Source of the DNA: Rhynchobatus australiae
Lineage: Eukaryota
Assembly (NCBI GenBank): GCA_034780895.1
Contig: JAUZTB010000098.1
Coordinates: forward strand, 22,928,107 to 22,992,106
Direction of reading: 5' to 3'
Length of the DNA stretch: 64,000 nt
Below the pieces are notes generated by a model. It was not told the DNA's origin, did not search any database, and saw only the letters and a list, made by a program, of their open reading frames with translations. Each line of letters opens with the position of its first letter. The first letter of the stretch is position 1. Shown here one piece after another: positions 1 through 64,000 of the stretch. A program made the translations under genes and the position numbers.

Positions 1-200
1 AAAACCATATTAAATGCAGAAATTGGACCTGTAAACCTTCCTGTAAAAGTCATAACCAGACCAAGGAATTTCAGATACTGTAATTTAAACTGATTGTGTA
101 TTGAACTATAGCCCCCACGTATTCCAGTAAATAAATATTGTAGTTAAAAAAAACTGTAGCTCAGTTTGACAAGGAAAAGAATGGCAATCTGCTTACAGAA

Positions 201-409
201 ATAAAGTCTTGTATTTATACAGTGGCTTGTGTAATTTCTTCATCAAAATAGTGCTTTGGGATCTGTTGCGTCCATCTGAAAGAGCAGATGGGGCTTCAGT
301 TTAACGTCTCATCCAAAGATGGAACCTTTGAATCATTTGTCTAGGACTTGAACCCATAATGTTTGATGAATAGGTGACAGGTACGCTCAAACCAAGCTAC
401 ACCTGACAC
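201..409 (-). mobile_element. Deu-SINE (SacSINE1/AmnSINE1-like), internally deleted
   Basis: Reverse strand reads ...CTTTGGATGAGACGTTAAACTGAAGCCCCATCTGCTCTTTCAGATGGACGCAACAGATCCCAAAGCACTATTT..., matching the recalled Deu domain; tail ...TATAAATACAAGAC and B-box-like GGGTTCAAGTCC present. Confidence 0.7.
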
Positions 410-879
410 TTGGGGAGTTGGCGGCTTTCAGTTTGATTGCCTGGCTTGTGTGATGCTTTGCTGCTCTGCATCCATTATTGCTTCCGTTTTGCTTCATTTA
501 CACTTCTATGTTAACTGTAAGAAATTTAAAACTAGAGCTTTCAGATGAAAGCATTGATGATGTAGCTGTTCAGTTGGATAACTGCTGCGTTGGTGTGTTG
601 CTTCATTCACTTATCCAGAAAACAGTAGTTTCTCCGTTAGCAGAATTTACATTGCCACGGAGATGTGAGGAATTATTATTGGTGCATCTCCAGAGTGAGA
701 ATTTGTTCCTTCTTAAAAAAAAGTACTTTTCATTAAAAAGCTGATGAAATAAACAATTGAATATTCACTGTGATATTAGATTTTTTTTACAAGCTGCTTC
801 TGATTGATTTCTCCATGTGCAGAAGCCTACACAAGGATAAGGTGTTCAACTCCAATTTGCAATTGAAAGTCAAAATTAC

Positions 880-1070
880 TGCTTGCATATTTAACTGCTT
901 TATATGTACTCAATTGATTACACATAAACTTAAGTGTGCCCTCAGTGTGAAGCACTTAATTAAGTGTCAACAGGATGGCGGCTCTCAACAGGATGGATGA
1001 AGCTTAGCAATTTGCCGTGGTAGCCCTCTAAGTAGCCAATTGATAGCAGCAGTGAAGAAGGTCCTTGAGC
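880..1070. promoter_or_regulatory. candidate conserved non-coding element / enhancer
   Basis: Non-repeat segment with 14-bp palindrome CACTTAATTAAGTG (953-966), 12-bp direct repeat TCAACAGGATGG (967-978, 985-996), YY1-like GATGGCGGC and two CAATTG. Confidence 0.3.
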
Positions 1071-1900
1071 AGTGACTCTTTAGGATCATAGTTATTTTAT
1101 GCAGGCTATGGGCAATAGGCATAGCAGTCATATTTAATGTCCCCATCGTTTATATAAAGTATCAAGAACTCCACACACTTGCTTATTGTCTAAAATATAT
1201 TCATATCCTTTTTCATTAAAACTCAGCATTTAAGTTTCAGATGCTGACTTTGAAGCATTAAGTGAAATCCCTTCATGAAACCTGTCAGGTGTGTAAAGAT
1301 ATGTGGTCAAGATAAGGCCTGAAGTGACATCTAGCCTGGAGTCAGGATAAAAAGACAGGGCAAGATAAGATTGAATGTCCGAAGGCATAGAGGAGACAGG
1401 ACTGGATATAGCTGTGAGCAGGCAATGAACAGAGAAATTGATGTGGAGTGAGAAGGATGAGATTTTGTCTTGCGTGTCAACCTGGGGGTAAAGGATGACA
1501 CACATAAAATGGTACTTAAGCTGCAGTTTGATGTAGATTTTTGTGACCTGTGACTGATGTCTCCCCTGTCAGTCTGCATGAATATCACAATTGCAATAGG
1601 ATTTTGCTGTAAATGCTATCTAGCAATAGATGCGTTCCTTGCGTGTTCAAATGGCCAAGTCTGCCTCCAAGCCACAGAAGAAAATTCCAAAATTGTTTTA
1701 GATTTCCAACATCTGCAGTTTTTTTGATTTTTTTTTCAACATTCCAAATTCAATCTTTTGACAATTTTGAGTTAACAGGCTGCACCTGGGGCGGTAATAT
1801 GGGCACCACAATTAGATTTGGTACTTCAGGATTGGCAAGGATAAAAATGAGAAAGGAAATAAGAATTGAAAAGCAGAAAAAAGCCACTTACGCTCGATTT

Positions 1901-2070
1901 CTGAAATAACAAAAAGAAATGCTGAAAGTACTCAGGAGATCAGACAGCATCTATGGAGAGAGGAACAGGGTAAATGGTTCAAGTTCATTGATCTGAAGTG
2001 TTAAATGTTTACCTTTCCATGCAGGTTGCCTGACCTGCTGAGTATTTTAAACATTTTCTGTTTTTATTTC
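1901..2070. mobile_element. fold-back (palindromic) Penelope-terminal-repeat derivative
   Basis: Left arm GAAATGCTGAAAGTACTCAGGAGATCAGACAGCATC... is the imperfect reverse complement of right arm ...GTTGCCTGACCTGCTGAGTATTTTAAACATTTTC; same family as the termini of the GIY-YIG-bearing copies. Confidence 0.75.
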
Positions 2071-3025
2071 TTAAGAGATAGCTAGCCAGGGACATGAATT
2101 TCTGAGTAAACCTGTTGATTGAATTGGATTTGGCTCAAGATGGTGATATGCTCACAGTGGTCACCTTGTATTTAGTGGAGTATGACTATTTGTGGGAGAT
2201 TGTTAGAAAGGCCAGCCAATAATCTTATAATCAGATAAGTAGCACTGAAGGATTAGTTTGTACCTTTGTGGAAGAAAATTGAGAAAGAAATGGGAAAAGG
2301 TATTGAGTACACCTGTGCATTATGGTTGTAGGCTGTGTTGACAAGTCTGCATTTATGCCAATTTCTTGTCGCAATATGATGGGATTGGGTGTGTGACCTG
2401 TGCTAAACCATGTGATATCTGACTACTCTGTGTGTATTTTTGGGGAAGTGGAAAGAGAACTTGGATTTTGCCGACCACAAACTTGCACTGAAGCATCGGG
2501 TTCCGATTGAAAACTATGTATTCAGCAAAGATAAACAAACCCTACAGGCATTTATAGATTTCTCATTACCTTGAATTTGAGGCTGTTGAATGTGCTGATG
2601 GATTTTCATGCATTTCAGATAGTTGGCTGACCAAATGAAACGCCAGTTCATTAAAAATGCCATCAAGTTGAGGAAGGATTACAATACGGTTTTGGCTTCA
2701 GGATTAATAACAAATAAGGAATATCTCTCTATTTTGAAATTTTGTGATGTACTGTGTTTAAGAGAACCAATGAATGATTAAGCACTTCTGCCTTGATGGT
2801 AAAGAGCAGAAGTGTGCAGATTCACATTCATCTCTAGCATTGAATCTCATGCAAGACACAAGCCAAATATTGCAGACGCTGCAAATGCAAAAATACTGGA
2901 CGTTGTCATGAGCCATTTTAGTGGAAAATGGTGTTTTTTATTTCAGGTTGATATTTGGATCAGAACTCAGCAAGCCTTTGGTACTGCTTTACTGGTAGCC
3001 TTGTGTCTCTTAAGAGAGGGAAAAG

Positions 3026-3085
3026 TTTGAAAAAGATGGATAGGAATGTGATGTGTTTGAAAGAGATGGATAGGATGGTGATGTG
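3026..3085. repeat. 30-bp tandem duplication (2 copies, 3 mismatches)
   Basis: TTTGAAAAAGATGGATAGGAATGTGATGTG / TTTGAAAGAGATGGATAGGATGGTGATGTG. Confidence 0.9.
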
Positions 3086-3432
3086 ACATGTTGTGATATT
3101 CTTCACAGTGATGTTGCCTGCCAAAATATACTGTGGAAATGTGAATGAAATTACAGTGAATTGGACAAGAGAACAGCTGCAGTGTTCTTGAGTATGGACT
3201 TAAATGCATCAGTTATAAATTAGTGCATTTAAAACTGTACTCAGGAACACTGCACATGTGAGGAATGACAATTTTTTAAAAGGAATTAGAATCAAGTCTC
3301 CTTGTGCATTGTGAACTGGGTTAAGTGTTTATTACATTGTATTCCCAAAGAATTTTATGTGGTGGGTCACCCTGAGTTGAATGGATCAGAATTCTGAATG
3401 CAGCCCCACAGAGGACTGAGTAGTGAGGGCAA

Positions 3433-3570
3433 AGATCACTTTACTTATGTGTACAAGTACATGTACGCACAGGTGCAATGGGAAAACTTACTTGCAGCAG
3501 CATCACAAGCACATGGCATCATATAAGCATCATTCACAATAAAAACCATAATTTGCAAGAAAAACATAGA
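3433..3570 (-). mobile_element. LINE 3' end fragment (Rex1/Babar-like)
   Basis: GTGCAATGGGAAAACTTACTTGCAGCAGCATCACAAGCACATGGCATC resembles the reversed 3' terminus of a chondrichthyan Rex-type LINE. Confidence 0.45.
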
Positions 3571-4024
3571 AATTTGCATTAAGAATTGAACTGTTTTTGA
3601 AGTGAGTGCGTGATACAAAGCTGCAGTTGGTACCCTTACGCAACACCAGAACTAGGACACCAAAACATGTAAATGCTGCATTTTAAGTAGTAAATCTGTT
3701 AATTTGTGCAAATCTTCATTTACAGCTGTTGAAAATGTGACAAATATTGTGCTTGGCCAGGTTAACCAGTAGGGGTCACTCTAGGGTTATTGATGAATGG
3801 AGAGAGGTTTCTGCCAGACATAATATTCTTTCAGCAGTTACTAAGCAACAGCTTCACTTTGCTAATCTTGGGTTTATTCTAACAAAATCGCAATGTCTTC
3901 CGTAATTTTCATCTTGAAGCACAGTTTTATTAGGCTTTATTAAGTGTCCCTCAAAGTGACTGCAGCAAAGATCTACATTGAATGATTTGGATTCAGAGAG
4001 GACCAGTATTTGATTTCTAATCTC

Positions 4025-4420
4025 TGCTGATGACACGTGGGGACTGTTTGCTCTTGTATTGGGATAGATAAAAGCCACTGTCTGGAGTGCGTGTTAATTA
4101 TGTACGGAAAGTCTGGATGCATTAATTGTGGAGAGTACAGGCTCAGCTGTGACTTTTCTTCTCCCCCTCCTGTCCACCGTCTCTCTCTGCTTCCCGCCCT
4201 CCCCCAGCCTCACCCACCTAAACATGGCTGATCACGACTTAGACTGTATGCATACATGCAAAAAATATTCACGGACAAGGCCTTTGAGATGACCAGCACT
4301 GCAGGATTGTGCCCTGAAGAATTTCTTAAGGAAACAATGCTGCGAAAATGGTGCACTTGCTTTACGTAACATGTTGCAGTGAAGGATGGTGATAAGGGTC
4401 AGGGTGAATTCAAAGTGAAA
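4025..4420 (+). promoter_or_regulatory. candidate alternative promoter/enhancer
   Basis: E-box CACGTG 4034-4039, C-rich tract with GC box CCCGCCC 4193-4199, YY1-like AACATGGC, palindromic TTACGTAA 4362-4369, locally retained CpGs. Confidence 0.35.
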
Positions 4421-6069
4421 TGACAAATATGAACTTTCTAAATTGTTGAAGATATTATTTGTTTGAGGTACATTTCCCAGTTGGTTTAAGAAAAATGGGG
4501 TAAAAGTTGAAAACANNNNNNNNNNNNNNNNGATATTTCATTTTTCTGATGAATGAAAATATATGCTCATTCTCCAAGGAGAGCTGTTAATTTGCTTTGT
4601 ATCTTAGGAATCTGTAAAATCTGTTGATAGATTACAAAGAACCCGTCAGTTGCTCTTGTTCGGTTGTGTTGTTTCATCGGGATGGAGATGGATGTTCTGC
4701 TTTCGTCTGTGCTTCTGGTTTGTCAGAAATGTTTCAGAGCAGCTGATGCCAATTCTCCTTTCTTTTGCATAGGTACATAAATTAAGGCTTGTGCCGTGTG
4801 AAATTTGCAAAGGGATTATGGAATTGGGAATTTTCATGCTTTGTTGAACACCATTTCTGGAACTGACGACTTGTATTTCTTGGGTTACTGTGCCTGGGAA
4901 ACAACTGTCACAGATTTGTTTTTTCAGAAAGTGACTTGCTTACGGGGTGAATGTTGCAAGACCACAGGACTTGATTTCTTTAACCTGTAACTGATGCTGC
5001 TAACATTTTAGTGACCGGCAATTTGAGATAATTGGATACTTCTTGCAAATTTCCAGCTGGGTTACAGATATTACTGCAAAAACTGATAATAACATTCAGT
5101 TTTTAGGGGGATGGGTCTGAATTCTGGAAGATCGAATTTAAAATACTTTGTTTTAAATTGAGTAAAGCCGATAATGCTTTGACACTATTAAGTACTTAAA
5201 TCAAAAGCTCTTTGAAACAAACCATACTGAGGATATTTAACATATGGCACAGCTGCCATATTAACTTTAAATGTCCTTTCTTGTTTGTATGAAGTGAAGG
5301 AAATGGCTTGACATGCCAGCTGAATGTCAACACCTCTCACGAAGTCAAATAAACTTGCATTGCAAACCGAAACATAATTATAATAGTATTTCAGCAGACT
5401 AATTAGAAATGTAATGCTCATGTCAAGGAAAGGACTTGATCAAGGGGCATTTACATCGCACAGACCAAGGCAGGTTAACAAATGGGGAAAAATACAGACC
5501 AGAAACACAGACTCATGGAGTGAATTTTGTCTTCTGTGGAGAACAGCAGAGTTGGTCGAGTCTGTTGTGGTGAAGGTTATTGATCACCTAATTTTTGTAA
5601 GAGCCTGTTACACAGATGAGTAGACCTCAACAACCCCATTTTTCAATGTTCTGTGGCTGTCTCTCCCCAGATTAACTACAACTTTAATTTCCGTATACTG
5701 CAATCTATCAAACGTTGGCACATTTGTGGGACTCTCTGCAACCACACTAATCACACCCATCCCAGTTCCAAACACTTGCACAGAATAATGTATTATAAGC
5801 TTCAATATGATGTGATAACAATATTGTGAGTCATGAACTGAAGAGCTGTGCAGTGTCTGAAATGGAGGACAGAGTTAATTTACCTTCAAAATGGAGCAGT
5901 TAACCTTGTATCTTGGAGGTTACAGAATGGAAAAGAGGCTCGGGTTTGCGCTTAAGCTGTGCCAGATGCAGGATGTGCAATGTTCTTGAATCTGTGGAAA
6001 ATAATTAGCATGGAAGAGATGGGCAGTATTGTATTTGTCTACAAGTGAGTATTTACATGATTGCACAGA

Positions 6070-6355
6070 GATCTAGATTGCTTACAATCGGTACCTCAAA
6101 GCACTGAGAAGAAACTGCCAACATGGTCTCTGTGAAATTCATTGGAATGACAAACAAACCAATGTCAGCATCCTCTCCGAGACCTGCACTCACCACATGA
6201 GGTTAATTTGACTGTGTTGGGAAGGCCATGTCTTTCGCATGTCTGATATTTGCTCTGGAAACAAACTGTGTTCCAAGCTCTGTGTCACAGGAAGAGCTTA
6301 TCAGGCAGACAGCTTGAACGATGTGCTGAAATCTCCTTGGAGAAAATGCAGCGTA
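6070..6355 (+). mobile_element. RTE-clade LINE ORF2 3' fragment (decayed)
   Basis: Encodes remnants of ...LKAL..IHW.D.QTNVSIL..WEGHVFRMSD..HRKSLSGRQ..LEKC, typical RTE C-terminal region. Confidence 0.65.
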
Positions 6356-6584
6356 CNNNNNNNNNNAATCATGAGTTCATGTATTGGTTGTTTGTATATC
6401 ACCTCACAAACCACACTCTCCTCACCTTTTCCAGCAGCTCTTTCCCCATCTGTGGAAGAATTGGATGTTCCCACATTTGCTTCACCAGTTAGCTTAAAAC
6501 CTACAAAATTCAACTGAATGCAAGTCATCCTCAACTTCAAGGAACTGTTTCAGAGAAGCTTGAAAGCAGTTTAGATTTTGGCAA

Positions 6585-6975
6585 GGAAGGAGAAATAATC
6601 AACTAGGAGAGTAAAACAGGATGGAGAGTAAACTTGCAGGGAACATAAAAGTGGACTGTAAAAGCTATAAATAAGTATAAAGAAAAAGATGAGTGAATTC
6701 AAATCAAGTCCCGTGTACTCAGAAACAGGGGAATACATAATGGGGGATTATGGAATCGTTTTTGCAGATTGAAGCATAACAAATGCAAGTCTGCTATTTC
6801 GAGAGAGAGAGAAAACACCAAGAGGGTAGTGAACTTCTGGAATATCCTACCATGTAAGGCAGTGGAGGCCAAGTTCATAAATATATTCAGGAAGGAGGTA
6901 GATATATTCTATAACAGCATGGGGATCAATGGATATGGAGATAAGGTGGAACAGTATTAAAATGGATGATCAGCC
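6585..6975 (+). mobile_element. CR1 (HER1-like) LINE fragments
   Basis: ORF 6769-6960 contains RVVNFWNILPCKAVEAKFINIFRKEVDIF...GINGYG, the CR1 ORF2 C-terminus. Confidence 0.8.
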
Positions 6976-7400
6976 CATCAGGTCCATGTTGACCAAGATG
7001 CTTTGTGGAGCTCATCTCATTTGCCTGCATTTGGCCCATATCCCTCGAAACCTTTCCGATCCATGAACCTGCCCAAATGACTTTTGAACCTGGTAATGGT
7101 AACCAGCTCTCCACATCCTCTGGCAGCTCATTCCACATAGCCACCGCCCTCTCTGTGGAAGCACTTGCCCCTCATGTCTTCTGTTAATCTTCCTCCTTGC
7201 ATCTTAAAACTATGCTCTCTAGTTTTAGTCTCTCCTACACTGGGGGGAAAAGAGACTGTGACTATTCACTTTATTTATGTGCATTAGGGTTTTATAAACA
7301 TGTATCAGGTCACCCCTCAGCTGCCTTTGCTCCAGGGAAAGTAATCCCAACCTATCCAATCTATCCTTAGAACTCGAGCTCGCCAGTCCCAGCAACATGG
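6976..7400 (-). mobile_element. CR1 (HER1-like) LINE 3' end
   Basis: Reverse strand encodes ...AMWNELPEDV...; motifs CTGAGGGGTGACCTGATA and TCTAAAACTAGAGAGCATAG-like present. Confidence 0.85.
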
Positions 7401-10224
7401 TTGGAGGAAGTAAAAAAGGACACTTTTTCTGATTTAGGATGATAGTTGGTTTAAGACAACGTGATTTATAATGACTTCAATACAGGTTCTATGGTTACAA
7501 GTGACTGACTAGTTTGCTTTTTATTTTCCATGTGGTATGTTTTCCCACACAGAAAACATTGGATGCCGGATCTTTCCCTGTATTTTTGTTCAGCTCTTGT
7601 TTGTTCAGGTAGCCAGTTTGTTTCAAACCCCGCTGATCCATCCTGAAACATCTTCTGGTGCCAACTTCCCTTACGATTATTATTGTCCCATTGTCATTTG
7701 AGATGCAAAGCTTTGTTAGATGGGTTTCCAGGAAATCTCTACTTCCCAGAGACGAACAAGTTTTCTCCAAGCTGTGACTCATAATCTCAAGCAATGTGGT
7801 GCTTTCTAAACAGGGAACCTTTCCATTGGAGTGAACCTGTGACGGACATTGCTACTATTGAGTGGCACATATAGTCTTCTGGGGCACTTTGGTAAGCAAT
7901 AAGGCTGATGATGAGATCAGTTTTCTTCGACAAATCTGAAAGGTGGTCCCCAAATTTGTGGCTTGCAGGAACAACGTGCATTTATTTAGGGTTGCTTGGA
8001 AAACAGTGTCAGTCGATGCAATTCACAGAAGTATTCTCAAGCAAAGACTCTGAACCACGTGGACTTGAGAGCAGATTTGATGAATGACATGGACACATTC
8101 AATAAATAAGAGCTTCTGAAAATATTCTTCAGAGGTCTTAGTTTTAGAGTGTATGCAGCAGAGATTGTACAGTTTGCCACTTATTCTGTCCTGTGATAAA
8201 ATTGTCATGTTTAAGATGTTGTGCTTGCACTAATTGAAGGAGCAGTTGATTTTCGCAGCAACTTAGTTTGGTCATTAGGCCTGCAGAATAGATGTCAAAT
8301 CTTGCTCAATGTTAATTCAATGTCTATAGGCTGAAGGTTTGATACAAGAACAGCAAAAGAACAGGAAAATAAGAATGTTGTCATTGGCAACTTCAACAAC
8401 ATCTTGCACTTCTCTGCATTTGCTGAAAGTATGCTTTGCTCCCTCAGCTAAGATGTACAGCCTAATGACTTACAATGCTTTTTTTAACAAAGAAAAACAT
8501 TTTCTGTTTCTTTTGCTGGACTCAGTTACTGATCACAGTTTATCACATTTGAGAGTCGAATAGATTTTGCTGCCTTGTTTGCTTTTGGGTGGTTCTTGGT
8601 AGCCAGAGAACAATAAGAGCATGACAAGTTACTCCAAGTAATTTTCTTCCTGGAGAGAAAGAAATCTGCTTTAATTATTGAAGNNNNNNNNNNTTTGGTC
8701 TATGCATGGCAGAGGACAGAAAAGTGTGCCATCCGTTCAAAAATGTAATTTGCATTTCTTTATCTGATGTAAACAAAGAAGGCAACAAGGTGGGTACTAA
8801 TCACAGCCATGCTTGAATGCATCAGAGACAGGGAAAAGGTTGAAGTTTTCATTCAGATTTACAGGAGTTCATTGGAAGCTTATCTTTCAGTGTGACACAC
8901 AACACACTTTGACCTTTTATTTTAGAATGACAGAATGGATAACAGAATCAATCACTTCTATAATGTTGTCATTGTTTCCATTAATAGGATGAACCAAGGC
9001 TTTTTTTTTCTATTCATATACTGGACTGACACACTTACATTGTGGGGGAGGGTGTCAGCAAGGATGCTGACTGTATGGAGTTCCTTCCCACATGCTTTGA
9101 TAGGATTTCCTTCACAAATGCAGTACATCTACTAATAGTGATTTGAGATAAACATAATGCAGTCAAAACAACAGACTCTTAAAAACATTGCTGTAGAATG
9201 GCACACGGAGGAATATGGAAGCAGAATCAGAATTGGGACACAGATTTGATTCTCTGGGAAAAGGTCAAATGCCAGCCCAATTTGGGCTGATTTAACGTCT
9301 TTTGTTTTTAAATCTGAGATCCCTGCATAGAGTGGTGGGAATTTAATTTCCCTGGTGGTCTATAAATGACCTACATCAGATTTTGTTGATATTCTAAAAG
9401 GATTGGCTACCTCTTGCTGCATGTGTCCCAGTCTGCCTTGTTTTGAGACTTGAAATGAATTTTAGATAGTTTGAACTTGAACTTCAGTTAATCCTAAGAG
9501 ATGATGAATTCCACATTGAAGTTTGAAGTGAGGAGTTGGCATTCATATTTTGGCTTTGCAAAATGTAATGAGGAAAATTAATAATGGAAGCAATTACTTT
9601 CTAGACACAGTCAATTGAAGTTTGAATATTATTTAACCTTTTATCAAGAAACTCATATTTCTGAATTAAGCCACAGTGTTAAGATGTATTTCTTTTAATT
9701 TGGCCTTGTTTTAGAAAAGCATTCAAAGGCCATTCTGTTATAAACATTTTTATGGCTTTGCATTTCATTCTTTTTGAGCTTCAAGGTTAAATGATCTCAT
9801 TTCCAAAGTATTGAGTTTCCAACGATCTTGTATTTTCCTCCATTTGTTTTCTTAACATCAAGAGATTGAAATCAGGAGCCATGTGGTTCATTTAGTAATG
9901 GCACTGACCCATGCTCTTTAACCCATGTTCAAGGCTCCCTGACTGACAGGAACTGGAACGGAAGATTATAGACAAGTATTAAAGTAAATCTGCAGATGAA
10001 TAATGAGATATTCTGCAGTCTGGAAAATAAAGGATATTGTTTTGGAATAATGTCATTATTTTAGCATTTAAATTTTTTTTAGAGAATATAATACTTTTCA
10101 GGCATTGTAAATCCTCTGGTTCTGTTTTATGGAGGGTAAAAGCAATGTTTAAGGCAAGGTCTACAATTAAGATGCATTATTAGAAGAACATTGCAATGTT
10201 ATTTTCTGTTTTTAAAATTTAAAT

Positions 10225-10345
10225 TTACAGTGTGGTAACAGGCCCTTCTGGCCCATCCAGTCCACACTGCCCATTTTAAACCCCAAATTAACCTACCCGT
10301 ACATCTTTAGAATGTGGGAGGAAACCGGAGCACCCAGAGGAAACC
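10225..10345 (-). mobile_element. HE1-type V-SINE 3' part, truncated by gap
   Basis: TGTGGGAGGAAACCGGAGCACCCAGAGGAAACC is the reverse complement of the V-domain GGTTTCCTCCGGGTGCTCCGGTTTCCTCCCACA; CR1-like tail ACAGGCCCTTCTGGCCCA. Confidence 0.85.
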
Positions 10346-11006
10346 NNNNNNNNNNNNNNNNNNNNNNNNNNNNNNNNNNNNNNNNNNNNNNNNNNNNNNN
10401 NNNNNNNNNNNNNNNNNNNNNNNNNNNNNNNNNNNNNNNNNNNNNNNNNNNNNNNNNNNNNNNNNNNNNNNNNNNNNNNNNNNNNNNNNNNNNNNNNNNN
10501 NNNNNNNNNNNNNNNNNNNNNNNNNNNNNNNNNNNNNNNNNNNNNNNNNNNNNNNNNNNNNNNNNNNNNNNNNNNNNNNNNNNNNNNNNNNNNNNNNNNN
10601 NNNNNNNNNNNNNNNNNNNNNNNNNNNNNNNNNNNNNNNNNNNNNNNNNNNNNNNNNNNNNNNNNNNNNNNNNNNNNNNNNNNNNNNNNNNNNNNNNNNN
10701 NNNNNNNNNNNNNNNNNNNNNNNNNNNNNNNNNNNNNNNNNNNNNNNNNNNNNNNNNNNNNNNNNNNNNNNNNNNNNNNNNNNNNNNNNNNNNNNNNNNN
10801 NNNNNNNNNNNNNNNNNNNNNNNNNNNNNNNNNNNNNNNNNNNNNNNNNNNNNNNNNNNNNNNNNNNNNNNNNNNNNNNNNNNNNNNNNNNNNNNNNNNN
10901 NNNNNNNNNNNNNNNNNNNNNNNNNNNNNNNNNNNNNNNNNNNNNNNNNNNNNNNNNNNNNNNNNNNNNNNNNNNNNNNNNNNNNNNNNNNNNNNNNNNN
11001 NNNNNN

Positions 11007-11081
11007 TGTACGATCGGTTTGTAAGACAAGCTTTTCACTGTACCTCGGTACAAGTGACAATAATAAACCAATACCAATACT
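11007..11081 (+). mobile_element. Rex1/Babar-type LINE extreme 3' end
   Basis: TTTTCACTGTACCTCGGTACAAGTGACAATAATAAACCAATACCAATAC is the reverse complement of the termini at 29386 and 39907. Confidence 0.75.
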
Positions 11082-13331
11082 AAGTCATGAAAAAGCTAGA
11101 AGCATGTTTGTTATCTTTTTGTGCAAATCAGATTTGACTCTTGATCCTTAAACATATTCCACATTCTGATAGCAATCCACTGATATTCTGACATTTCAGA
11201 TATGGCTACTTGCCATTTTATCTTCAGATGTGATGAAATAAAAGAATGTTTCCTGAACAAAAAGATAAGGACACAGTAACCACAGTGGTCTCTGACACTG
11301 CCTACAAACTGCTGTTGTCAGAACAGAGAAAGAAATTCTGAAAGGTAGTTAATGTTGTACAGAGCTGAGGAGGAATGTGTAGGGCTAAGTGAATACCTGT
11401 TATTGGGTGAGGTTGGGTTGCCATGAGAATAAGTTGTCGAGGTTATAATAGTAAATGGGGGGCAGGTGGGGAAAAAAGGGAAGGAAAGCTATGAGATGAG
11501 AATACTCACCTCGTACCAGACAATAAAACATGAGTTGTGAAATGCAGGGTTGCAGGATGTGCCCAGCAGTTCAGGCTGTGCTAATGGGAAGAGGAAAACT
11601 GAGCCAATATCGCAGATGGATACGACTTGCAGCAGAAATGGCAGGTTCTGAGGAAAAGCTCACCTGCTTTCTCACGTTGATGTGGTTTCAATATAAGAAT
11701 TGAATTAGTTCACTGAAGATCACTTTTAAGTCTTTTTTTTCTCTTCAATATCATTTTTTTTGCTGGAAAGAAAGAATGTCCTATGGTTACGGTAATCAAT
11801 CCTATAATGTTTGCATCGCGTTATAATGAAACCAAGCATCAGCATTATACAATTTGGTGTGTGACTTTGAATTCTTATGCAGNNNNNNNNNNNNNNNNNN
11901 NNNNNNNNNNNNNNNNNNNNNNNNNNNNNNNNNNNNNNNNNNNNNNNNNNNNNNNNNNNNNNNNNNNNNNNNNNNNNNNNNNNNNNNNNNNNNNNNNNNN
12001 NNNNNNNNNNNNNNNNNNNNNNNNNNNNNNNNNNNNNNNNNNNNNNNNNNNNNNNNNNNNNNNNNNNNNNNNNNNNNNNNNNNNNNNNNNNNNNNNNNNN
12101 NNNNNNNNNNNNNNNNNNNNNNNNNNNNNNNNNNNNNNNNNNNNNNNNNNNNNNNNNNNNNNNNNNNNNNNNNNNNNNNNNNNNNNNTCGTCCGTAGGTT
12201 CAGCAGCTTTATACTTCTTTGTGTCTTTGAAAACACACATTCTTAGCAACTTCAGGTCAGCCATTTTAAATGAACGATCCTGTTACTTTAGTTTCTAAGA
12301 TTTGTTCATGCAAAAAGGATGGAAGAAAGCATTTTTTTAAAATAGTGACTTCTTGTGGGAGATGGTGAGTCAGACTGACTGGCCACCATGATTGATCCTG
12401 GACCATCTCCAATTGTCAAATCACCACTAGTTAGATGAGTTATTCCAAGTAACTTGGTTCTCAAAAGAGAAAACTGCATTATAAATGAAGGCAAGTAATG
12501 TTTTTTTAAAAAAAAGTGTCATCAACTATCTTTTTAAATGTCAAATACAGGAACAGTCCATTACTGCTTGTATAGTTACTGCCATTTCTGCTGAGTTTAT
12601 GATGTGCATTAAAGGTCACAATTCGTTTAGTTCATTTTTAACATGATTGATTGGCTTAAGGATGTTATGGAAATTGAATATTGTTTTTTTTAATAAAAAT
12701 GAATCTGGAATCAACATCACCAGAGTGGTTTCTATGCCTTGCTGACCCTCATAATATATACCTTCTCTTGTTATAAGTTGGGGCAATTTCTATGCACCTT
12801 CCTTTTCTTCCCACATACCCATTCTTTCAAATAGATGATGAAGCCTATGCACCTATTTATTAACATTTGTAGGGTAGTTTAGTGGTAGATTTCTCTGGAG
12901 GTCCAAAGCATATGGTGGCTTACCTATGAAATTGCGCTTCCAGTTTTCATTTTAAGCAGTTACAGATCTTAACTAGATGTTGATGCGAGTCAGTGAACCA
13001 GAGCAAGCAAGTGGAAATAAGTTGAGGTGTTCTTTGCACAGGGAAATAAAATAACTGAAGTGCTTTCACTGCAAACATTTCCATTTTTGCAATGGAATCC
13101 ATTCTTGGAAGATTAGTTTTCTATATTCACAACTCAGACCTAACTAAACGATTTGCTCTTTGTTTCCACCAATTACTAAAAATAGACCCAGATGAACGAG
13201 TAGCTCAACAGAATTAGAACATAACCAGTTATTATTGAAACTGGCATTGAAACAATTTTATCGTTGTAATTGGAAAGATTGGGAGGAATTTATTTGAAAA
13301 TATCCTGGAGTCTTCAAAATTGTACATGAGG

Positions 13332-13629
13332 CTTTTTTTTTCTTTCTTATTCAATCTTTTTTTGTTAGTTTTCAAATCAATACAAAATGGTATATAGCAT
13401 CAAAGTTTGTACATATCTTACAAAGAGATCTGGTTATCACTCAAATCTTAGANNNNNNNNNNNNNNNNNNNNNNNNNNNNNNNNNNNNNNNNNNNNNNNN
13501 NNNNNNNNNNNNNNNNNNNNNNNNNNNNNNNNNNNNNNNNNNNNNNNNNNNNTGTCTTCAAATTTAAGCGAAGGATCAACAGTACCACTCCTAATTTTTT
13601 CCAAGTTTAAACATGACATAGTTTGAGAA
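13332..13629 (-). mobile_element. L1-clade LINE 3' end
   Basis: Reverse strand SQTMSCLNLEKIRSGTVDPSLKFE resembles fish-type L1 ORF2 C-terminus; T-rich run at 13332-13365 is the reversed A-tail. Confidence 0.65.
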
Positions 13630-14114
13630 GGCTTTGTTTTTTTCCCCTCCACTAATGTAAAATACATTTGGTAATTTCTGTTAAAAGGAGGAAGGAAAAG
13701 AAAAGGCAAGCTAATTGAAGATGCCATGTTATGTTGTTTTGACAGTAATAGAAACAAGTTGTTTTGATTTTAAATTGCACAGGAAATTGCTCAGTAATGA
13801 CAGCTAACAGTGGAAAACTTTTTCGACGTGTTGCAGAGTAGGGAACTGCAACCGTAAAACGTTAAATGCTGTAGGTGTTTGTTTACTGAGAAAAGCTGAG
13901 GGGAACAATGTTTATGTTGTTAAGAAAATGCTGGTTGTATTCATTGCTGTCACTTTGAGCATGGACATGGATGTTGCTGTGTTTCTTGGGTCGAGTTCCC
14001 TCTCACACATTCAGCTATACAATCATTTAACTTAAAATATTTAATATCTTACATTTGATTATATATGTGTGTGTTATTGAAAGGACAGCAATTGATGTCC
14101 ACCTGTACTAACCA

Positions 14115-14530
14115 TTGAGAAGCTGGTGGTGGGCTACCACCTTAATCACTGGAGTCCTTGCGGTGATGAGAATTCCACCGTTTTAACCTTGTGATCAAGT
14201 CAGGGTAGTTAAACAGCTGGATGAGAACCAGTGGGAATGATATTCTCTGTAGTTTTTGTAGAGGTTGAAGTTTAGTTTGTAAAAGACCTGAGGTATTGCT
14301 GCAATACATCTTGCAGACGATAGAACACAATGGCCACAGTGAACAGAGTTAATGCTTAGACTGGTGGATGAGGTGCCAGTTGAGCAGGCTTCCCTGGTTG
14401 GTTTCAGGCTCTTGATTTGCCAGAGCTGCATTTGATGCAGTTTAGACATGTCAGGGGATTGAGCATGATCAGAGCCTTGATGCTTGGGATGTTGACCTGG
14501 AAGAGAAGACCAGTCTTGTTTCACCTGTCA
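14115..14530 (-). mobile_element. old CR1-group LINE ORF2 C-terminal fragment
   Basis: Minus ORFs give ...GTSSTSLSINSVH... and CSIVCKMYCSNTSGLL, resembling GTPSTTLNIHSLHH..VCTIYKMHCSNSPRLL. Confidence 0.55.
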
Positions 14531-14914
14531 TCACCGATTGGGATTGGAGGATTTTGTTGACAGCAGTATTGGTGCTTCTCCAGTGCTTTGAAGTGGCCAC
14601 ACAGAGTTGCCCATCATTCTGATGTATAATGATAGATCACAATGATATTGGTAATATTACAGTATGTATTGGCCTTCAAATACTTTATTCCACAAGTTTT
14701 TAATAGCTATGCTGGCACATCTCAAGAGAGTGGGCCATTTTATCTTTAATTTCTGTCATCCTTGGAAGATGCCTTCTGAGATAAGGAAACTGACCCATGT
14801 TCACCAGGTTCTCTGCATGGATCTTAATGCATGTGATGTTGTGTGGCAGGGGTGGGTTGATGAAGAACCCTGGTCTTCATGATATTTCAGATAACCAGCC
14901 TTCCCGTTCTGTAT

Positions 14915-15195
14915 CAGAATTTGTCAGTCCCAATGAAAGGTCATCAACTTGAAATGTGATTCTGGTTTTCTCCTCAGTGTGGCTGCTTCTCTTGCTGACT
15001 ATTTCATGCATTCTTCTTTACTTCACATTTTCAGGATCACCTTATCACAGACATCTTTTTTTGACGGCAACTTAAATATGTATGGTTTCCAAGTTTTTTT
15101 CTAGTTTGAATGAAAGGTTGTTGACCTGTTGTTGACTTCTTTTTTTTTGTGCAAATGCTACCTTACCTTCTGTGTATTTCTACCATTTCTGTTCC
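14915..15195 (+). mobile_element. Penelope-like element remnant: two direct-oriented degenerate terminal repeats
   Basis: AATGAAAGGTCATCAACTTGAAATG... (about 14930) and AATGAAAGGTTGTTGACCTG... (about 15108), separated by CCTTATCACAGACAT, also seen at 49385. Confidence 0.55.
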
Positions 15196-16149
15196 TTCTG
15201 CCCCTCTTGCTAACAATAGGCCTTCCAAACATCAAGTGTGAGGTCTGTCTATGCTTCAGTGAAGGAATAAATTATGGTTAAAATCTTGACCTCTGATTGT
15301 GCTAACTGAGCAATGCACAAGCATTGTCTGTGTGCAGTAACTCTGACTAAAGTTGATGTGATCTTGGTTCTGAAATGATGATAACAGTTGAAAGATCTCC
15401 CATTTGTCTCACCATTATTTTGCACAAATTATGTGAACTTGGTATGATGTTCCAACAAAGATTAAACTGAAGTAGACAGCATGGGGCAGGGAATCAGTTG
15501 CTCTGTTCTTTTTCAGTCAATGTAGTATTGTAAACATTTAGCATTAACCAAACAGATCCTTAATGGTATTTCCTGTTGAATTGTAATGATAAGATTGCAA
15601 TTTATGATGACTTGCATCCAGTCTGATTTGACAAAGAAAAATAGTCCGCAGTTCCATTTCAGCTCTTGTTGAACAGGATATTTGGTTGAGGTGTCAATCA
15701 GTCTGCAGCCTTAACAAGCTCTTAAAGTAGTGTGTTTTGAAACTTAAGTGAGTGATTTGTGATGTTCAGTCTCAATACCATGGCAGTAATTGTCTCCATA
15801 ATAAGGCTTGGAGTCACTCTTTGTTTTTGCTGACAGTTGACACGATATATCAAGTGTTCGAGGTGGAGCAATGGTATTATGACATGTCCACCTCAGAATA
15901 CTAATTGTTGTAATCAGTTTAGTCCCGATGACTCATCAAACTTAATTACCAGATGAAAAATCACATGCAGTGCAGCAAGCAAAATAAAATTTACATACAA
16001 ACTTGTATGTAACCTGTTCAGAATACTCAGCAAATTATATTAAATCTTAGGGTAAATTTCTGACTGGTTGTGTGCACACTTGCATGTGTTCATATGCCTA
16101 TAACTTAAGGAAACTTATCTATTTAATGATCCTTTTGCCAAAGGTAGTA

Positions 16150-16690
16150 TTGTAGCACTATTGGAGTCATGTGACACATAATTATCTATTGATTTATAGT
16201 CCAGAGAATATGACTTTACATGCATCCATGACATTTCAGAAACTGAATTTGTCTTTTCAAATTGAAACTTCATGTCAACAAAGTTGATTATAAAATTGAA
16301 ACAACTAGAAAAACATGACTGGTTCTCTCATTTAACTTAAGGAAATTTGTTGGAAATCAGGCCCAAAATGTCGACTGTTCATTTCCCTCCATAGATGCTG
16401 CTGACCCACTGAGTTCCTCCAGCATTTTNNNNNNNNNNCAGATTTCCAGCATCTGTAGTCTCTCTTGTGTCTTAAATTTGTAGTCCTCACCTGGTCTGGT
16501 CCATGTGTAACTTTGGACAAAGACCAATGTGGCTACCTCTTAACCACCTACCAAAATGCTTGAACAATATACTCAGTGGTATCAAACTATTAAAATCCAC
16601 TGGATCAAAAAGACTTGCTGTCAATTTTGGGAAACTGGAGATAGGCATTTAATATTGGCCTTCCAAGCACTGACCAGGTCACAAGAATAA
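16150..16690 (+). mobile_element. old chondrichthyan tRNA-derived SINE, interrupted at 16351-16473
   Basis: CTGGTTCTCTCAT..GGAAATTTGT|AGTCCTCACCTGGTCTGG..CAATGTGGCTACCTCTTAACC..GATAGGCATTTAATATTGGCCTT; same family as 59475-59765. Confidence 0.55.
16351..16473 (+). mobile_element. solo Penelope terminal-repeat element with 8-bp TSD
   Basis: AGATGCTGCTGACCCACTGAGTTCCTCCAGCA..CAGATTTCCAGCATCTG..TTGTGTCT flanked by AAATTTGT (16343-16350 and 16474-16481). Confidence 0.8.
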
Positions 16691-16699
16691 GCATCTTGT

Positions 16700-17165
16700 T
16701 ATACTGGAGAGGGAGCAGAAAAGATTCGCAAGGGTGTTACCAGGACTGCAGGGCTTGTGTTAGGAGGAAAGACTGGATCAGCTGTGTCTGTTTTCCCTGA
16801 AGCGAAGGAGGCTGAGAGATGACCTTGTAAATTAAGGTGGATGCTCACAGTCTTTCTCCCTGAGTAGGGGAGTCTAAAACTAGAGGGCATAGTTTTAGGA
16901 GGAGTGGGGAAAGATTTGAAGGAGACCTGAGAGGCAAGTTTTTCATAGTTAGGGCAGTAGATATCGGGAGTGAGTTGCCAGGGGAAGTGGTAGATGCAGG
17001 TATGATTAAAACATTTAAAAGACATTTGGACAGGTACATGGATAGGAACTGTTCAGAGGGATATAGCACCAATGCAGGCAAAATGGGACTAGCTCAGGAA
17101 GGTACCTTGGTTGTCATGAATGAGTTGAGCCGAAGGGCTTGTTTCCATGTTGTGTTACTCTACCT
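16700..17165 (+). mobile_element. CR1 (HER1-like) LINE 3' end
   Basis: ELPGEVVDAGMIKTFKRHLDRYMDR in ORF 16975-17199; GAGTCTAAAACTAGAGGGCATAG; tail CCGAAGGGCTTGTTTCCATGTTGTG. Confidence 0.9.
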
Positions 17166-17959
17166 CTCATATGTTTGGTTAATAAGACTGATCTTTTAAG
17201 AGTGCAGTGTTTGTGATTCTGGTATTGACTTAAAAAAATCTTTGGATAACCCAAGTGTTTGTCAAATCTTATCATTTGTTTTATTATTATTAGTATTTCC
17301 TGTTTAATAACTTTTTTAACCTTGATGCAATTTGTGAGTGAAATATTACAGGTAGTTGATTTTTTTACTGGTGCCTGTACTGTATGTTGCCTGTGGGAAC
17401 TTGGAAAAATGCATTAATCATTTGTGATTTACAGTCTAATCCAGGAGCAGAAAGGCAAAATGTAATTTAGCTTTGAAACTGGAATTAATGTTTTCTAATG
17501 GGTAGAATGCTTGCAAAAGATTTATTAGTTCCACTGCTGGAGATTTTGATAAACATAATGGGCACTTACAGCTTGATGGACTGATGGGAAGGGGAGCAAA
17601 AATAATGCCCTTCTGAGAAGGATGCAACAGCATTTATTTGATGTGTAAGAGTGTGTTTGTTCCTGGGACCATACTGTGGGGCAAATGTGAAAATGCAGCC
17701 CTGTCGAGGTGTGTTTTTCCTCACAGCAAATTTCGATTATCTTAAATGTACAATAAATTTGTGATCTGGCAACTCAGTGCCCTTCTGGAAATAATCCTGT
17801 TTATAACAAAATAAACATTTTTTAAAATGACTTAAACATTAAAAAAAAATACAGGTTATCATCCCGGGCTGATTGTTATTTGGGGGTATTTTCCCTGTTT
17901 TCTCATTTATAAGAAATTGAAGTTTTGACTTGAACAGATAAACTTGGTCTCATATTTCA

Positions 17960-18094
17960 AGAAAATCAAAAGAACTGTTGATGCTGAAACACTAAAAGAA
18001 AAAAGAAAAAATGCTGGAAGTACTCAGCAGGTCAGATGGCATTTGTGGGTAGACAAACTAAGTTGATATTTCAGGTTGAAGAACCTTCATCAGG
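17960..18094 (-). mobile_element. solo Penelope terminal repeat with hammerhead-like core
   Basis: AATGCTGGAAGTACTCAGCAGGTCAG arm; minus strand 18093-18062 reads CTGATGA-AGGTT-CTTC-AACCT-GAAA-TATC-AAC. Confidence 0.75.
18062..18093 (-). ncRNA. minimal hammerhead ribozyme-like motif (PLE type)
   Basis: CUGAUGA and GAAA boxes with perfect 5-bp stem II, palindromic AUAU minimal stem III and AUC triplet; stem I 5' strand is lost. Confidence 0.5.
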
Positions 18095-19529
18095 ATTTTC
18101 GTATTTCATTGCCTAAACAGAACATTTTTTTTGGTTTCCTCAACACATCAACACTGTAGGTGCAAAGAAAATGCAATTGTGCTTTTGAACTTCCAGATGC
18201 AGATTTTGGACACCAAGGATCGGTGAGAGAGAGCAAGTTCAAACACAAGTTTTCTGGTCATAAACACTCACTGAAGCTGCAGCCAGTTTTCTCAAGTGAT
18301 GTTTTACATTTTATAGCCCGATGGAAGCAAAACTATTGTTGTTTTTTTTGTATTATGAGCTAAGATGATTTGCTCCTGAATTTAGAACAATAGCAGATTG
18401 TTTATTTTTATCGAGTGTCGTTTAAGTCCTTGTGTGGCTTTCAAGTATGTAACATTAAACCAACAAAGGTTGTTTGTATGCAGTCTTACCAAAATAACTC
18501 TGTTGTGCATTAATTTTTGTGCTTCATAGGTCTTCAAGTTGCATACTTGAATTGCTGGATTTGTCATTGGCTTATCTCCTTTCTGTTAAATTAAAGCTAT
18601 CCAGTTCTCATCAGTATTATGCAAACATGGCTTACAGTTCCTCAACTGAAAGGCCATGTTGCAACAATTTACCTTGAAAACCGACCTATTTTGAGACCTG
18701 TGTTGCAGTGGAAATAGATTTCTACAGGTCCATGAGTGAAACATAATACAGTATGCAGTTGAATATAGGAGAAGCTAGACTTGGGTCACTCATTTTAATG
18801 ATTGCTTCCTACTTCTGTTTTGCAGGAAAGCTCTGAAATTAAATTTGTTTGCAGAACTAAGCAAAGACTAACTCCATTTCTTGCTGAGTGTGGCAGAGCT
18901 GACAGATGGAAATGGAAGGGATGATAAGATCTGTCCCAGGCTGAAAGACTGCAGTCTGACATGTACTAGACAAGATGATAGCCCTCTCTAAAGATCATTT
19001 TTCATGCAATATGTGGCTTTATCCAATTATATTTATTTATGCTCTTTAGAAATATGGTTTTGAAAAGGAATTGGTCTTGAGAATGGGACATGTAAAATGA
19101 TTAGAGTTCTTGCCGCATTCATTCTATTCATAACTAAAGTAAATAGAGGTCATTGCTTAGCTACCTTGAGGCAGTTAAAAATGATTACCAAGCCATTCTC
19201 CTGCTTTTCAATTTGAAGATGACGGTATTTGTAGCAGAAATAGAGTTTATTATAATGATCTGACAGAAGTAAGCCTATTAGAGTAACAAAAAGAATAAGA
19301 TGCTATGTTGAGCAAAAGCACTTGAACATAAGTTATAATAAGTTTCATTTAAAAAATGCTCTGCTCCGAATTAATCTGGCCTTTGTACTGAAAGATCTTT
19401 GAAAGATCTTTAAATGTTCAGAGATTCTTTTTAGCTTCACACGGGAATCAGTGAATCTATTTTCAGCTGCAACTCATCAAGTCATCTTAAATGTAAGCTT
19501 TTAAATTTATTTGAACCATTCTTTGCCCA

Positions 19530-19678
19530 AAATGGTTGTTTGTCTCGTTTGTCTCTATGTGGCCCTGTGATGGACTTGCGACCTGTCCAGGGTGTACCCT
19601 GCCCCTCGCACAGTGATTGCTGGACATGGTCACTGGTGACCCCCATAACCCAAAATGGAATAAGCAGGTAAAGATAAT
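19530..19678 (+). mobile_element. teleost-type V-SINE 3' region with Rex3/Expander-like tail
   Basis: GGTTGTTTGTCTC..TGTGGCCCTGTGATGGACTTGCGACCTGTCCAGGGTGTACCCTGCCCCTCGC..GATTGCTGG..AATAAGCAGGTAAAGATAAT, then a 100-N gap. Confidence 0.7.
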
Positions 19679-20321
19679 NNNNNNNNNNNNNNNNNNNNNN
19701 NNNNNNNNNNNNNNNNNNNNNNNNNNNNNNNNNNNNNNNNNNNNNNNNNNNNNNNNNNNNNNNNNNNNNNNNNNNNNNCTACTAGTGTTTTGTACCAACA
19801 CAGATTTAAATGGAAAGATTTGAGGAACTCCTGAAATGCGTTTATTTCATTACAATATACTTTTGACATGTTTAAGTTTAAAAAGGGGAAGAAGAAATTA
19901 TTAATTAATCAATTACTATCCAAGGCCACTGAAACAGTAATGCCAACTTATGATTTTTGTTTACAATTTGGATTTCACATTTTACTTTTATTATTCCTTT
20001 TGAAACTTCTTTCAGTATTTGTTCCTTTGTGTGCAATTCTCCATAAGGTGCTTGTTATGGCACATGCAAATCACTGCTGCATTGTCATCTCAATTACTAC
20101 TCACAATTTTGCAGTAATGTTAAAACTTTCATGTAGAAACTTGTCGATCTAAATATTCACGCAGGCCTGTAGGTTCCTTTCCTCAGCTGCCAACAGTCAC
20201 AAATTAGTCTTAGGCAGGTGGTTCTTCAACCTCCCAAAGTACCACAACATCAACTCTATAATGGTAAGGCCTGTTGTCTAAGAACCTCAGTTTATATACA
20301 CGGAGTTCCTGTCAACACAGA

Positions 20322-22990
20322 AGAACATAAGATCTAGAAGCAGTTGGCTGGTTGGCTCCATGCACCTGCTCCACTGTTGACCGTGGCTGATTTTTCTTTC
20401 ATCTCAGCAACACTTTCCTGCACTGAGCCCACGTCACTCAATTTTTTAAAATTGCAAGTATTTATAGACCTTTTGACTATAGAGCAGCTTTACAATGATT
20501 CACTGCCCTGTGGTCGAAAAGATTCCTTCTCATCTCTGTTTTCAATGGCTGACCCCTTTGAGATTGTGCCCCTGGTTCTAGACACTCCATCCAGGGGAAA
20601 TGTCATCCCTACATCTCCCCTATCAGGCCTTCAAGAATATTTCAAAGAGACTGCCCCTCTGTCTTACAACTATTAGGGAATATTGCCTCATCTGCCTAAT
20701 CTTGCCTCAAAGGTCAAATTCAACCCAACCCACCCCACCCCACCCCACCCCACCAATTTGATCTGATGAACCATTGTGACACTCATCAGAATATATTCCT
20801 CCTCAGTTAGAGATCAGAATGTATCCAATCTTCCAGGTCTGGTCTCCCCCAGGGCTCCAGGTAACTCTAGTAGGATGTCTTCACTCTGGCATCCAAATCC
20901 CAATTTTTTGCTATTTCTGCACCTTAAATTGGAGTGATTTGTTCGCATGGACACTGAGGTCTCATCATGTAATGATTACGGCGGGNNNNNNNNNNNNNNN
21001 NNNNNNNNNNNNNNNNNNNNNNNNNNNNNNNNNNNNNNNNNNNNNNNNNNNNNNNNNNNNNNNNNNNNNNNNNNNNNNNNNNNNNNNNNNNNNNNNNNNN
21101 NNNNNNNNNNNNNNNNNNNNNNNNNNNNNNNNNNNNNNNNNNNNNNNNNNNNNNNNNNNNNNNNNNNNNNNNNNNNNNNNNNNNNNNNNNNNNNNNNNNN
21201 NNNNNNNNNNNNNNNNNNNNNNNNNNNNNNNNNNNNNNNNNNNNNNNNNNNNNNNNNNNNNNNNNNNNNNNNNNNNNNNNNNNNNNNNNNNNNNNNNNNN
21301 NNNNNNNNNNNNNNNNNNNNNNNNNNNNNNNNNNNNNNNNNNNNNNNNNNNNNNNNNNNNNNNNNNNNNNNNNNNNNNNNNNNNNNNNNNNNNNNNNNNN
21401 NNNNNNNNNNNNNNNNNNNNNNNNNNNNNNNNNNNNNNNNNNNNNNNNNNNNNNNNNNNNNNNNNNNNNNNNNNNNNNNNNNNNNNNNNNNNNNNNNNNN
21501 NNNNNNNNNNNNNNNNNNNNNNNNNNNNNNNNNNNNNNNNNNNNNNNNNNNNNNNNNNNNNNNNNNNNNNNNNNNNNNNNNNNNNNNNNNNNNNNNNNNN
21601 NNNNNNNNNNNNNNNNNNNNNNNNNNNNNNNNNNNNNNNNNNNNNNNNNNNNNNNNNNNNNNNNNNNNNNNNNNNNNNNNNNNNNNNNNNNNNNNNNNNN
21701 NNNNNNNNNNNNNNNNNNNNNNNNNNNNNNNNNNNNNNNNNNNNNNNNNNNNNNNNNNNNNNNNNNNNNNNNNNNNNNNNNNNNNNNNNNNNNNNNNNNN
21801 NNNNNNNNNNNNNNNNNNNNNNNNNNNNNNNNNNNNNNNNNNNNNNNNNNNNNNNNNNNNNNNNNNNNNNNNNNNNNNNNNNNNNNNNNNNNNNNNNNNN
21901 ATGACCCTTTGAATTCTCTCTGCATCCTCCTCATTACTCACACTGTGACTCATTTTTGTATCATCAGCACAGTTGGTTATACCAGACCTCTCCTTATCTA
22001 CATGATTGCTATAGATTGTGAACAGCTGGGGCCCCAGCACTGATCCCTTCAGCAGCCTTCTAATTGTAGCCTCCTAATCCAAAAATGAGCTGCCTATTCC
22101 TACTGCTTTCTGTCTGATAACCAACCCATAATCTACACCTGTCCCTGTACTATCATCATCTTTAATGATCTTTCATGTGACACCTTATTGATGATAAAAT
22201 ATAGCACATTCACTGTTCAGCCCTCATCTCTTCTGCTTGTTAAAACCACAATAAAATGTAACAGATTTGTTGAACAATATTTTCACCACTTTTAAATTCG
22301 TGCAAAATAATGATTACTTCTCTCAGTGTCCTACCACTTCTTATTAATCAAGGATTCTTGCATTTTCCTTGCTACTGATCACAGACTAACTGGTCTGTAG
22401 TTCCCCATTTTCTCTCTCTCTGTTCTTTCTTAAACAATAGGGTTAGATTTTCTAACTTCCAAATTATGGGAACCATTCTAGTATCAGTGCAGTTTTGGAA
22501 GGTGTGAATGTTTTAATCCACTATTTTTAGAGCCACCTCTTTCAGTGCCTTCGGATGCAGGTTATCAGGTCCTGGAGATTTACTTGCTCACTCCATTATA
22601 CGTTTTCACAAGTGCTCATTACCTTCAGTTTCTCATCCACTCTGGACCTGTTGTTTGCCATTATGTCTGGGAGCTATTGTGTGATGCCAGATACAATACC
22701 TGTTTAAATACACTGATGTTTTATCATTCTCCAGTATCATTTCTCTTGTCTCAGTCAATAAGAGACCCATTTTATTTTCATCTTGTTAATTTTTTTTACA
22801 TTGCTAGAGAACTTTTGTAAGCTGCTTTTATGTACTTGCTGGATTACTCTTGTATTCTACTTTACCTTTCCTTATCAATTCCTTGGCTCTGCTGAGCTGA
22901 AATCTGAATTTTTCCCGATCCTTTGGCTTGCTAGTCATATTAGCAATGTTATATATATATTTTCCTTTGATCCAATGTTTTTTTTAATTC
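20322..22990 (-). mobile_element. long CR1 LINE fragment spanning a gap
   Basis: 3' terminus AAGAACATAAG at 20322; after the gap the minus frame reads LGPQLFTIYSNHVDK..NCADDTKM..VSNEEDAERIQ (RT LGP.LF.IY / FADDTK motifs); ACAGACTAACTGGTCTGTAGTTCCC is reversed GNYRPVSL. Confidence 0.85.
20724..20754 (-). repeat. (CCCCA)n microsatellite, G-quadruplex-competent on minus strand
   Basis: CCCAACCCACCCCACCCCACCCCACCCCACC. Confidence 0.8.
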
Positions 22991-23274
22991 CATCACTTGT
23001 GCATCAACAGCTTCAGCGTGGTTTGTGATTCCTATGCATGACCTTTGTAATCTCTAACTGAAAGAATGGAAATGATTTGGAAAACCAATTTTGAGCAGGA
23101 GATCATGGAAAAGGTAGAATTAGATATGCATCAAGGGCCAATAAACTTGATTTTCTCATTAAAGGAAATGTTGTGAATACTTTGGTTTAGGAGAAACACT
23201 GCTGGACATGTTATGTTCTTGCCAATGGTTGCAAACCTACTTGGCAGAGATTATCAGGGCCCAAAAAATCAGAA

Positions 23275-23510
23275 AGCAAGTTACAGATGCTGGAAATCCA
23301 AAACAAATACAGAAAATGCTGGAAATAATCCACAGGTCAGGCTGCATTTGGGAAGAGAAACAGAATCCATGTTTCAAGTTGGGGACATGACGGACTTCTG
23401 ACAAAAGGTCTNNNNNNNNNNCCCACCCGTGACATTGAATCTGTTCCTCTTCCCACAGATGTGGTCTGACTTGCTGAGTATTTCCAGCATTTGCAGTTTT
23501 ATTTTGATTA
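23275..23510. mobile_element. fold-back Penelope-terminal-repeat derivative
   Basis: Left AAATGCTGGAAATAATCCACAGGTCAGGCTGCATTTGGGAAGAGAAACAGA vs right TCTGTTCCTCTTCCCACAGATGTGGTCTGACTTGCTGAGTATTTCCAGCATTT; central CTGACAAAAGGTC is a decayed core. Confidence 0.8.
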
Positions 23511-24204
23511 CCAAGGCCTTGCTGGTTTCCTTATCAACCTATTCAGACTAACGATCTTATTTACTGCAATAAGATGTGTAGTTCATTGAAAATCTCCTGA
23601 AGTTCACCAGACATTAAACTTAAGGAAGATTTTGCAAATTGCATATTATGGACTTGCTTACAAGCTTCAGAGTTCTGGATATTGCAGCATTCTGCAATGA
23701 AATTCATGAAATATGTGTTTTGAAGCCTTTATTGAAACCTGGGTTCAATGGATCTATTTCAGGCTTCAAAATTCTTGAACAAAAAATGGGAGTTTGCATG
23801 TTGGGGGTAAGTTGTGAGAAGACCAGAAGGAAAATGACAGAGTGGAATTATAGCAAGCAGCTGAGGCTCAAAATGGCTATGTTTCATTCATTAATAGGCC
23901 AAATAAATGTGTTCTTAATTAGTCAATGGGGAGAAAGTGTTGCAATTACTTAAGTATTTTATGATTAAAAATTGAAGGAAGAAAAAATATATTGAACTCT
24001 CAGGAAACAGTAAAACTACTGAAAGGTGTTCAGTAAAAATAAAAGGAAGAAATAATGTTGGCACTTTGACCTGCTCAAACAGTATCCAATGGTTCATTTA
24101 ACACTCAGCTGAAATATGTATTTATGGTATGATTGTAGACATGAACAACATACAGCAAACACCTCAAGGCAATGGAAAGAAACAGAATCTCTGCAAAACC
24201 TCCA

Positions 24205-24600
24205 AATGCACTGGAAGGGCAACCTACATTAGTGTCCTCTCTCAGGCCAATTATCTTCATCAGATAACAGATATTTCATTCCAAGAAATGTCATTGGAAG
24301 AGATTAACAGGTGGACAGAGGAAAAGATCCAATGATGTGTGCTCAAGTGCATCATCTTGACAGACTCCTGGGAATCTTGGCCCCTGAGCACTCAAAGAGG
24401 AAAAGTAGCACATGGGGCTGTATTGTGAACCTCGATTCCATGCTTTGGGAGTACCCAGAAGCCCAGTGTCAGTAGTGGAATGACTCAATCAATCCAACTT
24501 TTTCTCCCATCAGGTGCCTCGGCTGCTCATCTGTCTCAGAACCCACAAAACTGGAATTGAAGCAAGTCATCCTTGACCCTGAGGGACCCTCTAAGAATGG
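24205..24600 (+). mobile_element. RTE-clade LINE 3' fragment
   Basis: HWKG..TYISVLSQAN; GGTGGACAGAGGAAAAGATCCAATGAT (GGQRKR.ND); 3' GAAGCAAGTCATCCTTGACCCTGAGGGAC shared with 38480-38510. Confidence 0.65.
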
Positions 24601-25624
24601 TTATGTTTATTTATAATCAGCAGTGCAATGGTTTAGATCCAGCTACAGAAACATGCTGCAGGTGAATACTGAGGGATACTAAACAGCATGTCCATTGTGC
24701 ACTGATGGCTTCATTGAAGTGTTGTTTCTTATTGAAAGACATTTTTTGGCATCCGTGCCTATTGGCCAGTCAGTTGGATTTAATAACATTTGTGATCTTT
24801 CTGCTAATTCTTATCCAGCAGCAAGGTTGTAAGAGTTTAAATCCTCAAACTATTTAACCTCTGACATGAATATGCTAATCCATCAGTTGTAAGAGCAAGG
24901 CTTTTGGGATAAAGAAATTACTTTTATCTACTTAAATGCCAGGAGCTGAGTCATTGATGCCAGTTTGCAAAATCTCCAAATTAAAAGACACCAATACAAA
25001 AGCAGCTGCAGTTTAACTAACTCAGCAAATATTGTCGGTCACATCTGAGACTCACTTGTCCTTGGGCTTAATGTACCATGTGGTTTGTTTTCACACCAGC
25101 CTACTGTGGGAAATGAAGTGTTTCTTGACTTCACAGAAATCACAGTAAAATATTTGATTAATGATTTTTGTTGTGTTTTTTCTAATAGATCTGTGTAACT
25201 GTAGCTCATGAACTCATTGGCAATTCTAATGCTAAGCAGGTTGAAAAGACTCATTCCACTTGGTTAAAATACATGATTCTGAATGGTTAGGGTATTTTAA
25301 TTGATAGCAAGAGATTCAAACTTGCGCTTTGAATGCAATTCAAAGTGTTCTTGGTCATCAAAATTGGAGATTGTCATTTGGCTAAATGAAGATAGAACAC
25401 TAACTTTTTGGAAGGAGGCTTTCCTTTCCTGGTACAGTACACGTTTCACAGTTCTTCAAATATATAGTTAGTACTAAGATAACTGCAGTTTTTGTCACTA
25501 TATCCAAATATTTCAGTGCTTCACAGAATGAATTTCTGCCTGCTGCAACTACAGTTATCTGTTGAGGGCAGCTTGTGTACACCAGCAGTCTCTCTCAAGC
25601 AGCAATGAAATGAATGATCATTTC

Positions 25625-25835
25625 TTGATATCGTGTGGAGTGAATTGAATTAACTGAAGACTGGCTTCTGTGATGTGGGATCTCAGGAGGAAGCTGAGAT
25701 GAATCATCTGTTTGGCACATCTGGCTGATTGTGGTTGTGAATGTTTCAATCATTATGCTTGGGGGCCCCTGCCATCAGGAGGATGGGAATCTTCTTGGAG
25801 CCTCCGACTGTTGGAATTTCAGTTGTTCACCACCA
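25625..25835 (-). mobile_element. old CR1-group LINE internal fragment
   Basis: CTGAAGACTGGCTTCTGTGATG..TCTCAGGAGGAAGCTGAGATGAATCATC..GGCACATCTGGCTGA matches a recalled shark LINE ORF2 in reverse. Confidence 0.5.
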
Positions 25836-25879
25836 ATTGGAGAGATTGAGAGGAATGTGGAGGATAGGTCAAGTGAGTC

Positions 25880-27260
25880 TGAAAGGATGGACACGTAGGG
25901 TCAGGTTAATGAAAAGGGTGGCACAGATGGGCTGAAGTGCATTTATTTCATTGCAAGATATATTATGGGTAAGACAGTTGAACTAGGAGCCTGAATTGTA
26001 CATGGAACTATGATGCTGCAGCCTTCACAGAGATTTGATTGAAAGAAGGGCAGCACTGGCAGTTGAATTTGCCAGGGTTTAGTTGTTTTTGATGTGATAG
26101 GGATGTAAAAGAAGTGGGGGAGTTGCACGACTGATGGGGGAGAATGTCACTGTAGCATTTTGAAAAGACAGCTTGGAGGGCTCATCCAGTGAGGCAATGT
26201 GGATAGAGCTCAGGAATAAGGAAGGTGCAATCATTATGATGGGGGTTATTCTATAGACCTCCCAATAGCCCACGGGAGACAGAGGAACAGATATGTAAGG
26301 TAGAGTATGGAAAGATGTGAAAGCAACAGAATTGTCATAGTAGGTGATTTTAACTTGCGCAGTGTTAACTGAGACTGCTGTTGGACCAGAGGCTTAGATG
26401 GGGCAGAATTTGTCAGGTTCATCCAGGATGGTTGCAGTACGTCAATAGTCCAATCAGGTAAGGTACCATACTAGCCCTTCAATTGGGAAATGAGCCTGGC
26501 CAAGTAATTGAAGTTTCAGTGGGGAGTTGAACCAGGGAAGAACTTGCACAGTAAATGATAGAGCCTGGGGAGTGTTGTAGAACAGAAAGACCAAGGGGTA
26601 CAAGTACATAGTCCCTGAGAGTGGCAATACAAGTGGACAAAGTTGTGAAGAAGGCATATGACAAACTTGCCTTAATCAGATGGTGCATTGCGTACAAGAG
26701 TTGGGATGTAATGTTACTGCTGTATAAACCATTGCTGAGACTGCACCTGGATGAAAGGATGTGTACAGTAGGAAAATATTCCGATAAAAGTGCTGAAGGA
26801 AGGATGTCACTGAGCTAGAGAGGACTGGAAAAGATCGACAGGGATGTTCTACCACTGGAGGGTTTGAGTTGTGAGGAGAGAATGGATAGGCTGGGACTGT
26901 TGCCCCTGGAGTGCAAGATGCTGAGAAGTGACCTTCTGGAGTTTTGTTAAGGGGCAGAGATAAGGTGAATGGTAAAAGTATTTTTCTCAGGGTTGGGGAG
27001 TCAAAAATTAGAGGGCATGGGTTTAAGGTGAGAGCAGAAAGATTTAAAGGACACCTCAGAGGCAAGTTTTTCATACAGAGGCCGGTGGGTACATGGAATG
27101 AGTTGCCAGAGGAAGTGGTCGAGGCAGGTATATGGATAGCAAAGGTTTAAAGCGCTATGGGCAAGATGCAGGCAAATGGGTTTAGCTCAGGAAGATGCCT
27201 TTGTTGGCAGAGACGAGTTGGGCCAAAGGGCTTATTTCCGTGCTGTGTAATGCTATGACA
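25880..27260 (+). mobile_element. CR1 LINE with APE endonuclease start, internal deletions and 3' end
   Basis: LKCIYFIAR..GKTVELGA (APE N-terminus), IVIVGDFN; QVDKVVKKAY..YKSWDVMLLLYKPLLRLHL; RVGESKIRGHGFKVRAERFKGHLRGKFFIQR.VGTWNELPEEVVEAG. Confidence 0.9.
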
Positions 27261-27514
27261 GGTAGTCCTAAGTTTCAGGTTCACTCAACTCGCACTTAAT
27301 TGTTGTGAGGTCTGCCTGGTGCCACTCTCAGGATGTCTTCAGGCACTACTCTTTGAACCAGGGTGGATATCTTGGCTTGACAGTAATGGTAGAATAAGGA
27401 ATATGTCAGACAATGAGTTTACAGATTCCAGTGAAGTACATTCTGCTGCTTTTGATGGTCCATTCCATCTTGTCCATTCCCAATTTTGAGCTGCAAGACC
27501 TATTCTGAAGACAC

Positions 27515-27855
27515 GAGACAATAGATGCTGGTCTCTGTGATGGGCTGAGCTGTGTTCATGAATTTGTGAAGTTTCTTTCAGTCTTGGGCAGAGCGTTGCC
27601 AAACCAATCTGTGATGCATCTGGACAAGATACTTTCTATGGTGCACCTATGAAAATTGGTGGGAGTCATCAGGGGTATGCTAAATTTCCTTAGCTTTCTG
27701 AGGAAGTAGAGGTGCTGATGTCCTTTCTTCACCATAGAGTCGACATGGTTGGACCAGGACAAGCTGTTGGTGATATCTGCACCTTGGAATTTGACGTTCT
27801 CAACCATCTCCACGTTGGCTCCATTGATGCATACAGGGGGCATGTACTCTGCCCT
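27515..27855 (-). mobile_element. Rex1/Babar LINE RT C-terminal fragment
   Basis: ORF 27556-27882: INGANVEMVENVKFQGADITNSLSWSNHVDSMVKKGHQHLYFLRKLRKF..NFHRCTIESILSRCITDWFGN. Confidence 0.9.
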
Positions 27856-28669
27856 TATTGGAATTGTCGATTCATGGTTCAATTTGTAATCTTATTACTC
27901 CAGATGCTAGAATATGAGTGTTGTTAAATTATCTACATGCCCAAAAGTGCGTTAAAGGTTTACATTTGAAAGAGACATAATTTTTGAGATTGTGAAGGGG
28001 AAGCCCACCTCATTCACAGGAAGCTGAAATGAAGTAAAGTACTTGTGTTGTTCTGAGGCTATGATACAACAAATATTTGCTTTGCCCTTGAGTGCTTTTG
28101 AAATTGAACTAATCTTCCACAGCTTTACAGTGATTGCTGCAGTGGCAGTGTAGAAAAAATGATGTGTTGCACTGGAGTGTTGACTATCAGGTTACATTGC
28201 GAGTTAGGAGGTAACTTATTGCGAGCAAGTGTTGTTCCATTGCTGTGTGCAATAACTCAACTGTAGGATCACTCTGAATTCAACCACAAAGTGAGTATTC
28301 TGCATTCAATTAGCATTCAAATTCTTCTGTAAATGTTGATGGCTTCATAGGAGGCAATCATGACATTAGAGAAGTGAGTTTGTGAGGCACTGGGGTTAAT
28401 ATTTTTGATGAGAAATAGCTTTACTCTCATGTTTGCCCAAGAGGCCATGACTAAAAAATTTTTGCTAGTTCAGAGATGCTGATACTGCCAGGTTGGTTAT
28501 TCAACCATTCAAGTCAGGATGGTGCAGGGCACTGTTGGCTTTGTACTGTGGCTGGAAAGTTGTGATTTCAAAATGCATATGAGGTATAGGGAAAATATAT
28601 TGTCTCTCTACAGTGCAGCATGTGAATGGGTGCTTTGATGCTTGTAATGAAATGTTAAACAGGTAAAAG

Positions 28670-28790
28670 AATGAAAGGCTTACGAATGTGGCACTTTTGT
28701 GTCAATTTCAGAACATCTTAAAGTGCTCTTTTAAAATACCTTTTGAAGTGCATTTATTGTTGTAATGTAGGAAATGTACATGATATGTCG
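28670..28790 (-). mobile_element. Deu-SINE 3' tail fragment
   Basis: TTTTGAAGTGCATTTATTGTTGTAATGTAGGAAATG is the reverse of TTTCCTACATTACAACAGTGACTACACTTCAAAA. Confidence 0.6.
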
Positions 28791-29039
28791 GTGTTGTCTG
28801 GCTGTTGTGTCATGGAATAAAATTCATTTCAGAGAATGGAGTTTTATTGTGTTCTTGCCAACGTTCCTGCCTTAATCTGCAATAAGTTTATAAGAGGCAG
28901 GGGAGAAATTCTGAGAATTATATTCCATCATAATGCTTTGTGTGCATCATGCATGTAATGATAAAACAGTGTGGGAATACTTGTCAAATGTCACTATTAA
29001 TTTTGAAGTGCACAGTATGATTTATTTTTGTATATCATC

Positions 29040-29250
29040 TGTGGCTTGCTTTTGAGTCAGAAGGTTATGTGCTTAAGTCACAATCAATAAACTGTGGCTG
29101 TCACTTTCGTGTAGTTTGGGGAGGTGCTGCATTGTCAGAGATGTTGTCTTTCAGATGAGGAACAAATTGATGTTCCTCAGTTTGTTCCTCATCTGACCAC
29201 TCAATGGATTCCACACACAGATTTAAAGATAAGCAGGGGTTTTATCGTGA
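29040..29250 (+). mobile_element. Deu-SINE 5' half containing a strong hairpin
   Basis: TGAGTCAGAAGGTTATGTGCTTAAGTC..GGAGGTGCTGCATTGTCAGAGATGTTGTCTTTCAGATGAG..AGCAGGGGTT. Confidence 0.6.
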
Positions 29251-29385
29251 GCCTGTGGTTCTGTTACCGAAGAAGAGGTGGCTCAATGAAGATTTAAATG
29301 TTGCTGTCCTTGCACAACTTGCATGGTGGGCTCTCATTTATGTGATATATAATATCTAATAACTTATCCCACCATGTGTCAAACA

Positions 29386-30122
29386 ATTGGAATTGGTTTA
29401 TTATTGTTACTTGAACTGAGGTACAGTGGAAAAACTTGTCTCGTATACCGTTCACACAGATCAATTCATTGCATAGTGCACGGAGATAGTACAAGTTAAA
29501 ACAATAAGAGAATACAGAATGAAATGTCATAGCTACCAAGAAAGTGCAGTGCAGGAAGATAATAAGGTGCAAGTTCGTAATAAGGTAGATTGGGAAGTCA
29601 AGAGTCCATATTATCCTACTCAGGAACCGTTCAATAGTCTTATAACAGTGGGATAGAAGCTGTCCTTGATCCTGGTGGTATGTGCTTTCAGGCTTTTGTA
29701 TTTTCTGCCTGACAGATAGTGGGGGGGGGGGGTGTGGTGGAGAAAAGAGTGTGTCCAGGGTGCATGGTGTCTTTGATTATGCTGGCTTCTTTACTGAGGC
29801 AGTGAGCAGGTCCATAGAGGGGAGTCTGGTTTTCATGATATGCTGAGCTGTATCCACAACTCTGTATTTTCTTGCAGTCATGGGCAGAACAGTTGCCATA
29901 TCAAGACATGATGCATCCAGCTTGGATGCTTTTCATGGTGCATCGATTAAAAGTTGGTGAGTGTCAAAGGGGACATGCCAAATTTTTTCAGCCTCCTGAG
30001 GAAGTTGAGGTGCAGATGAGCTTTCTTAACCGTGGTTGGACCTGGACAGGCTATTGGTGATGTTCAATCCTGGGAACTTGAAGCTCTCAACCCTCTCGAC
30101 CTCAGCATGGTTGACATAGAAA
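29386..30122 (-). mobile_element. Rex1/Babar LINE 3' portion
   Basis: Terminus ATTGGAATTGGTTTATTATTGT; reverse strand encodes SLKAHTTRIKDSFYPTVIRLLNG and VERVESFKF. Confidence 0.9.
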
Positions 30123-30549
30123 AGTTTCTAGCAAGTAATACAGTAGATTTATAGCTTCTACAGATTGTTGTTTTGGTCCAATTGTATATAGTTTTGNNNN
30201 NNNNNNNNNNNNNNNNNNNNNNNNNNNNNNNNNNNNNNNNNNNNNNNNNNNNNNNNNNNNNNNNNNNNNNNNNNNNNNNNNNNNNNNNNNNNNNNNTTTT
30301 TTTTAGCAGACCTCATTTTTAGAAGTGAAGCCTGTTTTTTTCTGTCTCTTTAAATTCTCTGGACTTTGTAAATACAATATGTCACATGTGTTCATTTTAC
30401 ATGTTATTGGCCTACTTTAGAAGCTGAATGTAACAAAGTTTACTGCAGAGTATTTGTACTATTGCATGTGCTGCAGTTCTATAATTTGCTGATTGTGTTG
30501 TGAAAATGCTAATTTTACTGTAGCTATTATTATGTGGACAATAGAGATG

Positions 30550-30840
30550 TAATTCCAATTGGTTCTGGTTTGTGATCAATTTGACCAGTAGCCCAAATGA
30601 TTAGTATAATGGACTAATCATCACATCAGGTTCCCACTGTTGTTGTGGTTTAGCAGTTTAAAGTACTGATTAATACTGATTTGGCAATGCATTTAGCATG
30701 CCAGATTGGGATTGTCAATGCAATCAAAAACATTAGCCGATATTAACAGTTGAATTAGTATTTAAATCACTAATCTTAAAAAGAGTGAGTGAGCAGTTCG
30801 TTAATGAGCTGTTTCAAATGTCCATTAGAACTGAAGAGGT
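30550..30840. promoter_or_regulatory. candidate conserved non-coding element (homeodomain-site rich)
   Basis: Non-repeat segment dense in TAAT/ATTA cores, TGATTA/TAATCA/TGATTT and CCAATTGG palindrome. Confidence 0.35.
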
Positions 30841-33652
30841 CTACAAAAATTGCTGCTCCTTGGTGGTGTAACAGAGTGGGAAATGGCAGAGCCATTTATT
30901 TCCAGCATTTGTTTACCCATTCAGTGAAAGGAGTTCGATATAACCTGCACTGATCAGAGAAGGAGGAGGAAGTCTGAATGACCTTGTATGCCATTATTTT
31001 CAGCATTGATCAGTTGTTTACTGTTGAGAATTTGTTACAAACGCTAAAAAAAAACCTGCCTGTTGCTGGTGGTGCTTCTGTGGCATTTGATGTGTTTGGG
31101 TTGGACCAGGTCTTACTGACCCAGCCTCAACTGCAACCCTCTCTCCCCCACCCACCTCCTGAAAAGAATGTCATTCGAGGGATGGTTACAGATGGTTGGA
31201 TCTTTGGCAGCCTGAAGAAAAGACCTCATACAGAAACTGAGATGAAAGCTTTGACAGCCAGCAAAGCATTAAGCTCACCTTTGCTGGCAGTAAAACCAGC
31301 AAGTGAGTTTAAAAAAAATTATATATTTTTCAAGCGTCTCTGACGTTGTACAACTCTCCTTCCAGTCTTTGATGTGTGATTTCCCCAGCCATGAACTGAA
31401 TCTGGGCTTGTATAATATTTGGAATCTTTATCTTCAGTAGTGCGTTTGCACAAACATGTTGTATTGTATGCTTACTAGATTCATGAAAGAATACATATAT
31501 TTAATATATTTCCCTTCAGGGAATGTGTTCCTCCTCCAGCAGTGTGGGATGCATGCTAATGTTTAAAGAAGTTGTCAGCAATACAAAATACTATTGGTAT
31601 TTTCCCACTCTCTTTGCTTCACCATTTTTTGTAACCAGTCTGTTTCTCAATTGAATGAAAGACAAATGAAGCATGTAGACATGAGATTCTGGCAGTACAT
31701 ATTACCATTGACTGCACCTGATAGTAATAGTTGCCAAGGAAACAGGGGAGCGTTCACTTTCAATGCAGACACAATTATTTTTAAAAGCCACCATAAAGAA
31801 TGCTTAAGAAAAAACATCGTGCTTTATTGGGAATGATGAATCTAGTAGTTGTCAGACGAGATTAGGAAAATCTTGACTTGTTCTGAACATATCTGCATGT
31901 GTTTGGTCTAATGTAATCAAAATCAAGGGACGCTGATTTCAAGTTAATGTAACATCTTTGCATGCAGGTGATTCATGAAAATGTCAGAACATCGCACAAA
32001 ATATCTCAAGTTGATTTCATTCGGAAAACCCAGCATATCAAGTAATTAATTATCTGCAAATAGTGTTTTATATTGTATCAGTCTGCTTGCTTTTATTTTG
32101 ATGCTACTACTTCATTGATTCTTTTCCATAAATGAATGATCTTGTATCTATGTGGCCAAGAATTTTGTAGGTTCAGATTGCCAACTGTGATTGAATGTAT
32201 TCCTGAAGGTTTTATCATATGATCTGCTTACAACTGCTCCTCCTCCACATTGACCCATTGGTTGCCTGCACATCCATCCATATGTATTGACCCACTCCAA
32301 GTCGGTTGGATAGCTTAAAGTGTCTTCATTTTGAAATAGAATAATTCTTGTCTCTTCGTAAAATGAACAGAATTGTTCAAAGAAAATTTATTAGGTATGT
32401 GAGTGTTATAGCACCACAAAAATTTCTCTCCTTGACTGCTTATATCTTGGAAATTAATTTTCAGTTCGTGAAACTTTCATGTTTTTCCTGAGGTGTTAAT
32501 AATTTTATAAGCTGAGGAAAGGCAGCTATGAGCAGCTACAAAGCAGAAGTTGGATGTGAAATTTTAATGACATAGTAAAGCCAATTTTGGTTTGAAGAAC
32601 AAGATCACAATATTTATTTCCTAGTATGGTTGAAACTTGATACTGGCACGAACACAACTTGCTTTAAAACATCAGAGTGAGGCGAACACTTTTTTAGTCT
32701 ATCTTTGCCAAACGTATTTTTATGATATAGGCTAGGAAATGGGTGGGGTGTGGAGGTGAAGAAATATCTAGAGGGATGTTTCCACTGAAAAGAGGGTAAT
32801 TTTATGGAAACTGACCAACAGCTGAAAGTTCAAAAAGAAGGAATTGTTTTGCTTATCCATCCACTTAATATACATGGGGATGCATTAACCCTTATACACT
32901 CAGTACACTGCAATTAGGTTGGAATGGTCATTGACAATGTTGGCTGTGAGAAGAAAATTTGTTTCCATTCTTGATGCGGTACCAGTGAGATTTGCTTGCA
33001 AGTATGTTTTTCTGGATGAACTGACGGAGAAATTTGCAGTTATAACTCCCTTGTTAGATTGACAACCTTGACGAAGGTTTGGCTTGAAGATCTTAGTGTC
33101 ATAGCACAGGTGAAACAGGGCTTATGAAATGTGGCGGGTATTAGTATTCCAGGGGGAGGAAGAGAGGAAAATATGAGAGATATTATGTTTCCAAGTAATT
33201 TGGAGCATGACTTCTCTACTTGAAACCAATAGAATTTGAGCAGAAAAGGATAATCACTAACTTTCACTTGGTACTGGGCAGACAAGATCTCATCTTTTTT
33301 GGTTTTGGTGCTGAATAAACAGCTCTGATTTTATTCCGTGCTCTGTAGCCATTCTTATTGTGGTTTCTTGATAAACATGACATAAAGTTGCATAATATAC
33401 AAGTTGTGTAATGTTAGCAGAGGGCTTTGATTATTTTATGCCTCCAGACTGAATTATTTGTTATTCTTTTGAAATGGCATCATACTGAAAATGGGATCTC
33501 AGTGCAAATCAGATCGGTTTTCTGAAGGTTTGAGTGATTTCAGAATAAATGCAGCCAAAAATGTGTATCAGACATTTCTCGATGACAGAGAGTGAAGTAA
33601 GTACTTTGAAAAGAAACAAGACGTTTCATCACAGCTACCTTGTTTAGATGGT

Positions 33653-33780
33653 AGACACAAGACTGCAGCTGCTGGAATCTGGAGCAAAAAGCAAACTCCT
33701 GGAGGAAGTCAGCAGGTCAGGCAGCATCTGTGGAGACAAAGGAATGGTTAAAGTTTCGGGTCAGCTCCCTGCATCAGGTC
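33653..33780 (-). mobile_element. solo Penelope terminal repeat (younger subfamily)
   Basis: AGACACAAGACTGCAGCTGCTGGAATCTGGAGCAA..GGAGGAAGTCAGCAGGTCAGGCAGCATCTGTGG; minus strand core CTGATGCA-GGG..CCC-GAAAC. Confidence 0.8.
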
Positions 33781-34487
33781 CGTCAACTGCAGTTGATTGT
33801 TGGCAAAATGGGCCCAGGTGATATGATCATTGGCTCTATATTAGCTTTGCTTGGAGAAAACTGATTTCAGATTGTCATGAAAAGCTTTTGAGAGCAAATG
33901 GGTCAGGATGGTGGGAAACAAGTTGCTGCATGGCTCTGCTAAAGCAGCAGAAGTTCACATAACTTCACTCTGGACATCAAACTATTTTAATTGGTGAAGT
34001 TTTATTGTTAGTAATCATTGGCATAATTTTACTGCCCTTTGATAGGGAAATCTCCATGGAACACATTACAGTAGCCTAGCCTGATTGGTATGTAACTGCT
34101 TGTCCCTTTTATGGAGACTGGTTCTTATTTATGTTTCTGTGGAGATCTATTGTGTCAGTGTGCATCTCATCAGGAAAAGCATGTTTCCATAGTCTGCTGA
34201 AGTCTTTAAAATCACTCAGCAGTTTTCATTAAGATGATGCCACTGCAATATTAGTTTTCATCAGTTATGCTTTCAAAGTTTGGAGAAAATCATTCCAGTC
34301 ACAGTGTGAATAGTGCAGGGCAGCCTGGCATGAAAAGTCATGCTCAGGGGAACTGTGCAGATTTATCCCATTTTCGAGAGCTGAAAATTTCTGTCAGCTT
34401 ATGCATGGTCCTTGAGAACAGATGGACAAACACAAGCACACCCTCAACTTTCTTTGAGAAAACTGATCACTTCTGCCTGTTAACCGA

Positions 34488-34981
34488 GTCGTAGAGAAAG
34501 GAATAGGCCCTTTGGCTCACTGAGTCCATGGTCACCATCAATCACCCATTAACACTACAATGCAGGGTTTTCACCCAAAGTCCCCATCCTCCAACAGATG
34601 CTGCTCGATCTACTGAGTTCCTCCAGCAGATTGTTGCTCCAGATTCCAGCATCTGTTGTCTCTTGTGTCTCCTGAGACTCATTAACACCAATTTAACATG
34701 CATTCCATTTTTTACTCTCGTTTTCTTATCATTGACTCACCTAGATTCTACCACACAAAAGGGGTATCTTCTAGAATCTTCTGATAGTATTATACTATAA
34801 TCTTACATTATGTTACAATATATTCTTGTATTCTCCACACTTGAGGCAACTTACAATGGACCATTAGCCTATGTTTGGGATGTGGGAGGAAACTGGAGCA
34901 CCTGGAGGAAACCCACAGAGTCACAGGGTGAACATGCACACTCTACACAGCACCTGAGGTCAGGATTGAACCTAGATCACC
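34488..34981 (-). mobile_element. HE1-type V-SINE, interrupted
   Basis: TTTGGGATGTGGGAGGAAACTGGAGCACCTGGAGGAAACCCACAGAGTCACAGGG (reversed V-domain), GGATTGAACC (reversed B-box), CR1-type tail at 34490-34530. Confidence 0.85.
34556..34679 (+). mobile_element. solo Penelope terminal repeat inserted in the V-SINE, 9-bp TSD
   Basis: ATGCAGGGTTTTCACCC..CAGATGCTGCTCGATCTACTGAGTTCCTCCAGCA..CCAGATTCCAGCATCTG; CATTAACAC at 34547-34555 and 34680-34688. Confidence 0.8.
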
Positions 34982-36809
34982 GTTTATTTATCAGAATGTA
35001 TTTTATAAAAATTTATCAAAATGTTTCTTTATACTGGTACAGAAGGGAAAAAGAATTAGGGTCAGCTCAAGGGAAGGAATGCATCAGAAGCCTTTCCATG
35101 ATTCCGGGAAACTGCAAAGAACGATATTTCATAAAGCCAGCTGCTCTGGTCTAACAGAGCATTCAAAGACAACACAAAAAAGAATACCTTTTCTGAAGAA
35201 CAGGTTTTAGTATAGGCACTAATTCATTTTCAGTTTTAACTTTTTTCATTGAATTTGGATGACTGCTCAAAATAAAATGACTCTGATGGTAACAGATGTT
35301 GGCAGTGCTCATTTCTTGCCTTGACTATAGACATTATATTTGATNNNNNNNNNNNNNNNNNNNNNNNNNNNNNNNNNNNNNNNNNNNNNNNNNNNNNNNN
35401 NNNNNNNNNNNNNNNNNNNNNNNNNNNNNNNNNNNNNNNNNNNNNNNNNNNNNNNNNNNNNNNNNNNNNNNNNNNNNNNNNNNNNNNNNNNNNNNNNNNN
35501 NNNNNNNNNNNNNNNNNNNNNNNNNNNNNNNNNNNNNNNNNNNNNNNNNNNNNNNNNNNNNNNNNNNNNNNNNNNNNNNNNNNNNNNNNNNNNNNNNNNN
35601 NNNNNNNNNNNNNNNNNNNNNNNNNNNNNNNNNNNNNNNNNNNNNNNNNNNNNNNNNNNNNNNNNNNNNNNNNNNNNNNNNNNNNNNNNNNNNNNNNNNN
35701 NNNNNNNNNNNNNNNNNNNNNNNNNNNNNNNNNNNNNNNNNNNNNNNNNNNNNNNNNNNNNNNNNNNNNNNNNNNNNNNNNNNNNNNCTGTCTGTGGTCC
35801 TTTCATAATCTGCACTCTTTAAAGTGAGCAAGTTCCTTTTAAACATTGTTAGAGCCAACAGATTTTAAGGATTCAACCAAAATGAAACACTGGTAGCATT
35901 GATCTCAGACCTGAATCATGAATGCCACCACAAATTTCACATGCCTTAGCTCAGTAGAAACCTGCTTCCAGGTAAGACCAATTTTCCAGGCATAGATTTT
36001 ACAATGAATTAAACATCTGTGTTTGATGGGTTTGGATCTATATATTGCAATCAATGAATGCCTTAGTTTTGGAGTTAAATCTTTGAAGGTTTGTCAAGCA
36101 TGATTTTGAAGCATGAACTGAAACCAACATGTCTTAGGTCAAATAAGAAGTTATGTTCCAATGGGCTTAGTCTTAAAATCAATAATATTTGATTCATTTC
36201 CTTCTTTGAGCAAATTCCCTCCTAAGAATCAATCACCATGTGCAGATTGATCATCAAATCATTGCACGGTTTGAACAAAATATGATGGTTAATCAATAGC
36301 CATTCAGGGGTGTAATNNNNNNNNNNNNNNNNNNNNNNNNNNNNNNNNNNNNNNNNNNNNNNNNNNNNNNNNNNNNNNNNNNNNNNNNNNNNNNNNNNNN
36401 NNNNNNNNNNNNNNNNAGATCTTGCATTTCACCTTGGCTGGGTCTGAATAAATTCTCTTGCAGGTGTTTGTATTCTATTGGATCTGTGGTTAGTGATGAT
36501 AACAAATAGTTGGAAATGCAGCGCAATCCACAAAAGCTAAAGCTATAATTTGTGAATCTAACGCAAGAGTAGTGGCAGGAATCACCAGTCTCATCCTCCA
36601 AACAGTACAACTTCCAGTCAATTCCTGAACTCTCTTTTTGGTTTGCTTTGAAAATCAAAAAGAAAATGTTTGTTTTATCAGTCTCCAGTGTTAATGTGGT
36701 CTACAAATTTGTTGCCTTTTCAGCTAAACTCTTTTGGCTGATGAGTTTTTATTCCAACTTTTATCCTTTGAGAACTTAATACTTCCCTTGTGATTTTGTT
36801 TTTCCTCAC

Positions 36810-36965
36810 AAAGCCTCCTCCCAAACTCTGCTTTGTACTTCCAGCCCACCCGCCAATTCTTTCTCATCCTTGCTGAACTGCATTGATTCCCTGTGCCTCT
36901 GTGCACAACTTTTATGTTCTTCCTTTTTGTTTGTAAATCTCTATTGCTTCTATACTCTTCATCCT
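36810..36965 (+). mobile_element. L2 LINE ORF2 C-terminal fragment
   Basis: CCAAACTCTGCT (QNSA), ATCCTTGCTGAACTGCATTGATTCCCTGTG (ILAELH*FPV, cf. VLADLHWLPV), F..FLFVCKSL. Confidence 0.55.
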
Positions 36966-38154
36966 ACTAGTTTTATAATTTTGAAAATCTCCAGCAAATC
37001 CTGCCTTTGGTAGAATATATTTTTCCTAAATCTGTTTGGTTGCTATGTTTCACTCAAGATTTACAAAAAATTTCTTTTCAACTTTGCTTTAAGTGACTTC
37101 TGATCACATTCCTCTTTGTTTATGAAGCTTTGAGAGAATATTTTGTGATAACTGAAAAATAAAAATGTAAGCTACATAACTTAGATTCAACTGTACAACT
37201 CTGGTATGTTTAAGAAAAAGCTTCAGGCAGGAGGTGAAATGCTCAAAAGCTATCTGCATGTGGAAACTGCTCACAAATTGTTGCACTAAGCATAGTCTTT
37301 TGAAGAAACACAAATGAAGTTGTGATTTTGGAATACTGCACTGGTCTTGACCATGCACATCAAAGGCACATTCTATAGAGTTCAGTAACTGTAACCAGGC
37401 GCAACACAGAAATGCACTGCATGGTCAGCCAGTTTTTATTTAACCTGGAATTTGGAAACAATTGCAAGGCTACCCAAAAAAAGTGCATGGGAGTGGGAAT
37501 AATTNNNNNNNNNNNNNNNNNNNNNNNNNNNNNNNNNNNNNNNNNNNNNNNNNNNNNNNNNNNNNNNNNNNNNNNNNNNNNNNNNNNNNNNNNNNNNNNN
37601 NNNNNNNNNNNNNNNNNNNNNNNNNNNNNNNNNNNNNNNNNNNNNNNNNNNNNNNNNNNNNNNNNNNNNNNNNNNNNNNNNNNNNNNNNNNNNNNNNNNN
37701 NNNNNNNNNNNNNNNNNNNNNNNNNNNNNNNNNNNNNNNNNNNNNNNNNNNNNNNNNNNNNNNNNNNNNNNNNNNNNNNNNNNNNNNNNNNNNNNNNNNN
37801 NNNNNNNNNNNNNNNNNNNNNNNNNNNNNNNNNNNNNNNNNNNNNNNNNNNNNNNNNNNNNNNNNNNNNNNNNNNNNNNNNNNNNNNNNNNNNNNNNNNN
37901 NNNNNNNNNNNNNNNNNNNNNNNNNNNNNNNNNNNNNNNNNNNNNNNNNNNNNNNNNNNNNNNNNNNNNNNNNNNNNNNNNNNNNNNNNNNNNNNNNNNN
38001 NNNNNNNNNNNNNNNNNNNNNNNNNNNNNNNNNNNNNNNNNNNNNNNNNNNNNNNNNNNNNNNNNNNNNNNNNNNNNNNNNNNNNNNNNNNNNNNNNNNN
38101 NNNNNNNNNNNNNNNNNNNNNNNNNNNNNNNNNNNNNNNNNNNNNNNNNTGATT

Positions 38155-38530
38155 ATGCTTAAACATCTCTTATGGACAAGCCACTTTAGTTGCATGCCTG
38201 ACACGAGATTTCCAAATCAGGCACTCAACCTCAAGGTCCATCGTGGCAAGAGATGGCTGCATGAGAGGAAACTATTTGGAAGATTGCAACATCCCCATGA
38301 ATCCATGGGAATCCTTGACCCATGATGGTACTGATCTCCTTCGGTCACTGTATTCGGCAAAAATGACAGACTGAGTCTACTGCTTCCTGTCCACAGAGCA
38401 CCTCCTACTTCAGCTGTGGCAGGCAGTTGATCCAACATTGGCCTCATTCAGGCACTTAGTACCCACACAAATGGAGTGGAAGCAAGTTTTCTTTGACTCC
38501 GAAGGATTACCTTTGAAGATGATGATGAAA
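38155..38530 (+). mobile_element. RTE-clade LINE 3' fragment
   Basis: LLWTSHFSCMPDTRFPNQAL..HRGKR (cf. LRWAGH..RMPDTRLPKQAL..HGKR); 3' GGAGTGGAAGCAAGT. Confidence 0.75.
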
Positions 38531-38594
38531 TGTTGTGGTGAATGTTGTAGTGAAGTTTGAAGACTGCAGATATTGCACAATGTGTAAAGCAGCA

Positions 38595-38712
38595 AAAGTC
38601 AAAAATTGCAGATGCTGGATATATGACATTACAAGTGATAATGCTGGAAAGACCATGTAATTTCTGATGAAGAGTCTTCAACCTGAAACATTAACTCTTT
38701 CTCTTCCAGCAG
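38595..38712. mobile_element. truncated fold-back Penelope terminal repeat with hammerhead-like core
   Basis: TGCAGATGCTGGA..AATGCTGGAAA then CTGATGA-AGAGTCTTCAACCT-GAAA-CATTAAC (38664-38695, + strand). Confidence 0.7.
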
Positions 38713-39906
38713 ACCTCCTTCAGTATATATTTGCCCAGGCTAACATTTGCCACCTGGAGTTTCATATTAATTTCCATTATTCCTGGATACTCAACTCAAG
38801 TTATTAATCTGTAATTCACTCCCTTTTTGAAGTGGGCCAACATTTGTAATGAAATTAAAATTTACCATTTGTATCCACACTTCACAGAATATGGTTAAAG
38901 AGTAGGAAAAAAACAGCAATTGTTTGCAGCTTATGATACAGTACTCAGATTTGCACACACAGGTGCCAATCTACTATTTCCGTTTTGGTTCTGATAATTA
39001 AATCTTTCAACCCTGTAATTCAGGTATATCTAGCTTCTGTGAGTAGTACTGATGTTTATTCTGTGGTCACTAGTTCTTCCCTGGGAACACATGCTGAAAT
39101 AAAGCAGTAAGTGTGCAACAGCCAATTGTTAAGAATTTAATCTTGTTGCTATTGATCTTATTGTTGGAGCAGTGCTAAGTTTAATGGACATTTATGTTGT
39201 TTGCACAAAATGCCAATAACTGTATGTAACCCAGCAATGTCATTGATGCCGTGTAAAGGTTCTAATTCAGCCCATGCAGGTCCTGCAGCTTTTATTAATG
39301 TGATAAATAATTTTATTCTTGCATACTTGCTTGCTCCAAAGACATTGCTGTCTTGTTGCTGACACACGTAGACTTGACCAGTTAAGAAGACCTATTTGAT
39401 GCACAGATCAGCTGGAACTTTTACTTTAGATTAACTACAAAACAATTGATGGAGAAAATTTTCCACATCTTGAAGTTATTTAAAAGGTACAAATGTCTTG
39501 GGGAGTTGATTTTTGACATTATCATACTGCTCTACTCAATAAGAACAAAGCTAGTTTCTTTAATTCCATAGTCCGTTTGTCCACTTCCATTTGAGACTAC
39601 CTATGCAAATTCACAAGGGAGCCGACAGATTTTCAATTTAAATTCCCCAGACTATTGTCTGAACTGTGGAAAATGTCGAAAGAATTTCCAATTTGGCGGT
39701 GAAAGATGTCCCAAATAGATGAATGAGAAATTAATACATTGAATNNNNNNNNNNNNNNNNNNNNNNNNNNNNNNNNNNNNNNNNNNNNNNNNNNNNNNNN
39801 NNNNNNNNNNNNNNNNNNNNNNNNNNNNNNNNNNNNNNNNNNNNGTGCAAAATGGCTGGGAAGTTCATTTTAGTTGTGCATTTATACCATCTCGACACAT
39901 CTTTTT

Positions 39907-40615
39907 ATTGGAAATGGTTTATTATTGTCACTTGTACTGAGGTACAGTGAAAAACCTATCTTGCATACTCTATATGCAGATCAATTCATTACACAGTGCA
40001 TTGAAGTAGTACACGATAAAATGATACAGAATAAAATGTAACAACTGCAGAGAGTGCAGTGCAGGTAGTCAATACGGTGCAAGGTCATAACGAGGTAGAT
40101 TGTGAAATTGAGTCCATCTTATTGTACTTGGGAATCGTTCTATAGCAGGATAGAAGCTGTCCTTGAGCCTGTTGGTATACGCTTTCAGACTTGTGTATCT
40201 TCTGCCGAAGGGTGGTGGGAGAAGAGAGAATGTCCAGCGTGGATGGGGTCTTTGATAATGCTAGCTGCTTTACCAAGGCAGTAAGAGGTATAGACAGAGT
40301 CCATGGAGGGGAGGCTGATTTCTGCGATGTGCTGAGCTGTGTCCACAACTCTGCANNNNNNNNNNNNNNNNNNNNNNNNNNNNNNNNNNNNNNNNNNNNN
40401 NNNNNNNNNNNNNNNNNNNNNNNNNNNNNNNNNNNNNNNNNNNNNNNNNNNNNNNNNNNNNNNNNNNNNNNNNNNNNNNNNNNNNNNNNNNNNNNNNNNN
40501 NNNNNNNNNNNNNNNNNNNNNNNNNNNNNNNNNNNNNNNNNNNNNNNNNNNNNNNNNNNNNNNNGTCGTTCTCCACTGTTGTCAGTCAGCAGAGTCTTGT
40601 ATCCTCTGCCAACTC
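39907..40615 (-). mobile_element. Rex1/Babar LINE 3' portion spanning a gap
   Basis: Collinear with 29386-29900 (ATTGGAAATGGTTTATTATTGTCACTTGTACTGAGGTACAGTGAAAAAC...); after the gap the reverse strand gives LAEDT (cf. FADDT). Confidence 0.85.
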
Positions 40616-41054
40616 CAATCCAATATTCTGAATCTGTCAGTAAGTTAGGGACTTCTGTGTCAAAGGCAGATGTTCCTGACTTGCTTCTGTTTAAACAGAT
40701 AAATGCTGACTCTTGACTGCCAGCATGTACCAGCGAAATGCAGACCCAGTTTTTTTTAGATTAAGTGGTCTCATGGTATCCTCCCAAAAAAAGTAACTCT
40801 GTCTTTCACCTTCATAAAACAAAGTTACAGAAGTCTTGGTTTCTTATGTCCACAGATGGTATCATAATTTGAAGAAAAACACATGCTCAAATCCATAATT
40901 ATTGGAAAGAACAGAAACCTACTTTCTTTGAAATCCTGAATTGCCTCCTGGAGGGGCATATTGTTGATACATAAAACTAATAATTCTATTTGAAGTTGTG
41001 ACTAGTTAAAAGCTTCTGAATTTGCTTGGTTTTGTTTCTTTGAATGTTAACAGT

Positions 41055-41305
41055 TGCTTTGATTGGCAAGTTCCAGTTTGGGGCCTTGAGAAGAGAGGGA
41101 AAGCAGTTTATGGTGGATATTGCTGGGCAAGGAAGGTAGGAGAATGGACTTAATGGAAGAAAATGTCTTTGGATTTGAACTGCATTCTGGAGGATATTCA
41201 GTGATGGGAGAAGAATGGGCAAGGTGTGAAGGGATTCAACGAAGGAGTTTGAGAATTTCAAATTTGATGGACTGCAGTTGAGTTGACACAAGGTACAAGG
41301 TCTGT
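41055..41305 (-). mobile_element. L2 LINE 3' fragment
   Basis: Minus ORF LKFSNSFVESLHTL..NILQ..STINCFPSLLKAPNWNLP resembles FKILILVFKSLHGL..NLLQ..STIGGRAFS..GPKLWNSLP. Confidence 0.5.
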
Positions 41306-41589
41306 AGCATTTCAAGTTAGGTAAATTCTATTGCCTGATTAAGCTGAATGATGAAAAATGCAGAAAGTATCTGCTTGTTGTTGAACCTCCTGCTGCTGGG
41401 AACAGCTTATCCAGAATTATTTTGTCAAAACCCTTGGCTGGGGATGCATTTCTACATTTATGAGTGAATTGTGGTTCAGGGATCAGAAAAGTAGAGAGAT
41501 GAACTGAAAAGAATGACTCAGGAGACCTTAGAAAAGAGAGAATACTTTCCTCACCAAGTGAAATAAAAATGTAAAAGCAAGAAAACTGT

Positions 41590-41985
41590 AGTGAAAACAA
41601 ATGCTAGAAATTCTTAACAGATCAGGCAGTGTCTGTGGGGAGAAACATGTCACAATGAGAAGAGTGTTTTTAGTCCCAGAGAGTGGCTGGTGTGAAGAGA
41701 GCAAGGGGGGATGTCAGTGACTGAGTATAGGCCAAACCAGGGTTGTGAAGCTGACACAATATTTTGAGAGCCATATAGTCAATAGACAAAATACACACAA
41801 ACATATATGCATGCACACACACACACACACAGATATTTTTTTATATATATATGATGAAGAGAGAAAACAAAAAAATCTGCTGGAACTGTTTGTGACAGGT
41901 CACTACTGTTGTTGGAAATCTGATATAAATGGCAATGCCTGAAAAATTCAGCAGATCAGAGATCATTAGTGGAGAAATCACAGAA
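41590..41985 (-). mobile_element. two degenerate Penelope terminal-repeat arms with an intervening (CA)n/(TA)n
   Basis: AAATGCTAGAAATTCTTAACAGATCAGGCAGTGTCTGTGGGGAGAAAC (41598) and GTTGGAAATCTGA..AAATTCAGCAGATCAG (41911); CA run about 41813-41830. Confidence 0.55.
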
Positions 41986-44689
41986 GGAACCCACTCACCT
42001 TTCCCTGAAGACACCACCTACCCTATCTGTGGAATACTCTACAGTTCCCACATTGCATTCTGACATTGTGATAAAACCACAGAACAAATGTCATCCTCAA
42101 CCCCAAGGGCTTGCCAAAATCAAGGAATTATCTTGTGACAAGTGACAGTCTGGTTGGAAATTTGAATCTCTCATTTTTCCCAGATGTTGAAATTAAATCT
42201 CAATTGTTAAGTTATGAGACTGAACTTCAATGCAAATTAATACAAATATGTTTTAAATCCAATTATCAGATAGAGAATGGCAGAGACAGAAAGCGTGTGA
42301 GGATCATTCAGAAGGTTACGAAGAATGCAGTGTAACTGTTAAAAGTAATTCTTCTCATTCCATTGTATTGACTGGTTGACAAGTTTTGTTAAATTAATAC
42401 TTAATGTGTAGTGCATGATGGAGCACCTTCAGATTGTACCACTAAGCACCACAGGACCCCGCTGAACACCCAATATGAGAACTGCAGAGGTGAGAAGATG
42501 AGTCTTTCTCTCCCTGCTAAAAATGGTTGGTACACTTATCAGAGGCCTGGGAGCAGGAAATATGCTGCTATATCGGTGAAGAAAGACCTTCAATAATGTA
42601 AAATCTATCTTTTTTCTATCATTTCAAAATGTCTTTAATAATAATTTCCAGTTTTCAGAATAGGGCACCATTTCCACGAGCTTCATTCACAGCTCAATCA
42701 GACTGCTGTTGGATCTATTCTATATGCTTGATTTCAATGAACGATGACGTGGCAGAGATGCACATTCATGTCTCAGCAAAACAATGGATTCACTGGACAA
42801 AGTATCAATCTCTTTTGTGTTTTCTGATCTTTACANNNNNNNNNNNNNNNNNNNNNNNNNNNNNNNNNNNNNNNNNNNNNNNNNNNNNNNNNNNNNNNNN
42901 NNNNNNNNNNNNNNNNNNNNNNNNNNNNNNNNNNNNNNNNNNNNNNNNNNNNNNNNNNNNNNNNNNNNNNNNNNNNNNNNNNNNNNNNNNNNNNNNNNNN
43001 NNNNNNNNNNNNNNNNNNNNNNNNNNNNNNNNNNNNNNNNNNNNNNNNNNNNNATAAGTAGTTATTAATAAAGTAGTTTTTAATACTTATACATGTCTCG
43101 GTGTGTTTCTTTTGTTGCTGGTTCGTAACAGATAGCAAAGAAAAAAGTGTCTGTTTTGGATGTAGATTTTCTCTGGTGTGCTTTATAAACCTGTGGAGGA
43201 GTTGTATTTGCATTATCGTTAGTCCAAAACAGCTTGAATGTCGATGTGATTTGCCTTGCTTGGCATTTGGAGATTTGGCGAAGAGAAATGAACCCGATAT
43301 TATGGAATAAACACTATGATTGACAAACAAATCAAAAAGACTTCAGAATGTAGTACAGTGGACACAAGGTCAAGCTTGTGAGAAGGGAAATTTAAAACTG
43401 GTATTAAGAAGATTTTATCACAGGTGTGAAGCATTCCGTCAGCTGCGGTGGTATAATTATGTGCCTTGACCAACAAATCAGAGAGATGTCCAATATTTTT
43501 ATCTCATTGGCTGCCTCAGTGTTTACCATGGGTGCTCACAGGTCATTTATCAAGTTTAAGTCCATTCATTTGCATCTGCTAGCTGTTCTCAAAATGAATA
43601 GAGTGGTCATTTTGGGTTTATCCATCAAGGGAATAACAGCGCTGTTCCAGGACTCTGTTGCAACAAACCAGTGCAACAATGATCATGTCCAAATTCAGTG
43701 GGCAAGCAAACTTGTGGATTCTCTGGGGGGGAACAACCCTGCCATAATTGATGGTACCTGTTTGCTATTGGTGCAATGAGCCAAATGGTTCCCTGTATAT
43801 GTTAACAGGGCATAATTTAATCCATTGCATGTGAAGCACTTGGAGAAGTAACATGGTGCTTTAAAAATCTGTTAGTAATACTTAGTTATAAAACTGACAC
43901 TGTGGTTTGAAAATATCATCAAAGGAAAATGAGTGTTAATATGTACTAATTTAATTTAGTTTAGAATTAATTAAATTTGAATCTTTGAGAAGTCTGTTTA
44001 TTGACTGAATGATCTCAGAGTTATTTGGAGCATTAAGAGCATTTGGTTGAAAATGCACAGATCGTTTTACAGAATGTCTGATAAGTTGGCTACATCAACA
44101 GTGCTGTAATCCTATGCAAATTCAACTCTTGGAAATGGTGCATAGTGCTGAAATATTGAATCTCCACAAGTAATCTTGTTACAGTTAATTGAACAGTTTT
44201 ATTAAATAAATTGTAAATAAACCAGGTTGTTATCTTTCTTTCTCAACTCATTTTTACGGCTGATTGAGTATCAGTTTCAGAGTTGCCTCTGAGTGGGTCG
44301 AAGCTTTCGTACCTGATCATCTGAAGAAGACTCAGTCAACAGAGTTCCTATTGTGGAGTCTAATCACATAAGTGCTGCCCTGTTGATCTTTTCATTGACT
44401 TTATGGATGAGCTGCTGCTTCTCCCCAGAAGAAGTTGGTCAGTGAAGGTTATTGGCATGTGCTAACACTTAAAGACAGATGTTAATCTCTGGCACCTGAC
44501 AGTTGTGTGGTTGAAAGGTTTGCTATCTGATAATGGATTGCCAGGTTTCAGGGATATAAGGTATGGGTGCAAAGTCCTTTCAGTGAGCATTCTGGTGTTT
44601 ACCGGTCAAATAAAATGTTGAAAGGGACTATTGAGGGAAAAAATAGCTTGGTGCTCCCATCTTCTCACGAGGTAAAGGATTGGCCTCTC

Positions 44690-45080
44690 TATAGCAAACA
44701 GAAATTGGAAGAGCAACATCTAGTACTCTGCAGGGGTAGCTTCCAACTTAATGGTTTGAATATTGAACTTTGCAGTTTCAAGTAACCCACACCCACTCTG
44801 TTCTCCTCCCACACGTACTCACCCATCCACCTAGTTTTCTTCTTCTCCCTTTGTTTTCCTCCCCATCTGGCTCCAGCTATCACCCACTAGCCACCATCTT
44901 GCCTCCCCTGCCCCCTCTATATATTGGCCGCTTTTCTTCCCTCTCAGTCAGGATTCAGGGTCATGACCTAAAACAGAGACTTGCTCCTTTTGCCTCCACA
45001 TTTGCTGCCTGACTCGCTGAGTTTTTCCAGTATTCTTTTTTTTGTTCCAGATTCCAGCATTTGCAGTCTCTCTTTTATCT
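44690..45080 (+). mobile_element. 5'-truncated Penelope-like element: GIY-YIG C-terminus, 3' UTR and terminal repeat
   Basis: ORF 44567-44785 ends KQKLEEQHLVLCRGSFQLNGLNIELCSFK* (cf. PLE RKLEEQHLIFRLG.LQP.GLNIEF.NF), followed by a C/T-rich UTR and the terminal repeat. Confidence 0.85.
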
Positions 45081-48000
45081 TCATTCATTTATCATGTCTT
45101 TGGAGATAGTTCAAAATAAAAGCTACATCAAAGTTTCCATGTAACACTTCATATTTCTGTTCTCATCATGCTTGTTTTAGAGTCTTGAGCAACCCTTCTT
45201 GTCTCCATTATTATACAAGACTGGGTTAACTCCCGACATTTTTCTTTGGTAATACCCAAAATTTCTCACCAGTTCTGCTGCTTTCCAACTTCTAGTCAGC
45301 ATGAGACAGTGGCAGCAGACAGTGCAATTATTATCTGAGGTTTTGAGTTTCTCTGTTTCTCTATGGGGGCCTAATTACATAGAATATGTCAGATCGCAGT
45401 GCGCTATCTTACTGTTAAGTTTATTCAGAAGGGAAGAAAGAAGGAGAAAAAATATTTTCGCATAGTGCCTTTCAATTCCTCTTTGATGGTTTGAAGATTG
45501 CAGCTAGTGACGTTCACTTTAAATGTTGTCACTCTCGTAGGAAATTGGGGTGGGGGGGGAGGTGTGGATCATTGCTACTCAATCAACAATAAAAACAAGT
45601 TGTACATCATCAAATTTCTGTTTCTGGAACTTTACTGTGCAAAATTGTCTGCATCCTAATTGCATTTTTCAACATTATGTCAGGCAACCAGAGAGGGCAG
45701 CTTGTCATTTCAAAGACAGCATCTCTCAAGGTCCAGCCATTCTTAAATATCGTGCAGTATGTATCGGCCTGGGTTATGTTTTCAGATATTTGAAGCTGAC
45801 CTGAACTCTCGTCCTCCAATTCTGAGGCGCGAAGATCAGAAGGAGCACTGCACACCATTCGCTAATTGTATTCCAGAAGATTTCACCCATGTGTTGTTGT
45901 GTTTCTGGATGACTTGATGCTTCACCAAGGGCCCAGGTTTGGTCAGAGGGAGTTCAGTGGCATCATTTGCTGGTCAGACCACTGTGGTGTGATTCTCTGA
46001 GCAACCCAATTTACACTCTCAGCAAGACACTGATGTTTGAACTGCCTGTGAGAGTAGTAAAAGCTGCAGGGCAGTGTTGGCTTCATCTGCTGCATTCAGA
46101 TAGATTGCAGTTTCTTGTGTGGGAACAGAAAGGGCAAAGCTTCAAGGGAGTCGTATTGATACTGAATCATTAAAAGGGAAGGTTTGTGTAAGCATTGATG
46201 AACTGAATAACCTTGTATATCCTTGATTCTCTTCCATTACATAAAAATGGGACTCGTTATGTTTGGATAGAAACATCAATTTGGACAGGTTAACACAATC
46301 GGCTTTAATTCCTTAATCAGACTTCTTGCATTTTGCAGCCTATTTTAGATTGCACTGATCAATCTGTTGGGAATGAATGAAGATGTATCAAGTTATGCAA
46401 GTTGCAAAAGCTGCCTGACACCTCACTTTGTGATTCCCTGCAGAGCGCTGATTCATTATGTTGTTCTCAGTCTTCCAGTCTGAACACATTGCAGTATGTA
46501 TCCCTGTATCTTTTGAAAAAAATATGCCTGCATTCTGCTGCAATGAGACCCTGGTGCAAATTCTTGACCTTTTGCAGTGTTCACCCAACAAAGGGTCACT
46601 GCATTGCTTAGTGGAGAGGCATCATCTGGGGGATTGGTGTTGAGTGAGCTTGGCGACTGGTGCAGTCACTCCATGTTGAGATGTGACGCTCAGGGCTGCA
46701 ATTAGGCTGACACAGAGACCTGGTTGCCCTTGCTGGGAACTGACGGTGCTTGCTCCATGTGTTGACACACTGCCTTTCTTGAGCCCAGAGCTTTGTTAAT
46801 AAGCTGATCACGCCAATCACAGAGAGGGGAGAGGCAGCAGCTTCCATCACATCCAACTGGAACCATAGGAACGATAGAGACCATCGGAATCGCATTCAAC
46901 ATAGGGAGCAAGCACCGCCAGTCCCCAGCAATGACCCACATTCATTTTAGTGGCCAGGGTGCAGCTTTGAGCCCCTGATCTTAGTGTTGAATTGGCACAT
47001 CGCTAGCTCATGCCCACCAACCACCAGCCAGTTTCTCCACACTGAACTGTGGGGCAATGGATTGCTGGCTTTGTGCCAGCTTCCCAACACATCAGTGGGC
47101 AGCAGTGGGGAAGGCAGGGGTGCATGCCAGATTCTTGGCATACCAGCAAGCAAGGCAAAAGTTCGTTTTCAGGTTAGTAGTAAAGCAGCAATGTCAGTAA
47201 TGCATCTCTCTGGATGCAATGCTATGACTCCCCTCAGCAGTAGTGCTCTCATCCTCAGTGCTGAGTGAGATAGCAATATCATATTTTTACTGGTGAGTTT
47301 GAGCTGCCATCAAAATGCACTGCAGATAAAATGAAAGTTTACAGAGATCTCCAAAGAGTGGGACTGTCTGCACTTCCAAACAGGAGATGCAGATTTTCTG
47401 TCTTCAGTTTTGATTATTGGATTTTAGTAACAGTTGCAAAAGGATGATGTATCTGGAAGATGTATAGCTTATTGTGCTATTTTAGCTTGCTAATGATGCT
47501 CACATTATTGCTCTGCATTTTGAAAATGTTAAACTTTCAGTGATCAAGCAAAGTTTGCCAAGTTTAACAGGTTTCATTCAGCATAGTTTTCTGCAATTAC
47601 ACAAAAAAATAAATGCACATAATTAACTATTTTTATTTCTCTGAAAATTAGTGTTAGAAAACGAGACCTCTGGTAGAAAGCAGCAATGTAAGTTTGGGGA
47701 TCCAGATTTGTAGTGTTTTCCATTTGCTATAAACTTCATTTAATAATTGATACACTATCCAGCTGTTATCTCATGACATGTTTTAAATTGTGTCCATATT
47801 GATAACTGATGCATCAGTTCCTTTACTAAACTGGTTGACCTATGTTTTTCGCACTTGGGCTTTTTATGTTAATGAAACAACAACATTGCTTGTTATTTTG
47901 CAGTGGTGAATTCAGTTTGCAAGTTATCAGGTGAGATGCAAATGCATTTTCATGAGACTGCAACAGATTTCATGACAAAATGTATGCACTGCATCATAAG

Positions 48001-48184
48001 TGCACAATTGCTGAATTGAATGGGATGATGTCCAACCAGTCCTCATTAGTGATAAAATGAGCTCTCTTAAACAATTTTGTTGTTGATGACATTTTGAGCA
48101 GGAAGCAAAACACAAATTATTTCTCAGAACATGCCGGAATTCATGTAAAAACAGAGCCACCCTGACCAAAGAAACGGAGAGTTA

Positions 48185-49545
48185 GCAGCTGAAAGCTGCA
48201 GATGCTGGAAATCCAAAAAACACACTGCTGGAAGCACTCAACAGGCCAAACAGCATCAGTGGGGAGAGAAACTGAATCAGCATTTTAGGTCAAGGATCCT
48301 TCATCAGAGGTAGAAAACTGAGGTAATAACTATGTTTTAACTTGATTGAGTTGAACAGAGAGATGGAATGCATGTTAGAGAGTGTAGACCAAGTAGTCAA
48401 GATAACAATTACTTTTAAAAGTGGGCAGAAAAGCAAAATGAAAGAAATTGAGACAAATTTGCAGCCAAGTTCATGAAAGTAAAGAGAGAGGTGTTACCTG
48501 AGGGTTGTCACATACCCAGACAAAAGCTGAGGTGCTGCTTGTCCCACTTATGTTGGGCATTGTTGGAGACCTGAGTAAGAATAGGATGGAGAACTGAAGT
48601 GACAGGAGACTCATTGCCCTTGCAGATTGAACATAAATGCTTTGCAAAGCAGTCATCCAATCAATAGTGTTTTCTCCAGTGTAAAGGAGGCTGTATGATG
48701 AGCACTGAATGCAATACTCCAGATTGGAATTGCCACTACATGTGGAAGTACTGTTTGCAGGAAGGAATGAAGTGAAAGCAGATATACATTCCCTATGATT
48801 GAATGGGAAAGTTCTGGGAGAACAGGAGTGTTTGGTGGAGATGGGAAAGGGGATCAGGAAATCTTGGATGGATTAGTCCCTTCAGAATGTTGCTAGGTAT
48901 GGAGGACGAGTCAGTGGTGGAATCTTGTTGGAAGAAGCAGAAATTATGGATGATGACTAGTGTGGAGGATGCAAGATGAGATCAAAGAGAACTCTTGTTC
49001 CAGCTGGGAGGGAGAGAGCAGAACTGTGAGAAATAGGTGAAGTGTTGTTGAGAGCTTAGTAGCTATTGTCAAGGGAAAGTCACAGTCAAAGAAAAAAACT
49101 GTAAACCAACTGGTGTACAAGGTCTTGTCATCAGAGCAGAGAGGATGAGATAGAAAACTGGGTGGATAGAAAACTTCCACTCTGAGCTCTGTCTTTGGTC
49201 TCCTGCATTGTTTCATCAACACACAGAATTGGCTTGAGGAAAGCTGCCTCAGTTTTTGTCGGTTGCATTAGAACTAACAGGGCTGAATAATGAATTTCAA
49301 AATTTTAGGTAGCCCTCTTTCTCTCTTGACACAGATGTTGACTGTAGCTTTCTGTTTCAACGTGTTTCTTTTTTTGTGCAGTCCCCATATCACAGACATA
49401 CCCCTGCTCTCTCCATCCTTCCCCCTCACCACAACTTACAGTGCTCATCTCACTTTTCAATTCTGATGAAGGGTCCTTGATCTGAAATGTCAACTGTTTC
49501 TCTTCTCTTGCTTGACCTTTGGAGTGCTTCCAGAATCATTTTTTT
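48185..49545. mobile_element. Penelope-like element with internal inversion, bounded by inverted terminal repeats
   Basis: Minus strand 48730-48620 SNLEYCIQCSSYSLLYTGE..DCFAKHLCSIC (GIY-YIG); plus strand 49180-49311 GLLHC..LEE..TGLNNEFQNFR*; arms at 48185-48310 (-) and 49455-49545 (+), both with CTGATGAAG. Confidence 0.8.
49458..49496 (+). ncRNA. minimal hammerhead ribozyme-like motif (PLE type)
   Basis: CAAUU-CUGAUGA-A-GGGUC-CUU-GAUCU-GAAA-UGUC-AACUG: both conserved boxes, stem II with G-U pairs, GUC triplet, 4/5 bp stem I. Confidence 0.55.
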
Positions 49546-50156
49546 TAAGGGAGAATTAAGCACCTTGAAATGGGACAAAACCCCATTTTCTCCAAGTTGT
49601 GTCTGACTTTGCTGTGCAGAATTTCTTTGTTTCTTTCCTCTATTGAAAAGTCAATTATGATCAGAAAGATGGTGTCTGATTTGAATGCCAGTGCCAAGAA
49701 ATCATGAATTCATACTTTTTATTGAGAATGAAGTGGGGGTGGTGGAGGGGCTACCAGGAAAAAAGTTATAAAAATAGCATGTTTGAGAATGGCATGTTTG
49801 TAATGGGCTGCTTGAATGGCAGTAATGTCAAATTCTAAAGTTTATAGTAAAGAGACATCTGACGGTATATTTATAGGCAGCACATTGGTGGCAGTAGTTC
49901 AAGCATGGTCACTGTGTAAACATTGGATTCCCTTTTATGCTTTAAGTGCTTAGGGCTGTAGGTCAGCAATGAAGGAGAAAGTTTATTTTATTTGTTTAAC
50001 CTTGTGTGAATTTCTGCAGTAATCTACGAACATATTTAGACCCATGTTCCTGATGTGAGTAAAGCATATGACTCAAATAAGTTTTTAGTCGGGAAAAAAA
50101 AGTAAATGAGTGCTTTATTTGACATTACTGACTCTCGGGCCAGGTTTGCAACTTGG

Positions 50157-50304
50157 CGACACAACGGATTGCAGATGCCAGAATCTGGAGCAAAACAAAA
50201 CAAACTGCTGGAGGAGCTCAGCGGATTCAGCAGCATCTGTGGAGGCAAAAAATGGTCAATGTTTCAGGCCAGGACCCACTGATTTCCTCGAGCACTTTGT
50301 TCTA
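50157..50304 (-). mobile_element. Penelope terminal repeat with short fold-back, TSD-like flanks
   Basis: GACACAA..TGCAGATGCCAGAATCTGGAGCAA..CTGCTGGAGGAGCTCAGCGG; flanks TGCAACTTGG (50147-50156) and TGTAACTTGG (50305-50314). Confidence 0.8.
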
Positions 50305-50959
50305 TGTAACTTGGTCTCAGGGCATTGAACCATTGACATCAGAAAATTGTTCTGGCAAATTGTTCAGTTTTGGTAAAGAAGTATTTCCACTTGGGCACTG
50401 ATGTTACATTGATGATATTGCTCTTCAGCAGGCAGTTTAATGCTTCACACATTTGTTAATTATTTTGCTGCAAACAGAAGACCTCCCTGTGTAGCAATCT
50501 GTATTGGGCAAGTTCTAAAATTTTCCAGTGCATCAGTGTTTAGTCTATTGTCATCGAGTGCAATGAAATTCCTTGTTCACATGAAGCTTGTAGAATAAAC
50601 AGTATACATGGTAATAATAAATACAAATACAAAAATAAGTACAACGATGAGCACAAAAACAGCAAAAATAATCATTCAAATCTTTGGCTTCAAATGGCTT
50701 TGACCTGCCCTGAAATGCAGTGGTTTGTTTTTCTGTAGAATATAGGTCGGCGAGTTCTTTATCTGAGAAAAAAATAATGACCACAGTGTGAAGTATTGCA
50801 GCTATGTGATCAGTTTCATGCCCTTGGCATTTTATCCCCTTGAGTTTTGGACTGAACAAGATAACATTTGAAGGAAGCACCTTTCCTGATACCATTAGTT
50901 GTCTTGTGAGGGGCACAAAGCCAGTATTGCTGCATGGGTGAACAAACCTGAAATGAATT

Positions 50960-51585
50960 GCAGAGGAGATTCACCAGGATCTTGCTTGGATTGGAGGACT
51001 TGTATTATGGGGGGAGATTGGATAGGCTGGGCTTGTTGGAGCAAAGGAGGCTGAGGGTGACCTGACAGAAGTATATAATATTATGAAAGGCCTAGATTGG
51101 ACAGAGTCAGAATCTTTTTTCCCATGTAGGGGTATGGAACATAGAACTATACAGCACAGGAAGAGGTCCTTCGTCCCATGATGACATGTTTCATGCCATT
51201 TGAAACAAATCCCATCTGCCTGCACATTGTCTATATCCCTCCATTCCCTGCCTGTTCATGTGCTTGTCTAAATTCCTTGTAAATGTTGCTATTGTATCAA
51301 AAACTAGGGCATAGGTTTAAGGTGAGTGGTAGGAGATTTAAAGGGGATTTTATCGGTAATTTTTTAAACATTGGTTTATGTTAAAAACATGCTGCCAGAG
51401 AAGGTGGTAGAATTAGATACTTTACAATATTTAGGAATCACTTTGGCAGGCACTTGAATAGGCAAGGCATGGAAGGATATCGTCCTGAAATGGGCAAATG
51501 GGATTAGTGAAGATGGGCAAAAAGATTATCTGTAAATGGTGGGCCGAAGGGTGCGTTTTTGTGCTGTACAACCCTGACTCTATGA
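50960..51585 (+). mobile_element. CR1 LINE 3' end with nested inverted CR1 tail (51137-51298)
   Basis: GAGGAGATTCACCAGGAT..GGCTGAGGGTGACCTGACAGAAGTATATAA..CTAGGGCATAGGTTTAAGGTGAG..GGGCCGAAGGG..GTGCTGTAC; insert begins AACATAGAACTATACAGCACAGG. Confidence 0.9.
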
Positions 51586-52159
51586 GCTCCCCAGTGGATC
51601 TGCTGGACTTTACAGCTTTCTTCTCAAATACTCATTACAAAAGCAGCTTTAGGAAGTCTCATTAAACAGTGCAGGGAGCCTCAGGATCTAATGAACCTTC
51701 GAGCTTCCCATATAATAATCCAAGAAATTGAGATGAAATATTTTGGATAAAAAGAAATATGCATCAAGCAAAGCAGAGAATGAAGAGCAAGGAGAGTGCA
51801 TGGCATTGTTCTTTTAACTTCATGTGGTGTTGTCTGGCTCATGGGGAATCAGATGGAGAAAGCAGCATTGTCATCTTGCACAAGTAAAATTCTATTGTGA
51901 ACTTTTGAGAAGAAGACATGGAGGAGAAAGGTTCTGTGTATCCAAGAGAACCAAGTGGAAAAGTTATGATTGTTTCTCTAAGTTGGTTGAATTCATTGAT
52001 GAAGTTGGAAGAGAATGGGTGGAATGTTTGTGATTTTTCAAACAGTGAAGATTGTGCTCTCTTCAAGCTTTTAATATTAATAATGATTGGTGATGGCTTT
52101 CATCAGTGTGCAGTATGACTTGCTAGACAGTTGAAATTGATGGGTCTGTGCAGGGTGTA

Positions 52160-52280
52160 TTGGAGCAACACACAAAACGTTCGAGGAAATCAGGAAATGC
52201 TGCCTGACCTGCTGAGTGTTCCTGCAGCATTTTGTGCGTGTTGCTCCAGATTCCCAATCTGCAGAATCTCTTGTGTGTCA
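52160..52280. mobile_element. asymmetric fold-back Penelope terminal repeat
   Basis: TGGAGCAACACACAAAA pairs with TTTTGTGCGTGTTGCTCCA; contains ATGCTGCCTGACCTGCTGAGT. Confidence 0.75.
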
Positions 52281-52323
52281 GCATGCATTGAAGTGTCATG
52301 GAGACAACTACTCTGGTCACTTG

Positions 52324-52481
52324 CAGCAAAAAACAGACTGCTGGAGGAACTCAGTGGGTCAAGCAGAATCTGCAGAGGCAAAGGGATGGTTGATGTTTTG
52401 AGTGGAGACCCTGCATCTTGATTGGACCGTGCAAGCAGTTTGTTTTTTGCTACAGATTCCCACATCTCTTGAGTCTCCGTT
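52324..52481. mobile_element. fold-back Penelope terminal repeat with exact 13-bp TSD
   Basis: AGCAAAAAACAGACTGCT pairs with AGCAGTTTGTTTTTTGCT; CTCTGGTCACTTG at 52311-52323 and 52482-52494. Confidence 0.85.
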
Positions 52482-54499
52482 CTCTGGTCACTTGATGGTT
52501 CAAGATTCGTTTGTCTGAATTTTGATCTTTTTTAAGTAATGAGCTGAATCATGCAAAGTCATCTAAAATATTAATTAGTGATCAAATAATGAGAAAATTA
52601 TTTTTTAAGAACAGTGGCCTGGTTCCAGCTCCTTTAGTTAGTGCACTTCTCATTGTGGAAATAAGATGCAGGTCTGGAAGAAAGTGATGGCACTTTAATT
52701 GTTACAAAATGCAAGAAAGTGAAGTAGACCACCAGAGTTAAAAATTGGGAAAAGGCTGTTTGATTCAGAAAAGCTTAATAAAGTGATCTCTTCATTAATC
52801 TCAAAACTGAACTCATGGCAAAGTTTAGACATTTGTCTTCTTAAACTACAGAATGTAAAGTTAAATTACTCACTATGTTCTCTATACAATTGCAACTGTT
52901 TTTTTGAGCTAGGATGGGTTGTTTACTGCTGTGTTCAATGAAACTGGCAGGTCCTGCTGGTGCTGAGGAGAGTGTGAGGGTAAATGGAGATTGTAATACC
53001 TAAACATGTTCAAAACTGTGATTTGCTGAAGCTTACTGTAACTATGTAAGACATGCAAGGTAACATGTGAGTCTTCCACTGTTCATGGTAGATAGTTGAT
53101 CAATTGTTAATCTGACTGTCAATTTAAAAACTGCATGATTTGGTAATGAAATGTTTAATGACATTTTATGAATGTTAAAATGAATCCCAGTAACAGAATT
53201 TTATTCCCAGAATAAGAATTAGTGTTGAGGACTGTTTAAAAAGATAGGCAGACTAAAATGCAGCACTCCTATTGATGTGTGTTTTAATATTCAATGTCCT
53301 GTCCATTTCAGTTAGTCTGAGGTACATATGCATACACCATATGTGCAGGAATCTGCAGGGAGCACCTGTGTCCCAAAGGTCTTGTCATTCTTACTGATTT
53401 ATTGTTTGCAAAGGATGCATTGGAAAAATACAGAAAGTTTAAAACATAGACATCTGCAGAAGCTTTATATGAAAATTTAAAAATAGGAATGAATACGGTT
53501 CATAAGAAAATAAGTGGAGCATGTATTACTTAAACATATGGTACATTAGACTGAAGTCTCAAGGTTATTGTTCAAATATCCTCCCTGTTTTTTCAGAAAG
53601 GCAGAACGAATTGTCGGATTAAGCCAGCACGTTGGAAATGTCTGGCTGGTTAAATTAATTGTTCACTGTGGGGATAAAAATCATCTAAATATTAAACATT
53701 TTAGTTGAAATATACTTGAAATGATGTTGGTTAAAAAGCTTTTCAAGGTAATAAGATCTCATGGTGTCATACAGAAAATGTGGATTTGTATTTGACCCTT
53801 GTAATAAACTAATGCAGATATGCAACAAATAAAAGAAAAAAAGTATAATAAAAATGGTTTTAGTGTTTTCTTACTTGTTATTTCTACTTAGTTAAATTCT
53901 TCAATCTGAATTTGGAAGGTAAGGAAGATATTATTTTGACTCTGAAATGCCTGGTTGCAGATTGCATCCAATTGTCTTCACACTGAAAGAGATTGAGGAA
54001 TCAATGCATGAAAAGTGGGCTGTTCTTAAAATTCATTCTTCACTTTATAACAATTTATGTTGAGGAGGGGGAAGACAGTAATGGCCAATGACCTACAGAG
54101 ACAAGTTATTACTATTAAGGAAAACAGTGCTTCATTCCAAATTGCAATTAATTTGCTTGCCTCTATCACTTTTATATTTGGTTGCTATTGACTTTCAAGT
54201 TTTGCTCAGAGATTTTGACTGGTTGGCTGATTATTTTCTGGCGATTTACAAATGAAAAAAGAAGCAACACTCTGTGCTTGAAATAAAATTAAAATGTCAT
54301 TGAAAAGCTTTTGTGCTGTGGTTCAGTAATATGTAAACAGTGTTTTACCCCATCTTGAATATATTGACGTTTTTGACCCTTGGGTATTTTGCTTTGAGTG
54401 GGACAGACATGGTTATGTTGAATTAGTACTGGTTTCACATGGCTCTGAGGTCAAGCAAAGTAGGAACAGTTCATGTCTGTACAAACTTGCTGGAGTTCA

Positions 54500-55042
54500 G
54501 AGCCTATTGAAGATTATCGTGTGCAATTCTGGTCACCATGTTGCAGGAAGGATGTGGAAGCTTTGGAAATGGTGCAGAGAGATTTACTGGGATGCTGCCT
54601 GGATTGGAGGGGATTGGAGGTTGGACAAACTTGAATTATTTTCTCTGGAGTGTCAGAGGCTGAGGGGAGACCTGACGGAAGTTTATAAAATTAACTGAGA
54701 GGCATAGATAGGATAGAAATTCAGAACCTTTTTCCCAGGGTAGAAATGTCAAGTACCAGATGAGATGCATTTAAGGTGAGAGGGGGAAAAGTTTTGAGAA
54801 GATGTGAAAGGCAGGTTCTTCTTAGATCAAGAGGTGGTAGATGCCTGGAATGGACAGCCAGGGGTTGTGGTGGAACCAGATAAGTTAGTGGCATTTAAGA
54901 GGCTGTTGGATCAACACTTGAATATGCAGAGAATAGAGGGATATTGACATCTGCAGGCAGAAGAGATTCAGTTTAATTAGGCATCATATTCAGCGCAGAC
55001 ATCATGGGCCAATGGGCCTTTATCTGTACTGTACTGTTCTGT
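54500..55042 (+). mobile_element. CR1 LINE 3' end
   Basis: RLDKLELFSLECQRLRGDLTEVYKI in ORF 54507-54698; tail CATGGGCCAATGGGCCTTTATCTGTACTGTACTGTTCT. Confidence 0.9.
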
Positions 55043-55254
55043 GGGCTGGTGTGCAATCAACAGGGCAACAGCTTTTTGCCCAAATGAAAACAAAATTTAA
55101 AAATGAAGCTTAAAGAAATTACTCTACAGTCTTCTGGTGAAACTGGAATGAGATGACTTCTTCAAGATTTTCTTTTCTCCAGAGGCTTTTCTTTTCCTTG
55201 CTGTTTTTTTCCCTTCTCTCCTGATGGATAGTAATTAAAGTTTTACTGAGATAT

Positions 55255-55650
55255 GATATCCAAGCTAATCCCATTTCACTGCATTTGGCTTATGTCCCTT
55301 TTCTATCCATGCACCTGTCCAAATGTCTTTAAAAAATTGTAATTGTACCCGTCTCTGCCGCTTCCTCTGACACTTGTTCTATATATCTACACCCTTTTTG
55401 TGAAAAAGTTTCTCCTCAGGTCTCCTTTACATCCTTCTCTGTCACCTTAAATCTGTGTCCTCAAGTTCTAGACTTCCCTACCCGGGGAAAAAGGCTGTGA
55501 GCATCCACCTTATCTTCTCCCATCATGGTTTTATATACCTCTATAAGATGTCACTCCTCACCCTCCTACACTCCAGGGGAAAAAATGCACCATCCTATTC
55601 AGTCTCTCCTTCTAACTCAAGCCATATAGTCCTGCTGGCACCCTCATGAA
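55255..55650 (-). mobile_element. CR1 LINE 3' end
   Basis: CTAATCCCATTT..TCTATCCATGCACCTGTCCAAATGTCTTT..CTCAGGTCTCCTTT..CACCTTAAATCTGTGTCCTC reversed CR1 3' region. Confidence 0.9.
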
Positions 55651-56439
55651 CCAAAGGAAGCTGTCTGTCCTTTGCTTTCTCTATTGCTACGGAGAAACCA
55701 AACGCAAATTGGAACATCTCATTTCTGTGCGGGTAGCTTACAAGCCACTGAGTTATTCCAGCTTTGTTTTTTTATTCTCGTGGACACATCTTTTGTGCCA
55801 GCTATGAAGTCTTGGTCTGCAAATCCTCTTTCCCTTCGTTAACCAAAGGCTGTGCTGGTACATTGAAGATAGCGGTGAATTTCATCAATGATCTGTCACA
55901 GCAGCCAGAAGCAGAAATTTGCACCCATGTTCTTCATTGCAGTTTGAAGCTATTTTTGGTTCTCTTTAAACTTCTGTATCAGTTAACAATTTGTAGAAAA
56001 GAGAAAACATTTTGGATTTTCTCTTCATGGATAAATTCACTCTGTTTGATGATAATAAAACGTTTGACAGAATTCTGTTCAATTCAATTCCGTTCAATCT
56101 AGGACTTCATTCTCATGCATTGTCATTTGTGATGGTGCAATGCCAGAATGGCTTGGCATAAACACAATGATTCATGTAATTGGGTTGGAGATCTATCCTT
56201 TTATGGTAAGTCTGGAATATTGTGTGATTCAGATTTGAGGAATTTCATAATTAGTTGAAATGATTGAAGTGAGGTTTACCGCTGCGTATCCATTTACATA
56301 TATGCTTAATTACTTGTGTCCAGTTCAGTTGCTGATACTGCTTTGCTCTATAAGTTTCAGATTTTTGAATCTGAATGCTTCACTCCAGTGTGATTGAATT
56401 CCTTTTGCCTTCTGCTTTTCGTAATGTGCTACGTTTCTT

Positions 56440-56817
56440 GCTTGTTCCTATTTCTATGTCCTCCTCCATCCATTCAACTGTCCGATATCTCAGCATTTAA
56501 TGCTGCATCATTGGTAGATTACCCACTCATTTAATCTTTGGGATTCCCTGCATGAACTTCACCATTTATACTCTTTGATCTCTCTTGAAGATGCTTTTAA
56601 ACCTACTGACTTGACTAAGTTTTGCTGCTGTTTTTGAAAACAGTCTTGACTAAGTTTTGCTGTTCTTTTTGAAAACAGTCTTGAAAAGTCTTTAAAAAGG
56701 TAAACATGTTATAAGACCATAAGGTATTGGAGCAGAATTAGGCCGTTCAGTCTACTCAACCATTCGAATGTGGCTGATTTTTTCGGTGTATTAGGTGTTG
56801 CATAAATACAAGTTGTT
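56440..56817 (+). mobile_element. L2 LINE 3' end, with a 35-bp duplication and a short inverted CR1 tail (56709-56783)
   Basis: CTCCTCCATCC..TGGGATTCCCT..AAGATGCTTTTAAACCTAC..TTGACTAAGTTTT; tail ATAAATACAAGTTGTT; insert ATAAGACCATAAG..GGAGCAGAATTAGGCC. Confidence 0.55.
56610..56684. repeat. 35-bp tandem duplication (2 mismatches)
   Basis: CTTGACTAAGTTTTGCTGCTGTTTTTGAAAACAGT / CTTGACTAAGTTTTGCTGTTCTTTTTGAAAACAGT. Confidence 0.9.
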
Positions 56818-58184
56818 CATTTTATGCAGTATCTATCAGAAAATCATCAGAATAGTGGATAAGGCTTGCATTTAATTTAAATTTGTTCCCAGGTGAAGAA
56901 TGCTTTTGAGAGACATCTGTGAACTGCTTTATGGAATTGCCCTTCCTGCTATTGGAGTTAGGCCCAACTTTTGTGNNNNNNNNNNNNNNNNNNNNNNNNN
57001 NNNNNNNNNNNNNNNNNNNNNNNNNNNNNNNNNNNNNNNNNNNNNNNNNNNNNNNNNNNNNNNNNNNNNNNNNNNNNNNNNNNNNNNNNNNNNNNNNNNN
57101 NNNNNNNNNNNNNNNNNNNNNNNNNNNNNNNNNNNNNNNNNNNNNNNNNNNNNNNNNNNNNNNNNNNNNNNNNNNNNNNNNNNNNNNNNNNNNNNNNNNN
57201 NNNNNNNNNNNNNNNNNNNNNNNNNNNNNNNNNNNNNNNNNNNNNNNNNNNNNNNNNNNNNNNNNNNNNNNNNNNNNNNNNNNNNNNNNNNNNNNNNNNN
57301 NNNNNNNNNNNNNNNNNNNNNNNNNNNNNNNNNNNNNNNNNNNNNNNNNNNNNNNNNNNNNNNNNNNNNNNNNNNNNNNNNNNNNNNNNNNNNNNNNNNN
57401 NNNNNNNNNNNNNNNNNNNNNNNNNNNNNNNNNNNNNNNNNNNNNNNNNNNNNNNNNNNNNNNNNNNNNNNNNNNNNNNNNNNNNNNNNNNNNNNNNNNN
57501 NNNNNNNNNNNNNNNNNNNNNNNNNNNNNNNNNNNNNNNNNNNNNNNNNNNNNNNNNNNNNNNNNNNNNNNNNNNNNNNNNNNNNNNNNNNNNNNNNNNN
57601 NNNNNNNNNNNNNNNNNNNNNNNNNNNNNNNNNNNNNNNNNNNNNNNNNNNNNNNNNNNNNNNGCGATAGAAACCCTTTGCAGGCAAGATGGAGTTTGAC
57701 ATCACTGCCTAATGTTTGCTTAGCAGCCAGTGACCGAGAATAATAAAGCAAACACCATTGTTAACTGCAATCCCACGACTTTCCCAACACCAGGAAATTA
57801 GTGTGAGGAATTATAGGTCCAATTGTTGTATTTGACAATTTCTTTCCGACTGAGTCCTATATTTATAAAATAATTGACATTGCAGCTTTATTTGCAGAAC
57901 CCATCATCAGGGACTTTGTCATGTTTAGTTTTTTTAACACCTGATAAGTCTTCATTAATTTGCTCCCTGAATTGCTTGAACCATATTTTGTTGCACAAAC
58001 AAATGTGCTTTATCTTCAATATGTGCTTAATTTTAGCATCTGAAGGAAAGGCTTGCATTTAAGTTGCAGTTTATTGCAACCCCAAAAAGTATGTGGTTAT
58101 GACAGTTATACTTCTAAAGCCACCTTGCTGTAGATGGTGTATTTCTGTTGAGCTGCATTGGAAGACTTCTTAATTTTGTTACTA

Positions 58185-58380
58185 CTCTTTGAGTAGTACC
58201 AAAAGATCTTTAAATCTGCAAAAAAAAGACATGTTAAGCTTGTCTATTGTTTCTGATACAAGGAAATGCACTTCTGCCAATATGGCACTTGATCTGATGA
58301 GCCTCACACAAGTATCAGTTTATTAGTTAATGTACTGATGTTCAAAGGTGGAATTCTTAACCTTTAAGCTACACTGACAT
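58185..58380 (-). mobile_element. highly decayed Deu-SINE fragment
   Basis: CTCTTTGAGTAGTACCAAAAGATCTTTAAATC resembles reversed GTAAAAGATCCCATGGCACTATTTCGAAGAAG; ends GCTACACTGACA like 397-409. Confidence 0.35.
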
Positions 58381-58679
58381 TTTTATACAGAAGCCTGAAA
58401 AATATTGAACCACTGAATGACCAGATTATGGGCAATAAGTTTTGTCATGAGAACTTCTTTCTGTAGTTAGGACACTTTTCTGGTGGACTTGGAATGGAGT
58501 TCTGCACAATTTCAGCATTAATTCTTTCAGCTTGTAAAATATTGTTATGGCCAATCAGTTTATCGTTCTCTTTTGGTTGATAACCTTTGTACAGAGATTA
58601 AAATTTTATGGCATTGATTCCAGAGCCTGTAACTTTGTCTTGGCATTACCATTCTCACCTGTAAATAAGAGCATCCAAT

Positions 58680-59050
58680 CGGCTTGAATATGTAATCCAA
58701 TCTTATCACTAATTACTATACTGAGGTAGTGCTATTTTAGCTGTGGTGTCATTTTGCAGCCGGGATGCTAAACCGAAGCCCCATTTACACACAACTGATG
58801 ATGTAAAAGATTGTATACCATTATTCAAAGGTGATAGGAGTTCTGCATACATTTGGGACAGCATAAGTTTCTTAGTCATCAGAAGATCTAGTTATTTACT
58901 TCATTTTTGTGGGGAAGTATAATGTGTAAAATTGGCTACTGAATTCCCAAAAGCAGTGTTTTTGTTTTGGAAAGAACACTTACTTGGCCGTTAAGTGCCT
59001 TTGGCTGCCCTGAGATCATGAAAACTGCAATTGAAGTGCAAGTCTTACTT
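58680..59050 (+). mobile_element. Deu-SINE, near full-length body and tail (old)
   Basis: TACTGAGGTAGTGCT..GATGCTAAACCGAAGCCCC..ATGTAAAAGAT..AAATTGGCTAC..CCTGAGATCATGAAA..GTGCAAGTCTT. Confidence 0.65.
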
Positions 59051-59474
59051 GGGTTCTTTTTCAATCTGAATCATTGTAATCCACAGAACCCCTCTGTTAT
59101 CTAATTTTTCATTGGTGCAGTACAAGATACTTTATAAATAAGTAATGATAAAACATACTGTAAGCATGTTACTTCACTGATTTCTGTTAGATTCGCACAC
59201 TTTGTAGATACAGAGTTTGGAAAGTGTTCCCGACACGAGAACACCTTCGCCAGAACTTGATGTCCGTGCTCACAGCTGGCCTTATTTTGGATGTATGGAG
59301 TTGGGGGTAGCACATCCAGCAAGTTTGGAACTACTTTTGTTGCGAGTGGTATTTTAAGGTTCCTGATGCTTAAGGGCTTAAATGCTGATATTTAGATGTT
59401 GAAGTTCCAACAAGTCTGTGTCCTTGTATGTGAATGCTAATATTTGGCTTAAATGTGGCAGACAACCGGGGGTA

Positions 59475-59765
59475 AATTAGTAATTGGCTGAGCACCAGAG
59501 ATGCCAGGCCACTCATCAAGAGATGTGAGTTGAAATCCCACCACAGGGAGCCAGTAATTAAAAAAGCTTGGAAATTAAATGGAAAAACTCACTTCTTTGC
59601 TTATAACCATGAAAAATGGCATTGTCATTAAAACAAAATCCACAAAGGGAGGAAATCTGCTATGGACTTGGTGTTGTTGACTCACCATTGCCACCTCAGT
59701 TCAGGGGAGGTCTGAGATGGAGAATAAGTATCAACATTGACAATGGTGTTCCTATCCCATGAATC
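59475..59765 (+). mobile_element. old chondrichthyan tRNA-derived SINE
   Basis: GAGTTGAAATCCCACCACAG (B-box region), ACCATGAAAA..ATTGTCATTAAAAC, GGAGGAAATCTGC, GTTGACTC, ATCCCATGAAT tail. Confidence 0.55.
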
Positions 59766-59884
59766 AAAATAATGGCAAAGTGAGTACTCTGTTGATTGCT
59801 TTTCCAAGATCTGGAAGTTGATAAGGAGTTAATTTGCCTGAAGATATATTTCCATGATATTGGGATATGTATATTTTTATTTTA

Positions 59885-60140
59885 AAGTGAATGAAGCACT
59901 GTGGAAGTGAAGTGACTGTTGCAATGTAGGAAGCGTGCCTGATTTACTATCAACAGGCTCCCAGAAATAAAGCATGCTTCTGACCATCATGTGTTTCAAT
60001 GATGTTCATTGAAGGATAATTGTCAAAGACCTCTTTGAAATGATGCACCAAGATCTTATACAATTATCTGAGAGAGCAGAAAGGATCTTGGTTTGCATCT
60101 GTATAACAGTGTTTCCAACAGTGCAGCATACCCTATCAGG
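59885..60140 (-). mobile_element. Deu-SINE (old), inverted relative to 58680-59050
   Basis: GAAGTGAAGTGACTGTTGCAATGTAGGAAGCG..AAGATCTT..CTGAGAGAGCAGAAAGGATCTTGGTTT..TCCAACAGTGCAGCATACC. Confidence 0.65.
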
Positions 60141-60269
60141 CTTCAAAATTTTTGCTGCTTTTGTTTCTTTGTGGATTCCTTACTCTCCTTGTGCATTGTG
60201 ACTTTGATTATTTGAGGTAAAGGATGTTGAATTAAGGGGTATTTGAAGATCAAGACCTCAGACCTGACA

Positions 60270-60915
60270 CGAAACTCCTGGTCTGCTGGGCGGAGGTGAT
60301 CCTTGCCCGACTCTGTGCAACTGGGATCTGGACTATTCACAGTTGGCACCTCAAGATGCTGGAAAAATATCACTAACACTGTCTCAGCAAAATCCTCCAA
60401 TTTCACTGGAAGGATAAACAAACCACTGTCAGTGTCATCTCTGAGACAAAATCTCCAGCATAGAGATCTTAGTTTACATCGAGTTCTCTGTTCTTGGTGA
60501 ATGTCCTCTGTCCATATCCTTTGCATGCTTGACACCAGACTTTCAAAAGGGACACTCAGTTCTGAACCCTATCATAGGAAGAGATTCCAGTCAGATGGAG
60601 AAAAAGATTGCAGGATTTGTGCCAAGCTTTTTTGAAGAAATGTGTTGTCCTCATTGACTACTGGCAATCTCTGGCACTTTACTGGTCAAAGTGGAGAAGG
60701 AGCATTGAGGATGCTGTTGAGAACCTTGAGGCCAAAAACGATCGAACAACACTGAAGCCCCTTGTAAGCAGTGGAAAGAGCAGACCACTCTTCAAACTGC
60801 ATGCCTGTCTGCCCCATTGGCCTCGTTTGTAGAAGAATCTGCAGCTTCCATATTGGCCTCACTACCCAGAGGGAAAGCATATCATCCTCTGGTCCAAGAA
60901 ATGCCTTAGGGAGAG
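60270..60915 (+). mobile_element. RTE-clade LINE 3' fragment
   Basis: Decayed RMPDTRL-like (TGCATGCTTGACACCAGACTT), HRKR..GEKR.QD, IDYWQSLA..SKWRRSIEDAVENLE, CRRIC.FHIGL (CCHC-like end). Confidence 0.65.
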
Positions 60916-60967
60916 AAAGATGTCATATTTAACCAAAGTGGAAGGAAGCAAAAGGGTAGATGCTAAT

Positions 60968-61398
60968 AGGATCAGAAGAAGGCCCATGTTTGGCCCATAT
61001 CCCACTAAATCTTTTTATCCATGTACCTGTCTAAATGTGATTTAAACATTGTAATTCTACCTGCCTCTGCACCTTCCTTTGGCAGCTTGTTCCATATACT
61101 TACCACCGTCCATGTGGTAAGCTTTCTCCTTTAAATCTTTCCCTGCTCATAAATTTATGCCCTGTGGTTTAGACTCCCCAAACCTGGCAAAAAGACTATG
61201 ACCATCCACCTTATCTGTGTCCCTCATGATTTAATATACCTCTGTAAGGTCACTGCTCAGCTTCTGGTGCTCCTAGGAAAAATGTCTCAGGCTATCCAGC
61301 CTCTAATTCAATCCTTCCAGTCCCAGTAGCATCCTCGTGAATATTTTCTGTACTCTTTCCCGCTTAATAACATCCTTCCAAGAGCTGGTTGACCAGGA
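60968..61398 (-). mobile_element. CR1 LINE 3' end
   Basis: TTTGGCCCATATCCC..TATCCATGTACCTGTCTAAATG..GGCAGCTTGTTCCATATAC..AAGGTCACTGCTCAGC; collinear with 6976-7400 and 55255-55650. Confidence 0.9.
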
Positions 61399-61494
61399 TG
61401 AATGGGTTTCAGTAAACAGCAACAGTCTATTTTGTTATGGGGCTAGAGTGACATAATTTATACCGACACATGCTTTCCAATAGCATTTTTATTC

Positions 61495-61810
61495 CCACCT
61501 GGGTCAAGAAGTTTCAAGTTCAAGTCTCACTCTGTTAAGAATGAATTGTTGAATAGATGTTCCATCTTGCCTCTCAGGATTCATTGGCACCACTTGAAGA
61601 AGAGTGGATGCATTCTCTTAGTATCCTGGCCAACAGTTACAATAGCTAAAACAAATGATCTGGTTACTTCTCTCATTTCTATTTGTGAGACCTTGTGTGT
61701 ATATTGGTTGCTATGTTTCCTTCATTGTGGTCCATTAAGTGCAGGCATGTTGTGAATTGCTTGGGGACATCATAATTTTGTGGGAGGCTCCAGACAAATG
61801 AGTTGTTTCA
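61495..61810 (+). mobile_element. Deu-SINE (old, internally deleted)
   Basis: AGTTCAAGTCTCACTC..GGCACCACTTGAAGAAGAG..TATCCTGGCCAACA..CTAAAACAAATGATCTGGT..TTTGTGAGACCTTG..ATTGGTTGCTATGTTTCCT. Confidence 0.65.
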
Positions 61811-64000
61811 TTTTCCTCCCACAGGAGTCAATTGGATTTAAAGAAAAAAGTTACTTTTCACTTCTCTATTCTGGTGACGGCTAAGATAGTTTCAGCATCT
61901 GAAAGCAGACCGAACACATCTTTTGATGAAAGTCTACATCACGCAGCAAATGCATATTCTTCATGCTTGGTGTTTGTGTATGCTAAGTTTTGAATGAATC
62001 TTGGGATCACTACACTGATTATTTTTCTTAAAAACATTGCAACAAGCATCTGGACACTCCCCTCTCCACTCTCTCGTTGCTGATTTTGTTTTGTAAAGCA
62101 GAAGATTTTTCTGAAAGAGCATCCCTTGCAGATCTGGAATCTACACATGAAATGCAGATGAATGCAGAGCATTTTGGTTTACACTGAATCACTTGACAGA
62201 TTGTATTGAATAGCTTTGATTGATGCACAGTGAACGTGAATTTTTTTTTTGGACATCGCTTTTTTTGTAATTTAAGTCGTCAAAAGGCAAAATCTTACCC
62301 TTGCCGTATGTATGTTGTAGACCCTTACTGGAATTATCATTAAGGCACAAACAACGTATTGTTAAAGGAAGTGTCTAAATCATTGGTCATGAACCCTCAT
62401 GGTATGCAGCATTTTCCTTTAAACTTAATATAAATGCACTGGTCATAACAGATATTGTTAGTACCCAGAACTTCTCTCATGCTTATAATTGCTTGGAAGT
62501 ATGTTGCTGTTTATTTATGAAGAACTTGGTAATACAGAAGAAAATCAGCATTTCCTTCTGGAGAAATAAATTCCTGCATTTGTTTGTAGCTCCCTGGTAC
62601 ATTGGTTGTGTTGCATTAATTGTATCCTTATTTTAAAGATAGAAAGTAGCTACCAATAGATAGAAGATTACTCTTGATCTTGTACTACCTTGTTTGGTGA
62701 ACCCTTCAGTAATATTCCCCGTGTAGCTATTTTATTGCTCTGTCTATGCATTTGATTTTCCTCAAATCATATATAAATGTCAAAGTAGTAGTTACAAGTT
62801 TGCCAACATGGCTCATTTTGGCTACTTGTGTGATTCTGCCAAATTGATGAACTTCTAAAAGCTAGGTTATCGACCGTTTTGGATGAGAGAAAGCATCTAT
62901 CTAACTGCTTTTGCTGTGAACCTTTCACTGGGCATGTTTGCTTTTGAATAAGAGTTATTATTGCCTGCACACACTTCAAAGATGCATTAACAGAGACAGT
63001 GCCATATTGTATTTGAACTCTGCCACTCACTGGAGGAGTACTGGGTTAAAAAAAAATAAAACAGCTTTTGTGCTGTGCATTCTACACCAGCTCAAACCCA
63101 TGATTTTTTTTAATCTGAAGTACAATGGGCAGATTTTCATTTTATTTTCAAAAAATGTAAAGGGAAGTCTTTATGAAACATTTGGTTGCAAGATTAAAAT
63201 TGCCAGCCATTATTTAAATTATTACATTTTTGCATCCAATTTCATAGCCATCCCAGCATTGTGGACTTGAGCTTCAAATTGAGATAGTGACAGTTATACA
63301 ATAGACTGGTAAATAGCCATCCCATTAATTGCCATGAAAAAGACAAATTTACAATTAACCTGAAGCCAGGAGCAGGGTCTCGGTTCATGGAACGTTCCTC
63401 ATTTTTGCCCAAAGATAAGCTGAAAGCAATTGTGATTCATTTGTTTGCACTGGGTTCTAGTCAAATCTGTCTTTATAATTTATAACAGTCTGCCAAAGCA
63501 TGTGATAGTTACAGCTGGTTTGAAGCTCATGGTCTGGGGTAAAGTGCAGTTTTAAGCATACAAGAGAATTCTTTATTTCTCCAAGGAAAGTCCTTCAAGG
63601 CTGCACATATTCCATTTATGTATTTTCTGGCTGGACTCTGCCCTACAGCCTGAGGTATTGTAAGCAGCTTGTTGTGCTTGGCTGTGTGTTTAGTGCTGAA
63701 TAAGGAGCTAAACTTGTCCTTTGTTAATATCAGATCTCCTTCAGGTTTGGAAACTTGTTAACCAAGTTGCAATATTAAAAAGATACTTCCATTTATATCA
63801 ACAAGCAAAGGTGACCTGTTCTATGAGATTTGTAAGCAAAGGGCCTTGGCATGTAACTCTGTATTACAACTGCAGTCCTGCCGACTTGCCTCTCTTTTGG
63901 AGACTCTTCCAATTGGTTGAAATGAAAAGTATGCCTGCATAAGTAGTTCACTTGAAAATTAGTATGTAAAGTTGACTTGGCCAAGCCATGCAATAGCAGC

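Follow-up and report, generated by a model that had tools for sequence, protein, structure and literature searches.

Short repeats with decayed hammerhead motifs in Rhynchobatus australiae as probable Penelope pseudo-LTR fragments

Introduction

A stretch of 64,000 nucleotides from Rhynchobatus australiae (assembly GCA_034780895.1, contig JAUZTB010000098.1; the window, hereafter) is scattered with short related repeats, some of which carry what look like minimal hammerhead ribozyme cores. Are these a non-autonomous, retrozyme- or SINE-like family mobilised by a Penelope-like partner, as the original prediction proposed, or parts of the Penelope elements themselves? Hammerheads in Penelope repeats have been published since 2014, and the units described here are of this known kind, our main finding being an ordinary example. 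We conclude with good confidence that they are the 3′ terminal repeat (pseudo-LTR, pLTR) of Penelope-like retrotransposons that were autonomous and encoded an endonuclease, and that probably belong to the Neptune clade; the copies were very short when inserted and are now dead. What seems new relative to the known Penelope hammerheads is a younger subgroup that apparently spread with a damaged motif.

Results

Census and subfamilies

An iterated nhmmer profile run over the whole window recovered 22 related arms at E<1e-3, 11 per strand (Table 1), and covered every unit listed in the original prediction. With two small inverted fragments (50271-50307 plus and 52150-52192 minus; null fractions 0.005 and 0.01), the arms make up 16 insertion sites, i.e., 6.6% of the window or one site per about 4 kb. 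The common arm length is 120-160 nt, with the hammerhead at the 5′ side. No reverse transcriptase core lies within the window, the copies being truncated without it.

Two subfamilies, A and B, are recognizable among the arms (B clade support 0.957). Arm 5′ ends are uneven, from about 15 nt before the core position C3 to 76 nt after it, and cluster near the hammerhead; offsets of -15 to -17 are fixed by the start of the profile itself and were excluded as true ends.

Table 1. Features of the repeat family, in coordinates of the window.
Feature	Coordinates	Strand	Remarks
Subfamily A head-to-head inverted pair	1878..2075 (1878-2010 minus, 1975-2075 plus)		Junction inside hammerhead; neither arm scores terminal block
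Extra decayed arm, A group	11549..11650	-	C at core position 9; E 2e-12; not listed in the original prediction
Two subfamily A arms, head-to-tail	14914..15190	+	Cores 177 nt apart (14930, 15107); first boxes 4/6 and 3/6
Subfamily B arm truncated inside stem II	16351..16473	+	8-bp target duplication 16343/16474; 10-N gap inside
Subfamily A solo arm	17960..18101	-	7-bp target duplication 17953/18102; 5′ end 8 nt upstream of C3
Hammerhead remnant of 17960 arm	18059..18099	-	Both boxes intact (C3 18093, G12 18072); stem I broken beside core
Subfamily A head-to-head inverted pair	23271..23520		Terminal block on minus arm only; 10-N gap in plus-arm loop
Subfamily B arm	33653..33794	-	C at position 9 (C3 at 33777); 14-bp palindrome at 5′ edge
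Subfamily B solo arm	34556..34679	+	9-bp target duplication 34547/34680; begins 1 nt before C3; C at position 9
Subfamily A inverted pair	38601..38762		Minus fragment with tail, plus arm with internal deletion; core boxes intact at 38664, 38685
Decayed arm	41566..41647	-	Starts at or after cleavage site
Decayed arm with terminal block	41896..41979	-	Starts at or after cleavage site
GIY-YIG endonuclease C-terminal end before subfamily B arm	44690..44785	+	E and GLN motif region, stop 44783-44785; by-eye comparison with Neptune rows
Pyrimidine-rich 3′ UTR, hammerhead, arm, tail	44786..45075	+	165 nt to C3; degenerate core at 44950, C at position 9
Body of 5′-truncated Penelope copy	48185..49190	-	Roughly 700 nt of disrupted ORF with linker-like stretch, GIY-CxxC-YIG at 48725, R/H region and C-terminus, followed by 3′ UTR, hammerhead at 48307 and an arm bearing the terminal block
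Inverted 5′-truncated second copy, insertion shared with 48185..49190	49188..49549	+	End of endonuclease (stop 49310-49312), then UTR, the hammerhead in best condition (49457-49497) and an arm lacking the terminal block
Subfamily B arm cut in stem II, with 35-nt inverted fragment	50157..50307	-	7-bp target duplication 50150/50308
Subfamily B inverted pair without hammerhead	52160..52277		Minus fragment 52160-52192, plus arm 52193-52277
Subfamily B inverted pair	52324..52481		Degenerate core on minus arm (C3 position 52419, C at position 9); tail on plus fragment; 13-bp target duplication 52311/52482

Linkage to an endonuclease and marks of insertion

Upstream of three arms, across a gap of 150-185 nt, lies the end of a GIY-YIG endonuclease of the Neptune type (assigned by motif match only), so that the proposed position downstream of GIY-YIG coding remnants is found three times, and both subfamilies have a member joined to such an end (48185-49549 and 44690-45075). 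The GIY-CxxC-YIG pattern, picked after the sequence had been viewed, has a single occurrence across the six frames, which falls inside the element; the expectation per simulated window is 0.03. A linker-like stretch before it keeps only part of the CX2-5CxxC cysteines in one frame, and the linker, R/H and E/GLN regions resemble, by eye, the Neptune rows of Craig et al. 2021 (Fig. S2). When the three endonuclease C-termini were compared as DNA, the b-a and b-c alignments scored above all 500 shuffles; the a-c alignment was not significant (72/500 shuffles as high). The ORF had no protein match in Pfam (9 ORFs, 6 read-through frames), PHROGs (7 pieces), PDB or three homologue searches, and an ESM Atlas search (best 0.84) brought no confirmation. 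Three phmmer matches were dismissed as unrelated repeat-rich proteins. Six-frame Pfam searches of 50201-64000 returned nothing, positions 1-50200 being covered in selected pieces.

A UTR is detectable in only 3 of the 22 arms and most copies are therefore ORF-free: among the 13 core-reaching arms tested, UTR homology was significant just for the three ORF-linked ones, being marginal at 15107 (p~0.05) and 14930 (p~0.09).

Exact target duplications of 7-13 bp were found at 5/16 sites; exact flanking repeats of at least 7 bp would be expected at 7.3% (p=0.004), and the other 11 sites have none of that length. At 48185-49549 an element body is joined to a truncated copy in inverted orientation, over about 400 nt, and the whole insertion lies between the two halves of a 9-bp repeat that differ by one mismatch (48176, 49550). 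Head-to-head inverted pairs occur at 7/16 sites, and the terminal block, or tail, is on one arm only in four of five scored pairs, one of them borderline; in the pair at 1878 it is on neither. For Penelope, the inverted truncated-copy layout has been described (PMC8557442); a second study reports duplications of 8-10 bp, pLTRs in inverted as well as solo form, and a one-sided tail of 31 bp (PMC3846280).

These observations bear on the separate retrozyme- or SINE-like family with a Penelope partner, which is not the simplest reading. A short non-autonomous master, derived from the pLTR and transcribed on its own, would be copied in trans by the Penelope protein; judged from one window, we regard this as improbable. 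Such a master would fit the 19 of 22 arms without significant UTR homology, the short copies of 123-158 nt bounded by target duplications and the one head-to-tail pair with its 177-nt spacing, and 5′ ends clustering near the hammerhead are also expected from it. In a rotifer, the pLTR alone is enough for mobilisation in trans, and a 2026 preprint traces vertebrate retrozymes back to pLTRs, with one chondrichthyan among the reported hosts. Yet the 5′ ends are not uniform, and copies span the cleavage site rather than begin there. The ORF-linked copy at 44930 falls inside the B clade, and among the A arms the short copies and the ORF-linked ones do not form separate groups. Neither a tandem array of complete ribozymes nor a Pol III head was found in the window: there is no tRNA head, the best A and B box matches in the arm consensus carry 3-4 mismatches, and no 5S or 7SL match was obtained with Rfam. 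With both subfamilies joined to an endonuclease end and the insertion marks being those of ordinary Penelope elements, the units are best read as pseudo-LTRs, solo or truncated, that belong to two autonomous Penelope subfamilies, both of which have an ORF-linked member in the window.

A decayed hammerhead in the arms

The shared 5′ part of the arms reconstructs to a minimal type I hammerhead agreeing with the published Penelope consensus, with stem I, first box, one bulged base, G at the base of stem II, GAAA, palindrome and U-H all in one register. Four sites had been named as clearest. Three stand (18093-18062 minus, 38664-38695 and 49463-49494): each has two intact core boxes as well as a U-H site, a combination seen nowhere else in the window. 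At the fourth, 48307 (minus), the first box is intact and G12 and U16.1 are mutated. All core letters are kept in three arms only, and one passes the strict descriptor. Simulated windows hold a mean of 1.0 such core matches and at most 4, so that the three observed are not beyond chance by count alone; with stems added to the descriptor there was one match (49463) against 0 in 30 simulations. Across stems I and II, 75.3% of 81 alignment cells are paired, against 14-47% in slid controls; the closing pair of stem II is formed in 9/9 aligned copies. A CpG-aware consensus forms 9/9 pairs, of which 49463 keeps eight. At the level of sequence, the evidence beyond chance for the predicted hammerhead is this family alignment, i.e., its stem pairing and consensus pairs.

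CpG decay has affected the stem III palindrome of all copies. In the nine aligned copies, the dinucleotide between GAAA and U-H is TG (4), CA (3), TA (1) or CT (1) and never CG; the proposed CpG decay is thus borne out by seven of the nine, and the predominance of TG and CA points to an ancestral CG palindrome, at the consensus level only. In subfamily A the majority letter is the core letter at all 11 core positions (64/75 cells).

Two signals named beforehand as checks, excess core conservation and stem covariation across copies, were not found. In A, the core is conserved at 85% and the tail block at 78% (p=0.18), and no stem covariation exceeded shuffles (398, 391, 397, 401 and 236 of 500), nine old copies giving little power. 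This is what is expected of neutrally decayed copies, and ancestry from a hammerhead is not refuted by it. The Rfam scan, also proposed, gave three chance matches at E≤5, none a hammerhead, and a covariance model built from the nine copies matched its training copies only (next best E=0.6).

It is very unlikely, in our judgement, that the likeness is incidental, a repeat hairpin having acquired core letters by chance. The number of unconstrained core matches, the covariation (398/500), the core conservation and the Rfam result would all suit such a hairpin; against it, the features of the published minimal consensus all fall into a single register, and they do so within a Penelope terminal repeat, a setting in which such motifs are described as general. 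Still less credible is that copies 49463, 38664 and 18093 are maintained as active, host-co-opted ribozymes on the strength of their complete core letters and the eight of nine stem pairs of 49463, since each has lost the CG palindrome required for dimer pairing, none has a nearby same-strand partner, predicted hammerhead-like fold energies are +2.1, +8.7 and +9.8 kcal/mol against -10.6 for the consensus, and three intact among seven A copies is unremarkable at 85% per-site identity.

In the arm consensus, a 42-codon open frame runs from an ATG inside the core, failing in B copies, where the loop is 1 nt shorter; it resembles pLTRs that include an ORF start, as in the green anole element PAc (PMC11167929), and is weak evidence. 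A 22-nt pattern scan of bacterial and archaeal genomes gave two matches, in actinomycete contigs of 67-70% GC and with no homology beyond the pattern, which we attribute to chance; plasmids and phages gave zero.

An altered core in subfamily B

The younger subfamily B has C at core position 9 in 4/4 informative copies and is mixed at positions 3 and 4. The cleavage site is spanned by 17/22 arms. Taken together, C9 in B and the spanning arms suggest that cleavage is dispensable for spread. Both observations were absent from the original prediction, as was one arm (Table 1).

Discussion

The original prediction was right about a Penelope origin, a minimal type I hammerhead with a palindromic stem III (at the consensus level), a high density, and copies that are decayed and probably inactive; its separate non-autonomous family gives way to pLTRs of autonomous elements. 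According to the literature, the Penelope protein cuts each of the two strands at the target, and reverse transcription of uncleaved RNA is initiated at two internal sites close together, about 110-150 nt beyond the hammerhead; in vitro, the main substrate is unprocessed RNA, with which the arms spanning the cleavage site agree, and the hammerhead is dispensable for insertion (PMC11167929). We infer that reverse transcription began here at an internal site 110-150 nt past the hammerhead and that, on reaching the hammerhead or its vicinity, copying either came to a stop or gave way to a second priming event on the opposite strand. The stop may have come either as the RNA begins at the hammerhead, with priming on the 5′ pseudo-LTR of the mRNA, or as structure stalls the enzyme; such events would leave solo arms and head-to-head pairs. 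In the ancestral A element, cleavage by the hammerhead was probably weak and took place in a dimer or with the help of the element's protein. In subfamily B the source elements were probably already altered in the core, and cleavage was therefore probably not needed for spread.

Published Penelope hammerheads have the same consensus and layout as those found here, and single dispersed motifs from truncated copies, as well as opposite-strand pairs 100-700 bp apart, have already been described. They number thousands per genome in coelacanth and Xenopus; the density in our window would far exceed published counts, which took intact motifs only. In the rows of Fig. S3 of that work available to us there is no cartilaginous fish, and A stands at position 9 in every row, but the descriptor required A there.

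Several features are shared with Neptune-clade elements (Craig et al. 2021, PMC8557442): a GIY-YIG endonuclease at the C-terminus, with a pair of cysteines separating the GIY and YIG motifs, a linker-like stretch ahead of it, GLN near the end, an inverted 5′-truncated copy and a one-sided tail. Such elements are also marked by pLTRs in inverted or partial-tandem arrangement, an optional tail of 30-40 nt and a target duplication of variable length, and the copies in our window conform to this pattern. Unlike those elements, ours are decayed remnants only, with linker cysteines partly lost and the RT core absent. Poseidon PAc of the green anole (Frangieh et al. 2024, PMC11167929) likewise places its hammerhead about 110-150 nt before the 3′ end, has two 3′ end points and is copied from uncleaved RNA; it differs in clade and sequence. 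Non-LTR retrozymes of animals (PMC7229834; bioRxiv 10.64898/2026.07.22.740005) are also short, non-coding, pLTR-related and endowed with a type I hammerhead, and are defined by tandem units, each a complete ribozyme, that give circular RNAs. The units in this window, in contrast, are dispersed and often inverted, and their sole head-to-tail pair has two broken cores.

A bolder version of the pLTR reading, which we put forward tentatively and consider somewhat doubtful, is that the younger subfamily became very abundant after its source elements had lost the canonical core (C9 and relaxed positions 3-4, with stems kept). Copies of 120-160 nt would then come from priming on the 5′ pseudo-LTR of the mRNA, their 5′ ends marking a transcript start just upstream of the ribozyme. 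Lunse et al. reportedly describe about 150,000 Penelope hammerhead variants, and the family or its position 9 variant may already be among them.

For annotation, such repeats are to be labelled as Penelope pLTR fragments and not as SINEs or active ribozymes. Craig et al. (PMC8557442) called the function of the ribozyme in these elements unclear; a canonical A core and an altered B core side by side, both abundant, would make its role testable from sequence alone. If subfamily B did expand after the loss of the canonical core, this genome would be a natural experiment in which the hammerhead fold matters as a structure or protein-binding site and not as a catalyst.

Extent of the repeat family

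Self-comparison of the window and an iterated profile search recovered 22 arms at E < 1e-3, 11 per strand, an arm being a 120–160 nt repeat unit read as the 3′ terminal repeat (pseudo-LTR, pLTR) of a Penelope-like element. Two small inverted fragments came from the profile search besides, and there are 16 insertion sites in total. All the copies listed in the original prediction were recovered by the profile search, and one arm was added (Table). Merged to 15 loci, the arms occupy 3,944 of 59,360 non-N bases (6.6%); one site per ~4 kb would, were the window representative, amount to some 250,000 sites per gigabase. The window is that of a methylated, vertebrate-like draft assembly (CpG observed/expected 0.21; 4,640 N in 18 gaps), and no host exon was identified in it.

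Table. Arm added by the search and features that join arms to endonuclease coding sequence.
Feature	Position	Strand	Remark
Arm additional to the original prediction	11549-11650	-	Profile search
Endonuclease end + arm	44690-45075	+	Stop 44783-44785, 165 nt ahead of core
Endonuclease end + arm	49188-49549	+	Stop 49310-49312, 150 nt ahead of core
Broken ORF, ~700 nt	48185-49190	-	GIY-CxxC-YIG pattern at 48725(-)

Other repeats share the window. Members of a ~400-bp family (6992-7398, 16715-17155, 26798-27248, 55263-55650 and 60989-61379) are 67–73% alike, with further members at 50960-51285 and 54632-55043; the translation at 16864-17199, which found no match in Pfam, resembles in our reading the 3′ end of CR1-type LINEs. 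A second LINE-like family lies at 27538-27891, 29386-30100, 39906-40353 and 11017-11079, where the ORF 27559-27891(-) matches Pfam PF09004 (E 4e-10), which we take to be a domain of Rex1/Babar-type elements. An imperfect 78-bp palindrome at 3174-3259, which yields a chance miRNA-family match, could be a small inverted-repeat element. A 46-bp self-inverted repeat (29151-29196) and a near-perfect 35-bp tandem duplication (56610-56684) were also seen.

Hammerhead remnants

Minimal hammerheads in Penelope repeats were described in 2014, among them single, scattered motifs and pairs on opposite strands (PMC4209133). An Rfam scan of the window returned no hammerhead at E ≤ 5. A descriptor scan of the window placed both core boxes and the U-H cleavage site at 18093-, 38664+ and 49463+; since these three unconstrained matches are within the range of simulated windows under the same descriptor without stems (mean 1.0, maximum 4), the case for a hammerhead is carried by the family alignment. 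With stems required, 49463 was the sole pass, and 0/30 simulations passed.

In order, the alignment has stem I of 4 bp, the first box, a single bulged A, stem II of 5 bp, GAAA, a variable dinucleotide, U-H and the 3′ strand of stem I; this is the published minimal-hammerhead consensus of Penelope elements (PMC4209133, Fig. S3). Among nine copies selected for covering the full motif, 75.3% of 81 stem cells were paired, against 14–47% in slid-partner controls. The original recognition of Penelope-derived hammerhead remnants was correct, and the feature is real. The variable bases are TG in four of the nine copies, CA in three and CG in none, so the ancestral stem III would have been an ACGU palindrome. 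A CpG-aware consensus, in which the CpG rule also turned position 4 into C, forms 9/9 pairs, with a hammerhead fold at -10.6 kcal/mol and another fold as predicted minimum at -12.8 kcal/mol; in single copies the hammerhead fold ranges from -4.8 to +9.8 kcal/mol, one copy being not evaluable. At 14930 and 34557, core positions 4-5 read CA, the other CpG decay product, hinting at C at position 4 in some source elements; U4C is a known natural variant of low activity (PMC3088659).

Excess core conservation and stem covariation, which the original prediction had proposed as checks, were not found: in subfamily A, one of two arm subfamilies (A and B), the core (64/75) was not significantly more conserved than the tail block (167/215; p=0.18), and the nine copies held no covariation beyond shuffles. 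Neutral decay of the copies after insertion would be expected to give both results.

Coding element and insertion anatomy

Three arms have long upstream homology. Two of the three pairwise DNA alignments of endonuclease ends beat all 500 shuffles; the third was not significant (72/500 shuffles as high). The GIY-CxxC-YIG pattern, written once the sequence had been seen, has a single match in the six-frame translation of the window, against 0.03 per simulated window. Profile and database searches of the ORF gave no confirmation of an endonuclease. By eye, its linker, R/H region and E...GLN end look like those in the Neptune rows of Fig. S2 in Craig et al. (PMC8557442), and motif comparison, the sole basis of the clade call, points to a Neptune-type element. 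The Naiad clade was excluded, the endonuclease being C-terminal.

The copy at 48185-49549 consists of a body and an inverted, 5′-truncated second copy, matching over ~400 nt, and has a 9-bp flanking repeat that carries one mismatch. Head-to-head inverted pairs are found at 7/16 sites (1878, 23271, 38601, 48185, 50157, 52160 and 52324), and exact flanking repeats of 7–13 bp at 5/16 (7.3% per site expected, p=0.004), four of the five being subfamily B. A terminal block occurs on one arm only in 4/5 scored pairs (30/13, 28/14, 36/12 and 11/20; 99th percentile of the null, 20) and on neither arm of the pair at 1878. Penelope copies have been described with the same features, namely an inverted pLTR, a 30–40 nt one-sided tail, 8–10 bp duplications and solo pLTRs (PMC8557442; PMC3846280). 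The single head-to-tail pair in the window has 177 nt spacing and two broken cores. A 12-nt exact match (15043-15054 and 49389-49400), at similar distance from the core, was noticed; by eye, and with a marginal anchored score, the second arm of the pair seems to retain ~65 nt of UTR.

The family had originally been read as non-autonomous and retrozyme- or SINE-like. Vertebrate retrozymes derived from pLTRs, one chondrichthyan included, are reported in a 2026 preprint, with cleavage in 1/9 dimers tested (bioRxiv 10.64898/2026.07.22.740005). Retrozyme or SINE membership failed on the features tested, as the window contains no tandem array and no tRNA, and no Pol III box was found. The arms are best read as terminal repeats from an autonomous Penelope element; of the features tested for this, all but covariation were found.

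Possible mechanism

Two duplication-bounded copies begin 8 and 1 nt ahead of C3 (hammerhead numbering), and several inversion junctions lie in or beside the ribozyme. We infer that synthesis ended or switched at or near the ribozyme; such a halt could arise if the RNA begins there, or if the fold stalls the enzyme. The main rival, a dedicated short master, would produce a similar picture, and we judge it improbable. For the terminal repeat of an autonomous element, a parallel is available in PAc, the Poseidon Penelope element of green anole, as described in PMC11167929: its protein cleaves and extends both strands, reverse transcription begins at internal sites 111–118 nt into the ORF, the ORF start is inside the hammerhead, the ribozyme cleaves only with protein present, and unprocessed RNA is used, ribozyme activity being dispensable. 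The window's arms fit this account: the cleavage site is spanned by 17/22, their 3′ ends fall at two points, and the arm consensus holds a 42-codon open frame from an ATG in the core, weak and absent in B. The arm consensus (e.g., 33653-33794(-)) also contains two pyrimidine tracts that end in CAG, plus a CTGAC upstream, and these resemble splice acceptors; Penelope pLTRs can contain an intron end (PMC4209133).

Two subfamilies and core position 9

Eight arms form a clade, subfamily B (support 0.957). Arms are 65.6% identical within B and 54.8% within A, and 53.2% identical across the two subfamilies; B is probably the younger, because its internal identity exceeds that of A. Core position 9 is A in 7/7 A arms and C in 4/4 B arms (Fisher p=0.003), a comparison that omits five arms truncated there and two doubtful ones and, for B, is a small sample of four copies. 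The doubtful arms read A (1995) and C (11635, though grouped with A); adding them gives 8:1 vs 0:4 (hand-calculated p about 0.007). In the first box, 36/42 cells match in A and 12/24 in B (p=0.003), and the stem II strand next to it is equally well preserved in the two (24/28 and 13/16; p=0.69). Changes at A9 reduce hammerhead activity strongly. A9 is part of the consensus hammerhead core (PMC3088659). The ORF-linked copy 44930 belongs to B, which accordingly has a coding element of its own. Our literature search found no published description of the arm family or of an A9C hammerhead, and subfamily B, with its altered core, is a lead worth a genome-wide check.
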